Shown piece after piece: positions 1 through 64,000 of a stretch of 64,000 nt of DNA. This DNA is from a virus. The notes beneath the pieces are model-generated. The model worked only from the letters and a program-made list of their open reading frames with translations, was not told where the DNA came from and did not search any database. Each line of letters begins with the position of its first letter. The first letter of the stretch is position 1. The stretch covers positions 24,604 to 88,603 of the IMG/VR virus record IMGVR_UViG_3300044949_001245; one strand, written 5' to 3'. The position numbers and the translations under genes were made by a program.

Positions 1-80
1 GGTGGAATACCGCTTTTAACAATCGCATATACTCCAGGCTCAATTATTCTTTTGCCGCCAAAATTTACTATCGTTGCCAT
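1..80 (-). CDS. tail sheath protein, N-terminal fragment (runs off window edge)
   Basis: Not in ORF track. Reverse complement of 1-80 reads MATIVNFGGKRIIEPGVYAIVKSGIP; an N-terminal PGVY motif is typical of contractile sheath proteins; follows the neck genes. Confidence 0.75.
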   Translation of the reverse strand, partial: MATIVNFGGKRIIEPGVYAIVKSGIP

Positions 81-93
81 TCAGTCTTAATTT

Positions 94-330
94 TTATTGT
101 TTGTTATTATTCTCTTCACTTTCTTTTGAAGCCTTGTTTTTCTTTGCCTTTTCTTGCACTTTTTCAAGTTTCTTTATTTTAAGATAGGCTGTATCATCAA
201 AGACATACTCAGTCTTCAACTTTTCGTACCATTCATCTTCTGTGAGTTCAATGTTTCCATAAACCTTTTTGGCAACTTCAACATCTTTACCCTTGAATGA
301 ATACTTTTTCGCAAATTCTACTACAGTCAT
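94..330 (-). CDS. small hypothetical late protein
   Basis: 78 aa, ATGA-coupled to upstream gene, preceded by late motif at 356-368. Confidence 0.6.
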   Translation of the reverse strand: MTVVEFAKKYSFKGKDVEVAKKVYGNIELTEDEWYEKLKTEYVFDDTAYLKIKKLEKVQEKAKKNKASKESEENNNKQ

Positions 331-1031
331 GTTGTTTCCGCATTGTTTGATTGAATAATACCTGTTACTTGGAAATCTTTTATCATCCTATTGCGCAAAA
401 TATCAGGCACGTGTACCTCATACTTAAAATTCAAACTCAACGACCTGTGGAATATATGAGGAGGCACTAAATCACCAGCCAACTGTATATCCTGACCTGA
501 TATTTTCGGCAATCTCAATCCAGAAAGTTCTATGTGAGTGTATAAACTTATCAAAGATGCTTTCAGCAAGTTGTAAATCAATAATACCTCCAATGTACTC
601 TCTGACGTTATTATCAAGTTGTAAGTTGCGTCAAACATTTCCGTAAAAATCGCTTGGTAGGTGTCTTGATGTTTGTTCTCTTGATATCCGATGTAGTTTT
701 CATCAGCCCCTATCCCCAGTGGTTGACCGCTTTCAGATGGGAGCAATATATGAATACAAGCAATATCAGACACCTCCATGTTGTATCCTAGATTGACTTG
801 AATTTTATTTTTGTGAACGAACAACTCTTTTGCCTGTTCAAAATAGTGGAATGTCTCCCACTTTACATCTTGTCCACATTCATTCTTTGCGAAATAATGG
901 TACAGGATTGTATCTTCCACCTGATGTGAATTGAAGTCATTTCTTACTATCTCCAATATGGAATTCAGCGTGTGGTAAAGTACGACCTCTGGCATTAGCA
1001 CCGCTGGTGAATCAATTATCTTAACTGCCAT
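327..1031 (-). CDS. neck / tail-terminator-like structural protein
   Basis: 234 aa; position between head-completion genes and sheath, as in SPO1/Twort-like gene order. Confidence 0.55.
   Translation of the reverse strand: MAVKIIDSPAVLMPEVVLYHTLNSILEIVRNDFNSHQVEDTILYHYFAKNECGQDVKWETFHYFEQAKELFVHKNKIQVNLGYNMEVSDIACIHILLPSESGQPLGIGADENYIGYQENKHQDTYQAIFTEMFDATYNLIITSESTLEVLLIYNLLKASLISLYTHIELSGLRLPKISGQDIQLAGDLVPPHIFHRSLSLNFKYEVHVPDILRNRMIKDFQVTGIIQSNNAETT
356..368 (-). promoter_or_regulatory. putative late promoter GTAACAGGTATTA
   Basis: Identical 13-mer also at 5515-5527 and 11327-11339. Confidence 0.6.
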
Positions 1032-1824
1032 AACCTAAATTTGCTAAAACTTCATCAACTTTATTTTCTACAACTGTATTCACATCGGTGCGACCTATTG
1101 CTCCACCTAACAAATTGTATGCCTTTATGCCTTGGTGAATCCAAGAAAGTGGGTCACTAGCAGCACCAACTCTCCTAAAAGTCATGTATGTATTTTGAGT
1201 TGTTTTTCCGTATGCTCCGACCTTTTTAACCATTCCCTCAAACATTCCTGACTTATGTTTGTACTCAGGTATGTCGATGTTTTGACTTGGAATCACTATT
1301 CGTTGTCTTGATTGTGGAATATCGTATGGCGATGGTGTTTCAGATTTTTTTAAGCCTTGATTTGCTGGTTTCGCTTTCATTATCTTGTGAATGCTTTTAG
1401 GCATTATGTTGCTGAAAGCAGCATTCTCCCCTACTATTCCTGGAGTTCCAATCCTAAATGGAATAGTCAAATACCACCTGTACTCAGTTTCGCCAGTTTC
1501 TTTGTTAAAAACAGGTGAATACTTTACATTCTTTGATTTTCTAAATCCCTCTTTCATGTCGAATGGACCAACGCCAGTTTCAATCATGTTATTCAAAACA
1601 CCCCTCAAAACTATCCGTTTGCTGTACCTAGAAACATCCTCTATGTCCAACCCCTCTACATAATTTGTTCTTGTGGATTTGAGCTTGTCTGATGCCTCTC
1701 TTTTCCAGCTCTCATAGATTGACTGGGTAACTTCCATTACACATTGCTCCACTATCGTATCAGCTACATTAGCAGGCAAATTCAGTTCCTGAATTAAGTC
1801 ATCTATGTTTAATTGGATATTCAT
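1021..1824 (-). CDS. neck / tail-completion protein
   Basis: 267 aa; YLTIPFR, YMTFRRV and SWIH motifs as recalled from Herelleviridae-like neck proteins; synteny. Confidence 0.6.
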   Translation of the reverse strand: MNIQLNIDDLIQELNLPANVADTIVEQCVMEVTQSIYESWKREASDKLKSTRTNYVEGLDIEDVSRYSKRIVLRGVLNNMIETGVGPFDMKEGFRKSKNVKYSPVFNKETGETEYRWYLTIPFRIGTPGIVGENAAFSNIMPKSIHKIMKAKPANQGLKKSETPSPYDIPQSRQRIVIPSQNIDIPEYKHKSGMFEGMVKKVGAYGKTTQNTYMTFRRVGAASDPLSWIHQGIKAYNLLGGAIGRTDVNTVVENKVDEVLANLGYGS

Positions 1825-2630
1825 TTCGTTGAATTTTCTATTAACCGCCCTTGTTCTTCATATTTCGTGTTATCGAATATGTAGTGTGCCTTTCTAGCCA
1901 AACCACCTATCGGCATATTGGCTAATTGTTCATAACTGTATGAGCAGTCTTTCTCTCTCACTTTCATGATATCCCTATTCATGTCAATCACGTGGTATGT
2001 AAGACAATGTCTATATCGTATTGATATGGATAAATCATTCATGGAGTTGTAATTGGAATCCAAAACAATCTTGAATCCATCTATGGTAAAATCACTACCC
2101 TCTTTTAATGGAAGTAAAGGTTGCTTATCATTCTGAAAAAGATATATTGATTCAATCTCTAAAACCTCGTAAATTGTAAAAGCAACTTGTTTGCCTCCGA
2201 CTTGTCTAGTGCGTATGACCTCATTGAAATATCCCTCTACTTCACGCAAAATTATCCTATCCATAAAAGCAAGTTTGTCAGTTGCTCTGGCTGTCACTTT
2301 AGCCATGCCTGTCGTAACTTGACTCCAATTCTCATACTTCACGTCAGCCTTTATCTGCTGAACCGCAATCCTTGTTTCTATTCTGTTTACAAAAATCCAA
2401 CCAAGTCCAACACAGTTGTTACAACTCACCAAAGGCTGTCCTGTTCCCTTAACAGTACAAGGACATCTGAGTGCTCTATCAATCCAAACTTCGTACCCTT
2501 TATCAAATACAAGACTATCAAACCTCCATGGTTGAAACCTAACCTGGTGCTCTGTAGTTTCGGGTGGCGTCACTGTCACAACAGGCTTGTTTCTTCCATC
2601 CGTTTTGATTATGTTCGCTTTCTTATTCAT
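1821..2630 (-). CDS. head-closure / neck protein with Cys cluster
   Basis: 269 aa; CPC...CxxCxGxGW motif; synteny downstream of MCP. Confidence 0.6.
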   Translation of the reverse strand: MNKKANIIKTDGRNKPVVTVTPPETTEHQVRFQPWRFDSLVFDKGYEVWIDRALRCPCTVKGTGQPLVSCNNCVGLGWIFVNRIETRIAVQQIKADVKYENWSQVTTGMAKVTARATDKLAFMDRIILREVEGYFNEVIRTRQVGGKQVAFTIYEVLEIESIYLFQNDKQPLLPLKEGSDFTIDGFKIVLDSNYNSMNDLSISIRYRHCLTYHVIDMNRDIMKVREKDCSYSYEQLANMPIGGLARKAHYIFDNTKYEEQGRLIENSTK

Positions 2631-2632
2631 TC

Positions 2633-3424
2633 TTACAGAACATTAAATCTGATTCCATAATACTCTGCTCTCAAATTTTGTAGTTGAACCCCTAGTTCAT
2701 CCGCATATTGCTTTATTCTACCTGAGAATGCTCCCCCTCCGCCACTTTTAGTGGTGGAATAAGACTGGCTAATACCATCTATGGATATACTCTGGTTTCC
2801 TACCCCCGCACCATATATCAAATCGCCAGTAATCGCCAGAATTTGGATGGCAGCAGCTTTGGCTACAGCGTCAACTAAATCCGCTGGGCATTTATCCCAA
2901 CCTGTACAATATTTCAATCTCCAATAGTTAGGTATAAAATCAGTTCCAAAAAATCCCAAGTGCGGTGTAATGCCCGAAAACACGAACGCATGTTGACTCA
3001 TTTGAGCACCGCCTTTCGTGTTTGGAATCAAATACAAGTTCCTGAACTTCGTTGGGTCATTGCCTCGCTTTATGCTCAACCATTCCTCTGGATAGCTCAC
3101 TTGCTTTATGTTGTTTATGTATCCCAAAAGTCCAAGTGGCTCTTTTATCGGGAACACAGTCTTGATGTAACCCCATCTGTAAAACTCATTCCGTATGAAA
3201 TCGTGATTTTCCCAGATTATTTGTTTCTTGAGCTTTATGGACAAAAAATTCTCTAGCTGCTTTTGCGCAACTTCAATTTTTTGTTTGATTGTTTCCATAC
3301 TCAATGTGCTTCCATCAGGATAGCAGAGTGGAATGCCTGTTAGGTACAACTCTATTAACGATGAAGGACTGATAACCAGCCCTTCATTTACGTTGTACTT
3401 TACTTTCAAAGTCATAGTACTCAT
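2633..3424 (-). CDS. head-to-tail adaptor-like protein
   Basis: 263 aa; C-terminal SISIDGISQS motif; synteny. Confidence 0.6.
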   Translation of the reverse strand: MSTMTLKVKYNVNEGLVISPSSLIELYLTGIPLCYPDGSTLSMETIKQKIEVAQKQLENFLSIKLKKQIIWENHDFIRNEFYRWGYIKTVFPIKEPLGLLGYINNIKQVSYPEEWLSIKRGNDPTKFRNLYLIPNTKGGAQMSQHAFVFSGITPHLGFFGTDFIPNYWRLKYCTGWDKCPADLVDAVAKAAAIQILAITGDLIYGAGVGNQSISIDGISQSYSTTKSGGGGAFSGRIKQYADELGVQLQNLRAEYYGIRFNVL

Positions 3425-3446
3425 ATTCTCAAAATTTGGCTGCTAA

Positions 3447-3884
3447 TTACTTCGCATTTTTACGCAGAAAGTTTATCATGAGTTTTTTTGACTTGGCATA
3501 TTTTGAATAGTCCTCTTCAGTGAACCCTGCTTGTTCAGCAATCTCTTTTAGCTCACTCAAGGTCATTTCATCCAAGCCATCTTCCTCTTTAGTTTCCTGT
3601 TCTGACGTTTCCTCTTTAATAGATGTTACTTCTTGCTCCTTGACTTCTAAAACGACTTCCTCAGCAAGTTTATCAGCATACAGTTCTTCAGTCACTGTCG
3701 TTCCGTTGCCTTTAACTAACTGGTATGAGTCTGTCTTGGTAAGTAACAATGTTGCTACTGTGTCCTCTACCTCTAGGTTGCCATTTGCTTCCACGATTGT
3801 TTCTCCGATGGTTGGCAAAATTATTTTGCCGCCCCATAAATTTTTGTTTGTTGCTCTCAACAATACTTTTTCTGATTTTTGCAT
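3447..3884 (-). CDS. hypothetical late protein with C-terminal HeH/Rho-N-like helix pair
   Basis: LDEMTLSELKEIAEQAG motif; gene directly after MCP. Confidence 0.5.
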   Translation of the reverse strand: MQKSEKVLLRATNKNLWGGKIILPTIGETIVEANGNLEVEDTVATLLLTKTDSYQLVKGNGTTVTEELYADKLAEEVVLEVKEQEVTSIKEETSEQETKEEDGLDEMTLSELKEIAEQAGFTEEDYSKYAKSKKLMINFLRKNAK

Positions 3885-3909
3885 GACTTCGTTTTTAATT
3901 GTTAATACT

Positions 3910-3946
3910 AAAAAGGGTGAGCAGATAAATACCCACCCACCCTTTT
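3910..3946 (-). terminator. intrinsic terminator after MCP
   Basis: AAAAGGGTG...CACCCTTTT inverted repeat with T tract on the minus strand. Confidence 0.7.
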
Positions 3947-3972
3947 AACTTTGTATCACAGTTGGTTTCCTA

Positions 3973-5469
3973 TTACAGTGAACCGATGTTAATGAAACGA
4001 ACCATTTTCTTTGGCGCATACAGGAAAGGTGTTCCGTACAGCAAAATCATAAATCGGTACGCTGGACTCAAGATAGCCAAATCCATTTTCATCAGCGGAG
4101 CAAGTTGAGCAAACTCTACAACTTCATTATCCATTTGGAAAAGGATTGCTTGGTCAGTGTTCGGCATAAATCGGTTGCGGTCACGAACTGTACCAGCAGA
4201 AGCACCATCGTAACCCGCAGTGTTCTCAGCTACTGAGACATCAAACAAAGGATAGAAAGTAGCACCCGCAAAAGTGGTAGCATTCTTATTTGACCTGTAA
4301 ATTCTGTACGATGTAGCTGGGGTTGTACCACCACCATCGGTAAAGTCAAGGTTAATTGAACCGCCAGCAACTACCGCAGCAGGAGCAGTTCCAATTTGTG
4401 TTAGGGCAGTTTCTCCGTATCTGTTCACGGCTGATACCGCATAGATGTAGTTTCCAGCGTCAGTTGTACTCCATTTAGAACTAGCATCAACAGCCACAGG
4501 GGTCAAAGATACTGAAGTCACTGGGTTTGGCGCACTAGGTGATGTTGCCGAAGATGTTGAAGTTTTTGAAGGCAACTTCTTGAAGAAAATATCGTAATTC
4601 AAACCAATTCGACCAAATTGTGAATCGAATGATTGAACACGCTGACCCATTACACCAGCTGAGGTCATTTCGGTGTTCGGCTGGATGAACTTGTTTCCAT
4701 AGAACCCTTTAACGAAATCAGACATCACTTTTGGCGGAGCAAAAAGCTGGTTACCCAAACCAAAGTTTTCAACGATGCCATTCGCACCTGTTTCGATGCT
4801 CTCCTCATCTAGTGCTGCGCCACGAAGGTCAACAACCACTTCTGAGTTCATGTATGAATCAAGGTTCAACCAGTTGTCGTTACGCTGATGTTGCGCCAAA
4901 AATCCGTTGAATTCTTGCGGAACCAAAGCCTCATCACCGAAATAAAGTGATTGGTTGATTTTACGCAAAATCCACATAGTTCCGTTCTTGATTTCACGCT
5001 CCACGATGTTACCAACCATGTTGTTAACAAGTGTCATCGGATGAGTAACACTTTTTGTTACACCCAAGAACTTCACTAATTGCGCACGTCTGATGTACAA
5101 TGAGTCCTCTTCATTCGGCAATTCGCCCTCGTTGTAGAAACCACCTCTGTTAGTACCATAAGAGGACAATTGGTTGTATTCTTCAACAGTGTTGAAAGCA
5201 GACTTTTTCGGCACAACTTTCCATAGTGCGATGTCGCTTTCCTTAAATGTGAGGTGTTTCAAAGTCTTGTCCAGACTTTCAACTTTTAACGGAGCACCCG
5301 ATGCTGTCGACAAGTCTGTTGTTTCACGACCTGTAATCTGACCAGCTTCAAGTGCTTTGTTCAACTGGTTCAATTCTTCCATGTTTGAACCACCGAAAAC
5401 TGCTCCCTGGCCGTTACCAGCATTCGCAGCAGCATTGGCATAATCTGCCAAATTTAATCCTAAACTCAT
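3973..5469 (-). CDS. major capsid protein (SPO1/Twort/Herelleviridae-like, with Ig-like insertion)
   Basis: LKVESLD..LT, EYNQL, FGD...EFNG, AQLAPLMKMDLA and LYGTP..YAPKK motifs; follows prohead protease. Confidence 0.9.
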   Translation of the reverse strand: MSLGLNLADYANAAANAGNGQGAVFGGSNMEELNQLNKALEAGQITGRETTDLSTASGAPLKVESLDKTLKHLTFKESDIALWKVVPKKSAFNTVEEYNQLSSYGTNRGGFYNEGELPNEEDSLYIRRAQLVKFLGVTKSVTHPMTLVNNMVGNIVEREIKNGTMWILRKINQSLYFGDEALVPQEFNGFLAQHQRNDNWLNLDSYMNSEVVVDLRGAALDEESIETGANGIVENFGLGNQLFAPPKVMSDFVKGFYGNKFIQPNTEMTSAGVMGQRVQSFDSQFGRIGLNYDIFFKKLPSKTSTSSATSPSAPNPVTSVSLTPVAVDASSKWSTTDAGNYIYAVSAVNRYGETALTQIGTAPAAVVAGGSINLDFTDGGGTTPATSYRIYRSNKNATTFAGATFYPLFDVSVAENTAGYDGASAGTVRDRNRFMPNTDQAILFQMDNEVVEFAQLAPLMKMDLAILSPAYRFMILLYGTPFLYAPKKMVRFINIGSL

Positions 5470-5514
5470 AGCTCTGTTTTTTAATTGTTTGTTAAAACTC
5501 TTTAATTGTTTGTA

Positions 5515-5527
5515 TAATACCTGTTAC
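5515..5527 (-). promoter_or_regulatory. putative late promoter for MCP
   Basis: GTAACAGGTATTA about 45 nt upstream of the ATG. Confidence 0.65.
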
Positions 5528-7104
5528 TGTACAATGTTTACGTTATGCTCTGATTTTAATCTCGCAATCACATTGTTACTCAGCGGTGAACCAGCCTCAA
5601 AACTCATCAAGGCTTTGGCAAATTCTTCATCATAACCGCCTTTTGCGATTGTAGCAGCATCAAGTACATTAAGGATTGCCCCTCTGTGTTCGCTGGTATG
5701 AAGAGTGGCATTGCCGGCAGCACGACCTCCTTTTTCAAGATTGTCCGCTCCAAAGTTGCGCTCAACATAACCTTTAGTGATAGACTTGCGTCCAGTGGGC
5801 TGTGTAGAAAGTTCCTCTACTAATTCAAGTGCTTTTTGTAAGTCCTCTCTAGTAGCACGCAACTCTCTTTCTTGGCGCCACATTTTGCCTTTTAGCAATT
5901 CTGTAGCATCCATCTGTGCCTTTACTAATTGTGCAAGGGCACGTACATTTTGCGTATTTGAACTTGTTGACTCGTTGATAGCTTTGATAATGTCAGTTTG
6001 GAAAGATTTTTTCACATACTTCATCCCCTTTTCTTCATTGTCCTCATCTTCATCTTGCTCCCCCTCTTCAGAGTTCATTTCATCTTCATTGTGAGAATCA
6101 ACGTCAATGTGAATTTCTTTTTTCAGACCTTTGCCTTTTTTCATTTCGTCATCGGCAGCATCTTTTTTCTTTTTCTTGGCATCATAACCATACTGCTCTT
6201 TCATGACTTTTGCAGCAACCTCTTCATCTGACTCTTCGTCATCTTCATCGGCATCATTGCTTTTTGGCTTTCCCATGGACTTTTTCGCTTTCTCCAAAAA
6301 TGGATTTTCGTCCATATTTTCCAAACCCAGAGCACTCATGGCTTTCTGAAGGTCTTTGGTTTCGATTGTTTTTCCTTTTAACATTGCTTGTTCTATTTTA
6401 ATTAACAGATTGTTGAATTGTTCTGCTTTTTCAATACTAATACCTGGGAATGTGTCAAAAATTTTATCATACCTTTGCTCCTCAGTCATATTCTTCACCT
6501 TGTACCCATCTACGCTGGCGGGCATTAGCGCACGACCATCGCCTGTATCTAGTGTCTTTTTTGTATCAACATCATCCTCTTCATTCTTCTCCATATCGTA
6601 ATCACACCCCTTTCCTTTAATAATATCAGCGAATGTTTGAGGATTTTTAGGCATGTGTGTAATAGCCAATCCTGTTATCTTTGCTTGCTTTACTATTTTA
6701 GGATTGGTAACGTCACGCTCAATAACAGTTCCCTCAATACTGTACCCTAGTCTGCGTGTCTTTGAGTCTTTCTGGAGAACTTCCGCAAGTTGATAAACCT
6801 CTTTGGCTAAATCACTATTTGGATACAAATCAGTTTCTACATAAAACCCATCCTTGCGAATTTCTGCTTTGCATGGCTCACCTATGATTGTGGCTGGGCT
6901 GTTCTTGGCTTGGTGATGCCAATTCACAACTCCTGACTTTTTGAAATCTGAAATGTCAAACCCAGATGGGTCAAGAAATTCACCATCAGCATCTTTATCC
7001 ATAGTGGAGGCAATACCCCCTAGTCTCATCACTTCCTTTCCATTCTTGTCTTTCCCCTTACTTATTTCAACAGGGCACCAGAACTTAAATTTTTGCTCAG
7101 CCAT
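5524..7104 (-). CDS. prohead protease fused to acidic scaffold region
   Basis: GIAST..D.DGE, VNWHH, LGYSIEG and LAIT..P.N motifs, then a long charged coiled-coil region with many K[AGS] sites. Confidence 0.85.
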   Translation of the reverse strand: MAEQKFKFWCPVEISKGKDKNGKEVMRLGGIASTMDKDADGEFLDPSGFDISDFKKSGVVNWHHQAKNSPATIIGEPCKAEIRKDGFYVETDLYPNSDLAKEVYQLAEVLQKDSKTRRLGYSIEGTVIERDVTNPKIVKQAKITGLAITHMPKNPQTFADIIKGKGCDYDMEKNEEDDVDTKKTLDTGDGRALMPASVDGYKVKNMTEEQRYDKIFDTFPGISIEKAEQFNNLLIKIEQAMLKGKTIETKDLQKAMSALGLENMDENPFLEKAKKSMGKPKSNDADEDDEESDEEVAAKVMKEQYGYDAKKKKKDAADDEMKKGKGLKKEIHIDVDSHNEDEMNSEEGEQDEDEDNEEKGMKYVKKSFQTDIIKAINESTSSNTQNVRALAQLVKAQMDATELLKGKMWRQERELRATREDLQKALELVEELSTQPTGRKSITKGYVERNFGADNLEKGGRAAGNATLHTSEHRGAILNVLDAATIAKGGYDEEFAKALMSFEAGSPLSNNVIARLKSEHNVNIVQ

Positions 7105-7115
7105 TTTGTTATTTA

Positions 7116-7526
7116 TTAAATTTCTAAAATTCCAATATCAAGTTTGTTGGCAAACAAGAAATCATAAAGTATGTCTTGCTTGGTCTTTGGATTTTTGCCC
7201 TTAAAATCTGCGTGGGACATCGCTATGGAAGCAAGATAGTCACAAAACGCATTATGAAAGAACAAAATCTTTTCAGCTTTTTTGGTAGTCAATTTTATAT
7301 CATCAGGACAATCTTTGAAATAATGTGCTTTCATAGTCCTATCTAAAAAATTCTTTTGGTCATTGACATCAACCAACGGAAATTTGCCTTTGAATGGTAA
7401 CAGCTCACTTGGCTTATTTTCATAAAGCACTGATGTTACCTTTCCAATTCTAATAGATGTGAACTGGTTTCTGTATAACTGCTCCTCAGCGTCACCGCCA
7501 GCTTTCTCTTGTATGAACCATTCCAT
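7116..7526 (-). CDS. hypothetical protein
   Basis: 136-aa ORF tightly coupled downstream of the kinase/ART gene. Confidence 0.55.
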   Translation of the reverse strand: MEWFIQEKAGGDAEEQLYRNQFTSIRIGKVTSVLYENKPSELLPFKGKFPLVDVNDQKNFLDRTMKAHYFKDCPDDIKLTTKKAEKILFFHNAFCDYLASIAMSHADFKGKNPKTKQDILYDFLFANKLDIGILEI

Positions 7527-7528
7527 TA

Positions 7529-9775
7529 CTACTTACTTTTATTGTTTTTTCTAACTTTCAATTTGCTTCTGTTTAGCACAATCGCAAAATCCGTACTACC
7601 GCCCCAACCATTCTTTTGAATTATCATGTCGTAACCCTTTATTGCCGCATAAAACCCTCTGAACTCTCCATTAGGTCTTTTAGCAATGTCTGCCATTATA
7701 TGGTGTAGTGAAGAACTGCCCTGACCTCTCAACTTATTGACCTCGTCAGCTACAGCACGTAATTTATCTTGCGCATCTTTTGCTTCCTTTTTAACAGCTT
7801 CAATTTTGTCAGAATTTTTCAACTCTTTTTCAATCTCTTTATTTATCACACCATAGTGATTTTCTATCACGAAATCTCGCAACCTAGAATAGTGGTGATT
7901 GTATTTTTTAGTGTTTGAATTTTTCTGCTTTACACTCCTATCTGCCACACCCTCATTCAACATGAATTTTTCTGATGAGAGTGGCAACTCTATCTCTAAA
8001 GTTCTGCCATTATCATGTTCCGTAATTTTCGCCCCTAGTGATTTCACAAGTGCTTGATAGTACCTTTTAACCTTACCAAATGAGTGAACCTCTGGGTCAG
8101 CGTAAACTATATCAGCCCTTGAATTAAGTGCGTCCAAAGCCTTTTGATTCCAACCCATATTATCCTTTACATCTTGAGCAATAATTTTTTCGATGTTCCT
8201 AGCTTTATCATTTAGCTTATCAACCTCATTTTTCAGGTCATCATACTCTTTTTTCTTTTCCTTAAACTCTTCTCCAAAGAACTCCTCATTCATCATCTCA
8301 TCCAACTCTTGCGCATCAATTATGCGGACATCTTTATCTATGGCTATATCTATAACGTGACTTGAGTCTTGGCCAGCATAATCTAGTGCTATGCTGTAAT
8401 CTGAATTTGGCGGTGGAGGATTTTTCTTGGTCTTGTTTACAGCAGCGTAAATTCCAGCTCCATACATTCCAACCATTCCATAAAAGCAATCATCTTTCTC
8501 CTTGAAATTCCTTATCCAAGTTTGAGCACTCACTCCTGAAGTTCCTGTTAGTCCACGCTGGATTAACTTTACATCGTCATCTTCTAGCAATTTGTCGAAT
8601 TTTTTATCATCCAACAATTCAGGCTTTTTATCAAACCCACGCATCTTACAAATTTCAGACAAGAACATCCAACCAACCTTACTGTTTTGGTTAGTAATCT
8701 TGCCCCCAGCTTTCTTTAATGCTTTTTCAATTTCTTTTTCTGTTAATTCTCTGTATGGGTCTTCATTTTCATAGTCATCATCTTCCAACCTAGTTTGTAG
8801 GTCAAAAAATCTTTTGGCCATCTTTATTTTCAAGTCTTTGTCTTCAATCAAAGACAAAATGGCTTTCTCTTTACTCAACAAATCTTTTATTTGATTGTTG
8901 ATATCCTTTTGGGTCAAGTCATGAGTAATGGCTAAATTTTGCGACACCATTGAGTCCAATTCATCAACCTCATCGGTAAATGACGCCCCCTTATCACGAC
9001 CAGTGGCTGAGAACCTTAAAGAACCACCATTATCCACCCTATAAACCAGTCCGTCATCCTTATTGACTAGTATGTTATCATTCTTATACGCATCCCAATT
9101 AGCCAGCAAACAATCAGCAACGTACCCTTTAAGAATTTCTTGTTTGAGGTTGTCGTCCAAGATATTATTCGCTGCCTCTGTATTCTCCATGTACTCAGAC
9201 AGGATTGCTACGTTTGAAGTTCCCTTTTCGTAAATTTGCATTCTTGGAACAGTCAATCCAATCTCTTCATAGATTTTGGTAGCAAGATATTCCTCTTCAA
9301 CGTGAGCTGGTGACGCACCCCTCTTCATTACATACTTCTTGCCTGTTGCTGGGTCTTCCAATAGCTTTGCTCCTGTGGAACCACCTAGTGTTTTATTAAC
9401 AGGCACAAGTTTACTTATATCATCAGGAAAGTCATCGTAATCATCTGTTGCTTTTTTCTTTGGTTGTTTTACAGCTTTCCTCCAATCCAACTTCCCCCCT
9501 TTGGTCTTTTTTACGACATAAAGGACACCATTCTTTACTTTCTGTTCCCCCTCACGCAAAGCCTTAAAAAGATTTTCATCTGGCTCCAGTCCGTTGAGAT
9601 AGTCATTGAATGTTTTAGCCTTAATCAACTCATGTTGTGTGTCGGACACCCAGCCAGTCTTTTCCCTAACTGACTCAAGTGCCTTTACCAGCGTGAAATC
9701 GTCCAATAAGCCATCTTCATTAGCTTTAACAATTCGCTGGAACGAATTTTCAATATCAATGAAATTCTCCGACAT
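7529..9775 (-). CDS. probable virion-cargo protein: PI3/4-kinase/HipA-like domain plus ADP-ribosyltransferase-like domain
   Basis: Kinase: LGGSTGA, YVMK, EEEYLA, DCLLANWD..NDNIL, RVDNG. ART-like: IQRG, GMYGAGIYAA, ALDYA, and C-terminal KGYDMI...AIVLNRS. Confidence 0.65.
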   Translation of the reverse strand: MSENFIDIENSFQRIVKANEDGLLDDFTLVKALESVREKTGWVSDTQHELIKAKTFNDYLNGLEPDENLFKALREGEQKVKNGVLYVVKKTKGGKLDWRKAVKQPKKKATDDYDDFPDDISKLVPVNKTLGGSTGAKLLEDPATGKKYVMKRGASPAHVEEEYLATKIYEEIGLTVPRMQIYEKGTSNVAILSEYMENTEAANNILDDNLKQEILKGYVADCLLANWDAYKNDNILVNKDDGLVYRVDNGGSLRFSATGRDKGASFTDEVDELDSMVSQNLAITHDLTQKDINNQIKDLLSKEKAILSLIEDKDLKIKMAKRFFDLQTRLEDDDYENEDPYRELTEKEIEKALKKAGGKITNQNSKVGWMFLSEICKMRGFDKKPELLDDKKFDKLLEDDDVKLIQRGLTGTSGVSAQTWIRNFKEKDDCFYGMVGMYGAGIYAAVNKTKKNPPPPNSDYSIALDYAGQDSSHVIDIAIDKDVRIIDAQELDEMMNEEFFGEEFKEKKKEYDDLKNEVDKLNDKARNIEKIIAQDVKDNMGWNQKALDALNSRADIVYADPEVHSFGKVKRYYQALVKSLGAKITEHDNGRTLEIELPLSSEKFMLNEGVADRSVKQKNSNTKKYNHHYSRLRDFVIENHYGVINKEIEKELKNSDKIEAVKKEAKDAQDKLRAVADEVNKLRGQGSSSLHHIMADIAKRPNGEFRGFYAAIKGYDMIIQKNGWGGSTDFAIVLNRSKLKVRKNNKSK

Positions 9776-9783
9776 AGTTTTTA

Positions 9784-11298
9784 TTACATTAGGTCAAGAT
9801 GAGCCAAAGCCTTCATCAATTCATTACGCTCATCTTCTTTACGACCTTTGGTCAAAAATTTAGCAACCTCTGGCTCCCACTCTTTGACATCTCCAAATAG
9901 CAATCTAGCTGTCGTTGGGTCAGCTTCAATAAGCTCATTTGCGTTATCTATTGACCTTTTAATCTCTAGTGCCTCTTTGAAAGTCCTTGAGCTAAATTTA
10001 GCTGGGTCCATCTTACCAATGTTCTTTTTAATCAAATCGAACACCGCTTCACGTTCTGCTACATCGTCAGCCTTATTCTCCAATCTTGGAACACCTGTGA
10101 AGTTCATCTTGTGTTTAAGATGCTCCATCATGTCAAGTTTTTCTGACTTGGTGAATTGAATATCTTGTTTTAATGCTCTCGTGTAAACTGCGTTGATATG
10201 CTCATCTGCCGTCAAGTCATGTTGGTCCATGTTAGTCAAGAACAAAATCTTACCATTGAACTCAAATGGGTCTATATTGGCATTTTTGTTAGTGGATTTT
10301 TTACCGACTATTCTCTTGCCTGAAGATGCGGTTGCTTTCTTCATAATGCCCATTGTTTCATCTTTTTTAAGAACTTCATCGGCATCGTCAAATACAATGA
10401 TTTTTCCGTTATGCTCTTTCAAAATTTGCGCCAGCTGAACAGGTGAGGTGATTTCAGGTGCCTCTACATAATCATAATCACTATCTCCAGGCTCATCAGT
10501 TTCAGGATTGAATGCCTTCTTTCCTAAATGCTCCGCAATCATGTGCATATTGAATGTTTTACCGACACCAGCACCGCCTGAAGCAATCATTAATGGAGAG
10601 TCAGTCCTAAAAAATTGTGCGTAAGTTTTATTGAGGTTGAAGATGTGTTGTTGTGGCTCTTCATAATCAGCGTCAGATGTCTTCATCTTATGTATAAAGG
10701 CATCCGCATCAATACGTTGTTGTTTAGTTTTTAAGCCACCAAATTTCTTTTTAATATAGGCTGGATTGGTCCACTCTTTACCCTCTTCCACATCCCCATC
10801 TATTCCATCAAGTGTGTCACTTTCTCCATCGCCAGATGTATCGTCAGCATCGGTATCTGCAACTTGCTTTGTCTTTTTGTTGGCAGTTCCTGTTCCGAAC
10901 ATTTCTTTCATCTTCTTGAATTTTCCTGTATTCAAGTTGATGTCTGAAACATCTTCGCCACGTTTAACAAGCTCATCGTATGCCTCTTGTCGCAGCGTTG
11001 GGTCATTGTTAGGATTTTTAGCAAATGTCTTTATCTTATCTGCGTCTTGGGTCAACAAGAATGCTCTCAATTTTTGAACTTTGTTGCCATCGCCCTTACC
11101 AGCTACATTTCCTGTAGTTCCTGTAATCTGCTTTTTGCCTTGTTGTGGCTTTCCTTTTCGCCAATCGAATTTTCCTGGCTTGATTTCAGTCCAGTACCTA
11201 GTGATGCCGTCACTTCCGACTTTTGAATCACCGACTTGTCTAGCCTTGACCAAGTCTTCATTAAGTATGCTCTCTAAAACAGATGATGTCCTATTCAT
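9784..11298 (-). CDS. AAA+ ATPase with N-terminal virion-targeting-like extension
   Basis: Walker A GGAGVGKT, Walker B IIVFDDAD, sensor FLTN. Start revised to the ATG at 11298. Confidence 0.75.
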   Translation of the reverse strand: MNRTSSVLESILNEDLVKARQVGDSKVGSDGITRYWTEIKPGKFDWRKGKPQQGKKQITGTTGNVAGKGDGNKVQKLRAFLLTQDADKIKTFAKNPNNDPTLRQEAYDELVKRGEDVSDINLNTGKFKKMKEMFGTGTANKKTKQVADTDADDTSGDGESDTLDGIDGDVEEGKEWTNPAYIKKKFGGLKTKQQRIDADAFIHKMKTSDADYEEPQQHIFNLNKTYAQFFRTDSPLMIASGGAGVGKTFNMHMIAEHLGKKAFNPETDEPGDSDYDYVEAPEITSPVQLAQILKEHNGKIIVFDDADEVLKKDETMGIMKKATASSGKRIVGKKSTNKNANIDPFEFNGKILFLTNMDQHDLTADEHINAVYTRALKQDIQFTKSEKLDMMEHLKHKMNFTGVPRLENKADDVAEREAVFDLIKKNIGKMDPAKFSSRTFKEALEIKRSIDNANELIEADPTTARLLFGDVKEWEPEVAKFLTKGRKEDERNELMKALAHLDLM

Positions 11299-11326
11299 AG
11301 TGATAAATTTGATTTCATTTATCACT
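11299..11326 (-). promoter_or_regulatory. perfect 10-bp hairpin over the translation-initiation region
   Basis: AGTGATAAAT (11299-11308) and ATTTATCACT (11317-11326), lying between the late motif and the ATG. Confidence 0.55.
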
Positions 11327-11339
11327 TAATACCTGTTAC
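11327..11339 (-). promoter_or_regulatory. putative late promoter for the AAA / kinase-ART / protease block
   Basis: GTAACAGGTATTA about 28 nt upstream of the ATG. Confidence 0.65.
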
Positions 11340-11348
11340 ATCATCATT

Positions 11349-12776
11349 TCATCGTTGCCATTTGATAGGCACAGAACATCCGAAAAATTCAGTCATCATT
11401 TTTTCACTTTCCTTAATGACTTCGCTTGAGTTTTCACCTTTGGCTAGTTTACTTAACCTCTTGTTATCCATAGAATTATCAATGACCCTCTTCATGTTTT
11501 TCACTGGGTCAAACAACAATTTTGCTAATTCAAAGTTATGTTTCACATCACGTAAATATTGAGAATTTTTCATTTTTAGCGCATCATTTAGGTATCCAGC
11601 GAACTGTTTTGGAGTAACATCCCATGGAACATAAATTGCCCGCAACTCATCACGAATTATATCGTCAATTTCACATTTTGGCTCAATAAGTCCTCTAGTA
11701 TCTCTCAAAACAGGATATGAACCATTGATGATTGCTTCGATGGTAAATCCATTAAGATGCGTGTTAGAATACTGCGCATAATGTTTACTGAACGATGGGT
11801 CAATACTAAACTTGGCATTTTTCTGAACCATATAGACATCTTCATTAGACATGAAGCCCATATGTTCCATTCCGTATTTCAAGGCACGCTCCCAAAGACT
11901 CATTCCTATATCACCCGCATCGCAATCTGGGTCAGTGCTTTTAGAAACAGTATATCTTGACTTAAACTTGTCTTTGTCTTGAGTGGTCATATAGTACAAC
12001 TCTATCCCTGACCCCCCTATCCACATGCTTGACCCCTTATCTAAATGAGGCATCAACGCCAACAAGTCCTCCATCTTTTTCATAGACTTGAAAACGTGAG
12101 CTGCGAAAAAGTCCACTGGTCTTTTCGTCATCGGTGTAAGGTGTAATTTCTCAGGTATGTATCTTGAGGCAAAATTTAATTGTCTAGGTATCGAAAAATT
12201 TTCGCAACAGTTGTAAGCTGACAAGTGTACACAATCTAACAACGTGATTTTATCCTCCAAATACCTTATCCAGCTGTTCCGAATGTCGAAATAACCATCA
12301 TGTACTGCCATGACTTGCTTGACGCTAGATGGTAGGTCAAAAAACTTGGGCCAAAAATCTAGTCCTTTTGCCTCTTTGGTTTTGGTTGGCGTAAAACTCC
12401 AGAACACTAAATCAACACCCTCCATAGCCTTGTGCCAAAGCTCAAGTGCATTATCCGCAAAAATCGGTATTCTGTTTGTATATGGAGGCAATATCCAACC
12501 ATAGTACGAATTTCTCCAATAGCCAGTAACCTCTGATTTTGTGTACCCCCCAGCTTGCGACCTGTTGTCTTGCTTACTTTGAAAATCTCCACTTTCAAGT
12601 TCCGCCAGTTTCTTTTCATATGAACCAGCTGGTATGGACTTATTGTAGGTGAGGAAAATGATGTCGACATCGTGACCCATTTCCTTAAACGCTTGAACTC
12701 TACTTTCGACATTTTTTACAATGCCTCCGTATTTTGCGATGTCAAACGTACAAATTCTGATTTTTAATTTCTTCAT
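11349..12776 (-). CDS. GT-B fold glycosyltransferase
   Basis: N-terminal YGGI....V.AFKEMGHDVDII; C-terminal FTIEAIING.YPV sugar-nucleotide-binding-like motif. Confidence 0.75.
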   Translation of the reverse strand: MKKLKIRICTFDIAKYGGIVKNVESRVQAFKEMGHDVDIIFLTYNKSIPAGSYEKKLAELESGDFQSKQDNRSQAGGYTKSEVTGYWRNSYYGWILPPYTNRIPIFADNALELWHKAMEGVDLVFWSFTPTKTKEAKGLDFWPKFFDLPSSVKQVMAVHDGYFDIRNSWIRYLEDKITLLDCVHLSAYNCCENFSIPRQLNFASRYIPEKLHLTPMTKRPVDFFAAHVFKSMKKMEDLLALMPHLDKGSSMWIGGSGIELYYMTTQDKDKFKSRYTVSKSTDPDCDAGDIGMSLWERALKYGMEHMGFMSNEDVYMVQKNAKFSIDPSFSKHYAQYSNTHLNGFTIEAIINGSYPVLRDTRGLIEPKCEIDDIIRDELRAIYVPWDVTPKQFAGYLNDALKMKNSQYLRDVKHNFELAKLLFDPVKNMKRVIDNSMDNKRLSKLAKGENSSEVIKESEKMMTEFFGCSVPIKWQR

Positions 12777-13426
12777 AACTTGATATAAAATTCTTCTGGT
12801 AACTGTTTATTGATATAACCTTGTTCAAAAAATAAAAAGCCACTTTGGGTCTTGTAATATTGTTTGAACAACGCAATTTTATCAACATGTTTCTCACCAA
12901 AGGTGAACTCCAGATTGAACTTTGAATTTACCAAGCCATTAAGATACGCTTGATTGCGTCTTTTATATGAATGAGGAAAATCTCTATAAAACACATCTGC
13001 GACATCCTCCGTAACTACTCTGGTGAGCCAGTGGAACGGATGACCCACCCCCAAGCAAGTCACAATCAAGTACCCCTTTTTCTTGTACTGACTCACTACA
13101 GTTTCCAATTCATCTACAACTGCTGCCAGATTTTCTTTCCCCATCATCCTTTGGCAGAACTTCATCGCTGTTTTGTCGTCCATCTCAGCGTGTTCCTTGT
13201 AGTACAACTTATGAAAATCCGTTGAGTCAGCCCTCGTTTCTAGCCTAGACAAACTTGCTCCGAAATGGTTACAAATTTCTTGGTCTTCAAGTAACCGCTT
13301 TGGATTGTTCTCTACTGTCAAAATGACCTTGTCACTGAAGTCCTTGCTATACAAATAGTGGCTAGCACTCAAAATTATGTCATCCGAATGAGGCTGGATG
13401 AGCAATACCTTTTTTCCCATATTCAA
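12773..13426 (-). CDS. PIG-L/LmbE family N-deacetylase
   Basis: LLIQPHSDD (HxDD) and GHPFH metal-binding motifs; ATGA-coupled to the glycosyltransferase. Confidence 0.75.
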   Translation of the reverse strand: MNMGKKVLLIQPHSDDIILSASHYLYSKDFSDKVILTVENNPKRLLEDQEICNHFGASLSRLETRADSTDFHKLYYKEHAEMDDKTAMKFCQRMMGKENLAAVVDELETVVSQYKKKGYLIVTCLGVGHPFHWLTRVVTEDVADVFYRDFPHSYKRRNQAYLNGLVNSKFNLEFTFGEKHVDKIALFKQYYKTQSGFLFFEQGYINKQLPEEFYIKL

Positions 13427-13433
13427 ATTAAAT

Positions 13434-14342
13434 TTAAGGTGTTATGGTAACTTTAACTTTGGAAGTTCTCTTGACTCCATGCGTAACACGCTGAACCACG
13501 AAATCTTTTTTGTTATCATCCCATACACTATTTGGCGGAACAACATGAAGTATTGACCTTGCCCAAGGATGAGCTGGCCCAACGACTGGTAGTTGGTCTT
13601 TTCGCCCTATATTGTTTCCGTTTGCTATTAAATCCTGAATTTCATATATCACAGGCTTTTCACCAGGTGTTCCGTAATTCTTTTCACAATGCTTACAAAC
13701 TCCTGGAAAAGTTTGTTTATACACTTTAGCATCTGACCCATAGTCATCTAAAATTTGCTGTGCCCTCCCAAATCCATATGCTTCTTGTAAGGTGTAATCA
13801 GCAATCCTTGAAAAATCCCTAGCCCAGTCTTGTGTTAATTTTCTCAACTCACTAGCCAACCATTGTTTGCCTTTGTTTTTTTCAAAAGCCTCAATTGTCT
13901 TTTTGCTTATTATTTTACGAATTTTTGCTTGTTCAGCAGCACTCGCTGTTAATATGCGTTGACTGAAATTGTTCGCTATTTTATTGCCCAAGCCTGATAA
14001 GTCCGTATATGCCCTGTTTTTCAAAAATTGTAACCCCGCAATCCTAGTTTTACTCTGTGGCCTTACTAACTCATTAGCAAACCACTCATCAAAATCCTTT
14101 CTCTTTACCTTAAAAGATTTTTTGCCGCCTAGAATTTGAGCCATTATTCCGAAATAATACGCACGCTCAATCTCTCCAATCCCTCCAAAAAGAACTTTAT
14201 CATCAGGGTCAATCCCATGCGTTTGTAACAATATCTTGTCATATGGAGACAAATAAGACATACCCAATTGAGTTCCGATGAACAAAACTTGATTGAGTTT
14301 TATCATATCTATCATTTTCCATATGTCCTGTATGCTAAACAT
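13434..14342 (-). CDS. MuF/SPP1 gp7-like minor head protein
   Basis: WARDFSRIA, CKHC and GPAHPWARS (variant of HPxCRC). Confidence 0.65.
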   Translation of the reverse strand: MFSIQDIWKMIDMIKLNQVLFIGTQLGMSYLSPYDKILLQTHGIDPDDKVLFGGIGEIERAYYFGIMAQILGGKKSFKVKRKDFDEWFANELVRPQSKTRIAGLQFLKNRAYTDLSGLGNKIANNFSQRILTASAAEQAKIRKIISKKTIEAFEKNKGKQWLASELRKLTQDWARDFSRIADYTLQEAYGFGRAQQILDDYGSDAKVYKQTFPGVCKHCEKNYGTPGEKPVIYEIQDLIANGNNIGRKDQLPVVGPAHPWARSILHVVPPNSVWDDNKKDFVVQRVTHGVKRTSKVKVTITP

Positions 14343-14562
14343 TGTCTTTCAAAAATTTTAGGATATCAGTCATGGATTTGCCGACAACTTTCTTGGCGTA
14401 ATTGCTCTGGAACTCCGCTACAATCTCATCAAGTACAGGCTCATTTTTCTCCTTGACGTGTCGCTGTTCTTTTTCCTTTATGGTATTCTTTATGAACTTA
14501 CCATTGAAAATCTCAACTTGTTTTTGAGCTTTCTGAATTTCTTCATAATTACTTAACTCCAT
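14335..14562 (-). CDS. small hypothetical late protein
   Basis: 75 aa; overlaps both neighbours; carries IQKA and GKS sites. Confidence 0.5.
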   Translation of the reverse strand: MELSNYEEIQKAQKQVEIFNGKFIKNTIKEKEQRHVKEKNEPVLDEIVAEFQSNYAKKVVGKSMTDILKFLKDNV

Positions 14563-15280
14563 AAATCACTGCGGTTGTGAGAATGGAACCAGTGGCTGTA
14601 CCTAACAGGAAATTAAACCAAGGCTTGCTCCAAATACTCTTTTTCTCAATAACTTTGATATTGTTCAATCCGTTAATGGTAGTATATGGATTTTCACTTT
14701 GAACCTCAACGAATGATTTTAGTGGCTTAAATATGCCCTCTCTCCTTTCGCCCACAGTAATAGTAAACTTATTATTAAAACTCAAAGAGTCCATTGACAA
14801 ACCACCTTTTTCGATTGTTCCTGCAAAATTATACCACTGGTCATAAGCCTTCACCCTAGTTCCAAATCTGACTCCTATCGGAACAGGAATGGTGTCGTGG
14901 ATAGTATCGGTTGAATAAACATAAATTGGCTCTCCAGCCTTTGCTTCATATTCCGCAATTATGTTCTTTATTTTCGTTTCAAAATTTATTTTGATTTGTG
15001 AATTCAACTTTTTCAAATTAGAATTTTCCAAAAGCTGTTTCTCAATCTCTTTGTCTTTAGAAATAATCACTTGTTCTTGCTCCACTATCTGCCTACCTAG
15101 TTTATCACGCTCAGTCTTGAACTTTTGCGTTTCGCTCAAATATGTGTCAGCAAGTAACTTATTGTTTTGTGACTCTATTTGTGAATTTCTACAACTTCTG
15201 AAAGTCAATAAGATTATTACAATCAGCACCACCTGGCTACCGACTAGTAATTTTATGATTGAATTTTTATCCATTTTCAA
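14549..15280 (-). CDS. membrane-anchored coiled-coil lysis accessory (spanin/Rz-like)
   Basis: N-terminal TM ending FRSC, coiled coil, C-terminal TM; adjacent to endolysin. Confidence 0.55.
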   Translation of the reverse strand: MKMDKNSIIKLLVGSQVVLIVIILLTFRSCRNSQIESQNNKLLADTYLSETQKFKTERDKLGRQIVEQEQVIISKDKEIEKQLLENSNLKKLNSQIKINFETKIKNIIAEYEAKAGEPIYVYSTDTIHDTIPVPIGVRFGTRVKAYDQWYNFAGTIEKGGLSMDSLSFNNKFTITVGERREGIFKPLKSFVEVQSENPYTTINGLNNIKVIEKKSIWSKPWFNFLLGTATGSILTTAVIYGVK

Positions 15281-15291
15281 TTTATTTTTTG

Positions 15292-16167
15292 TTAAAGTGA
15301 AAGTAACATGTCGATGAGTTCTTGTTGAGGGAACATATCAACTTTGTCCTTTCTAACATTAGTGTGGTTCCAAAGTCCTGGAGTGTTCTCGCACATTTTT
15401 ATGTCGAACACATCAAACGCATCAACCCCCTTTTGTCTTATCAAATCAGGCAACCCCTTGCGAACATCAATATTGTCTCTGTTCGCTATGAATAAAATCA
15501 AATCTTTCAACGCATCAATCTGCTTGTCCGAATATCTATGCCAAACGCTGAAACCTCTAAATGGCTTTTTCAAAGTAACTATTTGGCTTGGGTGTACCGC
15601 AGTTCCAACATACGTTTTTCCGCTCACCACTTGTCCGAAATTACAAACTTCAATCCCTACGCTATTTCTATGGATTGGAGCATTGCCTGTTCCTAAATGC
15701 CATGCGTAACCGCCAGCTGGAAATGCTTGTACTACTTCTCCATCATGCTTGGCATCACCATTAGTAACTTTTTGACCACCTAAAACAAACTCAGTCGCAA
15801 TAGCACCCCTCGTGTCTTTCGCCCAATTATTTACAGTGTTGTAAGGATTTTCCCAACCAGCTGTATGATGTAAAAACAACCAATTCTTTTTAGTTGGTCC
15901 ATCAAAATACTCCCCTTTTGGAAGATAGTGTTGTTTAATCATCACAGTATCAGAAATCTTACTTTGGTCTGACGCATCAGTTGTAGCCAATCCCATAGCA
16001 TTCCAAGTTTGTCTGCCTACGATGCCATCTACAACCAACCTATTTTCTTGTTGCCATTTTTTTACGGCAGCATCCGTTTTTGGACCAAAGACACCATCAT
16101 CATTCAATCCAAGAAATCTCTGGAGTTGCTTGACTTGCTCCCCCTTACTTCCAATTTTAAGTATCAT
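15292..16167 (-). CDS. endolysin: PG-binding domain + N-acetylmuramoyl-L-alanine amidase
   Basis: DGVFGPKT..AVKKWQ...L..DGIVG PG-binding domain; LHHTAG, AWH, SVGIEVCN, H..VRKDK.D amidase_2 motifs. Confidence 0.9.
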   Translation of the reverse strand: MILKIGSKGEQVKQLQRFLGLNDDGVFGPKTDAAVKKWQQENRLVVDGIVGRQTWNAMGLATTDASDQSKISDTVMIKQHYLPKGEYFDGPTKKNWLFLHHTAGWENPYNTVNNWAKDTRGAIATEFVLGGQKVTNGDAKHDGEVVQAFPAGGYAWHLGTGNAPIHRNSVGIEVCNFGQVVSGKTYVGTAVHPSQIVTLKKPFRGFSVWHRYSDKQIDALKDLILFIANRDNIDVRKGLPDLIRQKGVDAFDVFDIKMCENTPGLWNHTNVRKDKVDMFPQQELIDMLLSL

Positions 16168-16180
16168 ATCAAAAACAAAT

Positions 16181-16357
16181 TTACTCTTTTGGTAATCCTA
16201 TCAAGCTGTCCTTGGAGCGCAATAACAATCCTGCCATTCCGAAAAATCCAATCAAACTGTCCCACTCAGCCCCTTTGTGGTGAGCATAAATAGTGTACCC
16301 CAAAATTGCTAATCCAAGCAAAGTGGTAACATAATTTTTGAAAAGCCTATTTTTCAT
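16181..16357 (-). CDS. probable holin, 58 aa with two hydrophobic segments (missing from ORF track)
   Basis: MKNRLFKNYVTTLLGLAILGYTIYAHHKGAEWDSLIGFFGMAGLLLRSKDSLIGLPKE; ATGA overlap with upstream gene; immediately before endolysin. Confidence 0.7.
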   Translation of the reverse strand: MKNRLFKNYVTTLLGLAILGYTIYAHHKGAEWDSLIGFFGMAGLLLRSKDSLIGLPKE

Positions 16358-16737
16358 GATTTATTTTTTAATAGTTTAACAAGTTCAGAAATGGCAGCCA
16401 TTTCTTCATTTCTTGCGGCTGTTATCGCATTCTTAATTTCATCCAACGATGTCTTTTGATAGTTCATATGGATATTGACCGCTTCAAAATTTTTCCTAGT
16501 TTCTGCTGACAACAGTTCCAAGTCCTTTCGGAGCAATTCTGTTTCGCCTTTTCGCTTTCCTAGTTCCGCACGAATGTACGTCAAATCCTTTTCGGTGTCT
16601 TCCTTGTGCTTTTGGAAATCCGTTCTATTCTCCTTTTCAGCATCTTTGACTTGGCTAATCCACTGCTTAATAAAAAAGCTGGCCACCCCTAGTAATGTTG
16701 AATTCACGCCAAGTAATGCCCATGTTTCTACTGTCAT
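16354..16737 (-). CDS. N-terminal TM + coiled-coil lysis-cassette protein
   Basis: Hydrophobic N-terminus then heptad pattern; first gene of lysis cassette. Confidence 0.55.
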   Translation of the reverse strand: MTVETWALLGVNSTLLGVASFFIKQWISQVKDAEKENRTDFQKHKEDTEKDLTYIRAELGKRKGETELLRKDLELLSAETRKNFEAVNIHMNYQKTSLDEIKNAITAARNEEMAAISELVKLLKNKS

Positions 16738-16794
16738 ACTAACTAATTTTTTTACTTTTACACTCTATAACTGTAACAACTTAAAAATATGCAA

Positions 16795-17634
16795 TCACCT
16801 CTGATTGTTTACCACTTCCTCCATTAATTGTCTAATTGTAAATTTGCTATCTAAAGACATTTTAGAACGCAATAAAATTTCATCGGCTTTTGCTCGTGGT
16901 GCGTACCTATAATGATAAAATGTAGCGTTCATCAATAGCTGGCGAACTGCGAACCAAGGTTCAAGTTCAACATCACCACCAACAGATTGAGTCACCAAAG
17001 ATGCTCTGCGATATGTTGGTGAACTGAATACATAGCCATAGTCTTTGGGAAATCCACTCACAGGATTTGGCTCTACTGGCTCTACTGGCTTTGGTGGCTC
17101 TACTGGCGTAATTACGCCAATCGTGTCAGCCTCATCCATTTTATCCTTAACATTTTCATAAAATCCTCCTATGAAAATTACTAATAAATTATCTTCACCA
17201 TTGTAAACAAACATCTCTTCACTAGTGAAATCAAAATATGTTTGCGTTTCTCCCCCACCGCCCTTGTTTAAGATGAATGGCTCTTGTTTATGTACCCAAG
17301 TCAAATCCTTTATTTCAAGTTCCATATCTGGGGTGAATGGGTCAGGAAATTCCGACTCACTTATGTGTCCTAGTGCAATTTGAACAAAATCGAATTGATA
17401 ATCAGCAACGTATTCATACAAATTTAACTCCATTCCAACCATGTACTTCTCACCAGCAAAATCTTTAGAAAGTTCTGCCCTGTCGTATAAATTGGCGGAA
17501 AGTGTTTGTGGTCTAAACTCACCATAAATAGGCATTGCGTAATCACGGACAGTTCCTGTTCCTATTGAAGTTGCTCCAGTGAATACCTTTATTGTAGGTG
17601 AATCATTTAATGCTCTGAAAATGGATGTCTTCAT
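16795..17634 (-). CDS. hypothetical structural protein with PVEP repeat
   Basis: 279 aa; PVEPPKPVEPVEP linker. Confidence 0.5.
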   Translation of the reverse strand: MKTSIFRALNDSPTIKVFTGATSIGTGTVRDYAMPIYGEFRPQTLSANLYDRAELSKDFAGEKYMVGMELNLYEYVADYQFDFVQIALGHISESEFPDPFTPDMELEIKDLTWVHKQEPFILNKGGGGETQTYFDFTSEEMFVYNGEDNLLVIFIGGFYENVKDKMDEADTIGVITPVEPPKPVEPVEPNPVSGFPKDYGYVFSSPTYRRASLVTQSVGGDVELEPWFAVRQLLMNATFYHYRYAPRAKADEILLRSKMSLDSKFTIRQLMEEVVNNQR

Positions 17635-17636
17635 AA

Positions 17637-18365
17637 TTACCCCTTTACTATTGGAATTACACTGCTACCTCCTAATGGTTCATAAAACTGTCCGTAAGTC
17701 CAATAAAATGTATTGCCATCAAAAACCCAAGTCCAAATATCTACTGATTGTGGTGACGTTGGAATAAATGAAATCTTGGAAACGGCTTGCTCCACCGCTG
17801 CTTTCTGAAGATTGTCAACTTCTTGTTCCAGTAAATTTTCAAATTGAAACCGCCTGTTACCATTTATTACACGACTGTTTATTGGTGGGGAAATACTGTA
17901 TGTGTCACCTTTAGTTTGTCTCCCATCAATTATCAAGGTTCCATAGTCCCCATCCGATGCGTTGTTTATGTCAAGCTGGTAGTTGAAAATCTCATCATCA
18001 TCTTGAAAAATAATTTTAGCATTGTACCCTAGATAGTAACTCCAAGTGTATAAACCAACTCTATCTACATTTATTGACTGGAGTTGTAGTATCTGGAAAG
18101 CCTTTGGTATGACTGCCGGCACTTGTGACTCACAAACATTAAACCACTTACCAATAAACATACCCTGAAACGACATTGATGTTTCATCCATCGGTGCGGC
18201 AGTTGTAATTATTGCTTGATAGCATCTACTCAACCCCTCAGTATTTCGCACGGCTGAAAAATTTGAACCATTAATATCAGTGGCCCATCTTATGTAGGTG
18301 AATGCTTGTTTAACTACAGTTTCCGTACAAGGACAACCACAATCCTTTTGTCTAGTTTCTGCCAT
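17637..18365 (-). CDS. structural/fibre-like protein, shares repeat with 18394-19965
   Basis: DCGCPC and FTYIRWATDINGSNFS motifs. Confidence 0.5.
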   Translation of the reverse strand: MAETRQKDCGCPCTETVVKQAFTYIRWATDINGSNFSAVRNTEGLSRCYQAIITTAAPMDETSMSFQGMFIGKWFNVCESQVPAVIPKAFQILQLQSINVDRVGLYTWSYYLGYNAKIIFQDDDEIFNYQLDINNASDGDYGTLIIDGRQTKGDTYSISPPINSRVINGNRRFQFENLLEQEVDNLQKAAVEQAVSKISFIPTSPQSVDIWTWVFDGNTFYWTYGQFYEPLGGSSVIPIVKG

Positions 18366-18393
18366 ATATTTTGTTTTTATCTAGTTTTGTTTT

Positions 18394-19965
18394 TTAATCT
18401 AGTGGTCTGCCCTCTAGTGCAGTAATTCTCGCCTCATGCTCAATTATGACTGCTTTTGTTTCATTCAAATCTTCATTAAACGCATCTATATTTGATTCCA
18501 CTGTTGCAAACCCTTCGTTCATTTTCTGTTTTATTTGATTATCTCCTGTCTCAATAACTACCAAAGTGCTATCTTTGTCAGGCTGATAAACTTCTACCAC
18601 CCACTTATCTATCTCATCACGCACAATATCTGATACGACAGGCTCAAGACCACCAGGTGTCGTTGCTTCGCAACATTGCTCCAATTTATTCTCCAACGCT
18701 AGCAACCTAGTGTCGTAATAAGTCTGCATTTGAGTTATTGCAGTATTCAAAGTGGCATTTTGTTTTATCAATTCTTGAATTTGAAGAGTCATTGATGTAC
18801 AACACCTCTCCGCATAATCTTTCAGCTCTTGATAATTAAATGTTAATTGTTCAATCTGAAGTGTCACCTTGCTTTCTAGTTGAGCAATGATTTCATAAAG
18901 GCTTGATATTTGCGCTTCAAGTTGTTTACAGCAATCATCCGTTCCTCCTGAAGTTCCTCCGCAACCACAATCGCAAGAAATTGGTAACCAAAGCCTTTTT
19001 GAACAAATGTAGTCAGCAAGTTGCTCTTCATTTAGTTCTACATCGCTGACTACTATGCTCCAATACTTTCTACATTTCCAACAAACTTCTCCAATAGTTC
19101 CTGAGGCACAACCTGGTGTTCCTAGCTTTATACTTATCACACCGCTGATGGTTTCCGCTACACCAGTGGAATCAACTCGCAATCTAATGAGGTTGTCTGG
19201 ATTGGAATTTATATGGGTTGAGAAATTATCAACCATCCCTCCCACTATGGATAAACTGTCGACATCATTCCCTAAATCCAGCGAAATCACCCCCTGTGAC
19301 AATACTGATGTTACCTTTACTGCGTAAGTTGCGAGTGGAGTGAGTGAGTTTGAGTTTATTTTAGGTTCAATGAAATAAACCTCTCCAGCAGATGCGTTTG
19401 ATATTGTAACATCTATTCCACCATCGGCATTTGGTGCGTAACTTATTACATTAGATTGACTTTGGGGCTGATACGCATCTGCCCAAGTACAGTCAGCACA
19501 AGGCACTTCATATTTTGGGTCTGTAAATATATCCCCCTCACAATCGCAATCATCAGCAAAACGCAAATAAACAAATTGAGGCTTTCCTTTCTCATCACAT
19601 CTACAGAACTCAGTCCATAAGTCCGTAAATAACTCTGGCCTCAATTGTACATTAGGTATTGCTACACTAGATGTTATCACCGCCCAATAGCAATGTATTG
19701 AAGCATCGAAATTCATTGTGAACCCCGAACCGCTACAATCAGTAGCAAATGCTATGTACGTGTACCCTCCAGCAGAACTCGCTGCTCCGATGAGTGGATA
19801 CCAGTCCGCCAATATAACGTCATAGTAATAATGAACCTTTGCTGGTCCAGTTGTATATGGCGTATTAGCATCGTTGTACCAAAGTATTTTCGTATTCAGT
19901 GGAGGATTGACGCCCACGTGAATAGCTTTGATTAGTCCTAGATTTTTTGTTCCAATTATTGGCAT
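18394..19965 (-). CDS. Cys-rich fibre/decoration-like protein with C-terminal coiled coil
   Basis: YTYIAFATDCSGSGF and FVYLRFADD repeats; about 21 Cys; ends EHEARITALE. Confidence 0.55.
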   Translation of the reverse strand: MPIIGTKNLGLIKAIHVGVNPPLNTKILWYNDANTPYTTGPAKVHYYYDVILADWYPLIGAASSAGGYTYIAFATDCSGSGFTMNFDASIHCYWAVITSSVAIPNVQLRPELFTDLWTEFCRCDEKGKPQFVYLRFADDCDCEGDIFTDPKYEVPCADCTWADAYQPQSQSNVISYAPNADGGIDVTISNASAGEVYFIEPKINSNSLTPLATYAVKVTSVLSQGVISLDLGNDVDSLSIVGGMVDNFSTHINSNPDNLIRLRVDSTGVAETISGVISIKLGTPGCASGTIGEVCWKCRKYWSIVVSDVELNEEQLADYICSKRLWLPISCDCGCGGTSGGTDDCCKQLEAQISSLYEIIAQLESKVTLQIEQLTFNYQELKDYAERCCTSMTLQIQELIKQNATLNTAITQMQTYYDTRLLALENKLEQCCEATTPGGLEPVVSDIVRDEIDKWVVEVYQPDKDSTLVVIETGDNQIKQKMNEGFATVESNIDAFNEDLNETKAVIIEHEARITALEGRPLD

Positions 19966-19967
19966 TT

Positions 19968-21602
19968 CTATCTTTTTAACATGTTATTCAAAAACGACTT
20001 TACAAATGGATTGTCATCTGACTCCCCCGACATAAATGGATTTTCCTCATCCATTGGCTCTCCTAGAAATTGGTTTATGTCGAAATCCTCATCACCGCCC
20101 CCCTCTTGACCAGACATCCCCATCCCTCCAGCTTGTTGTGCCTGTTGTTGCTTCATCATCAGCTGTTGTGAATAGGTTGGGTTCAAAATTATATCACCGC
20201 CCTCTACTGGCTCCAATGCGTACTTTTTACGAATTTCGTTCACAGTTTGGAAATTGGCTAATTTCTTAACCTCAACGTCAAGTTCCTCTTGAATCGTCAT
20301 ACCATTTAAGCCCACGAAACAAAACTCATAGTCTGGGTCTATTTGCGCTATGATGTACTTGTTTATCTTTCTCTGGATGAACTTCAAAAGTGGATATAAA
20401 CCCTTGTCTTTTGAGTGCTTCAACTGCCCCTCGTTATTACTCTCAAACAATGACTTCGTTCCTGGTGTAGTGGAAATGTTAAACCCAATTTCATTTGGGT
20501 CAATCGCATAGATTGCGCAAGACAACTTGATGAGATATTCAGTCCATGAGTTGTACTCCATATCTCTATTCGACTTTTGTAAGTCAATCCAATCTATATC
20601 CGCATCAACTATCGGTGTTTTCCAAGATTGCTGAACGCCAGTAATCATAGACAACCATTCCTGTCTAAATGCCTGTAGTTGCTTTTCGTTTACATTCCCC
20701 TTTACTCTTAATAAACCCTTTGGAGCTGACCCCTGACTGAAGAAACGCTTGTTGTATTCGTCAGCCCATAGCATGGATGTTACTGTGCTCACTAGTTCCT
20801 CCAACTCACTCATTCCGTACCCTTGATTGTGTAGGTTGGTGGATGGGTTGCGAACTCCGAAACACAACTCCCATGGATAAAAGACACTTTTGACACTTCC
20901 TTGGTATATCTGTACATAAGATGGGTAATGGCCATTAACCATTTCCCTCTCATCACCTTGGTACATGTCGTCATCGTATGAGTCAGCCAGTCTGAAAGTA
21001 GCAGCATCCGTTGCGAAAAATTCATACAACTTTCCTTTCCTATCTCTTACAATCTCAAAGGTCATTTGGTCATATATGAGTGAGTCTTCAACCATTTTTC
21101 GGATGAATGTTTCAAAGTCATCTGTATGCCATCCTGAAGTAACTCCGCAATTCAAAATTGTGTCTTGAAGTTCTTCAATCTTTGTCCATTCCTCTGGAGT
21201 ATTGTCACGCTCTGGTTCGCCCAACTTTCTCTTTTTGCGAATGATGAACCCAGTTGAGTATTTGTCCGCTTGCGGTTCAGCAAAGTCAGCAATCTGATTT
21301 TTCCTAGTCTTCAGGATTGCGTTGATAATCGGTGTTTTGGACATCCGCTTGAGTGTAGTGTAACTCAGTGAAAATGGTTTGTCCTTGTAGCCAAAGTTGT
21401 GATTGAATTCAAGTGGGTCTATCAAAAAACTCTTTTTCTTACCAGAGTTGACTGCGTCATTTTCCTCTAGTATCTGCTTTGCTCTTATTAAATCCCCAGG
21501 TGAATTACCAGTCATGGCTTTTTCCAAAAGCATCATCTTTTTCACCGCTAGTTTTTGTTCTAGCGATGAAATTGAATCTAGCTTATTTTTGATTGAACCC
21601 AT
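19968..21602 (-). CDS. portal protein
   Basis: DSLIYDQ, YGMSELE, N.RFFSQG..PKGLL, IDP.EIG motifs of HK97/Twort-like portals. Confidence 0.9.
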   Translation of the reverse strand: MGSIKNKLDSISSLEQKLAVKKMMLLEKAMTGNSPGDLIRAKQILEENDAVNSGKKKSFLIDPLEFNHNFGYKDKPFSLSYTTLKRMSKTPIINAILKTRKNQIADFAEPQADKYSTGFIIRKKRKLGEPERDNTPEEWTKIEELQDTILNCGVTSGWHTDDFETFIRKMVEDSLIYDQMTFEIVRDRKGKLYEFFATDAATFRLADSYDDDMYQGDEREMVNGHYPSYVQIYQGSVKSVFYPWELCFGVRNPSTNLHNQGYGMSELEELVSTVTSMLWADEYNKRFFSQGSAPKGLLRVKGNVNEKQLQAFRQEWLSMITGVQQSWKTPIVDADIDWIDLQKSNRDMEYNSWTEYLIKLSCAIYAIDPNEIGFNISTTPGTKSLFESNNEGQLKHSKDKGLYPLLKFIQRKINKYIIAQIDPDYEFCFVGLNGMTIQEELDVEVKKLANFQTVNEIRKKYALEPVEGGDIILNPTYSQQLMMKQQQAQQAGGMGMSGQEGGGDEDFDINQFLGEPMDEENPFMSGESDDNPFVKSFLNNMLKR

Positions 21603-21624
21603 ATCTAATTATTCACAGTTTGAA

Positions 21625-22989
21625 TTATTGTCCTTTTTGATATCTAGTGAATGAATCAAATGCTTCTTTCATCATTGCAACTAGTGTCTTTTTATGTTTT
21701 GGACTTAATGAATTAAATTCTTGTTCTTGGTCTCTGCCATCCATTCCTAAATCATTCTCCATAATGTAATCATTTATGTCCTCTACAAATCCATCACCAC
21801 CCTCTTCATACATCTGGTAGTACGCATCGAAAAAGTCATCGCCATTTGAGAAATCCTTTTGACTTTCTTTGGAATCAACTTTGTTATCTGCACTTTCTTG
21901 CTCCGTTTCTTCAGAGTCATTAAATGATGCTCTGTCTTGTGCTTGCTCTTTAGTATTTCCAGGATTGATAAAATCATCTTCCTCAGAGTCATTAGATGAT
22001 GCTCTGTCTTCACCTAGAATTGCTTCCATGGCATAATCCCAATCCTCTTTCATCCCCTCTTTTTCTTCATCGCTCATATTAGGAAATTCCCAAGCACTTG
22101 GAGCAACTTTATCCTCAATATCTTTATCAGACATTCCTAAATCTTTCAGAGCCATGTATTTTTTGAAAAGTTCTGCAGTGTCCATTTTGCCTTGAGAATT
22201 GAATATGCCTTCAGCAAGGTCATCAATCATAGCATCTACATCTGAATCATCGCCTGAAAAATCTCCCCCATCATCCTCGTTTCTCTGTTGTGTTTCTGGG
22301 TGACCAGTTTTTTCTTTCAAAGAATTGAGTGAGTTTTGAGCCTCATCAATCGCAGCATGAGTTTCCGAATTATCTTGTTTTGTAGCATCGTGTAGCTTCA
22401 TAGCTTGTCCAATTGGAACTCCGTGAGTGATTGCGAAATCAATAATCGCATCCTTGTCTGCGTGAGCATCTAAAGCAAACTTTACGCTATCTGGGTTGTC
22501 ATAATCCATTGGCTCTTCATAATCGCCATCCAACTCACCTCTTTTTTGTAACTCTTCACGGGCAGCTTGAGCCATCTCATCATCGCCATCTACGAATTTC
22601 ATCAATACAGATGACTCAGTCTTGGAAGCATGGTTTGCTAGTTTTTCCAAATTGCTATCTTTAGCATATTTCTCAACCTCTTGTTTACCCTCTTCACCTG
22701 GCTTTGTTCCGACCTCTTTTTTATCCTCTTGTTCCTCTGGTTTAGATGAGTCCTTACTGCCTTTCTCATCTTCTCCTTGGCGTACCCAACGACTAGTTTT
22801 GCGCCCCATCTTATCGGTGATTTGCTTTTTTACCAATCCTTGCTTTCCACCACCACCGCCTGATGAAGCATCAGGTCTTTGGTCTCCAAAGTCCATATGA
22901 CCCTTTGTTACTTCTTCTACTTCTTTGAAGCCTTTGAGGATTGTTAATTTTCTGAGCGCAATCTGCTCTTGTATTTTCTTATCAATCAT
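21625..22989 (-). CDS. acidic probable internal virion protein
   Basis: ILKG and VTKG sites; GLVKKQITDKMGRKTSRWV motif; D/E-rich; late motif at 23026-23035. Confidence 0.55.
   Translation of the reverse strand: MIDKKIQEQIALRKLTILKGFKEVEEVTKGHMDFGDQRPDASSGGGGGKQGLVKKQITDKMGRKTSRWVRQGEDEKGSKDSSKPEEQEDKKEVGTKPGEEGKQEVEKYAKDSNLEKLANHASKTESSVLMKFVDGDDEMAQAAREELQKRGELDGDYEEPMDYDNPDSVKFALDAHADKDAIIDFAITHGVPIGQAMKLHDATKQDNSETHAAIDEAQNSLNSLKEKTGHPETQQRNEDDGGDFSGDDSDVDAMIDDLAEGIFNSQGKMDTAELFKKYMALKDLGMSDKDIEDKVAPSAWEFPNMSDEEKEGMKEDWDYAMEAILGEDRASSNDSEEDDFINPGNTKEQAQDRASFNDSEETEQESADNKVDSKESQKDFSNGDDFFDAYYQMYEEGGDGFVEDINDYIMENDLGMDGRDQEQEFNSLSPKHKKTLVAMMKEAFDSFTRYQKGQ
21911..22010. repeat. internal ~28-bp near-perfect duplication (DRASxNDSEE twice)
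   Basis: tcagagtcattaaatgatgctctgtctt and tcagagtcattagatgatgctctgtctt. Confidence 0.8.
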
Positions 22990-23010
22990 AATTAATGACT
23001 TTTGGATTTT

Positions 23011-23445
23011 TCAATTTTGTTTATCTAATAACTGTCGCTTGAACTTATTTATGTGCTTGTTGATGAAAGTTATTTCGATGTCGTCATCAGATGAATGATG
23101 AATGAAAATGCGCCATGATTTCATTTTCACTATCATTTCATTTTCACCGCCTGAACTATCTGGTATTGAGTACGTTTCAGATGATTTTGATGAGTAAATG
23201 AAATTGACTACATCCATGAAACACTCTACATCATCTTGCTCCGAAAATGAAAAAGTGACTAAACTGTTAACATCAGTGTTCAACAATTCAGCCACTCTAG
23301 TGTAATGTTCTACTTCCGTATTGGTCAGACTAAATTCACTTACTGCTTTGTAACGTAAACTTCTGTTGTTTGCGGACTGAACACACTCCGTTGCTTTCCC
23401 TCTCCAATTTTCATCTTCCAATACTTCTGGAACTCGCATAGCCAC
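23011..23445 (-). CDS. hypothetical protein (start uncertain)
   Basis: Fills the gap between genes; the upstream ATGs lie about 100 nt inside the kinase gene. Confidence 0.45.
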   Translation of the reverse strand: MAMRVPEVLEDENWRGKATECVQSANNRSLRYKAVSEFSLTNTEVEHYTRVAELLNTDVNSLVTFSFSEQDDVECFMDVVNFIYSSKSSETYSIPDSSGGENEMIVKMKSWRIFIHHSSDDDIEITFINKHINKFKRQLLDKQN

Positions 23446-24380
23446 ATTTCTATTTGGTGTAATGTAATTTTACCCTCTTTTGGTGTAACTATTTTATATT
23501 TGTTATTTTCTTTATCCCAATCCAAGTATTTGAAATCACCTATCTCAGCAAGTTTAGCCTTGGCCATGTCACGCAACATGTAAATTCCTTTTATCTGTTC
23601 GCCCTTACTTAATGACGGAAAAATTAACCGAATGCCGATGGAAGCACCTGGTCCAACATTCGTAAAATCATCTTGGTCAAACTTCATCAGTTGTATTCCT
23701 GAATATCTTGGCGCATATGTAAAGTCCTGATAAAATTCATGAGCAATAAAATCAGCAACTGCCGGCAATGTTTTCAAATAGCTTATTAACTCCTTTGGCT
23801 CTTTTGCGCTCAATAGCAGTTTGTTTATTTTTGGGATAGCAGAATGTATTGACGGAACAACTACTTGCGTGTAGCACCAATCTCTTTTCGCACCAGGACA
23901 AGCCTGTGAATTTATCAGATACGCATTTGTATAAGGATTGTTTCCAGTTTCTCTGTATCCGTATATCAACTCAGCCCACTCACCCTTATCGTACTGGTCA
24001 TAGCTTGGAAACATACCATCAAAAGATTTTTTCTGGCTACCTATCCACTCAAATGTTTCAGGGCAGTTAAATATCCTAAAAAGCATGATTTTCCAAACCA
24101 AGTCCTTTCGACTATTTGGCTCCATCAAAACGTGCTTTATTTGCCACTGCGAATGTCTGTCCAGTTCCCGAAAAACATTTGTGAATTTATGATTGGACAT
24201 AAATGGGTCTTGGCTCCATGGTCTTGATTCATTCTTTACAAATCTGCGGTGCCATATTTCTTGTCGCTCAAACATGGTTTGAAAAAATAAACCTAGATTT
24301 TCATCATCCACTTCCTTGTCCGATGATGGTAGGGCATTCCCCCAAGACTTCATACCATAAGCTGTTCTAAATTCTTCCAT
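23340..24380 (-). CDS. 5-hydroxymethyluracil DNA kinase-like protein (HMUDK helical / aGPT-Pplase1 family)
   Basis: ERQ.IW.RR...PWS.DP....KFTNVFRELDR, LFRIFN, YTNAY, GPGA..GI and IEMWLCEFQKY motifs. Confidence 0.8.
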   Translation of the reverse strand: MEEFRTAYGMKSWGNALPSSDKEVDDENLGLFFQTMFERQEIWHRRFVKNESRPWSQDPFMSNHKFTNVFRELDRHSQWQIKHVLMEPNSRKDLVWKIMLFRIFNCPETFEWIGSQKKSFDGMFPSYDQYDKGEWAELIYGYRETGNNPYTNAYLINSQACPGAKRDWCYTQVVVPSIHSAIPKINKLLLSAKEPKELISYLKTLPAVADFIAHEFYQDFTYAPRYSGIQLMKFDQDDFTNVGPGASIGIRLIFPSLSKGEQIKGIYMLRDMAKAKLAEIGDFKYLDWDKENNKYKIVTPKEGKITLHQIEMWLCEFQKYWKMKIGEGKQRSVFSPQTTEVYVTKQ

Positions 24381-24858
24381 TGATGATTTTTTTTAATTTC
24401 TCCACATAAACTTTGTCAGAGGCATATACAGATTGTAGCTTTCCGAAATACTCATCTTGAGTCAACCCTTTGGCGTACCTACATTGCCAAATAAGATAGT
24501 CCATCATACATTCTTTCCAGCTAGTATAAATCGCATAGCCATCTTTCTTACCAATAGCTGTAGTTGGTCTTTGAGCAGCCAATCTCATCCCGACTAAATT
24601 GTTGTTGTTTTTAGCAACAGATGATTTCAAGTTTCCGCTTTCTAGCATAACCTGAGCTACAACTACCTCTGGGTGCTCAAACTTACAACGCTTTACAAAC
24701 TTTTCTACATTCTCTATCGTCAAGGTGTCTTCATCGCAAGTGATGTTGAGTTCATAACTTACATTTTGCTTTACTGTCTTTCTCAACTTTAGCGAAACGC
24801 CAAGCGCAACAACAGCAAGTATCAAGGCTGTGATGCTAGTTACATTTTTGAAATTCAT
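24367..24858 (-). CDS. glucosaminidase (GH73/FlgJ-like) with N-terminal hydrophobic anchor
   Basis: AQVMLESG, NNNLVGM, YAIY.SW, YASD..Y motifs. Confidence 0.75.
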   Translation of the reverse strand: MNFKNVTSITALILAVVALGVSLKLRKTVKQNVSYELNITCDEDTLTIENVEKFVKRCKFEHPEVVVAQVMLESGNLKSSVAKNNNNLVGMRLAAQRPTTAIGKKDGYAIYTSWKECMMDYLIWQCRYAKGLTQDEYFGKLQSVYASDKVYVEKLKKIINGRI

Positions 24859-24861
24859 AAT

Positions 24862-25116
24862 TTACAATTTTAGAAAGTTTAACAATTTCGCTCCATAGTT
24901 AATCAGTATCAACCTCGTGGTTTCTTTACCGACTTTCTGAGGAACAAATCTCACTCTAGTGTACTGCGCTCTACCTGATGAGTACACTAACTTAAACTCT
25001 GTATCTCCATCCAAAAGAATGTTACAAAGTTCCTTCAAGTTGCTTCCTATACAATGTTGTTTAGTTGCTTCCTTGAGTTGCTTCTGAATTGCTAGTTTCC
25101 ACGTTTCCATCTTCAA
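24862..25116 (-). CDS. hypothetical protein
   Basis: 84-aa ORF in the gene-dense minus-strand run. Confidence 0.45.
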   Translation of the reverse strand: MKMETWKLAIQKQLKEATKQHCIGSNLKELCNILLDGDTEFKLVYSSGRAQYTRVRFVPQKVGKETTRLILINYGAKLLNFLKL

Positions 25117-25558
25117 ACTTTATTTTATATTCATACAAATAGCGGAAAATGGTTCGTCCATCCTCCGCTTTATTCTCATCATTTACATTCACCACCAACT
25201 CAACCTTAATTCCCTCAGGCAAATTCATAGACTTGATTTGCTGTTCTGTCAGTTGTTTGAAATCTAGGTATCTGAGAGTGACGAAATAGTCCTCATCATC
25301 CAGCGTCAGTTTACAATCAGACCACGCCATTCTGGAGTAATCTTTAATACACCTCTCCACCAACTCATACAGGTCTATGTCGCCAGCATCTACATCCTTA
25401 TATCCATCCCCTCCGCATTCCTCACATTCGTGAGTTTCATAACATCCGCCACAACACATAGACATCGGCTTGAAGCATGTTGGTCCAACTTCTACTTTTC
25501 CCTCACCGCCACATTCAGGGCAGTCTAGCCTTATATTCATTTGTGCCATGGTTACCAA
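25061..25558 (-). CDS. DnaJ-type zinc-finger protein
   Basis: CPECGGEG and CEECGGDG (CxxCxGxG repeats). Confidence 0.6.
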   Translation of the reverse strand: MVTMAQMNIRLDCPECGGEGKVEVGPTCFKPMSMCCGGCYETHECEECGGDGYKDVDAGDIDLYELVERCIKDYSRMAWSDCKLTLDDEDYFVTLRYLDFKQLTEQQIKSMNLPEGIKVELVVNVNDENKAEDGRTIFRYLYEYKIKFEDGNVETSNSEATQGSN

Positions 25559-25908
25559 GTTTTGGGATATTTGTCTAAAATGTGTTGAGGATACAATCTG
25601 CCCCCTCCGTTACCAAGCACATCTTCCCACCATCTTATTCCAGCCTGAAGTCTTGGTACGGCAAACTTCGTTACATCCTCATCATGCACAAAGAAAAATA
25701 AATCATTTCGGTTGCCTGTATCGGGCACCGCCACTCCGTACATATCTTGGTCAGGCAAGGTCTTAACTTCCTCTGCCATCTTGATACGAACTCCGTTAAA
25801 TTTTTCCGCAATCCAGTTCTCAAATTCTTGGAAACTGAACTGTCCATCTTCATCAGCCAGTATTACACCAGGCCATACGCAAAGCTGCTTAAAATTTTCC
25901 ATTTTCAA
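25552..25908 (-). CDS. hypothetical protein
   Basis: 118-aa ORF. Confidence 0.55.
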   Translation of the reverse strand: MKMENFKQLCVWPGVILADEDGQFSFQEFENWIAEKFNGVRIKMAEEVKTLPDQDMYGVAVPDTGNRNDLFFFVHDEDVTKFAVPRLQAGIRWWEDVLGNGGGRLYPQHILDKYPKTW

Positions 25909-25932
25909 ATTGTTTTAGTTATTAACTTTGTT

Positions 25933-25960
25933 AAAAAAAATGGGGGGCATTTCACCCCCC
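25933..25960 (-). terminator. intrinsic terminator
   Basis: GGGGGG...CCCCCC stem followed by T8 on the minus strand. Confidence 0.75.
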
Positions 25961-25966
25961 TTTGTT

Positions 25967-26329
25967 TTATTCTTGTTCGTTGTTACTTGGTAGTAACTCC
26001 CTGATTGCGCTGTAGCATTCTACATTAGTCAGCGTGGGAAATCTCCTACTCATGAAGTCATAGGTCTTGCAAGATAGCTTCCAAACCATAGTATCGTCAC
26101 AAGGAACATCCGTGCGCCCTAGCTGTCTAGCAACCCATCCCTTAACTAATGAGATGTTGTCAAGGTGAGCTACAAATCCTTGCTCCACTATATCCTTGTG
26201 GAACTTTCTTTTACCCAGTTGTTCCATTTCTAGTACAACAAGGTCATTTTCCAATCCTAGAAAGGTTGCCATTCTTCCATCCTTTTTACTCTGGATTGCT
26301 TTTGCGGTGATTAAGTCTGCTAGTGTCAT
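25967..26329 (-). CDS. hypothetical early protein (start revised to ATG 26329)
   Basis: Lies between early promoter 26347-26399 and terminator. Confidence 0.55.
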   Translation of the reverse strand: MTLADLITAKAIQSKKDGRMATFLGLENDLVVLEMEQLGKRKFHKDIVEQGFVAHLDNISLVKGWVARQLGRTDVPCDDTMVWKLSCKTYDFMSRRFPTLTNVECYSAIRELLPSNNEQE

Positions 26330-26346
26330 GTTTTTGAAATTTTTTA

Positions 26347-26399
26347 AGTTTAACAATCAATTCTGAAGTAAAGGTAAATGTAAATTTACAATCTACAAA
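26347..26399 (-). promoter_or_regulatory. early promoter copy 1 (Bacteroidota sigma-A type) with conserved leader
   Basis: TTTG-N19-TACCTTTA; 30-bp block 26347-26376 identical to 31342-31371 and 40867-40896. Confidence 0.8.
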
Positions 26400-26426
26400 A
26401 TTTTTTTCAAACTTTTTTTGAAAAAA

Positions 26427-26678
26427 TCATGAAATAATTTTTTTCAGCTCATTTTTAACACGTTTCGCAACTTCCCCTCTCCAAGTTGCTGCGTTGGATA
26501 GGAAATATCTCACGATGGAATCACCTGTGTCCATTCCGTAATTATCCCCGACCTGATTCAAACTAGACATCGCATCTAGGTATGGTTCAGCGCCAAAATA
26601 TACCTTTTTCCAATCCGACCTGACTTCAGCCGCAATTTCGTAAAGTGGTCTGTGTGGTTTACTTTCGTTTCTAGCCAT
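26427..26678 (-). CDS. conserved phage hypothetical protein
   Basis: RPLYEIA..DW...YFGA.PYL.AM...YFL.NA.TWRGE motif recalled from diverse phages. Confidence 0.6.
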   Translation of the reverse strand: MARNESKPHRPLYEIAAEVRSDWKKVYFGAEPYLDAMSSLNQVGDNYGMDTGDSIVRYFLSNAATWRGEVAKRVKNELKKIIS

Positions 26679-26691
26679 TTTTATTCCGTTT

Positions 26692-27636
26692 TTAATTAAC
26701 TGTACTAGTCATAGCATAAACAGCCATATCTCGCCAATCCTCTCCATTCTCTGGGTCAACTCGCATACTAATGACTTTTATCAAAGTCCTAAAATTCAAG
26801 TCACCACAACTTTTATGATATTCCTCTATCAAATCAAGACATTCCTCTTTCTCTTCAATCGACACATCTGGTCTGATGTGTCCTAGTATTGCCCTCATCC
26901 TTTCAATTTTAACAGGATTGGTCATCGTCAAATCAATACTCATTGACCTAGATAGAATTGCTTGGTCAATTTTCTCTTGCGGTAAATTGCTGATGAAGAT
27001 TATTCGCCCCTCAAATACAAAATCAGATGGCAAATCAGGCAACTCTTTACTAGTTATCCAATGTATTCTGCGCTCATCGTATGAGTCCAGAGCACCTTTC
27101 AATAAATTTTTTGCCGTTGGGTCTTTCAAAACTTCATCGCAATCATCAAAAACAATCAGCTTGTCTGAATTTTCATAAAGTGTTCTATACAATCCACGTG
27201 GCGTTGAGTACCCTTTGACGATGATGAAATCATAGTCCTCAACTAATTGCTTTTTGAGAATTTCTTGTTTTACAGTGTAGGATTTTCCCAAACCGCCCTC
27301 GCCAGTGATTATCATAGACACGGCTGTCTTCTTGATTACCATTTTAATCATGTTCTCAAGAAATCTAAACTTGTCATTGATGTTGAATTGACTTGGTGGC
27401 GTCAAAGGAACAACTTGCTCTCCGATGTCAGTTGTTGTTTGATTGCCTACCACTTGAATATCATCTGGAGAAACAAATTTGATTTTGTTCATTTGTCGGT
27501 CAAACTTCCGACCATCCGCTGTTTCAATGGTGTGATATCCGTTTCTGCCAGCCTTGACATATTTTCCGAATAAAACTTCACCATCCCTTGACCTGATTGA
27601 TACAGGTGTTCCTGCTTTAATAGCAATGTCCATCAT
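26692..27636 (-). CDS. AAA+ ATPase (paralog of 9784-11298)
   Basis: GEGGLGKS, LIVFDDCD, F.F.GRIIFISN, AILSRS. Confidence 0.8.
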   Translation of the reverse strand: MMDIAIKAGTPVSIRSRDGEVLFGKYVKAGRNGYHTIETADGRKFDRQMNKIKFVSPDDIQVVGNQTTTDIGEQVVPLTPPSQFNINDKFRFLENMIKMVIKKTAVSMIITGEGGLGKSYTVKQEILKKQLVEDYDFIIVKGYSTPRGLYRTLYENSDKLIVFDDCDEVLKDPTAKNLLKGALDSYDERRIHWITSKELPDLPSDFVFEGRIIFISNLPQEKIDQAILSRSMSIDLTMTNPVKIERMRAILGHIRPDVSIEEKEECLDLIEEYHKSCGDLNFRTLIKVISMRVDPENGEDWRDMAVYAMTSTVN

Positions 27637-27686
27637 AATTTTGAAATGTTTACAATTTTGAAAGTAACATACTAAACTTTGTAAAT

Positions 27687-28706
27687 TTAGTATGTTCTAT
27701 GAAGTGTAAAATTCTTACATTGGATTGAGTCATGTATTTCAGTCTGACCCCATTGCGCTGTTATTGACAAGGTATTTGGAATTGTTGTATCCAAAGCTTC
27801 AACGCTGCTAAACATCATCCCTTTTAGTTGTCCTTGGTTATCGGTGTATAATATAGAACCAAAACAACTGATTTTCCCAGACACACCTAATTCATTGATT
27901 GTAAATGACATTCTAATCTGAAATGTTCCATTAGTGGCATGACTCATTGACATTTCACCACTACTAGCCAAAAGTTGCGTGCCCGATGTTATGTTTATTT
28001 TAAGTAAATGTCCGTTTTGAGTTGACAATATTCCGCTCAAAATTGCTTCAAATGAATCACCGACCTTAAATCCATCTGCCCGCACGTACAAACTCCCTAC
28101 CCCTGCCCCAATCAGTTCGCCCGCAACTGTAGTGTTAGCAATTATTTGACCATCTGTTGTTTGAGCAAAAAGTCCTGTGTTTAGTGAGTTCAGAAAATGC
28201 CAACCCTTATTTCCAAAAGCATCGGTTGAATATACTTTATTTGGGTCTGGCAATTCCTCATCAGCAACCAGCTGTATGTACCCTCCATCATCCTGAATAG
28301 AATTTTTTTGAGCAGTGACGTCACGCTTGTTTTGCCACAAATCTGTAATGTCGGCTACAATTTGACTTATCAAACGCTCATCAGGAATGTATGGCTTATT
28401 AAAAACTTGATTATTTCCATCTGTTGAATTCCAATCAACAGGCTGCTCTTTTAATGAATATCCAACACCTAGACTGCGCCAATAACTTGCGTCTGTTGGT
28501 GGTATTGAATCATTGTTCGCTATACAAACATAAATCTGTCCTCTGTACCAAACTAAATCCCCGATGAGATATGGGTTGCCAGTAGCATCTGAATGGTCAG
28601 CTGAAAATGGAAGTGCGGTCAGAACGACAGTACCACCGCCACCGCCACCGCCATCTGACTCATCTTTTAATCGCAATCTGTTTAACAGATAGTCAAAAAA
28701 TATCAT
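27687..28706 (-). CDS. structural/fibre protein with CBM5/12-like module
   Basis: Y.IGDLVWY.G.IY.C...N....P motif, poly-Gly linker, beta-rich C-terminus. Confidence 0.5.
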   Translation of the reverse strand: MIFFDYLLNRLRLKDESDGGGGGGGTVVLTALPFSADHSDATGNPYLIGDLVWYRGQIYVCIANNDSIPPTDASYWRSLGVGYSLKEQPVDWNSTDGNNQVFNKPYIPDERLISQIVADITDLWQNKRDVTAQKNSIQDDGGYIQLVADEELPDPNKVYSTDAFGNKGWHFLNSLNTGLFAQTTDGQIIANTTVAGELIGAGVGSLYVRADGFKVGDSFEAILSGILSTQNGHLLKINITSGTQLLASSGEMSMSHATNGTFQIRMSFTINELGVSGKISCFGSILYTDNQGQLKGMMFSSVEALDTTIPNTLSITAQWGQTEIHDSIQCKNFTLHRTY

Positions 28707-28957
28707 CGTGAATATGTTAATGAAGTCCTATTTGACCATGCGCTTTCAAATGTTGATTTTCCGTTGGCATACTCTGGTCTAGTCAGACCACCAACTACAG
28801 TGATACGAATGATTAACCATTTCGGCTCACTCTCTCTCACTCCTAAATCCTCTGTGTATCCTACATAAGTAACTCCGCCACCGACATCATCCGTAATCGG
28901 CATAGGTAATGAGTTCAGATATTCTTGAACTACAGCTGCTCTTTTGCTAGCAATCAT
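28703..28957 (-). CDS. small structural-type hypothetical protein
   Basis: YVGY...W.I.RI...YANG...W.NR.SLTY motif. Confidence 0.5.
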   Translation of the reverse strand: MIASKRAAVVQEYLNSLPMPITDDVGGGVTYVGYTEDLGVRESEPKWLIIRITVVGGLTRPEYANGKSTFESAWSNRTSLTYSR

Positions 28958-28978
28958 CGCTTTATCTTTTGTTAGTTA

Positions 28979-29785
28979 TTAAAATTTCAAAGCCAACATT
29001 TGGTCTGGCGTCAACTCATACGTTTTGTTCTCTTGGATGTGATTTTCGTACAATTCCAGAGTCAAAATTTCAGCACAGTTATCAATCCAATCGTGAACCA
29101 GTCTGTTGTATTTTGCGTTGGTATCTGCTTCCTCTTGACTATTACAAGGTTGACAATCAGAGCCTGACTCTCCACAGATTGTTGCTTTGCCCTCGCCAGT
29201 CTGGTTTGAGTAATAAGTTTGGTTCCAGTTAAACAACTTGTATGGCACCTTAACACGTTCCTTTACTCCGTACAAATATGGCTTTTCTGTCGGCATGGTT
29301 GTGAAGTGTTCCTGACACTCCGAAATTTGTTTTTCAATACCCATGTTCTCTTTTTCAATTCTGTTTTTTTCATCCATCACTTTCATGATGATGTCTTTTC
29401 CAGATTTTGAAAATTTGAAAGCATTCGTTCCGTATGAAAACGCATCAGTCACATGAGACTTCTCCAAAACGTAAACATGCTTGAAAGAACCAAGTCCATC
29501 AGCCACCTTTACTTTCGCCATCTGGCTCATAGTTTCTTTAGCCTTTAGAACAAGGTCATTTGCTTCTTGTGTGTCGTTGAAACCGCCTTTGACGATGGTT
29601 CCACCAACAGTGTCGTTCACTTTCTTAATGTAGGCTTCAATAGAACTTTTTTCAAAAACCAAATATGCCTCAGATGGATATTTCTTTTGAAAATCCTTCA
29701 TCGTCATTCCCTTTTCGATATTGGTAAAACCAGACAAATTTATTTTGCCGTCAAAGTCCTCTGCTGTTAGAAATTCTTTTGTCAT
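28979..29785 (-). CDS. probable internal virion protein (start revised to ATG 29785)
   Basis: IEKG, FEKS, IVKG, VLKA, LEKS sites; late motif at 29814-29823. Confidence 0.55.
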   Translation of the reverse strand: MTKEFLTAEDFDGKINLSGFTNIEKGMTMKDFQKKYPSEAYLVFEKSSIEAYIKKVNDTVGGTIVKGGFNDTQEANDLVLKAKETMSQMAKVKVADGLGSFKHVYVLEKSHVTDAFSYGTNAFKFSKSGKDIIMKVMDEKNRIEKENMGIEKQISECQEHFTTMPTEKPYLYGVKERVKVPYKLFNWNQTYYSNQTGEGKATICGESGSDCQPCNSQEEADTNAKYNRLVHDWIDNCAEILTLELYENHIQENKTYELTPDQMLALKF

Positions 29786-29830
29786 ATTTTCTAAATGTTT
29801 TTGCTTTATCAAGTAATAGCTGTTAATCAT

Positions 29831-29864
29831 AAAAAAGATAGGGTGACCTTTCAGCCACCCTATC
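29831..29864 (-). terminator. intrinsic terminator
   Basis: GATAGGGTG...CACCCTATC followed by T6. Confidence 0.8.
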
Positions 29865-29899
29865 ACCGCAGAATTGATTGAAACTAAAATGTTCCAAGC

Positions 29900-30631
29900 T
29901 CAGTTGAGCATCTTTCTAGTAACTGGTTTTGAAGTTCCTGTTACCGCTTTATTTATTGTCACGCTTTTGCCAGTTTCCTTTCCTGAACTATATGCGCCAC
30001 CCGCACTTGAATAGTTAGTTTTACGACCAGTTCCGCTACCACCCCAAGTCATAGTGACGTAATCGGAAATCACCACCTCATTCGTTCTGATAATAGCTGT
30101 AGAACTCTCATTAGCTTTTTCAAACTCTTCACGCTCTGATTTGAATTTTGAATAAAGCCCATCCGCACAACCTTTCAAGAAAGTTCTCATAAAGGTATCT
30201 TGACCGACCGCAGTTGGATTATGTCTAGCATATTCCTTGTACTTTTCCTTTCCGACCTTTAGGAACACAGGCATCACAACTGTGTGAATGTATTTACATA
30301 CTTCGATGTTATCTGGACTGCCTACAATAATCATTTTGTTTTCGCTAGCATTCCCCATCGTGTAAGCCTTACACCAATTAAACTTGGCTACAACGCTCAT
30401 TACGTCAAAACTACTCCGACCTCCAATTCCAGGCACTTTCAGAGGCATCGTGTCGTGTATTATTTCAGCACGCACTTCATCCTCCGTCAAATCTGCTTTA
30501 CTCAGATTGTATTCGTTGAGCAACTGTTGTACCTTTCTGGCGTAAATTTCTGCCTCTGCTATTGAGCCCATTGCTCTAGCTGACTCCGCATGAGCCAATA
30601 CTTTTCTGATTTTGTCAATTACTTTTTCCAT
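29900..30631 (-). CDS. DUF2786-like protein
   Basis: KVIDKIRKVLA.AE.....EA......QQLL..YNL N-terminus. Confidence 0.7.
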   Translation of the reverse strand: MEKVIDKIRKVLAHAESARAMGSIAEAEIYARKVQQLLNEYNLSKADLTEDEVRAEIIHDTMPLKVPGIGGRSSFDVMSVVAKFNWCKAYTMGNASENKMIIVGSPDNIEVCKYIHTVVMPVFLKVGKEKYKEYARHNPTAVGQDTFMRTFLKGCADGLYSKFKSEREEFEKANESSTAIIRTNEVVISDYVTMTWGGSGTGRKTNYSSAGGAYSSGKETGKSVTINKAVTGTSKPVTRKMLN

Positions 30632-30635
30632 GTTC

Positions 30636-30854
30636 TTAATTTTTTACAGTTTCATAATTACCCTCTGGATTGAAGTTCTTCATCCATAAAGACACGATGC
30701 GTCTTGCCTCACCTTTATTGAGTCCGAACTCATCCTCAACATATGGTGCTGCTCCGAACATATTAGTCACTCCTGACTCTCTCAAGTCATTCAAATACTC
30801 ACAAACATTTTTTTCTAGTTCTGTGGTTGGTCTTGTTTCTTGTGTTGTTTCCAT
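30636..30854 (-). CDS. DUF5049-like small protein
   Basis: L..LRESG.TNMF motif. Confidence 0.55.
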   Translation of the reverse strand: METTQETRPTTELEKNVCEYLNDLRESGVTNMFGAAPYVEDEFGLNKGEARRIVSLWMKNFNPEGNYETVKN

Positions 30855-30857
30855 CTT

Positions 30858-31115
30858 TTAATTTTTTACAGTTAAATAAAAATACAAATAATCATAACGC
30901 TGAATAAAGTGGGTCAGCTGTTCCCTTAACTCTTGCGGTGTTTTTTCCGATGTTACCCATAGGCTAAAAATCCTTGCTCTGTTGTCCCAATGCTTCTCAT
31001 AGTGTTGGAACGCTGACTTATCAAACCTCTTGATAACTCTGAAGGCAGCATCTATGGTGTTCCCCGAAATCATCCCAAAGTTGCTCTTGAATTCTATGTG
31101 CATTCTTCTACTCAT
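30858..31115 (-). CDS. hypothetical early protein
   Basis: 85 aa, ATGA-coupled. Confidence 0.5.
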   Translation of the reverse strand: MSRRMHIEFKSNFGMISGNTIDAAFRVIKRFDKSAFQHYEKHWDNRARIFSLWVTSEKTPQELREQLTHFIQRYDYLYFYLTVKN

Positions 31116-31327
31116 AACACCGCCCTCCTTACTGAATACCCATTACTACTGTAATCATCCATTACTACTCTGTAGCCATATATCACACTGCCTACAAGTT
31201 CCCCTAGATAGTCCACCCAACTGATTACATCCTCAGCGTGAGCTTTACTGTTCCACTTGGACCAGTCCTGTCTTGCCATTTGATACCACTCTTGGGCATC
31301 TTTTGCGATTTTTTTCTTGGTTGCCAT
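31112..31327 (-). CDS. hypothetical early protein (start revised to ATG 31327)
   Basis: First gene after early promoter copy 2. Confidence 0.5.
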   Translation of the reverse strand: MATKKKIAKDAQEWYQMARQDWSKWNSKAHAEDVISWVDYLGELVGSVIYGYRVVMDDYSSNGYSVRRAVL

Positions 31328-31341
31328 TTGTCGTTTTTTTA

Positions 31342-31394
31342 AGTTTAACAATCAATTCTGAAGTAAAGGTATGTAAAAATTTACAAACGACAAA
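31342..31394 (-). promoter_or_regulatory. early promoter copy 2
   Basis: TTTG-N19-TACCTTTA plus the identical 30-bp block. Confidence 0.8.
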
Positions 31395-31399
31395 ATTTT

Positions 31400-31633
31400 T
31401 TAACAATTTTCTTTGAAAAATTTTGAGTTGGGCTGGTGCGAATTTATGAAATCCTCCAGTTTTTTCTGGGAAATCTCCAGTGTTTTTATGTGATTTTCAA
31501 GTTCCTTTTCGACCTCTTCCAGCCTTTCTTTCAGCTCAATAGCCTTTCTCATAGCATTTTCAACATTGCTTTCAGCTATAATTTTGGTCAATTTTAGCTT
31601 TTGATATAGTTCCTCTCCATGAGATAGCTTCAT
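31400..31633 (-). CDS. small coiled-coil hypothetical protein
   Basis: 77 aa with heptad pattern. Confidence 0.45.
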   Translation of the reverse strand: MKLSHGEELYQKLKLTKIIAESNVENAMRKAIELKERLEEVEKELENHIKTLEISQKKLEDFINSHQPNSKFFKENC

Positions 31634-31658
31634 GAACTAATTAACTATGAAATACTTA

Positions 31659-33341
31659 CTAAAGAAATTTGAACTTGAATCCAGTGGTGACTTTTTTCGC
31701 TGCTATTGATGTAAGCCATAACGCCATAGCTTGGTCATCGTGTTCTCCGACACCCTCCAATCCTTTATCAGTCCATGTAACAGATGAAAGTTCCATAGCA
31801 AGTGAATCAGAAATGTCTATTGACTCCTGATTGCCTCTTGGTATCCGTATTTTGCCACGCTCAAACAAAATTGCTAGTCCAGGCAATCCTGCCTTTAGGT
31901 CATATTTGTTGCTTCCTGTCGTATGACCCTCGACAGGCAATCCAGCCCTCTCTGACTCTTGTACAAAAATCTGTTGGAATACGTTATTCTCCATTACCAT
32001 TATATCAGGCTGAAACGATGCGTTGATTTGTTTTATGACTGCTAGTTGTTCAGCAAAAGACTTGCCCCGAAATCTAGTAACATTCATCAACCACATATTC
32101 TCATTCTCATCTACTCCAGCGGTGATGATGACTGTGTAGTCAGCCCCAACTGAGCTGGAAATCGAAAAGTCAATACCAGTCACCACCCTATCGAATTTCA
32201 TTTTGTAAGCTGTTCTAGCACGTACAAATGTGTAGTCCTCCATCCTCACATATGCCCTTTCAATTACATCTTGAGGGAAAATTGATGACTCATTGGTAAC
32301 TGGCCTACATAAATTTTCCCTTGAAAAGATTATGTTGCCCTGTGTTGACCTCTTTTCCATCAACTCCTTAAATCCCCAACGCTCACGCCATAGTATGACT
32401 CCATTCGGAAATATGGCTGGATATTCCCTCACGTGCCACCCCTCCTTGCTTTTCAAATCTCCATATAGGTCATTAGCGTGGAATGGAGTTCCAACCACTA
32501 TAACTTGACCTTTGGGCACAATCATATTCATGATTACAGCGTGAAAATAATCTATGGACTTTTTTCTTTGAACCGAACTGTAAATCACGTTGTCCTTTAA
32601 TCCATCATCAACCACAATATATCCAGGGTGAGCACCACGTACTGATGAACCAAAGCCTTTGGTTGTTATCCTTGCTCCGTTTTTACAAACTATATCAGTT
32701 TTTGCCCATCCATCGTTCCGACCTGGAAATAATCTTTCACGCAAATCATCATTTTCTTCAATCGTGCTTTTCAAAATATCCAAAAGGTCAACCGCCTGTT
32801 GTAATGAAAATGAAAATAGAAATCCACGCTTGGATAATGCTAAATCATGGCGTGGTCTGGAGAACCCTGTGACTGGCTGGTATCGGTATAACTTCCAAGC
32901 CAGATACGCATTACTCCAATAGAATGATTTTCCGTGGTCACGTGCGGCAATTACGTTGAGTTTGTTGTAACGCATCGCCATATCTCCCCATTCCAGATGG
33001 TGCCAGTTCATTTCAAACTGCGGCATTTTACTCAAAATGAAATAGGTCAGATTTTCAATACACAAAGTTTCCTCTATGGTCTTTGTGAGTGTATCGAAAT
33101 AGCCTAGTTTGAGCTGTAGTTGGTTTTGCTTTCCGTAAATTACATTGAAAACCTCTTCCAAGATTATGGAATAAATCTCATCCACATCCTTTTCGTAACC
33201 TCCAAACAACTCCTTGGTGCCGGCATCATCCAAGTTGTTGATAATCTCATCCACAATACGAAATGCCTCATCAATTTTTTCAAACGACAAGGCATTTTGG
33301 TATTTGGAAATGATTTTTAAGTCCTCTTGTGATATGTTCAT
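31659..33341 (-). CDS. terL: terminase large subunit
   Basis: AARDHGKS Walker A, VRGAHP..IVVDD Walker B, VGTP, nuclease GIDF..S...ADYT and HDDQAMA. Confidence 0.9.
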   Translation of the reverse strand: MNISQEDLKIISKYQNALSFEKIDEAFRIVDEIINNLDDAGTKELFGGYEKDVDEIYSIILEEVFNVIYGKQNQLQLKLGYFDTLTKTIEETLCIENLTYFILSKMPQFEMNWHHLEWGDMAMRYNKLNVIAARDHGKSFYWSNAYLAWKLYRYQPVTGFSRPRHDLALSKRGFLFSFSLQQAVDLLDILKSTIEENDDLRERLFPGRNDGWAKTDIVCKNGARITTKGFGSSVRGAHPGYIVVDDGLKDNVIYSSVQRKKSIDYFHAVIMNMIVPKGQVIVVGTPFHANDLYGDLKSKEGWHVREYPAIFPNGVILWRERWGFKELMEKRSTQGNIIFSRENLCRPVTNESSIFPQDVIERAYVRMEDYTFVRARTAYKMKFDRVVTGIDFSISSSVGADYTVIITAGVDENENMWLMNVTRFRGKSFAEQLAVIKQINASFQPDIMVMENNVFQQIFVQESERAGLPVEGHTTGSNKYDLKAGLPGLAILFERGKIRIPRGNQESIDISDSLAMELSSVTWTDKGLEGVGEHDDQAMALWLTSIAAKKVTTGFKFKFL

Positions 33342-33892
33342 ACGCTGATAACCATTCGTTTTTTCATCGTTTCCAACTTGTCGATGTCTTTTTGATTGGT
33401 TAGAAATTTCTGATAATCAATCAACTTCCCCTTTATTACATCAAGGTGTAGTTGTATTTCACGTCTTTTGTTCGCCTTTATTTCACTTTGGTCCATGATG
33501 ACCTTTAATGCCTTTCTTTGCTCATCTTCCCAAGAAATGAACCCGAACATATCCAGCGTTGCGATTATGTTGTTAAACTTGCTCCAACTGAAGTTTGTCA
33601 TTTTCTTCATTTCGCTAATTTTAACAAATCCCTCGCTGAACTCTTGCTCCCAACGGATGAAGAACTGGCGGGCAATCTCTTTAGCCTGTGCCTTGTTCTG
33701 CTCATCCTCAAGAAATCCTACCACTACCTCATCGCTGACTTTGTCTGCTCGCCTTCCAGCTAGATAGGACATTTCATTGTTGTCCAATTCGTAAATTATG
33801 GCCTCAGGTGCTTTTTCTTGTAATGCTTCCATTACCGCCTTGGCCATTTCTGGGTCATTGCCCCCAATCATGATGTACTTTTTACTGTCCAT
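33338..33892 (-). CDS. hypothetical protein
   Basis: 184 aa, ATGA-coupled to terL. Confidence 0.55.
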   Translation of the reverse strand: MDSKKYIMIGGNDPEMAKAVMEALQEKAPEAIIYELDNNEMSYLAGRRADKVSDEVVVGFLEDEQNKAQAKEIARQFFIRWEQEFSEGFVKISEMKKMTNFSWSKFNNIIATLDMFGFISWEDEQRKALKVIMDQSEIKANKRREIQLHLDVIKGKLIDYQKFLTNQKDIDKLETMKKRMVISV

Positions 33893-33895
33893 ATA

Positions 33896-34525
33896 TTAAA
33901 ATTGAAATTTTACTCTTGATTTTACCACTTTATCTTTGGCAGAACTGCCTGAACTCTTTTCCGAACTCCGTAACATCGACACATACTGCTTCAGCAAATC
34001 TGTGGTGGCTATAACGTCAGGCATTGCGCTGTGCGCATTCTTTAGGACTATCCCAAACTCAGCACAAGCAATCTCCAACTTCAGCCTTTCCGTTTTTCCG
34101 TACATCTTCGTCAAAGCCATCGTATCAATCTGCGTTGGATTAACATAATCAAAAACATTTTTCGACAACGTGTTAAAAATGTAGTTCAAAAATCCCATGT
34201 CGAACTGAACATTGTGTCCTACCAAGACTGGTCTGTTCTCTGGTCGGCTGTTCGGTGCTGACTCCTTAAAATAAGTTATCAAACTATTCACCAAATCCTT
34301 TTTACTCAACCCCGCATTTATATCCGCCATTTTTAAGCCTGTAGTGTTCAATGCCTCTTTCGTAATTTCTAGGTCATCATAAGGCTTGACGAATGTTTCC
34401 CATCTGTTAATTTCTTTCAGGCTGTCTCCATCAACAGTCAACAAAGCTATCTGAGTGATGGGATTTTTCATTGGCTCCAGACCGCCTGTCTCGCAATCAA
34501 AAACAATATAGTGAGCATTCTTCAT
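33896..34525 (-). CDS. DEDDh 3'-5' exonuclease (DNA polymerase III epsilon-like)
   Basis: VFDCETGGL, GHNVQFD, HSAMPDV. Confidence 0.85.
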   Translation of the reverse strand: MKNAHYIVFDCETGGLEPMKNPITQIALLTVDGDSLKEINRWETFVKPYDDLEITKEALNTTGLKMADINAGLSKKDLVNSLITYFKESAPNSRPENRPVLVGHNVQFDMGFLNYIFNTLSKNVFDYVNPTQIDTMALTKMYGKTERLKLEIACAEFGIVLKNAHSAMPDVIATTDLLKQYVSMLRSSEKSSGSSAKDKVVKSRVKFQF

Positions 34526-35059
34526 TTACGCATCTTTTTTTCTTATCGAAATAAACGCTGTACTGTAGTCCAATAGATTGTCCGAAAATGCTCCTGAGTT
34601 TGGAATTTTTACTTTTTGCTTTGTCCAAATCTGTTCCAACTCCCTTTCGGAAAAAAATCCATCTGGGAACATATCCACTGAAAGGTGAAAGCATGTAACG
34701 TGAGTAATGGATTTTTCTCTACATTTGTAAGCTATGAATGTTGCGTACATGACCGCCCTTGCTGGCGTGGACAATGTAGTTGCTAGGAACAATGACGCAG
34801 ATTTTGAAAGTGTTATTCCGAACTCCGACAACCTCTGCTCTAGTATCATCAAACCTAGCGAATGCGACCTCATTCTAGCATAGAAATCATCCAGCTCTTT
34901 ATTTGGCTCAATTTCTTTCTCTTCCAAAAGTCCGATGATAAGATATTTGGACTGAACTTCAGTCATTTTGTAATCCATGCTACAAGCCAGCATAGCTTTT
35001 ATTACATATTGCTCTACAGCGTCAGGTTGTTCCGTAACTTCGTATGGTAAATAATCCAT
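34526..35059 (-). CDS. hypothetical protein
   Basis: 177-aa ORF abutting neighbours. Confidence 0.55.
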   Translation of the reverse strand: MDYLPYEVTEQPDAVEQYVIKAMLACSMDYKMTEVQSKYLIIGLLEEKEIEPNKELDDFYARMRSHSLGLMILEQRLSEFGITLSKSASLFLATTLSTPARAVMYATFIAYKCREKSITHVTCFHLSVDMFPDGFFSERELEQIWTKQKVKIPNSGAFSDNLLDYSTAFISIRKKDA

Positions 35060-35060
35060 T

Positions 35061-35576
35061 TTAGTATGATGTGTTTGTCATGATTATGTATCTAGCCTTA
35101 TTTGCCAAGTCAGCCAGACTTTCCTCTGCTGTCATAAATGTCTTTCCTTGTAGCTTAATCACCCCCAAGTCATATTTTCTGTAATTGTATTCCTTAATCT
35201 TTTGAATGAACATTTTGGCTATATCAGAAAATGTTGGTTGAGTTGACTGGACGTGCCTCCGATGCGCTACAAATTGATTGTTGGTTTTGTCCTCACGAAT
35301 TACCAAGTGTGGAGTGGACATTTTTTCAACCACTGTTCCGAATTTCGTTTCACGCATTCCCTCGTCATAAAATGACACGTGAGTTCCATCGGTGATTTTT
35401 CCGTTTTGTTCTAGCAAATCGTGCGTTGCCCCCGAAAAGATAATGTCTGATACATCTTGGTGCATCAACTCATCTACGTCAGACTCAAAAATTGCCTTAT
35501 CATCGTACAAGTAAATGTCGAAATGTTGACCTGAGTGACTGTTTGTTCTTAATCTGATTGGATTTTTCATTTTCAA
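35061..35576 (-). CDS. hypothetical protein
   Basis: 171-aa ORF. Confidence 0.5.
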   Translation of the reverse strand: MKMKNPIRLRTNSHSGQHFDIYLYDDKAIFESDVDELMHQDVSDIIFSGATHDLLEQNGKITDGTHVSFYDEGMRETKFGTVVEKMSTPHLVIREDKTNNQFVAHRRHVQSTQPTFSDIAKMFIQKIKEYNYRKYDLGVIKLQGKTFMTAEESLADLANKARYIIMTNTSY

Positions 35577-35791
35577 AAAACTTTTATTACATTAAATGGA
35601 TTCAGACAAAAACAATCGCCATCATCCTTGCGTATTAAATAGATGTCTTGTGGCGAAACAAATAGCACATCTCCATTTTTATCAAATACTCTGTCTGTTG
35701 ATTGTACTTTGTCTAACACTACACCTGTTCCCTCTACTCTTTCATTTTCAATGTAGTATGAAAATGCTATTTTCTTTCCGATGATGCTCAT
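35573..35791 (-). CDS. hypothetical protein
   Basis: 72 aa with 4-nt overlaps on both sides. Confidence 0.5.
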   Translation of the reverse strand: MSIIGKKIAFSYYIENERVEGTGVVLDKVQSTDRVFDKNGDVLFVSPQDIYLIRKDDGDCFCLNPFNVIKVF

Positions 35792-36255
35792 ATGTTTGAT
35801 GTTTTAGTTTGTTGTTCCGTATTGGTATCAGTGCTTCCAAATCCACCCTCACCTCTTTCGCTTTCCTCTAGTTCTTCAACTTCCTCAAGCTCAATAAATG
35901 GTATCGGTTGGATGATTATTTGACCGACTTTCTCCCCTACCTTGTAGATGTCTTTACCATGTAGGTTTGCTCCTGTGACTTGAAAGCGCAAGCAAATTTC
36001 TCCCCTATATCCTGAGTCAATTACTCCTACGCAGTTTTTCAAAATCAAATCTTTTTTTGTTACTGAACTTCTTGCGTAAAGCAACCCAACATACCCCTCT
36101 GGAATTTCCATAGCCAGACCAGTGTGGTACTGAACGAACTTTCCGTTTGAGTCCATATGAATTTGGATAGCTGTTAAGTCCATGCCGGCATCGCCCTTTT
36201 TAGCATAGGTTGGTATCACCGCCCTATCATCTAGTTTTTTAATTTTTATTTTCAT
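35788..36255 (-). CDS. dut: trimeric dUTPase (start revised to ATG 36255)
   Basis: GDAGMDL, ARSS, GVIDSGYRGE, RGEGGFGST. Confidence 0.92.
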   Translation of the reverse strand: MKIKIKKLDDRAVIPTYAKKGDAGMDLTAIQIHMDSNGKFVQYHTGLAMEIPEGYVGLLYARSSVTKKDLILKNCVGVIDSGYRGEICLRFQVTGANLHGKDIYKVGEKVGQIIIQPIPFIELEEVEELEESERGEGGFGSTDTNTEQQTKTSNI

Positions 36256-36527
36256 CTCAGATATTTTTTGTCTAACACTACCGCATTGCCTACAATACAA
36301 TCATTGAACCTCCGTGTCTTTTCATAGAACACTTGCGTGGCTATTTCATTGAGTGGTTTGTTCAACAATTTTCCCTCTTCATTAACCACCATTAGGGTGT
36401 TCTCATCAAGCCAAACTATTTCGATGTATCCATCGACAGCCTTTTGAAGAAATTCCAGTGATGCTTCTTTGTCGTCATTTTTTACGACCTCGACACTTCC
36501 GTCAGTTTTGATAATTTTTGCTTCCAT
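36252..36527 (-). CDS. DUF3846-like protein
   Basis: LQ.AVDGYIE, VNEEGKL...PLN..AT, IVGNAVV. Confidence 0.7.
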   Translation of the reverse strand: MEAKIIKTDGSVEVVKNDDKEASLEFLQKAVDGYIEIVWLDENTLMVVNEEGKLLNKPLNEIATQVFYEKTRRFNDCIVGNAVVLDKKYLR

Positions 36528-36529
36528 TT

Positions 36530-36781
36530 TCAGAGAATGTTTATGTGTTCTAATTGCGCCATTTTGTTTTTTAGTTCAGCAAATTTCTTATCTCTCAACT
36601 CCTGTGTCCTGAACGGAAACACCCAATCTTTCAAAACGAACTTCTCAGGCAAATCCTCATTCAGCACTATACAAAAATCTATTTGCTCAGATTGTTCGTT
36701 CCAAATCTGTTTCCTAGTAACTCTGAAAACTGCCATAACGTCAAACAGTTCCCCTTCAAACTCCAAAAGTGTCTTTGCCAT
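36530..36781 (-). CDS. hypothetical protein
   Basis: 83-aa ORF. Confidence 0.5.
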   Translation of the reverse strand: MAKTLLEFEGELFDVMAVFRVTRKQIWNEQSEQIDFCIVLNEDLPEKFVLKDWVFPFRTQELRDKKFAELKNKMAQLEHINIL

Positions 36782-37100
36782 CTTGATTGTTTTTTATTTG
36801 TTCTTTAGAATTTTTGTTGAAATCATCGGTATGATTTTTATTGAAAGTATCAACAAACCAAGCGCAATCCTTTTTGTCGCTTTGGTCACAACCGCTATGC
36901 TGGTCTGGGCCAGTTTGTCTATTACAACGCTTACAAATTTTATTCATGTTATCGGTATTTTTTTCATGTATCATAGAAATCCTTGCCGGCAAAACTTCGA
37001 TTAAATTACATTCATCGCAACATTCACCCTCTTCCATAACTGGCTCTGGGTTGTTCCCATATCCACTCATTTCCTTATTACAAATACAGCACTTATACAT
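36756..37100 (-). CDS. Cys-rich zinc-binding small protein
   Basis: CCIC...YGNNP.P....CCDECN...V.PAR motif. Confidence 0.55.
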   Translation of the reverse strand: MYKCCICNKEMSGYGNNPEPVMEEGECCDECNLIEVLPARISMIHEKNTDNMNKICKRCNRQTGPDQHSGCDQSDKKDCAWFVDTFNKNHTDDFNKNSKEQIKNNQDGKDTFGV

Positions 37101-37443
37101 TTGATTTTGTTTTTCGGTTTCTCTTTAATAATTCTGCCCTAGTTATTGCTTCCAGATTGGAAATATCGTCATTGTATCTATTTCCATCTATATGATACAA
37201 CACATATCCTTTCGGCAACTTTCCGTTTGTTTTTTCCCAAATTACCTTTGGTCTGCGCTGCCTTTCTTTGTTTCCTATCCATACGTGTACGCAATCATTT
37301 TTTATGACTTGTACTCCACCTTTCCATGATGGATGATTTTCGCCAACATGATTTTCTCCGCTTTTGAATTGTGTTTGTGGTGATGGATTGAATCCACTCA
37401 AACCCTTATTCCAAGGAACATCGCCTTTGTTAAATTTTCCCAT
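37093..37443 (-). CDS. HNH endonuclease-like protein
   Basis: F.KG..PWNKG repeat, HP.WKGG and HIDGNRYNDDISNL. Confidence 0.7.
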   Translation of the reverse strand: MGKFNKGDVPWNKGLSGFNPSPQTQFKSGENHVGENHPSWKGGVQVIKNDCVHVWIGNKERQRRPKVIWEKTNGKLPKGYVLYHIDGNRYNDDISNLEAITRAELLKRNRKTKSNV

Positions 37444-37444
37444 A

Positions 37445-37849
37445 TCAATAAAATTTGAACTTTAATACTTTATCAGGCATACGTTCAACCTCTTCCAATT
37501 TACGCATCCGCAACCTTGGCAGACTGCTTATGTTATCTCTCCTAGAACAATCTGATATCATTCCGTTCCCCTCGTAAATTGCAAAATGAACCCTAGCCCA
37601 AACATCCATTATTGTAAGCAATCCGTTTTTGTCTATGGCAACCGCCATTTCGGCTTGATGAGCATTAGCATCCCATAGAACTATGTCGCCATATTCCAAT
37701 TTATCTATGGAGGAAAATGATGATATATCAAATCCCTTATCTATGTTCTCATACTGGTACAAAGATGGACTAATGCCCGACCTCTTTAGAACATAGGTCA
37801 GGCACGTGTCTGTTTTGTTAATCTGAACTTGGCAAAGCCTCACTATCAT
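37445..37849 (-). CDS. hypothetical protein, possible papain-like/NlpC-P60 fold
   Basis: DTCLTYV, GDIVLW and HFAIYEGNG give a Cys/His arrangement. Confidence 0.35.
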   Translation of the reverse strand: MIVRLCQVQINKTDTCLTYVLKRSGISPSLYQYENIDKGFDISSFSSIDKLEYGDIVLWDANAHQAEMAVAIDKNGLLTIMDVWARVHFAIYEGNGMISDCSRRDNISSLPRLRMRKLEEVERMPDKVLKFKFY

Positions 37850-37858
37850 AATTTTAAT

Positions 37859-38107
37859 TTATTCTCCAAAAACACTTTCTTTAGGATAAACCCACATGGC
37901 TCCATCACCGCTGACAATAACTCTGTACTCATCTATTCCATCAATGACTTCTATGGTTGTGCCCTCGCTAGTTTTGTACATTTTTGAGGACACTGACTTG
38001 TACTGATTTTCCGACTTGGCTTTGATGTCGTATCTACTCGTGATGTAAACATATCCCATGATGGTGATGATGAATGTTATTAATGCTACAAAAATTTTGC
38101 TCCACAT
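37859..38107 (-). CDS. small membrane-anchored protein
   Basis: N-terminal TM helix. Confidence 0.5.
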   Translation of the reverse strand: MWSKIFVALITFIITIMGYVYITSRYDIKAKSENQYKSVSSKMYKTSEGTTIEVIDGIDEYRVIVSGDGAMWVYPKESVFGE

Positions 38108-38112
38108 GACTC

Positions 38113-38868
38113 TTAATTTTTATTCAAGTTGATAATTACTTCCCAAAACGATGCCGGCAATTTTACGTTGCTCATCACAATACAATCCCTAAACATCGGT
38201 GCTATTTGTTCTGGCGTGTATCCAGCTATTCCGCAGCCTATCGCTGTGACTAGAAATGTCTTGCCTGTATTGGTTCTGGCGAACTCCTTAAACCTATGCA
38301 CGAACACCGAAATGTCCTCCAGAGACATTTGATTTTTGGTAGTCAAATCTACAGTGGGTATGGCGTATGTGTTTCCAGACATCCCCTCTTCCAAACCCCA
38401 TTCTGCTCCGAAATCTTCATGCGCTATTCTTGCCGCTCCACCTAGATGATGACCTTGAAGATTGGAGCCAAAAACGAATACCTCATTAACATCCAACTCC
38501 GTAATTTCATCAGAAACAATCCTGTCGTCATTAGCGAACAAATTCAAATCCATCTTCCGTAAATTGTACGGAACAGCATCCAAGTACCAGTCTATGGTGT
38601 AACCGACCTTTTCCAATTCCTTTTGAAGTTTGGCGCATCCCTCATAGGTTTCTATGTCCTCTTCACTGAACCGCTCCAGAACTTTACTAACCACGTCAGG
38701 TATGGCCTCAGGGCACTCAAATAAATCGTGCCCTATGACCTTGAAATCTACATTCGTCAAATCGTAAACTTGACCCTCAATAACTTCGCCCTCCACGTGC
38801 GTTACCACTTCTGTTTCTGTCCTGCCATCTAGGCTGAACTCAACTATATCTCCGACTTGTGCTCTCAT
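38113..38868 (-). CDS. protein with C-terminal A1S_2505-family (macrodomain-like) domain
   Basis: EVFVFGSNL.G.H.GGAAR.A...FGA.WG, YAIPT, FLVT.IGCGIAG. Confidence 0.7.
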   Translation of the reverse strand: MRAQVGDIVEFSLDGRTETEVVTHVEGEVIEGQVYDLTNVDFKVIGHDLFECPEAIPDVVSKVLERFSEEDIETYEGCAKLQKELEKVGYTIDWYLDAVPYNLRKMDLNLFANDDRIVSDEITELDVNEVFVFGSNLQGHHLGGAARIAHEDFGAEWGLEEGMSGNTYAIPTVDLTTKNQMSLEDISVFVHRFKEFARTNTGKTFLVTAIGCGIAGYTPEQIAPMFRDCIVMSNVKLPASFWEVIINLNKN

Positions 38869-39203
38869 GATTTTTTGAAAATTTTATTAAACAATTGGTC
38901 AACATCAAAACCATCTACGTGGTACTCCAGTCCGTTCAGGAAATATCTACAGTTGACATCCCCTCCGTTGTAATTTGATAGTCCGTGACCGACCTGAATC
39001 AATGTCTTTCCGAAATCCTTTTTGTTCGGTATGTATAACTCATACATTGATGCGCCATAATACCCTCCTGACCTATCGGTATGCCCCGAACCACTCACGT
39101 GTAGGGCAAGAACTTTAGTTGTGTTCTTTATCTCAAATTGCGTTCCGTAATAGTTTATGACGTACTCATTCGCCTTTAGTGTCTTTACTTGTGTCGTTTC
39201 CAT
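38865..39203 (-). CDS. hypothetical protein
   Basis: 112-aa ORF. Confidence 0.5.
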   Translation of the reverse strand: METTQVKTLKANEYVINYYGTQFEIKNTTKVLALHVSGSGHTDRSGGYYGASMYELYIPNKKDFGKTLIQVGHGLSNYNGGDVNCRYFLNGLEYHVDGFDVDQLFNKIFKKS

Positions 39204-39210
39204 GGCTATT

Positions 39211-40014
39211 TTAGTTTTTAGTGGTTGATAACTGCTCTCCTAGTATAACGCTGGCTAATTCAGGATACCATCCTCTAATGAGCTGTAAAGCACGCTCAAC
39301 ATCTATCACCTGAACATCTACCATCGCCTTGCGTCTGGTCCAATTCTTGTCGATGAACTCCCGACCCATGGTCACCCCTCGTTTCTCAACCCTCTGGCCC
39401 AGCTCATACTTTCTTGTTCCGTTGCCTGTCGACACTCCGCCAAAGTTGTTATTGTAATGGTCAATTGTACAGTGAGAGTCAAACGAACATCTTACAGTTA
39501 AATCCTTATTGAGCCTCAACTCAACATCCGTTCCTTGAGTTGCTACAAAACATCTGTAACCGCCCGCAGTTTCATAACAATCAGAGTCACCATCTTCATA
39601 GTCCTCTTCCAATGTCGCAACTCCGATGAACCTCTCATCGCCATTATCAGTTTCCAAGAACTGAACACCCTGACGTTCAAAATGCCCTTTATTGCCTTTC
39701 GGCTCATTTAGGCTTTTCCAGAACTTAATGCGGTCAACTATCTCAGCAACTTCCTCAACCGCCTCATAAAGATAGTTGATGTGTATCACTCCGCTATCTT
39801 GCGACTTGTCGTAACAATTTCTGACGATGTTGTTCACGGCTGGCCAGATGTCGTTTTTTCCGAAAAATCTGAAATCAGCATTCTTGTGTTTCATGGCTTG
39901 TGAAATGTAGCCAATCAGTTCCTCCGCTTTTGGATAGAACAGGGTGTGGTGTAATTTTCTGCCCGCATCTGAGTCAGATAAATTCGTTTCTGCGTTGTAC
40001 TTGAAATTTTCCAT
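39211..40014 (-). CDS. hypothetical protein
   Basis: 267-aa ORF. Confidence 0.55.
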   Translation of the reverse strand: MENFKYNAETNLSDSDAGRKLHHTLFYPKAEELIGYISQAMKHKNADFRFFGKNDIWPAVNNIVRNCYDKSQDSGVIHINYLYEAVEEVAEIVDRIKFWKSLNEPKGNKGHFERQGVQFLETDNGDERFIGVATLEEDYEDGDSDCYETAGGYRCFVATQGTDVELRLNKDLTVRCSFDSHCTIDHYNNNFGGVSTGNGTRKYELGQRVEKRGVTMGREFIDKNWTRRKAMVDVQVIDVERALQLIRGWYPELASVILGEQLSTTKN

Positions 40015-40050
40015 TTTTGAAATTTTTTACAGTTTAGAAATTGGGGTGCG

Positions 40051-40347
40051 TTACCACCCCTTTACTTCGTGAATGATAGTTTCATCAGAGTGGTAACGCA
40101 CTCCGCTTTCTTGCTTTTTTCTTTCGATGCCTTTTACTTCGGCATAACGATGTAAGAAATTCATCGCTGAACTCAGCTGGGCAAATCGTACTACGAACCC
40201 ACTGAACTCATCACCAGGCATTTCGCTAGGTTTGATGTTTCGATAAAACCACAGACTGCCTTTGACCTGTGGATAGAACCAGCTGGCTTTCTCACCATTG
40301 CTGCTCACTCTTTCGTTTTTTGCTTCCTTAATTCTGAACTTGTCCAT
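40051..40347 (-). CDS. hypothetical protein
   Basis: 98 aa; stop codon lies in a GGGGTG/CACCCC hairpin at 40043-40060. Confidence 0.5.
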   Translation of the reverse strand: MDKFRIKEAKNERVSSNGEKASWFYPQVKGSLWFYRNIKPSEMPGDEFSGFVVRFAQLSSAMNFLHRYAEVKGIERKKQESGVRYHSDETIIHEVKGW

Positions 40348-40365
40348 TTTATGAAATTTAATAGG

Positions 40366-40626
40366 TTATTGTAATTCAAATCCGCACACACAATTCGTTC
40401 CGTCAAGAACAGGCTCATACTCGCCATGCTCCGCAGTCATATCCTCCGTGTCCCAAAAGTCCGACTCAAACGCAAGTTTGTCATCGGGAAACACTACCAG
40501 AACAGGTGCCTCATCCCCTCTAGTTGGGTGCTCGCACAGTTGAACCTTTTTTCCTTGAGAGTTCACGAACTCAGTGTAAACTGTAGGCTCAAACGCCATC
40601 AGCTTGTCGAAATTTAGCTTTTTCAT
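40366..40626 (-). CDS. hypothetical protein
   Basis: 86-aa ORF. Confidence 0.5.
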   Translation of the reverse strand: MKKLNFDKLMAFEPTVYTEFVNSQGKKVQLCEHPTRGDEAPVLVVFPDDKLAFESDFWDTEDMTAEHGEYEPVLDGTNCVCGFELQ

Positions 40627-40637
40627 GACTTTATAGA

Positions 40638-40847
40638 TTAAAATTGATAATATGAAAACATTGATTGCGCTTTCTTTACATCCTCTTCATTCCCCTTTCC
40701 TTGATACAGTATTGTGTAACTATCTGGGTAGTTCCTTGCGCCATTCAATACCTGTTTAACATCTAGTGCTCCTGTCGCAGTGTATGCTCTATTCGTCACA
40801 TTGTTAGGGTTGGTGTACAGTAAAAATTTTAGTTTCGTTGACTTCAT
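40638..40847 (-). CDS. hypothetical early protein (start revised to ATG 40847)
   Basis: The longer track ORF would run through a promoter and a terminator. Confidence 0.5.
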   Translation of the reverse strand: MKSTKLKFLLYTNPNNVTNRAYTATGALDVKQVLNGARNYPDSYTILYQGKGNEEDVKKAQSMFSYYQF

Positions 40848-40866
40848 CTTTTTTTGTTTTTTAATT

Positions 40867-40919
40867 AGTTTAACAATCAATTCTGAAGTAAAGGTACGTG
40901 TTAATTTACAAACGGCAAA
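40867..40919 (-). promoter_or_regulatory. early promoter copy 3
   Basis: TTTG-N19-TACCTTTA plus the identical 30-bp block. Confidence 0.8.
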
Positions 40920-40940
40920 ATTTTTTTCAATCTTTTTTGT

Positions 40941-40967
40941 AAAAAAAATGTCCTCACTATGGAGGAC
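40941..40967 (-). terminator. intrinsic terminator
   Basis: GTCCTC...GAGGAC stem followed by a T8 tract. Confidence 0.7.
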
Positions 40968-40996
40968 ACTTGGAAACACTGGGAAATGGATGCGCA

Positions 40997-41140
40997 CTAC
41001 CTCCCCTGCCCCCTATATGGCTTTTTGTAGTTTTTGCTGGTTTTGCTTCCGCTGGACTTACTTTTAGCATGAACTCCAGGATTGCTTTTCTTGGAACTTG
41101 GTGTCCACTTTTCGGCTGTTGTTTGTTTTTTAGCTGCCAT
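40997..41140 (-). CDS. 47-aa very basic peptide ending KKPYRGQGR (missing from ORF track)
   Basis: MAAKKQTTAEKWTPSSKKSNPGVHAKSKSSGSKTSKNYKKPYRGQGR; a YRGQG ending is recurrent in small basic phage proteins. Confidence 0.7.
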   Translation of the reverse strand: MAAKKQTTAEKWTPSSKKSNPGVHAKSKSSGSKTSKNYKKPYRGQGR

Positions 41141-41160
41141 CTTTCTATGTTATTTTATTT

Positions 41161-41544
41161 TTACCACTTAACTTTATCAGCCCAATATGCGGCAGACATT
41201 TTTCCCCTCGCAATGTTCTTTGCGTGTCGTGCCTTGAATGATGCTCTTTTTTTCTTCATTCTTTCACTTTCGCCCTCTTTTGGGTCACCAGCAGTTTCTG
41301 CCCCCTGTTCTCCAAATCTGATTGTTTTCACTTTATCACCCTCTTTGGCTACCACAACGTGTGATTTGGTAGGGTGACTTGGTGTTCTTTTCGGTTTGTT
41401 GTAACCCTCGACACCTGCTCTTTCAAGTCTTGGGTCTTTCTCTTTAGCCTTCATCAAGGCATCCTCGCCACCGACTATGCCCTTGAATATTGCTTCGATG
41501 CGATTTTGATTATGTTGGTGAATTTCTCTCATCCAGTCTTCCAT
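41161..41544 (-). CDS. basic probable virion protein
   Basis: KSHVV.AK.GDK.K.IRFG.QG, SFKARH and SAAYWA..VKW motifs; IFKG and LMKA sites; late motif at 41561-41570. Confidence 0.6.
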   Translation of the reverse strand: MEDWMREIHQHNQNRIEAIFKGIVGGEDALMKAKEKDPRLERAGVEGYNKPKRTPSHPTKSHVVVAKEGDKVKTIRFGEQGAETAGDPKEGESERMKKKRASFKARHAKNIARGKMSAAYWADKVKW

Positions 41545-41552
41545 GTTGCTTT

Positions 41553-41900
41553 TTATTCCGTAATATCTGTATCATCCAAGACATAGAAATAAAACATACA
41601 TCCTCCATCGGCATAGTATGATACGAACTTGTGCTCATCGTGAATGCGCAATTCGTATTTTGGTATTACATCTGAATTAACCGCCATCATTGCGTTCCAC
41701 TCTAGTAATGTTGACTTTGGCATCTTTTTTCTGTAATACCAATACAACCATTCTTTTTCCTCATCCTCATCTTCGCTACAAACCACCCCTACTCTATCCA
41801 CGGACACTTCTAGCAATCTAGCCACATCAGCTTTCATTTCATCCCAAATCTCATTCATGTTACTTTCTTTTATTTTTGCCCTTAATTTCGGTTTCAGCAT
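41553..41900 (-). CDS. hypothetical protein (likely start near 41858)
   Basis: ORF fills the gap between genes. Confidence 0.45.
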   Translation of the reverse strand: MLKPKLRAKIKESNMNEIWDEMKADVARLLEVSVDRVGVVCSEDEDEEKEWLYWYYRKKMPKSTLLEWNAMMAVNSDVIPKYELRIHDEHKFVSYYADGGCMFYFYVLDDTDITE

Positions 41901-42975
41901 TTATGTTGGCTTTGGTTTCTTTCATCGCCTCACGTTTCATTTTCAATTTTTCTATCATCTTGGCTTTAGCATCGGTTGCTTTTGCCTCATCCTTTTTATC
42001 CGAACTCTCTTCAACAATGACGGCATCCTGAACCTCTTGGTCACGCTGTTCCTGATACTTTTGTATCTTTTCAAAGTTGTAGTTCATCTGGCTTGGGTAA
42101 ATCAACTCACCCTGACTTTCATCATCATATGTACCTAGAACATTACTGAACTTCGCATAGAATGATTGGTTGAGTGAAAATATCAACTTGACTGGATTAA
42201 CATTCATTCTAGCGGACACCCTACCCAAAATAATTTCTTTCAAGTTCATTGACTTGAAAACTTCATCCCTCAGGTGTGCGTGAATAGTTGCTTCGTAATT
42301 TACATCAATCTTTCCATCAATGGTCAATCTGTCGCCCTCTGCCTCTTTGCGAATTTGTTCCAGAGTGACTAGCAATAGTTTGTAATCTTCACGTGACCGA
42401 CTGTTCTCATACTTTTCCTTTTGCTTACTGTAAAGCCAAACTAGTTCCTCCAGCCTACTGCGTTTCACCCCTAGCCTGATGTCTGAGTATGATGCCTTAA
42501 ACTTTTCAACCCTTGATTCAATCTCACTCGCATATTCTTTTCTGAAGTTCATCACCGACTGTTTATTCATCGGTATGCCCCACTCTGTGTTTACAATCTT
42601 CAGAACCTCGTCAACTGTAAACATCCTCCCGAAATACTCCAACATTTCCTCACGCTTGGAATCAAGCAGTCCTGAGCCTTTCTCTTGTCGCCCTTGCTTG
42701 AGCCCGAATGCTGCCCGCTTTAATGCCGTTGCTTTGTTGTTGATTTTGTAGTACAGGTCTTTTTTCGCCATCACACTTGTTTGTTCCTTTACAGGCAAGT
42801 GCTGTATTCGTTTCTGTATAATATGCGGAAATGACGCCAAGTTTACCACCTCTCCATCCGACAGCTCAACCACACGCTTTGTAGTCAATATCGGGTGTTT
42901 AGACAATTTTAACCATTCATCATATGCCTCCCTATCGGTAACACCCTCTGGTACATCTTTCAATTCTTTTTCCAT
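41860..42975 (-). CDS. probable terminase small subunit (DUF2280-like HTH + coiled coil)
   Basis: HTH-like YFGRMFTVDEV.KIV..EWGI, then DIRL..K..RLEEL and LEQIRKE; late-like motif upstream. Confidence 0.45.
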   Translation of the reverse strand: MEKELKDVPEGVTDREAYDEWLKLSKHPILTTKRVVELSDGEVVNLASFPHIIQKRIQHLPVKEQTSVMAKKDLYYKINNKATALKRAAFGLKQGRQEKGSGLLDSKREEMLEYFGRMFTVDEVLKIVNTEWGIPMNKQSVMNFRKEYASEIESRVEKFKASYSDIRLGVKRSRLEELVWLYSKQKEKYENSRSREDYKLLLVTLEQIRKEAEGDRLTIDGKIDVNYEATIHAHLRDEVFKSMNLKEIILGRVSARMNVNPVKLIFSLNQSFYAKFSNVLGTYDDESQGELIYPSQMNYNFEKIQKYQEQRDQEVQDAVIVEESSDKKDEAKATDAKAKMIEKLKMKREAMKETKANINAETEIKGKNKRK

Positions 42976-43063
42976 ATTAAATCAATTTTCCGTTTACATA
43001 TACAAACGCATCTAGTATAATACTTGTATGTTACACTTCCGACTTGTTATTGCTATGATTATG

Positions 43064-43543
43064 CTAATTTGTATATCCAGAAATAATTACCCCAATCAAT
43101 ATGCCGGCAACCGCCCCTACGATGAACCCCCATACCATACCCTGTAGAAATCTATCACTGAACGTGCCCTTATCATCTTCTATAATTTTTATCACCTCCA
43201 TCGTTTCCTCTTCAGCCCAACTTATGACTTGTTCTTCATTTACATCGTCAAGCAGCGAACCATTGATGTCTTTCGACAAATGTAGCATTTCATGAAATAC
43301 CAGCGTTGCCGTTTCCTTTTCTCTCCAGCATCTTTTCAGGTTGATGAATACGAATGGCTCATGATTGATTGGCGACAAATTACAAAGTCCTGCTATGTAC
43401 GAACTATATTTTGTATTTTCATGGGCCAGACAATCATGAATGTTTAGTCCGAACATTTCATCTACATCGAAATATCGGAACAACTCCGATGGGTCATCGC
43501 TTAAAAACAGCGTGTATCCGTTTCTTGGGTATATTACCATCAT
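43064..43543 (-). CDS. HExxH metallopeptidase-like protein with C-terminal TM
   Basis: LVFHEMLH plus downstream EE. Confidence 0.45.
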   Translation of the reverse strand: MMVIYPRNGYTLFLSDDPSELFRYFDVDEMFGLNIHDCLAHENTKYSSYIAGLCNLSPINHEPFVFINLKRCWREKETATLVFHEMLHLSKDINGSLLDDVNEEQVISWAEEETMEVIKIIEDDKGTFSDRFLQGMVWGFIVGAVAGILIGVIISGYTN

Positions 43544-43737
43544 CTTATCAAATTTTTTCTTATTTTTCTTGTTTTTCTAAATTGCCAAATATAGACACCC
43601 TCTCTCAATAAAATTCTTTCAAATATTGCCAATACATTATATTCAGGTATTTCAACTGAATATGTAGAACTCTCAAGGTATGTCCTCACAATAGGCAACT
43701 TTGCGCCTGCTCTGCGTATATGTGTTGAAAGTTTCAA
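43540..43737 (-). CDS. hypothetical protein
   Basis: 4-nt overlaps on both sides. Confidence 0.4.
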   Translation of the reverse strand: MKLSTHIRRAGAKLPIVRTYLESSTYSVEIPEYNVLAIFERILLREGVYIWQFRKTRKIRKNLIR

Positions 43738-43991
43738 ATTTTGCTATAATCTATATCAACGCTGTATAACCTCGCCAGTTCATCCAACCTCTCTCTTTTT
43801 ATTCCCTCTAAAAATCCCTCATCCTCAATCAATCCTTGTCCTGTGGGGTCATTCTCGACATCCTCTGGCTCATTACTAAATGCTTGGAAGAAAAATCCAG
43901 GCTCAAATCCTGGTACTTCATCCCATCCGTAACATACTTGGACTGGCTCTCCAGTCAGTGGGTGTAACCCTGTCGTGTTTATTCTGCTCAT
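43734..43991 (-). CDS. hypothetical protein
   Basis: 85-aa ORF. Confidence 0.5.
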   Translation of the reverse strand: MSRINTTGLHPLTGEPVQVCYGWDEVPGFEPGFFFQAFSNEPEDVENDPTGQGLIEDEGFLEGIKRERLDELARLYSVDIDYSKI

Positions 43992-44554
43992 CTTCTTGTT
44001 CTAGCTTTAATTACATACTGAATTTGTTCTATGGTATCATAAATCTTGCCCTCAGCTATTTTTAAGACTGCTCGCAAGTCCTCCAAATCGTAACCCGAAA
44101 TAAATTCCTCAGGCAGCCCTGCCACCTGTATTGACCAAACTCCGTTCCCTTTCCACAACACACTAGCCAAGTCCGCATCTTTCTCGTCATCTAGCACTAT
44201 TCTGTACCAAACTACATTGCCTTCGACCTTATCCCATACGAACTTTACATCATTAACATCTACCAGACTTTTGAAGATTGAGTCTGGGACATCCTCATTT
44301 AGAACTTCTATCACTAATTCAAAGGCAACGTCACCTCCAATTGGGAAATCCAGATTGCGTTTTTTTATGTAACGCTTCAAAATTATTTTCCTATTCCGAA
44401 TGTCAATGAACAAATCTGTTTGTTTGTCATCTTCAATCTTAACCATTTTTACATCGGCTAATGTAAGGTGTCTGCTAATCATCTCCATTTTCAGATAATG
44501 CTCTGTCTTGGATACAATTTTTTCGATAAATGCTTGCGTCAGTTGTTCTACCAT
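43988..44554 (-). CDS. hypothetical protein
   Basis: 188-aa ORF. Confidence 0.5.
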   Translation of the reverse strand: MVEQLTQAFIEKIVSKTEHYLKMEMISRHLTLADVKMVKIEDDKQTDLFIDIRNRKIILKRYIKKRNLDFPIGGDVAFELVIEVLNEDVPDSIFKSLVDVNDVKFVWDKVEGNVVWYRIVLDDEKDADLASVLWKGNGVWSIQVAGLPEEFISGYDLEDLRAVLKIAEGKIYDTIEQIQYVIKARTRR

Positions 44555-44567
44555 TTTATTTTGTTTT

Positions 44568-44864
44568 TTAATTTTCTACATGTTCTTCAAAGATAGGTAT
44601 GAACCATGAGTTGAAGTTATCAAAAACCCATATTGGAACTGATGGAATCAACCCTAGCTTCAGTATGCCTGTGTGATTATTGTAATTCATAATCTCCCAG
44701 CGGACATCCTCCAGAAATATATCCTCCAGCGTCAATCTATCCTCTTCACAATTCTTAACTATGGCTAATCCAAGAGTTGACTTGCCGGCAAAATGTTCGT
44801 CAAAATCATTTTGTCTTCCCTCTCCGTAATAAAGAAACAAAGCCTTCACTTTTCTTTCAGTCAT
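44568..44864 (-). CDS. hypothetical protein
   Basis: 98-aa ORF. Confidence 0.5.
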   Translation of the reverse strand: MTERKVKALFLYYGEGRQNDFDEHFAGKSTLGLAIVKNCEEDRLTLEDIFLEDVRWEIMNYNNHTGILKLGLIPSVPIWVFDNFNSWFIPIFEEHVEN

Positions 44865-44879
44865 GATATTCTCTAATTT

Positions 44880-45341
44880 TTAGAACCACCAATCTGGAGC
44901 ACCACGCTTGCCCCAATCAGCTAAATGTCTTTTGTCGAACATGTAATAATTTCGGTATGCTTCAATAGCATCTTCACATTTGTAATTATCAGGCATCGCC
45001 TGTGCGAATGGAGTCAAGTCATTAGCATCGAATTTCGGAACATTCCGTAAACAAAACAGCATTACATCTTTTGTCTTGTGCTTTTTTTCGTATCGGTATT
45101 CAAACTCCGAACAAAGCTGTAAGCCCAGCTTACATAACCAAAGATAGTTTTGTTTAGATTGACGAACCCATACGCCACAAGGGTGATTAACGTGCGTTGA
45201 TTTGTATGGGGCTTGACCGCCTAGTTGCCAATGAGCAGTACAAAGTAATTGTGCTGACTCTAAAATCATTTTGACTACATGTGCGTTGTTGTGATACTCA
45301 GCACACTTACGAATGTCGTTATCAAGTACAAATATATTCAT
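44880..45341 (-). CDS. pyrimidine-dimer DNA glycosylase-like family protein
   Basis: MNIFVLD, HVVKMILESAQLL, H.NHPC..W, AYRNYY. Confidence 0.75.
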   Translation of the reverse strand: MNIFVLDNDIRKCAEYHNNAHVVKMILESAQLLCTAHWQLGGQAPYKSTHVNHPCGVWVRQSKQNYLWLCKLGLQLCSEFEYRYEKKHKTKDVMLFCLRNVPKFDANDLTPFAQAMPDNYKCEDAIEAYRNYYMFDKRHLADWGKRGAPDWWF

Positions 45342-45345
45342 GGTA

Positions 45346-45376
45346 CAAAATTACTTCGTTTTTTTATCTTTACAAA
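45346..45376 (-). promoter_or_regulatory. consensus Bacteroidota promoter, probably giving a leaderless mRNA
   Basis: TTTG-N19-TAATTTTG followed by TACC-ATG. Confidence 0.65.
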
Positions 45377-45392
45377 GTAACTCTGTAAAAAG

Positions 45393-45680
45393 TTACAATT
45401 TGCCTTTCTCTTTTAATGTCAAATAAATAGAACATAAGTCACTAATTGTTTCTGGTGTACAAAATTTAGACTCAGCTTTCATTCGCCAAATCTCCAGACT
45501 AACCAAATGTAACTTTTTTTCAGGCAAGGTATGAATGTTAAAATACCTCTCATCTATTCCAGTGAATGAATATGAGAACTTCAAGGTCATTTTCTCCTTT
45601 GCCATTTTTATTATGTCTGCCCTTTCTATGCTCCTAATCTCGTCATGAAAAACTCCTATCTCAAATTTTGCCTGTTCCAT
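45393..45680 (-). CDS. hypothetical protein
   Basis: Start taken at MEQAKF. Confidence 0.45.
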   Translation of the reverse strand: MEQAKFEIGVFHDEIRSIERADIIKMAKEKMTLKFSYSFTGIDERYFNIHTLPEKKLHLVSLEIWRMKAESKFCTPETISDLCSIYLTLKEKGKL

Positions 45681-45684
45681 ATGA

Positions 45685-45891
45685 TTAAAATTTTTTGTAC
45701 GCAAAGAAAAACTTGATGTTTTTGTATTTTTTTCTGAGTATGGCTTTCCAAGTCATGAACTTTTTGTCCGTTCTGTAAAAGTCATAGTCATTTACTAAAA
45801 CACAATATTGCTTCAAACCCTCATCATAATTCGCTTGCCATTTGACATCCGCAAATTTATCCCTCAAAATATGTAAAACTTCTTCAATCAT
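45685..45891 (-). CDS. hypothetical protein
   Basis: 68 aa, coupled to RNase H. Confidence 0.45.
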   Translation of the reverse strand: MIEEVLHILRDKFADVKWQANYDEGLKQYCVLVNDYDFYRTDKKFMTWKAILRKKYKNIKFFFAYKKF

Positions 45892-46355
45892 AAATCTTCA
45901 ATAGCATATTTTCTAGCCATTCCCGCCAAGAAATCTGCCCTCTCATTATTCTTAATTCCTTTATGCCCAGCAACTTTCTTGAACTTTACTCTTAATAACT
46001 TTGAATGATAAAGTTCCAAAAGTTTCTTCCAAAGGTCTGAATTTTTCACGTCATCCCAATCCATTTCTATCCATCTCAGATACCACCTTTCCAAAAAACA
46101 ATTAACAACATAGGCACTATCTGAATGAACTACAAATCTGGACTTCGACTTATTTTTCACAGCCCACTCTAGTGACTTAATAACTGCGGTCATTTCCATC
46201 CTATTTGAGCTGGTGTTCCTCTCATACCCTAAATCTTCATAAATTACTCTTCCATCTTTCTCTACCACAAAAGCCCAACCGCCAATACCATAGGTGCTAT
46301 GTTTGGGATTGTTGTTACAAGAACCATCAGTCCATATGTTATATTCTTTCTCCAT
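45888..46355 (-). CDS. rnhA: ribonuclease HI
   Basis: WTDGSC, GGWA, NRMEMTA, SDSAYV, KNSDLW, V.GH.G...NERAD. Confidence 0.92.
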   Translation of the reverse strand: MEKEYNIWTDGSCNNNPKHSTYGIGGWAFVVEKDGRVIYEDLGYERNTSSNRMEMTAVIKSLEWAVKNKSKSRFVVHSDSAYVVNCFLERWYLRWIEMDWDDVKNSDLWKKLLELYHSKLLRVKFKKVAGHKGIKNNERADFLAGMARKYAIEDL

Positions 46356-46361
46356 CGGTAT

Positions 46362-46396
46362 AAAAAGAATGGGGGCATTTTATTGCCCCCTTTTTT
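46362..46396 (-). terminator. intrinsic terminator
   Basis: GGGGGCA...TGCCCCC stem with T tracts. Confidence 0.7.
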
Positions 46397-46417
46397 GAGA
46401 GTGTAGAAAATGACAAC

Positions 46418-46687
46418 TTAATCTCCAAAAACCTCTATTGACTCTTGCTCTGCTTTGAATATGCCGCCTGCCTCAAAGGATGGTTTCTGTATCACTCTCA
46501 TGCCTTTATATTCCTTCAAAATCACTCCGACATTATCAATGTTATCAACCATCTGTTTAGGCAATCCTATTTTTAATGTATAATAGGACATGGAACCCAT
46601 TACGATGATTTTTGGAGTGATACCTTTTTTTGTAAGTTGGTTAGTTCTTTCCTCAATTTCCAACTCAATGTCTTTCAGCTTTTTCAT
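46418..46687 (-). CDS. hypothetical protein
   Basis: 89 aa, coupled to helicase. Confidence 0.45.
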   Translation of the reverse strand: MKKLKDIELEIEERTNQLTKKGITPKIIVMGSMSYYTLKIGLPKQMVDNIDNVGVILKEYKGMRVIQKPSFEAGGIFKAEQESIEVFGD

Positions 46688-48171
46688 ACAACTTCATCTA
46701 AATTTAACAACTTCTTTACTTCTCTGGTTGCTGTTTCATAATCGTTCAAGTAAACTAACTTTGATTTTGCTCTAGTTATTGCTACATACTTGAGATTTTC
46801 CTCTTGTTTTAACTCCCATTCCTGTTCGGCAAATTTACTGGGTATGAGTTCAGGACACAAGATATGAACAGCCTCATTTTCCAATCCTTTCGCTTTATGA
46901 ATAGTTGATAAACAAACTCCCTTTCCCGCATCCTTGAATATGTCCTTTATTCGCTGCTTCAAATCTTTAGTGTAAATCAAGTCATATGATAGTATCGTCA
47001 ACACATCTATCCTATTCCTCAATGAGTCAATTTTATCCGTGTTATCAGGATTTTTGACACCCAGATTTTTTAACTTTCTACGCTCACCCATCAACGTTGC
47101 GACTAGTTTAGCCTTCATGGTCTTGATATTGGTGCTAGCAGTCTTGTTTACCATCGAAATCAACCCCATTCCTATATCGTCACCCCTCACATACGACTTA
47201 ATATCATTTGCTAACAAATAAAGGTTCATTATGACCAGTGGCTTTACATTTCTACATAAAACCCAATCACCATCCTTGATATCCGCTATGAAGCCTGATT
47301 TGACTTCTCCATCATCTTTATCTTCAAATGCTTCTATTTGAGGATTGATTTTTTTAGCTTCAGCAATAATTCTCTTTCCACATCTGTAATTAACCGACAA
47401 GGGCAACTCTTTGGTGTTCGGGAAAAGATTTTTCAAGTTATCATAACTATCAACATCAGCACCCGCAAATCCGTAAATTGCTTGATTTGGGTCTCCAACC
47501 GCTATCATCCGACCTCTTTTTGTTTTTATCTTTGATACAATCATCTGCTGTATTTTGGATAAATCCTGACTTTCATCGACAAAAACTAAATCGAATTTGT
47601 TCAAGGTGACGCCATCTTTTATTGTCCTGTATATCATGTCTGTAAAGTCAAATGTCTTTTTATCCTTATTCATCAAAGACAATATCTCCAGAATGTATTT
47701 TCCATCATCCTCAGACAGCAAGAACGAATGTTTGTCGCCTAACTTAATGACGCCATCGACATCTTCTATGTAATTCTGTCTAATCAAGTCTAGCATATTG
47801 GAATAAACATACATGTAAAAGTTCAGTTTCTCTTTTTCTATTCCTTTACTCAGACAAACCTTTTCAATCAACTTTATGGACTTATTTGGTCTCAACTCGC
47901 ACTTAAATCCGTAATGAGTCATTAAGGCTTTCCAACAGAATGAATGCATGGTTGTCACATTGACGCCCTCCCTTTTTACTCTATTCCTCAACTCATCCAC
48001 TATGGCGTTGTTAAACGCTAAAAACACGCTGGTATAACTCTCATCAACTCTGTTCAAACACTCTACCAGAGTGGTTGTCTTTCCTGAACCCGCAACGGCA
48101 GAAATGACCAGACTTGTCCTACCACTCTCAACTTCTTTGAAAATGGATTTTTGATATTTTGAGTATTCCAT
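46684..48171 (-). CDS. UvrD/Rep superfamily-1 helicase (start revised to ATG 48171)
   Basis: AVAGSGKT, VDESQD, VGDPNQAIYGF.GA, NYRC, TIHKAKGLE, YVAITRA. Confidence 0.9.
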   Translation of the reverse strand: MEYSKYQKSIFKEVESGRTSLVISAVAGSGKTTTLVECLNRVDESYTSVFLAFNNAIVDELRNRVKREGVNVTTMHSFCWKALMTHYGFKCELRPNKSIKLIEKVCLSKGIEKEKLNFYMYVYSNMLDLIRQNYIEDVDGVIKLGDKHSFLLSEDDGKYILEILSLMNKDKKTFDFTDMIYRTIKDGVTLNKFDLVFVDESQDLSKIQQMIVSKIKTKRGRMIAVGDPNQAIYGFAGADVDSYDNLKNLFPNTKELPLSVNYRCGKRIIAEAKKINPQIEAFEDKDDGEVKSGFIADIKDGDWVLCRNVKPLVIMNLYLLANDIKSYVRGDDIGMGLISMVNKTASTNIKTMKAKLVATLMGERRKLKNLGVKNPDNTDKIDSLRNRIDVLTILSYDLIYTKDLKQRIKDIFKDAGKGVCLSTIHKAKGLENEAVHILCPELIPSKFAEQEWELKQEENLKYVAITRAKSKLVYLNDYETATREVKKLLNLDEVV

Positions 48172-48172
48172 A

Positions 48173-48493
48173 CTATGAAAAATATCTCCAAATATGATTT
48201 TCTGAAAACATGAAAGATTTTTCTTGCTGGTTCTGAAACTTGAAGTCAAACCTAGCCAAGTAATTATGTACATCAGCCTCAGAAAAGACATCGGCAAGTA
48301 CAAACTCCGTCACGTCAATTCCTGTGAATGTCATGTAGGGCAAGGCTGAAACCGAACCACCCACTGGTGGCTCAAAAGAAATCACTTTGAAAAACCTAGA
48401 CTCACCCGCAATTTCAATTTCCAAAATGTTTTTTCCGCTATTGACCAAAGCTAGTATGGCCAATCTTTTGCTACTATAATTCCCCATTGTCAA
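48173..48493 (-). CDS. hypothetical protein (start uncertain)
   Basis: Fills the gap between genes. Confidence 0.35.
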   Translation of the reverse strand: MTMGNYSSKRLAILALVNSGKNILEIEIAGESRFFKVISFEPPVGGSVSALPYMTFTGIDVTEFVLADVFSEADVHNYLARFDFKFQNQQEKSFMFSENHIWRYFS

Positions 48494-49100
48494 TCAATTT
48501 TTTTAGTTTCTCTTTTATTTTCCTGATGGAGCTGTAATACTTACTCACAGTCGCATCTTCGTTATTAACTATGAACTCATCCTTTTTTTCGTACTTCAAC
48601 TTGGATTCAAGAACTCTTTTATCAAATTCATCCAAGCCTAGATTGTTAATAGTCAAACTTAAACTTTCATAATCAAAATCATTTGTGACAAAGGTATCCA
48701 TGGCGAACAATTCATAATCTTTTTGAACCTCCAGCTTGCGAACTTCCTTGTAAAACATTCTGTAGAAATTCCTAGACAACGACTTATTGAAATAGAAATA
48801 GAAACAATTTCTCTTTGACACTTGAAAATTTTCAACGCACTTCATCATTACAATAAATGCTTCGGCATACATTTCATCTTCTTCAAAGCACTGTTCCGTG
48901 ACCGCTGAGTTCCTAGACAAACTTGCGTAATTCTTTACATTCTTGACTATGATGCGCTTCATCAATTTGAATAAATTGACTTTGGCAGCATCGGTTGCGC
49001 TGCCAATCCCATTACCCCTCTTTATCATCAAAACGTATCTTGATGCTAGTTTCCTATTGAATTTCGGGTCATCGTAATCAAAAATTTGAAAGTATCTCAC
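48474..49100 (-). CDS. phage sigma-factor-like protein
   Basis: Region-2-like EEDEMYAEAFIVMMKCVENF....F..YF; region-4-like C-terminus. Confidence 0.55.
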   Translation of the reverse strand: MRYFQIFDYDDPKFNRKLASRYVLMIKRGNGIGSATDAAKVNLFKLMKRIIVKNVKNYASLSRNSAVTEQCFEEDEMYAEAFIVMMKCVENFQVSKRNCFYFYFNKSLSRNFYRMFYKEVRKLEVQKDYELFAMDTFVTNDFDYESLSLTINNLGLDEFDKRVLESKLKYEKKDEFIVNNEDATVSKYYSSIRKIKEKLKKLIDNGEL

Positions 49101-49102
49101 AT

Positions 49103-49444
49103 TTATTCGCCTTTGTATTTTTTTATTAAATCCTTATTTTTTTCATATTTCTGTTCCTTAATTTCCTTTTGATAATGCTGTTTCGACCTCTGCTTTAATT
49201 GTTCCTGTCTTTTAGCAATACCACTCTTGCCCGTTCCTGTTCCAAAATAAATTGTTGCGTCAGTCCAATCTATTTTACGCTCAATCCAAACCAACGGCAC
49301 GTTATTTTTAGGATTGACCAACACTTTATTGTACTTGTCCTTATACACTATCCCTGAACCAGAAATAACACTTTTGTATTCCACAATATGGAACTCTTCA
49401 TCGGTTTCTGGGCACTTGAAATTTGGCTCTCTCATATTACACAT
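49103..49444 (-). CDS. hypothetical protein
   Basis: 113 aa with basic C-terminus. Confidence 0.5.
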   Translation of the reverse strand: MCNMREPNFKCPETDEEFHIVEYKSVISGSGIVYKDKYNKVLVNPKNNVPLVWIERKIDWTDATIYFGTGTGKSGIAKRQEQLKQRSKQHYQKEIKEQKYEKNKDLIKKYKGE

Positions 49445-49988
49445 TTATTTTTGATTTCAACAAGTGAAGAATATGAATAGCATCAGCTTCATTATCATCC
49501 TCCCCTTGATATCCCCATAAACTTTTGGCATATTCAATCATAACCTCTTTATTGGCATTCCCCTTACTAGTAGCAAATTTCTTAATCTCTGAGGCAGCAA
49601 ACTCAATATACTCCACCTCATTCTCCACGCACACTTTCTCAATAATCGCTATCAGTTTTGATGAATGTATTATTGGGTTGATATTCCTACCTGACGGCAA
49701 CTCATAGGCAATTATTTCTATGTTATTCTGCTGGATAAATTTAAGCAATCTAGCTTCAAAACGTATCCATTTCATGCCCTGACTCTCTTTACTACCTATC
49801 TTCAAATCCCACAGCTCAACTTTGAATTCATCGGTGTTTGAAGCCTGATATGCCACTCCGCACTTCGTTGCTTGGTCAAAGGCTGCGATATTCATCAAAG
49901 GTTGTTTTTTAGACAACTTTAATTGTTTGGCTCTGCCGACCTTATCATCAATCAACTTTTGCTTCGCTTTACTTCTAGTTTTTGTCAT
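49437..49988 (-). CDS. RuvC-like Holliday junction resolvase
   Basis: AFDQAT.CG, AYE, IKKFAT.KGNA.KE.M, DDNEADA. Confidence 0.8.
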   Translation of the reverse strand: MTKTRSKAKQKLIDDKVGRAKQLKLSKKQPLMNIAAFDQATKCGVAYQASNTDEFKVELWDLKIGSKESQGMKWIRFEARLLKFIQQNNIEIIAYELPSGRNINPIIHSSKLIAIIEKVCVENEVEYIEFAASEIKKFATSKGNANKEVMIEYAKSLWGYQGEDDNEADAIHILHLLKSKINV

Positions 49989-51849
49989 ATCTCATCAGTG
50001 TACTAACACCATTTATTTTTTCTACATAAATTTCATTCTCTGCTCCTATCGGGTCATTCCTGTGACTAACAACCATCGTGGTTACCCCCAAAGTCTCAAG
50101 TATGTTCAGTACATCTTTTTGTCCTGTAGTGTCTAGTCCTTCAAAAACTTCATCCAACCCTAGAAAATTAAACCCACCATTCTTGGCAGACATATTCATC
50201 AGTTTTTGAAGTCCTGCTATACAAGCCAAATTGACTCTCCCCTTTTCCCCACCGCTGTATCGTTCAAAACTTCCGCTGTTTATTCCATTACGAACTATCC
50301 AGATGGTTATTTTTTCCCGAACATCATTATTTTTGAGAACTTTGTAACCTTCAATTTTCACTTCCAAATTGGTATTAAATTTCTTTAGATATGAATTAGT
50401 GATGGTTTCGATGGTTTTGATAGACTGGTTGGTCAGATACGTCATAAACCCCTTTTTTGAGAAATGATATATCCAATAATCCAAATCTTGTGACTTTCCA
50501 ATAGCCATATCCAGCTTGGTCTGTTCCTCTTTCAGTGAGGCTTGGTAATTTTCCTTTTTGGTTTTCAGACTTTGTAGCACTGCTTTATTTTTTGAGTCAT
50601 CAACCATTTCCCTTATTTTATCCTTTAGCTCAGTGATGCTTGATTGCGCTAATTTAATCTTTTTTTCATAACTCCGAATTTCTAACAAACAGTTATCAAT
50701 AGTTTGTTTCAAATTGCGTATCTCCCGATGGATTGATTCACTCTTTTTAAGTTGCTCCTGTTGTTCACTCAAAGCATCATTGTATTTTTCTAACAACTTT
50801 CTTTTCTTGGCTATGTGTTGTTTAGCATCCTCAATGAATCCAGGTATTTTTTTAACATCTACATCCTCACCCTCTTTCCACTCATGGCTACATTTTGGAC
50901 AAGTTGTTTTTCCTTTCAAAATCCTATTCATCTGCTCTATCAAATCCAACGCTTCATCAATCTCAGATTTTTCCTTTCTCGCTTTCTTTCGGCTTTCCTC
51001 TATATTTGACTCAATTTCGCTGGTATCCTCCAGTTTCTTATCCAAGCTCAATACTTTACTCTCCGCTGCTTTAATCTCATCCTGCAGCTCATTCTTTGAG
51101 TTTTCAAAACGCTTTATTTTTGCCTTTTCATCCTCAATTTGATATTCAATACGTTCTATTTTTTCATCAATCCTTTTTTGTCCATTTTCAATCTCATCCT
51201 GAATTTGGCTATCAGTCAACTCAATAAAGTTCTCAAACCTCTGAACCGACTTCTCAAGCTCAGTGACTACGGCATCGAACTTCTTTTTGTTCTGCTTTAG
51301 ATTTTCTATTTTACTTTCAATCAAATCGGCATTAGTCAGCCTTGAAATAATTTTCTTTTGTTCGGCATCGCCAGCGGTCAAAAATGAATAATTCGTATCT
51401 TGTCCGACTATGAAAAAATGAAGCAAATCCTCCCTAGATATTCCTATCAGTTGATATATTGCGTCATTGGCTTCATTGACTGAAGTAATCTGTCTATCCA
51501 ACTCGCCATCTTTCCAAATTTCTACTCTAGCAGATTTTGTTCTGTGAATCCATCTTTTGATGACTAGATTTTTCACGTTGGACACTCCGTTCTCCAACTC
51601 CATTTCTACATAGCACTCATCCTCGCCATCGTGAATGAATTCCTCTCTATTTACATCACGACAGGTCTTACCAGTCATGGCTAGTGTTATTCCCTCAATC
51701 AATCCACTTTTACCACTACCATTACTATCAGCCCCTTGGTCAGTGTGATTTTTTCCGAAAATCATCACGCACTTATTCCGCAAGAACTTGTACTCTGTAT
51801 CTACGTGGGAGAACAGGTTTTGAATCTTTATTTTGTTTGGTTGCCACAT
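49975..51849 (-). CDS. SbcC/Rad50-like (gp46-like) ATPase
   Basis: NGSGKS, CPKC zinc hook, YSGGEKGR signature, LDEVFEGLD. Confidence 0.9.
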   Translation of the reverse strand: MWQPNKIKIQNLFSHVDTEYKFLRNKCVMIFGKNHTDQGADSNGSGKSGLIEGITLAMTGKTCRDVNREEFIHDGEDECYVEMELENGVSNVKNLVIKRWIHRTKSARVEIWKDGELDRQITSVNEANDAIYQLIGISREDLLHFFIVGQDTNYSFLTAGDAEQKKIISRLTNADLIESKIENLKQNKKKFDAVVTELEKSVQRFENFIELTDSQIQDEIENGQKRIDEKIERIEYQIEDEKAKIKRFENSKNELQDEIKAAESKVLSLDKKLEDTSEIESNIEESRKKARKEKSEIDEALDLIEQMNRILKGKTTCPKCSHEWKEGEDVDVKKIPGFIEDAKQHIAKKRKLLEKYNDALSEQQEQLKKSESIHREIRNLKQTIDNCLLEIRSYEKKIKLAQSSITELKDKIREMVDDSKNKAVLQSLKTKKENYQASLKEEQTKLDMAIGKSQDLDYWIYHFSKKGFMTYLTNQSIKTIETITNSYLKKFNTNLEVKIEGYKVLKNNDVREKITIWIVRNGINSGSFERYSGGEKGRVNLACIAGLQKLMNMSAKNGGFNFLGLDEVFEGLDTTGQKDVLNILETLGVTTMVVSHRNDPIGAENEIYVEKINGVSTLMRYDKN

Positions 51850-52210
51850 ATCTTATTCTGTTTGGACTTACTACAAATCGGTATCTTGGAGAAATCATTT
51901 TATGATTAACCAACTCCTTTATTTTTAACTCTGCCTTTGATGGTCCAGCCTTGCTTAAAACTTCATCGGCATGTTGAATGGCTTCCTTGGGTGATTTGAA
52001 AAAATCTGACACCCTTGCGCCCGAAATCCCCTCTGAAACCACCCAAACCACTTCGCCATCCTTAATCATTTTATGAAGAAAAAAATCGAACTTGTCAAAG
52101 CCTTTGATTTTCACTTTCATGGCTTTCAGCACTTCTTCAAAATAGTCCGACTTCCTGAGCCAAAAGGCATTGTTTATTTGTACGAATGAATTAAATCTCA
52201 CTATAATCAT
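51773..52210 (-). CDS. hypothetical protein
   Basis: 145 aa between the SbcD-like and SbcC-like genes. Confidence 0.45.
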   Translation of the reverse strand: MIIVRFNSFVQINNAFWLRKSDYFEEVLKAMKVKIKGFDKFDFFLHKMIKDGEVVWVVSEGISGARVSDFFKSPKEAIQHADEVLSKAGPSKAELKIKELVNHKMISPRYRFVVSPNRIRYVATKQNKDSKPVLPRRYRVQVLAE

Positions 52211-53237
52211 CTTTCAAAATTTTGAGCCCCACACTTCGCTTATCAGCTGGTATTTCTTGTACCTTACAATATTGTAGAAAATGCTTCAAAATAGTTTTCA
52301 TATCGAATTGAGTAAAATTATCACCATCTACTTCTACAATGCCGGCAGATGAGTCTTCATTTTCAAACTTACAATCTATTCCTACATCGGTGAACCTACT
52401 CAATGTTATTTTGTCTAAATCAGTTTTTTTACCTACAAAAATAAATCTTACATGGTCTTTGGAATTTGAATGTACCTCCAGCTCATTTTCAATCGCAGTG
52501 GCATCTGACGCATCAATCCGTACTTTTTTGTATTTTGGAAATTCTGACTCCCTGAATTTTATCGAACCATCGCTGTACAATATCGTGAAGCCTTTGTCTG
52601 TGATATTCTCTCCATAGTTTGCTTGATACGCTGACCCTATGTAGAATATGTTATCACCGACCTCGCTAGCATCATGGTAGTGTCCCACCAGAACTTTATC
52701 CCAGAACTTCATTCTTGACGGAGCAATTCCATCCTCCACTATGCTACCATCGTTGTTACGAACTCCGTTGAAAGACTTGTGAGTGATGAGTATGTTTTTC
52801 TTGGCTTTCTTTTTACCTACTTGTGCTTCAAGTTGCTCTAGCCTATCGGTATATGAAGCAGTAAAATACGGCAGAAATGCCACGCATACATCGCCAAATT
52901 GCTCATAGCCTTGCGAACTGAATAACTGGAGAACTCCGAACTGTGAGAACACATCCAGATAGCTTGCTTCTGCGTCTTGGTCTGTTTTGTCGTGATTGCC
53001 TGGTATTCCATGAATCATCACTCCATTTTCTTCAGCATGTTCCAAAACACGTTTCATAGAAAGCAAGGTGGATAGATTTTGACCTATTCTGTTAGTGAAC
53101 CAATCGCCAGCGTGAAAAATTCTCCTACACCCCAGCTCCACTGATAGCAAAACGGCTTGTCTAAATATGTCCTCAACCAAGTTCAAATTATCTTTGTTCT
53201 TGTGAGTATCTGTTAAAATTACAGCTACAGGCTTCAT
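52191..53237 (-). CDS. SbcD/Mre11-like metallophosphoesterase nuclease
   Basis: TDTH, AGDWF, PGNHD, GHYH, GSAYQ. Confidence 0.88.
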   Translation of the reverse strand: MKPVAVILTDTHKNKDNLNLVEDIFRQAVLLSVELGCRRIFHAGDWFTNRIGQNLSTLLSMKRVLEHAEENGVMIHGIPGNHDKTDQDAEASYLDVFSQFGVLQLFSSQGYEQFGDVCVAFLPYFTASYTDRLEQLEAQVGKKKAKKNILITHKSFNGVRNNDGSIVEDGIAPSRMKFWDKVLVGHYHDASEVGDNIFYIGSAYQANYGENITDKGFTILYSDGSIKFRESEFPKYKKVRIDASDATAIENELEVHSNSKDHVRFIFVGKKTDLDKITLSRFTDVGIDCKFENEDSSAGIVEVDGDNFTQFDMKTILKHFLQYCKVQEIPADKRSVGLKILKDDYSEI

Positions 53238-54310
53238 ACGTTTCTTTCTTCAATCAATTGCTTATGTCTGGCTTTCATAATCATCTTGGTCATCAACCCT
53301 AACAACTTCTGGTCGCCACTTTCATAAAGTTCAAAAAATGTTCTTTTACTTCTCCATTCTAGTTTGTCCTTGAAAGAAAAAACTGTTTTTGTCTTTTGTT
53401 GTATTATTCCTTGCTTAATTCCGAAATCAATATCGTCATCAGACAAAATTATTCCCCTACCTAGCAAGATAGTCAGCTTGGTCTTTTTCCTAGAACCAAA
53501 GTCATTTTTAATAACTTTGACCTCACTTATTTGAGCCACTTCTACCTCGTCAATTTTTTCGTGACCTATGACGCCCATTTGAAGTCTGAGGCAAGGGAAA
53601 AACTCAACCCATTTACCGCCAGTGGAAGACTTGCCTCCCATTCCCCCCATTTTATCATAAACGTGGTTCAGCATCACGAAATGGATAGTGGTGCTGTACA
53701 TTTCGGCTGTAATGTATTTCGCAAACATTTTAGCTTGTTTAGCAAACGCACCCATCTGGGCATGCTTCAAGTCTGCCTCTTTGTCCTTTTCCATAGCCTT
53801 TTCCATAGCCTTGGTATTTTCTTCCATGGTGTCTAGTTCCGCTTTCGCTAGTGTGGCTCCAAGTGAGTCCCAGAGAAAGTAAAACAAAGGTGTTCCCCAT
53901 TCTTCTTCAATAAAAATCTCTTTGGAATCATTTATGATTTTCTTCACTTTCATAAACATGTCCTCCACGTATCTGATTTTCAAAATAACAACTCGCTCAG
54001 GATTGATACCCAGTTTGGTCGCATACTCCTTGTTATCTCTATTCTCTGATGATAGAATGACAGCCACTCCGTTCTCATTAACATCTAAAAAATGTTTCAT
54101 GCCTAGCAATCCCAATGTAGTTTTGCCCGACCTAGATGGACCAGCTATCTCCACCATACCAGTTGGTATTCCTAAAACACCCAAGTTGTATTCAAGTTCT
54201 GGACTTCCAGTGAATGCCCAACTTTTAATATCCTTGAAGTTGTCCTTGTCTGAGAACTTGATTATGTCCTCGTTGTCAAATTTCTTGACTAGTCTGTCTG
54301 CAATTCCCAT
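53234..54310 (-). CDS. RecA/UvsX-like recombinase
   Basis: GIPTG.VEIAGP.RSGKTT, WDSL, STGG, VIKN. Confidence 0.85.
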   Translation of the reverse strand: MGIADRLVKKFDNEDIIKFSDKDNFKDIKSWAFTGSPELEYNLGVLGIPTGMVEIAGPSRSGKTTLGLLGMKHFLDVNENGVAVILSSENRDNKEYATKLGINPERVVILKIRYVEDMFMKVKKIINDSKEIFIEEEWGTPLFYFLWDSLGATLAKAELDTMEENTKAMEKAMEKDKEADLKHAQMGAFAKQAKMFAKYITAEMYSTTIHFVMLNHVYDKMGGMGGKSSTGGKWVEFFPCLRLQMGVIGHEKIDEVEVAQISEVKVIKNDFGSRKKTKLTILLGRGIILSDDDIDFGIKQGIIQQKTKTVFSFKDKLEWRSKRTFFELYESGDQKLLGLMTKMIMKARHKQLIEERNV

Positions 54311-54324
54311 ATTTCTTTAGAATT

Positions 54325-54355
54325 AAAAAATGGGTGTCATTTTCACAACACCCAT
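54325..54355 (-). terminator. intrinsic terminator
   Basis: ATGGGTGT...ACACCCAT followed by a T tract. Confidence 0.7.
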
Positions 54356-54367
54356 CTTGGTTTTGAA

Positions 54368-55558
54368 TTATTTATTACCTTTTAATCGTGCTCTGATATC
54401 AGCCATAGACAATGAGCCATCGTTGTCGTCATCCTCATCCTCCTCATCATCCGTATCATCGGATGAGCTTTCGGCTTTACGGATGGCATCACGAATGTCG
54501 TCATCTTCCATAGATTTTTTGACAACCACATCAAGCTCATTCTCTTGAATATACTTTTTCAAACCAATCCTGTCTAGCTTGGAAAGTTTATCTGCTGGCT
54601 TCACATCTTCATCTTCATCATCCTCTTCATCTTCATCATCCTCTTCTGGCTCTGGCTTCGCTGTCTTTTTAGCAGCTGGCTTTGAAGTTGCTTTGTTTGA
54701 CTTTTTAGGTTTCTCATCCTCTTCATCCTCTTCACCACCCTCGTATTGAGCCTTGACTTCTTCAACTATGGCTAACCAACTGTCGTCATCAAACGCATCC
54801 ACTTCGTGTTTTGCGTCAAAATACTTGAGCCCCTCCAGAGCAGTTTCAAACTGAGACATTCCGTAAACATTCGTGTAAAGTTCCGCCAATGGCTTTGCTT
54901 TATCGAACTGCTCCAACTCAGCATCAGTCAGTGGTATGGCTTTTTTACCTACCTGAACATCATAGAAATCTTCACCTTTTTTCTTGTTAGGCTTTGGATT
55001 GAACTTAATCAATAAAGGCAATCCCTCATCTGGGTCAGTGAATGGGTCAACTTCAATAGGCTCATCCTCATCTTCTACAAAGGTTGCCTTATTTATGGCA
55101 TCACGAACAGTCTTTTTGAAAGCTAAAAGTCCGAACTCATTACTGTCCTTTTCAATTTTCAGAGCATAAGCAATAAAGTGGTGCTGTGCGCTCAACCCAT
55201 CTTTCCAATGCGTGATTGCGTCAAGTGTTTCCTTATCGGTTACATTTTTCTTACACCAATTAACATACTCTTGGATGATGTCTTTTTTAGTTCCACCATG
55301 AACCTTTGAATCCAATACAGTTCTGCGAACTTCCTCACCCTCATCGTTCTCCATGGTCAACCAATAACGCTTTCGCATTAAATAGTAATCCACTCCGTCA
55401 TGAGGTGGGAACAATCTGAACTTGTTTGTCTTGTTCTCCTCAATTTCTAAAAATTCAGAGCCACCGCCAGAACTTCCGACAATAGCATCTTCCTGCTGGA
55501 CTTTTTTCTTCAGGTCTTCCAGCTTAACTGGTTTGTACTTGTCTCTCAATGTTGCCAT
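54368..55558 (-). CDS. probable single-stranded DNA-binding protein (gp32-like) with long acidic tail
   Basis: NKFRLFPP, DPFTDPDEG, acidic C-terminus; located next to RecA. Confidence 0.6.
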   Translation of the reverse strand: MATLRDKYKPVKLEDLKKKVQQEDAIVGSSGGGSEFLEIEENKTNKFRLFPPHDGVDYYLMRKRYWLTMENDEGEEVRRTVLDSKVHGGTKKDIIQEYVNWCKKNVTDKETLDAITHWKDGLSAQHHFIAYALKIEKDSNEFGLLAFKKTVRDAINKATFVEDEDEPIEVDPFTDPDEGLPLLIKFNPKPNKKKGEDFYDVQVGKKAIPLTDAELEQFDKAKPLAELYTNVYGMSQFETALEGLKYFDAKHEVDAFDDDSWLAIVEEVKAQYEGGEEDEEDEKPKKSNKATSKPAAKKTAKPEPEEDDEDEEDDEDEDVKPADKLSKLDRIGLKKYIQENELDVVVKKSMEDDDIRDAIRKAESSSDDTDDEEDEDDDNDGSLSMADIRARLKGNK

Positions 55559-55593
55559 TTTACTTGTTTTTTAATTTATTATCATTAACTATG

Positions 55594-56139
55594 TTATTCC
55601 AAGTCACCCTTGATGCGCCCCTCTTTTATTTTGAAGTACACATTGTTTAGTTGCTGCTGAATTATCTTGTCGTCAATATCGCCAGTACGCAAAGTCATAC
55701 TCAGTTTATCTAGCTTATTGGACTTATCTTTAGCAGCCTGATAAATCGTGTACATGTACTCTTTTTCTTTTTGTATTTTCAAAAATACTTTCTTTTTGAC
55801 TTTCCATTTCGGGTCACTCAACAAAGCTGAATCCACTTCGTCAATTGTAGGCTTTTTTGACTTTCCTTTCTCATCGCTGATTTCCATTTCTTCACGCAAC
55901 TCCTTTTTTCGTTTCGCTTCAAAAATAGATAAATCCAACTTTGCCTCTTGAAGCTCATTATCCATATCAACGGCAAGCAATCCTAGCCTATTAACCACCA
56001 CTGGAAAGGTGACCAGTTCCGCCACTAGATTATCATAATCAATCCTCAAAAGTTTGTCCAAATCTAAATCTTCAAACTCTTGTACTTTGAAGACTAACAC
56101 TTTGTCTCCAATCGTGAATGTAAGTTCTCTTTTGCTCAT
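55594..56139 (-). CDS. UvsY-like recombination mediator
   Basis: Helical; KPTIDEVDSALLSDP motif; position beside SSB and RecA. Confidence 0.5.
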   Translation of the reverse strand: MSKRELTFTIGDKVLVFKVQEFEDLDLDKLLRIDYDNLVAELVTFPVVVNRLGLLAVDMDNELQEAKLDLSIFEAKRKKELREEMEISDEKGKSKKPTIDEVDSALLSDPKWKVKKKVFLKIQKEKEYMYTIYQAAKDKSNKLDKLSMTLRTGDIDDKIIQQQLNNVYFKIKEGRIKGDLE

Positions 56140-56408
56140 TACTCAATTATTTCTTTGTTAATAGAATTTCCAGCAACTTCGTTATGCTCAATCATCCGCT
56201 GTAGATAGTCTTGAGCCTTTAATAAATCCGTCATGTTGTTCCCCTTACTTGAACCAGGTCTTGTAAACCTATCCAAATACCTCTTAACATTTTCGGCACA
56301 CCAGATGTCACCTCTTTCTTTGGACACCCTGTAATTGGTCGAAATTTGGTCATACTCTTTTGCTCCGTACTTCGACCTGTTTGATTGTTCTAGTTGTTTA
56401 ACGTCCAT
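56139..56408 (-). CDS. DUF3310-like (T7 gp1.7 nucleotide-kinase-related) protein
   Basis: NVKRYL.R......K....DLLKA.DYL.R.IE. Confidence 0.55.
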   Translation of the reverse strand: MDVKQLEQSNRSKYGAKEYDQISTNYRVSKERGDIWCAENVKRYLDRFTRPGSSKGNNMTDLLKAQDYLQRMIEHNEVAGNSINKEIIE

Positions 56409-57033
56409 ATTTTGCGAAATTTAGTTTTTTGATATCATTCAATACTTTATCCTTAAACTCTGGATAATTGGTCTTCATCGTGGCCAAGCAATTACAGGCT
56501 GACTCCTTCACTTTGAAGGAACAATAATCATATTCTACAAATAGATTTTGGTTCCCCAATCGTATTTCTTTCTGAACGTAATACGACATGGACAGCCAGT
56601 CAGCCAATTTAACTATTGTTTTTGTAACTTCACTAACATCGCCCAACAAATTTTTTCTCAACATCAGATTGGTTGGAGTATTTTCCTTGAACTTCTCCCT
56701 AGTCATATTGTCGCAAAATTCATCAATCAATTTCTTTATTTTTTCTCCGTTAAATTCATTGTACTTAACAGTGTGACCTATATCACCCGAAAACATTTCA
56801 TCAAAGTCATGAAATAAGGCATACGTCACGACCTCCAATTTAAGGTGGTCATCATTGCTCTCCAATAGTTCCTCCACTAGTATTCTTGAGAACCAAGATA
56901 CAATAAAGGAATGGTGGGCAACAGACTCATTATTTATGCGCCCTAGTCCGTTCCATCGAATTAAATTATTGAGTTGGTCAAAGTCTGGGTCAGTGAATAT
57001 CCTGTCGAATATATTTTCCATATTATTTATCAT
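56398..57033 (-). CDS. HD-domain 5'-deoxynucleotidase (YfbR/DatZ-like)
   Basis: RW......ESVAHHS, ALFHDFDE..SGDI, VKLADWL. Confidence 0.8.
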   Translation of the reverse strand: MINNMENIFDRIFTDPDFDQLNNLIRWNGLGRINNESVAHHSFIVSWFSRILVEELLESNDDHLKLEVVTYALFHDFDEMFSGDIGHTVKYNEFNGEKIKKLIDEFCDNMTREKFKENTPTNLMLRKNLLGDVSEVTKTIVKLADWLSMSYYVQKEIRLGNQNLFVEYDYCSFKVKESACNCLATMKTNYPEFKDKVLNDIKKLNFAKYGR

Positions 57034-60000
57034 TTAATGCTATTAACTTTGATTGCTTCGTGAGCCAAAGGTGATTATTGCCTGAACCTTTAGCATGCTT
57101 ACTTTTCTGATACTTGTTAGAAAGTGCGTATCCATTTACAGCAAACAGTAATTTCTTTTCACTTAAATGCTCAAAATCTTCACTAATGGTTTCCCAAAGG
57201 TCACCAAACACTCCTATAAATATCAATACATTATTGCTCTCAACTGTTATCACAACCCTGTAGTTTCCGTTTGCTTTAGTTCTGTAAACCTTTATTCCGT
57301 GGACTGACCCAGCTATGGTAAATGGCTTTCCATTCAACTCAGGTTTCCAAGGCTTTCCCTCTTTGAAGTCCATAGTTTCAAAATCCTTTGCAGTCACATA
57401 TGGGTACTTCTTCAGTTTGTTATCCTTTTTTCGTATCATCGGCAAAAAATCAACAAAACCAAACCCAGTCAACTCACGTTGCTTTATTGACCAAAACCAA
57501 TTACTATTCTCTACATCAGTATTGGGAAATCCCTCTATGTAATCACAATCGGTTATGGAGCAATGCTTTTTCAAAATATACATTCTCTGCTTAACTTCGG
57601 AAATCGGTGTGCCGGCATCGCCACCTATTTCATCAAATGCTCCCGCAATTATCAAGGCTTGAATTACTCTCTTATTCACCTTTGACTTTGGAACTCTTTT
57701 AATAAAATCTTCCAAATCAAAAAATTGTCCTCTCGCACTGCGTTCCTCTAGTATGTGCTGAACCGCAACTTGACCTACGTTTTTAATTTTAGTGAGTGAC
57801 CAGTATATTGAGTTGCTAGATGGGTCAGCGGTGAACTGAATATCCGACTTGTTGACATCAGGTTGTCGTACATTTATTCCTGAACCTATCTTTTCAATCT
57901 CAGAAAGTCTGTTTGGTATCTCAACTTTTTCATCAGCAAAGTTCAATGACGCTGTCCAAAACTCTAATGGATACATCACTTTCAAATACTGACACCAATA
58001 TCCCATAAGTGAGTAAGCAGCAGAGTGTGACCTGTTAAATCCATAGGCTGAGAACGCATTTAGCTTGTCCCAGATTGCCTCCGCTTCAGATTTTGGACAA
58101 CCATTTTCCATAGCACCATTCAAAAACTTTTCTTTAGCACTATTCATTTTCGCATGGTCGAACTTCTTTATTGCCGTTCTCAATTCATCCGCTTCAGCCA
58201 ATGTCAATTTACCTAGAACATTAACAGCTTGCATGATTTGCTCTTGGTAAATATACAATCCAAACGTATTTTCAGTCACGACCTCTAATTTGTAGTCATA
58301 CGCTGGTTCCAATTTACCATGTTTAATCTCAACAAATTTCTCGTGAGCCTTACTATCCATTGGACCAGGTCTGAATAACGCATTCATAGAAATCAAATCT
58401 TCAATTCCATCTGGTCGTACCTTTTTTGAGTAATTCTTCAATCCTGATGTTCCGAACTGAAACACATCCTCATTCCAACCCCTCTTAAAATACTTCATCA
58501 CTTCAGGCTTGTCCATGGGTATCTTATTCAGGTTCACTCTCTTTTCTTTGTTCTTGCGTATCTCGCTGAGAATGTACTTGAACTTATCAAGTTGGGCAAT
58601 CCCTAAAATATCCTCCTTTAGAAATCCAGCGGCATCAATGTATTTTCCCTCCCATTCAGATACAAGTTGACCATCCATCAACTTAACAGGCATCCAATCG
58701 TGTATTTTCATCGGCTTTCCGTTTGAATCCGTTTTTGGAACTATCAGAACAGCTGATGGGTGAATGGAGCCAGACCTTGGCTGACCCATCGGTGCCTTTA
58801 TCACTTCGCAAATATCTACATTACTTTGAACGAATTTTTTCAAACTTTGCTTCACTATCGCATAGCTGAAAATCTCTTTCCAATCAGGGTCATGTGAGTC
58901 TTCCAAATCCCTTGTAGCATCATTAACTTCCTGAAATGTCAATCCTTTTACTCTTGAGAAATCCTTTATGGCACTTTTTGGTTTCAACCTCGTGTACGTT
59001 CCGATGGAACAAACATAATCAAATCCATATTTCTCTTCAATGTAACGCTTCACATCTTGTCTTCTTGCGCCTTCAAAGTCCACATCTATATCGGGCAACG
59101 CATCGGCTGACTTCGCACGTTCCCCAGACACCCTAGCTTTATTCAAAAATCTCTCAAAAAGCAGCTTGTATTGGATTGGGTCAATCTCCGTTATTCCTAG
59201 TAAATAAGCAACCAAAGAACCGCCAGCAGAACCCCTAGCTGGCCCAACTAGAATGTCTTGCGACTTGGCCCACTCTATGATATCCCAAAGTATCAAAAAG
59301 TAATGAATAAATCCAGCCCCCTTTATTACACTATTTTCTTCATCCACTCTATCCAAATACTCAACTATCTTTGATTCATCGGCAAACTTGCTCAAAACTT
59401 TTTTCTTGAACCCGATGGCAATTAAATCATCATACAATTTCTCTGGGTCATCAACTTCAAATTTTGGCAACTTGTGGTTACCAGTATCCACTTGGTAGGT
59501 ACAAGCATCAGCGATGATTTTTGTATTCTCTGCGCCCTTCAATATCAAGTCAAACAATTTAGGATTTTTCTCAAAGTGTGGAACGAACTTATCAAAAAAA
59601 TCATCCACATCTTTGTAATACTGTTCTACGCTATATGGATGAGCTTTCCTATCTACTTTGTTCAAATACTCTTTCACTTTGTAATCGAACTTTTCAACAT
59701 AGTAAGTATCACTGATTAGAACAGGCTTCAAAAGTTTAGAAAAGTCATTCAAGTATGTGCCGATGTTCTTCAATATCTTCAAGTCATAACCATCATCGTC
59801 ATATTCCGAACAATCTATTTGATAAAATAAATCTTCACCAAAACATCTTTTATACTTTTTAATGTACTTCAAGGCTGATGCTTTATCAGAAATCAATCGG
59901 TTGAAATACCCCTCTGTTGCGAATACACAAATCAATCCCTCTGTTCTTTCCAATAGCATTTCCTCTGGGATGAACCCCGCATAATCGACATTGACTAGCT

Positions 60001-60637
60001 TTGAAATGTTCAATAAATTCCTCCAACCGACTTCATCCTTGACGTACAGTTTCAAATCAAACAAATTTTGATTTTCTGAGCTGGCGTCATAGTCTATGGC
60101 TATGGAAATCGTAACTCCGTGTACACACCTCAATCCACCTTTCTTACAAGCCATCTGTAGCGGCAATGTTCCAGCAAGTGTATTTTTCTCACAAATGCCT
60201 ACCGCCCCATGTCTCATAAACTTCGCCTTTTGAACCCACTTCGATGGCTCACCACTTCCGTTCAATAATTCGTACCCAGTGTGAACTCCTAGATTGACAA
60301 ACCCTATGGATTCAAATTTTGATTGATACTCTCCTAGATTGACTAAATCATTGAATACAGGCTCATAAACCACATCACCTTGCTCATCCCTCTTTTCCTC
60401 CAACGTGGAATAATAAAATTTTGTACCCCACTTAAAAACCACATGATTCAAATCATCATCTTGGTATAGCAAATCATCTTCTTCATCCGTGAGTAAGAAC
60501 TCAAAATTTTCTCCTATCAACTTTCCATCAACCCCCTCTATGTAAAGCAACCGACCAAAAGATGGAATGTTTACAATATGCCCGGCAAATTTGTAAATCA
60601 GCCCTCTAGCATCTAACCATTCTTTTAATTCATTCAT
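57023..60637 (-). CDS. dnaE: DNA polymerase III alpha subunit (family C)
   Basis: PHP VHTGYELL, GPARGSAGGSLVAY, LFERFLN, PDIDVDF, RPGPM, YQEQIM, YGFNRSHS.AY. Confidence 0.95.
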   Translation of the reverse strand: MNELKEWLDARGLIYKFAGHIVNIPSFGRLLYIEGVDGKLIGENFEFLLTDEEDDLLYQDDDLNHVVFKWGTKFYYSTLEEKRDEQGDVVYEPVFNDLVNLGEYQSKFESIGFVNLGVHTGYELLNGSGEPSKWVQKAKFMRHGAVGICEKNTLAGTLPLQMACKKGGLRCVHGVTISIAIDYDASSENQNLFDLKLYVKDEVGWRNLLNISKLVNVDYAGFIPEEMLLERTEGLICVFATEGYFNRLISDKASALKYIKKYKRCFGEDLFYQIDCSEYDDDGYDLKILKNIGTYLNDFSKLLKPVLISDTYYVEKFDYKVKEYLNKVDRKAHPYSVEQYYKDVDDFFDKFVPHFEKNPKLFDLILKGAENTKIIADACTYQVDTGNHKLPKFEVDDPEKLYDDLIAIGFKKKVLSKFADESKIVEYLDRVDEENSVIKGAGFIHYFLILWDIIEWAKSQDILVGPARGSAGGSLVAYLLGITEIDPIQYKLLFERFLNKARVSGERAKSADALPDIDVDFEGARRQDVKRYIEEKYGFDYVCSIGTYTRLKPKSAIKDFSRVKGLTFQEVNDATRDLEDSHDPDWKEIFSYAIVKQSLKKFVQSNVDICEVIKAPMGQPRSGSIHPSAVLIVPKTDSNGKPMKIHDWMPVKLMDGQLVSEWEGKYIDAAGFLKEDILGIAQLDKFKYILSEIRKNKEKRVNLNKIPMDKPEVMKYFKRGWNEDVFQFGTSGLKNYSKKVRPDGIEDLISMNALFRPGPMDSKAHEKFVEIKHGKLEPAYDYKLEVVTENTFGLYIYQEQIMQAVNVLGKLTLAEADELRTAIKKFDHAKMNSAKEKFLNGAMENGCPKSEAEAIWDKLNAFSAYGFNRSHSAAYSLMGYWCQYLKVMYPLEFWTASLNFADEKVEIPNRLSEIEKIGSGINVRQPDVNKSDIQFTADPSSNSIYWSLTKIKNVGQVAVQHILEERSARGQFFDLEDFIKRVPKSKVNKRVIQALIIAGAFDEIGGDAGTPISEVKQRMYILKKHCSITDCDYIEGFPNTDVENSNWFWSIKQRELTGFGFVDFLPMIRKKDNKLKKYPYVTAKDFETMDFKEGKPWKPELNGKPFTIAGSVHGIKVYRTKANGNYRVVITVESNNVLIFIGVFGDLWETISEDFEHLSEKKLLFAVNGYALSNKYQKSKHAKGSGNNHLWLTKQSKLIALNDK

Positions 60638-61887
60638 AACTTTCCTATTGGTGACAAATACTCATTCCTTAACTCTGGACTTTTTATCCTAGCCACAAAG
60701 AAATTCGCAGCCAAAGCTAAAATATCCAGCGATGGATAGTATTGCCCCAAATCAGACAGCTCTTTAGTTTTTTGATACCTAAACTCATCTTTGGGGATGA
60801 TGCGTTTTTCATCATCATTTAACAATTCTTTGTAGTGGGTGTAAACTTCCAAGATATCATAAACCAAAGCCAAGTATTTTGAAAACTCAGTCAGCTCAGC
60901 GAAATCAGCATTACTCATCCTCTCCCCAGACTTGAGTGTGTTGATGATTAACTCCAGATATGAGTCAACCTCATGAAGCCTTGCTTCGATATTTTCCGAA
61001 CTGAATTTCATATCCATCCTAGCTGGAAAATAGTTATCATACAGGTCAGGCAACTCTGCTCCATTAGCAAACTGCGTGTGTTCATACATTCTCATAGCTA
61101 TGTCGTTGTCTGTATAGAAATGAAGACTTTGAGAATTATGAGTTTGAGTACCTAGTTGTATATCTAGTATGTTAGCCATTATCTCAGTTATGAAACTGAA
61201 CTGAAATACGTTTGTAGGCAACCCCCAATGTAAGTCATTACTCCTATTCGCTATGGTAGTGTGTAACTTCCCATTACGAATTTTCAAGAACACCATATCA
61301 TTACAAGGTATGTCTTTACTGTTCTTTGCTAAATCTAAATCAACATTCCAAATAGACATCACCGCACGTCTGTCGAAATGATTATTTTTTAACATCTTCA
61401 GGCACTCCAATACTTGGTCTGTTCCCTCCGACATCTGTTGTAAATAGTGTCCGTGATGCTCTGGTTGTACTATATCTAGTTTGAGCTCAAGTTGTAAACT
61501 TTTTTTGAAAGACTCAAAGTTGTAATTTGAATCCACTCCATAATGTCTCAATCGAAATCCGTATGGAGCATGAAAAACTTTTCCGTTGTCAGAAAATTCA
61601 CGCATCCTTTCGTTAAACATAGATAAAAATTCAACATCACGCTCACCTTTGAAAATCCAAATGGCTTCAGCCAACAAAAAGAAAATGTTAATATCACGAC
61701 CACAACCGCCCACGCAACGATGATATGGACTAGTCAATGTGGTCTTGAAATTTAGAATTTCTTTTGTGTGTCCATACCTACTATCAACTGACTCTCCGTT
61801 CTCAATAAGATATTTGTTTATCAAAGGATAAACCCCCGAAAATGCTTTGGTGACTACGCTGTCATTCACAATTAAATCTTTTCTCAT
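60634..61887 (-). CDS. thymidylate-synthase family, probable dUMP hydroxymethylase
   Basis: AEAIWI..G..D, FSDNG...APYG.RLR, DIPCN, RSNDLHWGLPTN (Asn at the dUMP-specificity position), SLHFY; 417 aa. Confidence 0.75.
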   Translation of the reverse strand: MRKDLIVNDSVVTKAFSGVYPLINKYLIENGESVDSRYGHTKEILNFKTTLTSPYHRCVGGCGRDINIFFLLAEAIWIFKGERDVEFLSMFNERMREFSDNGKVFHAPYGFRLRHYGVDSNYNFESFKKSLQLELKLDIVQPEHHGHYLQQMSEGTDQVLECLKMLKNNHFDRRAVMSIWNVDLDLAKNSKDIPCNDMVFLKIRNGKLHTTIANRSNDLHWGLPTNVFQFSFITEIMANILDIQLGTQTHNSQSLHFYTDNDIAMRMYEHTQFANGAELPDLYDNYFPARMDMKFSSENIEARLHEVDSYLELIINTLKSGERMSNADFAELTEFSKYLALVYDILEVYTHYKELLNDDEKRIIPKDEFRYQKTKELSDLGQYYPSLDILALAANFFVARIKSPELRNEYLSPIGKL

Positions 61888-61924
61888 TTTTCGCTTTTAT
61901 TAGTTTTTATTAAATAACTATGAT

Positions 61925-61952
61925 AAAAAAAGCCACCCATTACTGAGTGGCT
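61925..61952 (-). terminator. intrinsic terminator
   Basis: AGCCAC...GTGGCT followed by a T tract. Confidence 0.7.
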
Positions 61953-61984
61953 GTTTTTCTGCTTTTTTATTTTACCTCAAAACA

Positions 61985-62986
61985 TTATTTCGCAGACTTT
62001 TTACTAGCTTTCTTGGCAGGTGCCTGTGTTTCCTCTACTTCTTCAACATCCTTGGCTTTGGTTGTCTTACCAGCCTTGGTTGCTTTCTCCGCATTTTCTC
62101 GCTTTAACTCAGCCTCCATTTTTTCTCTGTTCTTTCCTAGCTTTTCATCTTTTTTAGACAGGCTGGACAGAACTTCGTTGAACGCTTTTTTATTTTTCTT
62201 CAGAGCAGCGGCAAGGTCAGTCACGCTCATTCCTACTACAAGGATGTTTCCAGACCATGATTTTTTAGTTTCGATATCATCCCCGAAAAGATTTTTCAAA
62301 ACTTCCTCATCCTTCACTGAAGACAAGTAAACACGACCTACAACTTCACCCTCTTTAGTCACCTTTGGACTATCGAATGACAAGAACACTTTTTTGCTAT
62401 TTTTTCCGCAGTACTTAACAGACACCCCTCCGTTCGCAATAAAGTTGAATTCAAATTCATCCCCCTCTAGTGCCGACTTCAGTGGAGCATATCTTTCAGC
62501 ATCCTCATCGTTCTGGAGTGGGTTCAACCTCTTACTAGGTTTCTTGTCAGCAGTTTGCTTGGCTTTCTTTTCGGCTTTCTTTTCTACTTTAGCCTGTTTC
62601 TTGTCGTTGGCTTTACTCTCATTTTTAGCCTTTTTCACGATGGGCTCATCATCTTCCTCCTCATCATCTTCCTCTTCATCGTCATCCTCTTCATCATCTT
62701 CCTCTTCATCGTTGTCCACATCGGTTTCTTCAACCTCATCATCTAACTCATCGGCAGCAGCATCCAATGCTTCCTCCGTGTCGTCATAGATGGCGTCAAC
62801 CATGTCATACAATTCTTGGAAAGACTCATCCTCGACATCATCAATGTCTTGTTTTTTAAGATAGTCAATCATCTTGGTTCGTGCCTCTTCCATAGTGGAA
62901 GCAGTGATACCAACTTTCGCTAAATCCTTAACCTGCGCAGGACTCAGTTTTTCGCTTTGGCTTTCGCCTTTCTTTTTTGTTGCCAT
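61985..62986 (-). CDS. hypothetical protein with long D/E tract and Lys/Ala-rich segments
   Basis: 333 aa; DDEEEDDEED repeats. Confidence 0.6.
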   Translation of the reverse strand: MATKKKGESQSEKLSPAQVKDLAKVGITASTMEEARTKMIDYLKKQDIDDVEDESFQELYDMVDAIYDDTEEALDAAADELDDEVEETDVDNDEEEDDEEDDDEEEDDEEEDDEPIVKKAKNESKANDKKQAKVEKKAEKKAKQTADKKPSKRLNPLQNDEDAERYAPLKSALEGDEFEFNFIANGGVSVKYCGKNSKKVFLSFDSPKVTKEGEVVGRVYLSSVKDEEVLKNLFGDDIETKKSWSGNILVVGMSVTDLAAALKKNKKAFNEVLSSLSKKDEKLGKNREKMEAELKRENAEKATKAGKTTKAKDVEEVEETQAPAKKASKKSAK

Positions 62987-63043
62987 TTTCTGTAATTTTT
63001 ACAATTTAACATTTAACATTGTACGAAGATAAACTTTGTAAAT

Positions 63044-63628
63044 TTAATCGCAATGGGTAACCACTTTGTAAATTTTTGCTTCTTCCAATAATTCTGGAAC
63101 CCACTTGCGCATTTTCTCAATATTGCGCTTTATACTATTTTTAGCACTTTTTCCGCTTTTATTGATTTTGTTGATTTTACTGATTGGAAATCCTTTTAGA
63201 TACAACATGAAAAACTTTTTCTCATCTTCTGGGACATCGTGAAGAATGTCGGTCAACCCGACCATCACACGCTTATTTCGGAAATCAACTTCCACATTGA
63301 AGTCCTCTTGTCCGTAATCGAACTCCAAGTCAGACATCGACATTGTTGCCGGCACCGCATTTATCTCCCGAATGAAATCTTTGACCTTGTTAATCATTAC
63401 TGTCTTCAAATAATACTTCAAGGGCACAGGCTTTCCATATCCTGTAGTCTTGTATTGCTTGTAGTTTCTCAGATAGGTTTCTATGGCTGTCCATAGCCTT
63501 ATCCGTAATTCTTGAACAATGTCATCCCTTTCCATCGAAATCTGATGCTCATTAAAAATCTTGCTGGCGTAATACTTCGCCAAGTGTTCGTTTTTCTCGT
63601 ACAGTCTGAGAATTTTGTCTTTTACCAT
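63044..63628 (-). CDS. phage sigma-70-like factor
   Basis: ERDDIVQELRIRLW.AIETY, Y.KT...NKVKDFIR, and region-4-like FMLYLKGF...KI. Confidence 0.65.
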   Translation of the reverse strand: MVKDKILRLYEKNEHLAKYYASKIFNEHQISMERDDIVQELRIRLWTAIETYLRNYKQYKTTGYGKPVPLKYYLKTVMINKVKDFIREINAVPATMSMSDLEFDYGQEDFNVEVDFRNKRVMVGLTDILHDVPEDEKKFFMLYLKGFPISKINKINKSGKSAKNSIKRNIEKMRKWVPELLEEAKIYKVVTHCD

Positions 63629-63764
63629 TTTAGAAATTGTTTTGAGGTGTATAAAAAGTTAGTGCCTCTTGGTCAGGTGTTCTGAATGGAGAGGCACTAA
63701 TATAGTGAAGAGTGAGTTCCGTTTTTAAGTACATTTCCATTTTCAAACAATCCATTTGGCACAG

Positions 63765-63795
63765 CTAAATTACTGTGTAAAAATGAAACGGCAAA
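63765..63795 (-). promoter_or_regulatory. Bacteroidota-type promoter for the sigma gene
   Basis: TTTG-N19-TAATTTAG. Confidence 0.6.
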
Positions 63796-63844
63796 ATTTT
63801 TCACCAAAAAGTTTTAACTTTTTTTTAACGACCTACTTACAACC

Positions 63845-64000
63845 CTATAATATCCTGGAAATCTGTGACAGAGCAGTTTGAACCATGTCGCCTGTATCTA
63901 GCTGAACGATGGCTGTTTTTTTGTCCAAATCGTACTTTTTCAACTTGACGCCCTCCCCCATATATGAAAAGTCAGCATCAATCTTGTAATAGAAATACCA
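63845..64000 (-). CDS. C-terminal fragment of a hypothetical protein
   Basis: Open frame WYFYYKIDADF...QISRIL* from the window edge. Confidence 0.5.
   Translation of the reverse strand, partial: WYFYYKIDADFSYMGEGVKLKKYDLDKKTAIVQLDTGDMVQTALSQISRIL

Follow-up and report, generated by a model that had tools for sequence, protein, structure and literature searches.

A CCGG-containing palindrome, probably shielded by modified thymines, is multiplied in a freshwater phage

We found that a freshwater phage has removed the tetranucleotide CCGG, a restriction target, from its DNA almost everywhere except inside the octamer TGCCGGCA, probably because modified thymines shield this form on both strands, and that it has multiplied this word about 40-fold, an excess for which the shielding does not account. 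The analysis started from a 64,000-nucleotide window, corresponding to positions 24604-88603 of the 88,603-bp phage record (IMGVR_UViG_3300044949_001245; hereafter G000), which is about 89% complete. A preliminary description, made from the sequence alone, had listed 12 copies of TGCCGGCA and a single CCGG outside them, and its observation proved exact. The window contains 12 TGCCGGCA and 13 CCGG, the only CCGG outside the octamer being GCCCGGCA, while the whole record contains 17 and 18, respectively. In the window, dinucleotide-preserving shuffles expect 0.26 octamers, with a largest value of 2 in 100 shuffles, and 59.5 ± 7.5 CCGG. In the whole record, order-1, -2, and -3 Markov models expect 0.43, 0.27, and 0.10 octamers, and TGCCGGCA is the most over-represented 8-mer in the genome (Poisson p about 4e-32). 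A shuffle of synonymous codons that keeps every protein and the codon usage, a test proposed in advance, gave a mean of 0.52 octamers (largest value 3 in 300 shuffles) and 88.8 ± 8.1 CCGG (smallest value 65). The G+C content is 38.7%, slightly higher than the 36% assumed in the preliminary description. The copies and the genes discussed below are as follows (window coordinates).

5712-5719: TGCCGGCA, Ala-Gly frame, in the 526-aa ORF 5524-7104 (minus strand); the aligned residues in relatives G002-G004 differ.
18114-18121: TGCCGGCA, Val-Pro-Ala frame, in ORF 17637-18365 (minus strand).
23760-23767: TGCCGGCA, Leu-Pro-Ala frame, inside the PF18723 predicted thymidine-hypermodification gene; relatives have Phe-Pro-Ala encoded TTCCCTGCG or TTTCCTGCT.
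33218-33225: TGCCGGCA, Ala-Gly frame, in ORF 31659-33341 (minus strand); relatives have Arg/Lys-Gly.
36183-36190: TGCCGGCA, Ala-Gly frame, in the dUTPase-family gene 35788-36300 (minus strand).
36984-36991: TGCCGGCA, ambiguous coding status, in both plus-strand ORF 36537-37004 and minus-strand open frame 36759-37124, about 100 bp from a lineage-specific HNH_3 gene.
38152-38159: TGCCGGCA, Leu-Pro-Ala frame, in ORF 38113-38868 (minus strand); relatives have Leu-Pro-Lys.
43102-43109: TGCCGGCA, Ala-Gly frame, in ORF 43064-43543 (minus strand).
44783-44790: TGCCGGCA, Ala-Gly frame, in the 98-aa ORF 44568-44864 (minus strand).
52340-52347: TGCCGGCA, Ala-Gly frame, in the Metallophos_2 (Mre11-like) gene 52191-53237 (minus strand); L086, the closest relative compared (77% PolIII identity), has Leu-Asp-Gly-Val.
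57610-57617: TGCCGGCA, Ala-Gly frame, in the DNA polymerase III alpha gene 57023-60637 (minus strand); L086 has Glu-Asn-Gly-Cys and more distant relatives have a gap.
63347-63354: TGCCGGCA, Val-Pro-Ala frame, in the sigma-70 region 2 gene 63044-63628 (minus strand); L086 has Glu-Leu-Lys.
60580-60587: GCCCGGCA, the only CCGG outside the octamer, with the TG-type flank on one strand only (the coding strand reads TGCCGGGC).
23340-24380 (minus strand): PF18723 (5-hmdU DNA kinase helical domain) protein; the nearest named phage relatives are annotated aGPT-pyrophosphorylase clade 1.
60634-61887 (minus strand): thymidylate-synthase-family protein of 417 aa, a candidate dUMP hydroxymethylase.
35788-36300 (minus strand): dUTPase/dCTP-deaminase-like protein (predicted supply of dUMP).
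56398-57033 (minus strand): YfbR-like HD-domain 5'-deoxynucleotidase (predicted nucleotide-pool editing).

As the preliminary description had stated, the copies in the window use two reading frames. Seven are in the Ala-Gly frame and four in the x-Pro-Ala frame, and the fifth x-Pro-Ala case it had counted, at 36984, holds if it is read in minus-strand open frame 36759-37124. CCGG is only one of many purged palindromes. In G000, CGCG occurs 0 times (55-115 expected), GATC once (275-294 expected), CCGG 18 times (68-115 expected), TTTAAA 0 times (about 84 expected), TTCGAA 0 times, and TGCA 44 times (about 294-464 expected).

Next, we determined in which contexts the restricted palindromes survive. 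In this phage and its closer relatives, those that begin with G survive almost only when preceded by a T. In G000, where composition expects 52% of sites to have a T before them on at least one strand, this is the case for GGCC in 40 of 40, GCGC in 82 of 86, GANTC in 179 of 183, GGWCC in 23 of 23 (22 of them on both sides), GAATTC in 19 of 19, GATATC in 23 of 25, GTCGAC in 5 of 5 (all on both sides), and GCTAGC in 7 of 7. Binomial p is 4e-12 for GGCC and 4e-45 for GANTC. The GCGC contexts, however, can also be explained by avoidance of CGCG plus RGCGCY, without any shield. In contrast, sites that begin with C or A show no bias (CATG 58%, AGCT 48%, ACGT 42%, and CTAG 54%), and neither do abundant G-initial sites that we read as not under restriction (GTNAC 50% and GCWGC 47%). 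The relatives provide a natural experiment, since G003 keeps 397 GANTC, of which 207 (52%) are T-flanked, while G000, G002, and G004 keep 183, 174, and 154, of which 179, 168, and 153 are T-flanked. Only the unshielded half has been lost.

For CCGG, the relevant flank appears to be TG rather than any T. All 18 CCGG in G000 have TG at position -2 on at least one side and 17 have it on both, compared to 14% and 0.5% expected. No TCCGG exists in the record because all 18 CCGG are GCCGGC or CCCGGC. In G002, G003, and G004, CCWGG has TG at -2 in 19 of 39, 20 of 33, and 22 of 44 cases, respectively, and 6 of their 7 CCGG are TGCCGGCA. In ten metagenome loci nearly every CCGG is TGCCGGCA, while in others one-sided TGCCGG predominates. 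The rule is seen in the closer clade and not in the distant PolIII-phage clades.

We examined the gene content for enzymes that might modify thymidine. The PF18723 protein matches its family over residues 30-328 (E 9.6e-51), has orthologues in G002-G004 at 50-53% identity, and gave tblastn hits to SP-10-like phages, one annotated aGPT-pyrophosphorylase clade 1. The 417-aa protein matches PF00303 (E 1.8e-23), a match that does not distinguish hydroxymethylase from methylase, and the dUTPase and YfbR-like nucleotidase accompany it. No P-loop 5-hmdU DNA kinase was identified in this record, in which many ORFs have no family and from which about 11% of the genome is missing. The one P-loop candidate tested (ORF 26692-27636) looks like a T4-type protein, matching proteins of 1307 phage records, including T4-like phages, none of them annotated as this kinase. 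No C5, N4/N6, or D12 methyltransferase family matched anywhere in the record, in six frames, at E ≤ 1. The PF18723-family gene and the thymidylate-synthase-family gene recall thymidine-hypermodified phage DNA, as in Pseudomonas phage M6, Salmonella phage ViI, Delftia phage phiW-14, and Bacillus phage SP10, and its resistance to Type II enzymes. Resistant sites in M6, ViI, and phiW-14 are enriched in TG/TC, the kinase "very likely" prefers TG or TC, and phiW-14 DNA resists NaeI and NgoMIV, with "tGCCGGC" offered as a possible reason (PMC6449724). 5-hmdU is converted "in sequence-specific contexts" (PMC8989533). Our case differs in that the evidence is an evolutionary footprint in the sequence rather than a digest, that the preference appears to be for TG only, because no TCCGG survives, that shielding is combined with near-complete purging of unshielded sites, that the P-loop kinase was not found, and that the host, as inferred from phage relatives, is of Bacteroidota type rather than Proteobacteria or Bacillota.

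The explanation we consider more likely than not is that this roughly 90-kb phage of freshwater Bacteroidota type (habitat lake, freshwater, and bioreactor, with Bacteroidota-type phage relatives) has its thymidines replaced and then partly hypermodified through the 5-hydroxymethyl-dU route, with the bulky modification placed on T in the dinucleotide TG. In this view, host restriction enzymes would have purged almost every short palindrome they can cut, and a target would be spared only where a modified T sits beside it. Targets that begin with G would be shielded by a T just before them, whereas CCGG begins with C, so that the nearest possible TG-type T lies two bases away and would have to be present on both strands. 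TGCCGGCA is the only 8-mer that meets this condition, which would explain why 17 of 18 CCGG lie in it. While the counts, the flank rule, the gene content, and the lack of a recognisable methyltransferase are direct results of the analysis, we infer from sequence alone that the flank rule reflects modified T, that the modification prefers TG, and that restriction causes the purge; the identity of the modified base, its presence in virion DNA, the restriction enzymes involved, and the hydroxymethylase role of the thymidylate-synthase-family protein are likewise inferences. The shield cannot be universal, since some TG-flanked or TG-containing sites are not spared: GATC has 1 copy, TGATCA has 0, and TGCA is depleted about 10-fold in G000 although it contains TG on both strands. 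If correct, this reading shows that the sequence preference of a DNA hypermodification can be read from a genome alone, because surviving restriction sites mark where the modified base sits, here T before G. This would offer a cheap way to predict modification contexts in uncultured phages and to choose enzymes or cloning strategies for them. It turns a tentative remark in a 2019 digestion study into a genome-wide pattern with a natural control, the GANTC sites of G003.

The shield explains tolerance only and not the roughly 40-fold excess, because other shielded words of the form TG..CA are at 1.0-5.3 times expectation, compared to 39 for TGCCGGCA (order 1; about 165 at order 3). The octamer fills 16 of 26 synonymous opportunities, i.e., 10 of 17 T-Ala-Gly-A contexts and 6 of 9 xTG-Pro-Ala contexts, while 0 of 92 other Ala-Gly pairs use GCC-GGC. 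The copies are lineage-specific gains, some with amino-acid changes, at protein positions that are not conserved in relatives. For none of the 12 G000 copies that could be aligned is the octamer present in a relative at 45-77% PolIII identity, a comparison that leaves out close strains. This points to selection on all eight bases by an unidentified reader. Our best guess, and it is only a guess, is that a dimeric protein of the phage or the host reads the shielded palindrome, although our searches returned no candidate reader. A further possibility, tentative and rather unlikely on present evidence but not excluded, is that TGCCGGCA with its two modified thymines is a self-mark read by a still unidentified dimeric protein. 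The reader could be a phage factor recognising the phage's own hypermodified DNA, for example to load or direct modification, replication, compaction, or packaging, or it could be a host CCGG-family endonuclease held harmlessly on an uncleavable site. Under this reading, the word would have been multiplied independently in several thymine-modifying phage lineages, and would be the first phage counterpart of the cyanobacterial iterated palindromes with a defined chemical context. This is a clean and unexplained case of a positively selected iterated palindrome in a phage. Tolerance has a likely cause and the excess does not, which makes the question of what reads such palindromes more tractable than in cyanobacteria.

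The interpretation in the preliminary description, that CCGG is purged, probably by host restriction, while the octamer is positively retained as a DNA-level signal, is partly supported. The purge and the retention hold, and of the roles it had listed, a link to the phage's own modification enzymes fits best, while nicking, recombination, and self-recognition remain possible. Methylation protection, also on its list, is not supported as stated. An 8-bp palindrome with a CCGG core does have the format of restriction-modification sites such as those of SgrAI, MreI, FseI, and NaeI/NgoMIV, and a methyltransferase specific for the octamer or for GCCGGC, which would block a CCGG endonuclease there, could be encoded by the host or by the missing 11% of the genome. 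However, no methyltransferase family matched in the record, and the sparing is part of a wider rule that involves a flanking T rather than a C or an A. All 17 GCCGGC in G000 and all 6 in G002-G004 are T..A flanked, which does not fit a GCCGGC methylase. In addition, a separate methylase would be needed for each of roughly nine other sites that follow the T-flank rule, and methylation would give tolerance rather than a 40-fold excess, which makes this explanation unlikely. Chance, or a by-product of codon and amino-acid usage, might be suggested by the copies all being coding and using two frames that correspond to common dipeptides, but it is refuted by the Markov and codon-shuffle expectations, and GCC and GGC each make up only about 17% of their codon families.

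It also seems unlikely that the host chromosome carries TGCCGGCA as a HIP1-like word (a putative parallel being TTCCGGAA in Chitinophagaceae and phages) and that the same host process, whether methylase-linked mismatch repair or selection to resemble host DNA, writes it into the phage. The octamer outnumbers its reversed control in most Bacteroidota genomes surveyed, but across three surveys of 151, 401, and 401 genomes, which share a few genomes, the densest reach about 200 copies per Mb, no more than the 192 per Mb of the phage. In the pieces sampled from 8 genomes, the octamer is only 1.5-3.3 times an order-2 expectation and makes up 1-3% of CCGG, so no HIP-level host was found among those searched. 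L086 has no octamer and no CCGG in the 23.6 kb compared. A one-step repair drive (CTGG to CCGG) does not explain why the Gly codon is GGC in 11 of 17 T-Ala-Gly-A contexts, compared to 17% overall, and CpG is depleted (O/E 0.69). A working site unrelated to shielding, such as a recognition sequence for a phage nickase or a recombination, replication, or packaging protein kept despite restriction pressure, is doubtful but has some support. All eight positions appear to be selected, one copy is conserved at the same place, about 2 kb upstream of the polymerase gene, in G002 and seven metagenome relatives of the gut-type group, the lineage-specific HNH_3 endonuclease gene lies near the copy at 36984, and the spacing of copies is slightly more even than random (P about 0.07). 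Yet copy number ranges from none in the 23.6 kb of L086 and 1-3 in G002-G004 to 17 in G000, so the site is not essential in fixed number. There is no extended consensus around the copies and no positional rule within genes, and this reading alone explains neither the surviving one-sided TGCCGG in other relatives nor the T-flank rule at other sites.

The comparison with cyanobacterial HIP1 (GCGATCGC) and alternate highly iterated palindromes (PMC4390886, PMC5861425), made in the preliminary description, holds in part. TGCCGGCA is likewise a GC-rich 8-bp palindrome without known function, over-represented by more than an order of magnitude (15- to 300-fold for HIP1; PMC5861425) and written into coding DNA through codon choice and amino-acid change. 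In contrast, it occurs in a phage rather than a chromosome, its 4-bp core is purged elsewhere, no cognate methyltransferase was found in the phage record, and its copies are not conserved among the relatives compared. Its density is 1 per 5.2 kb (17 copies in 88.6 kb with about 110 ORFs), whereas some cyanobacteria average more than one HIP1 per gene (PMC5861425). The NN-CCGG-NN format, a palindrome that a dimeric protein can read, is shared with the eight-base restriction sites of SgrAI (CRCCGGYG), MreI (CGCCGGCG), and FseI (GGCCGGCC), although no enzyme with TGCCGGCA specificity is known to us, and a restriction target would be avoided rather than multiplied. Finally, as in restriction-site avoidance in phage genomes, many 4- and 6-bp palindromes are strongly under-represented, but here the avoidance is conditional on the flanking base, and one palindrome that contains an avoided core is about 40-fold over-represented.

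We first verified the observation itself. The counts and positions of the octamer in the preliminary description were exact: TGCCGGCA occurs 12 times in the window, while dinucleotide-preserving shuffles expect 0.26 copies, with a largest value of 2 of 100. CCGG occurs 13 times against 59.5 ± 7.5 expected, and the one copy outside the octamer is GCCCGGCA at 60580. The window is bases 24604-88603 of an 88,603-bp IMG/VR virus record (hereafter G000), which is rated 89% complete and linear. The whole record holds 17 octamers and 18 CCGG. Markov models of order 1, 2, and 3 expect 0.43, 0.27, and 0.10 octamers, and the octamer is the most over-represented 8-mer of the genome. A shuffle of synonymous codons that keeps all proteins and the codon usage gives a mean of 0.52 octamers (largest 3 of 300) and 88.8 ± 8.1 CCGG (smallest 65). 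The Markov models and the codon shuffle rule out a codon or chance artefact. All copies lie in open reading frames. In the window, seven are read as Ala-Gly and four as x-Pro-Ala, while the fifth x-Pro-Ala case, at 36984, lies where both strands are open. The copies share no extended consensus, and their spacing is only slightly more even than random (P about 0.07).

Next, we examined what kind of genome carries this word. Nearly all genes lie on the minus strand. Pfam identifies a DNA polymerase III alpha subunit, a portal protein, a UvrD-type helicase, an SbcC/Rad50-like ATPase, an Mre11-like phosphoesterase, RecA, a weak RuvC-like match, RNase H, an epsilon-like exonuclease, a sigma-70 region 2 protein, an amidase, a glucosaminidase, a small HNH_3 endonuclease, and a pyrimidine-dimer glycosylase. 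Among named phages, the polymerase is closest to those of Chryseobacterium, Cellulophaga, Tenacibaculum, and Bacteroides phages, at 31-37% identity. Near-identical DNA is present in lake-water and freshwater metagenome runs (three studies besides the possible source run, with shares of 0.64-0.78) and, at lower shares, in bioreactor, sludge, and wastewater runs. From this we infer a freshwater Bacteroidota host. Four genes point to non-canonical thymidine: a PF18723 protein (5-hmdU DNA kinase helical domain, E 1e-50), whose relatives in SP-10-like Bacillus phages are in one record annotated aGPT-pyrophosphorylase clade 1; a 417-aa thymidylate-synthase-family protein; a dUTPase / dCTP-deaminase-like protein; and a YfbR-like 5'-deoxynucleotidase. 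No C5, N4/N6, or D12 DNA methyltransferase family matches anywhere in six frames of the record at E<=1, while the same searches gave matches in control genomes. Several further features of the window were noted:

26692-27636, minus strand: P-loop protein of 314 aa that matches proteins of 1307 phage records, including T4-like phages and Bacteroides phages, probably a replication accessory ATPase (clamp-loader-like) rather than a DNA kinase.
27687-28706: ORF that looks tail-fibre-like by weak hits in a protein atlas, which is a lead only.
37093-37443, minus strand: 116-aa HNH_3 endonuclease gene with no counterpart in three relatives (G002-G004, see below), about 100 bp from the octamer at 36984, in a stretch where both strands have open frames.
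41154-41820: stretch with a depth spike in contigs of two other metagenome runs (121.8 in run X2 and 31 in run X4, against 2-10 elsewhere) and many loose ends, covering two of the few plus-strand ORFs (40970-41377 and 41374-41586). It may be a widespread or mobile element shared with other genomes.
43548-43733: 186 bp skipped by a strain about 97% identical in bioreactor run X5, which removes most of the 65-aa ORF 43540-43737.
63044-63628, minus strand: the sigma-70 region 2 gene, with one octamer inside it.

The purge of short palindromes is broad and thorough. CGCG has 0 copies and GATC 1, TGCA has 44 of about 294-464 expected, GGCC 40 of about 115-141, TTTAAA 0 of 84, TTATAA 0 of 41, and TTCGAA 0 of 26, while CTTAAG, ATCGAT, TCTAGA, and many others have 0. 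Three complete or nearly complete relatives from IMG/VR (G002-G004, about 100 kb) are syntenic over the whole genome at 26-67% protein identity, and they show overlapping but different lists of purged words, which is what different host restriction repertoires would give. No iterated palindrome of another sequence was found in G002-G004.

When we listed the contexts of the surviving sites, every GGCC in G000 and nearly every one in G002-G004 read TGGCC on one strand or the other. This is not a coding effect, with Trp-Pro (TGG-CCN) as its source, since only 7 of 40 GGCC are Trp-Pro and both orientations relative to the coding strand occur. The rule is general for restricted palindromes that begin with G. 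While composition expects 52% with a T just before the site on at least one strand, we observed 40 of 40 for GGCC, 82 of 86 for GCGC, 179 of 183 for GANTC, 23 of 23 for GGWCC (22 on both sides), 12 of 12 for GGSCC (all on both sides), 21 of 21 for GCSGC, 19 of 19 for GAATTC, 23 of 25 for GATATC, 5 of 5 for GTCGAC (all on both sides), 7 of 7 for GCTAGC, and 3 of 3 for GTTAAC. Binomial p is 4e-12 for GGCC and 4e-45 for GANTC. Sites that begin with C or A show no such bias (CATG 58%, AGCT 48%, ACGT 42%, and CTAG 54%), and neither do the G-initial sites that we read, from their lack of T-flank bias and high counts, as not under restriction (GTNAC 50% and GCWGC 47%). GANTC offers a natural control. 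G003 keeps 397 GANTC, of which 207 (52%) are T-flanked, whereas G000, G002, and G004 keep 183, 174, and 154, of which 179, 168, and 153 (97-99%) are T-flanked. The shielded class is therefore about the same size in all four genomes, and only the unshielded class has been removed where that site is under pressure. The rule is seen in the clade nearest to G000, including the metagenome loci L086, L091, L092, L104, L117, L123, and L149, but not in the more distant polymerase-III phage clades, for example GGCC 106:52 and 29:19.

We then asked whether any T or only TG matters. For a site that begins with G, a preceding T always forms TG, but CCGG begins with C. No TCCGG exists in G000, because all 18 CCGG are GCCGGC or CCCGGC, and all 18 have TG two bases before them on at least one strand and 17 on both, against 14% and 0.5% expected. 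In G002-G004, CCWGG has TG at -2 in 19 of 39, 20 of 33, and 22 of 44 cases, while a T directly before it is not enriched. In other relatives, the surviving CCGG are mostly one-sided TGCCGG (locus L093 3 of 4, L099 5 of 6, L152 and L162 5 of 7). So, in this view, a T followed by G protects, and a T followed by C does not. In G002-G004, 6 of 7 CCGG are the octamer, and in ten metagenome loci of the gut-type relatives nearly every CCGG is.

The economical reading is a bulky modification on T in TG that blocks endonucleases at adjacent targets. Flodman et al. 2019 (PMC6449724) report that restriction-resistant sites in M6, ViI, and phiW-14 DNA predominantly contain TG or TC, that the 5-hmdU DNA kinase "very likely" has that preference, that phiW-14 DNA resists NaeI and NgoMIV, and that a flanking TG, written "tGCCGGC", may play a role. 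Lee et al. 2021 (PMC8989533) state that 5-hmdU is converted "in sequence-specific contexts". On this reading, TGCCGGCA would simply be the one CCGG context with a modified T as near as possible on both strands, and here, as for GGWCC and GTCGAC, both sides would be required. The shield nevertheless has limits. GATC (1 copy; TGATCA 0) is not rescued by a preceding T, and TGCA is about ten-fold depleted in G000 and in L086 (6 in 23.6 kb) although it contains TG on both strands. So some enzymes must be indifferent to the modification, or another pressure acts on those words. Degenerate enzyme specificities could also cause some flank patterns: for GCGC, avoidance of CGCG plus RGCGCY would reproduce the pattern, whereas for GGCC, CCGG, and GANTC no combination is known to us that does, and we kept the single T-flank rule as the more economical reading. 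A P-loop 5-hmdU kinase was not found, the only P-loop candidate tested being the protein at 26692-27636. The flank rule itself is a direct count and the part of which we are surest, while the modified base and its TG preference are inferred from sequence alone. Taken as a whole, the statement that the sparing of TGCCGGCA is explained by TG-specific thymidine hypermodification is probable, and we hold it with moderate confidence. The interpretation in the preliminary description, that CCGG is purged, likely by host restriction, while the octamer is positively retained, possibly as a methylation-protected site, a signal, or a target of the phage's own modification enzymes, is supported in part.

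The excess of the octamer is a separate problem. If shielding only made it neutral, it should sit near expectation, as the other shielded words do: TGGCCA has 18 observed against 17.3 expected, TGCGCA 16 against 11.7, TGGWCCA 22 against 10.2, TGAATTCA 9 against 5.1, TGATATCA 10 against 2.4, and TGTCGACA 5 against 0.9, which is an O/E of 1.0-5.3. In G002-G004, the octamer itself is at 2.2-5.1, but in G000 it is at 39. This forty-fold multiplication is real and remains unexplained. The octamer fills 10 of 17 T-Ala-Gly-A contexts and 6 of 9 xTG-Pro-Ala contexts, whereas none of the 92 other Ala-Gly pairs uses GCC-GGC, and GCC and GGC each make up about 17% of their codon families. None of the 12 G000 octamer copies that could be aligned is present in a relative, in a comparison that left out the closest relatives (93% PolIII identity). 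In the closest one included (L086, 77% polymerase identity, no CCGG at all in 23.6 kb), the aligned residues differ even at the protein level: Leu-Pro-Asn, Leu-Asp-Gly-Val, Glu-Asn-Gly-Cys, and Glu-Leu-Lys. At five Ala-Gly copies, the Gly is kept in at least some relatives and the residue before it varies. An independent, smaller expansion occurs in the gut-type relative L091, which has 4 copies in 23.5 kb. Three are gains, one of which was created by 4 changes within 8 bases, against a relative that is 90% identical over the surrounding 291 bases (binomial p is 0.005). One copy is conserved at the same place in G002 and seven metagenome relatives.

We considered several explanations for this excess. 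A mutational trap, where flank mutations are lethal and the word is therefore sticky, is rejected by argument, since restricting a reversible mutation process to viable states leaves the neutral frequencies unchanged. A one-step bias, such as very-short-patch-like repair of CTGG to CCGG, a drive from TG to CG, or mispairing of modified T, is not sufficient because the other synonymous position is also fixed, with GGC in 11 of 17 contexts, and because dinucleotides show CpG depletion at 0.69 and TpG excess at 1.26. Mirroring of a host word is unsupported so far. In three surveys of 151, 401, and 401 genomes, which share a few genomes and were drawn around centres taken as Bacteroidota from their record titles, the densest reach about 200 copies per Mb, and in sampled pieces of 8 genomes the octamer is 1.5-3.3 times an order-2 expectation and 1-3% of all CCGG, so that no host with a HIP-level octamer was found among the genomes searched. 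In one of these surveys, several 4-8 Mb genomes from the order of genome G010 (G700, G782, G859, G644, G767, G803, and G817) hold 0-3 TGCCGGCA, and some of these have tens of the reversed control word, which suggests that these bacteria purge the octamer or its core. Selection on all eight positions therefore seems required, which implies something that reads the palindrome. We found no candidate by sequence searches among the orphan ORFs; Pfam on 50 proteins, PHROGs on 10, PDB sequences for 4, and the protein atlas for 2 gave no methylase, no restriction-like nuclease, and no kinase.

Compared to what is known, the purge is ordinary phage restriction avoidance, and the shield is the known function of thymidine hypermodification. 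What we did not find in print is the flank-conditional footprint with its internal control. The part of a literature search for the octamer that was inspected gave only primers or unrelated genome notes, and none of the papers listed for restriction-site avoidance together with hypermodification was about flank-conditional avoidance in hypermodified phages, judging from titles and abstract openings and without the supplementary tables of PMC6449724, which list the resistant sites and may bear on the TG claim. The multiplication resembles HIP1 in kind but not in density, conservation, or link to a methylase.

Finally, we compared strains by placing contigs of four metagenome runs on 33150-53149. 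This confirmed identical pieces in three runs and, in bioreactor run X5, the strain about 97% identical, with 247 other letters in 7746 bases. Within the covered parts, none of the 40 differences that could be inspected falls in an octamer, although a further 733 differences were left out of this count. The relative L086 is circularly permuted relative to G000, its locus joining the right end of G000 to its left end, so the G000 record is probably close to a full circle or a terminally redundant genome.
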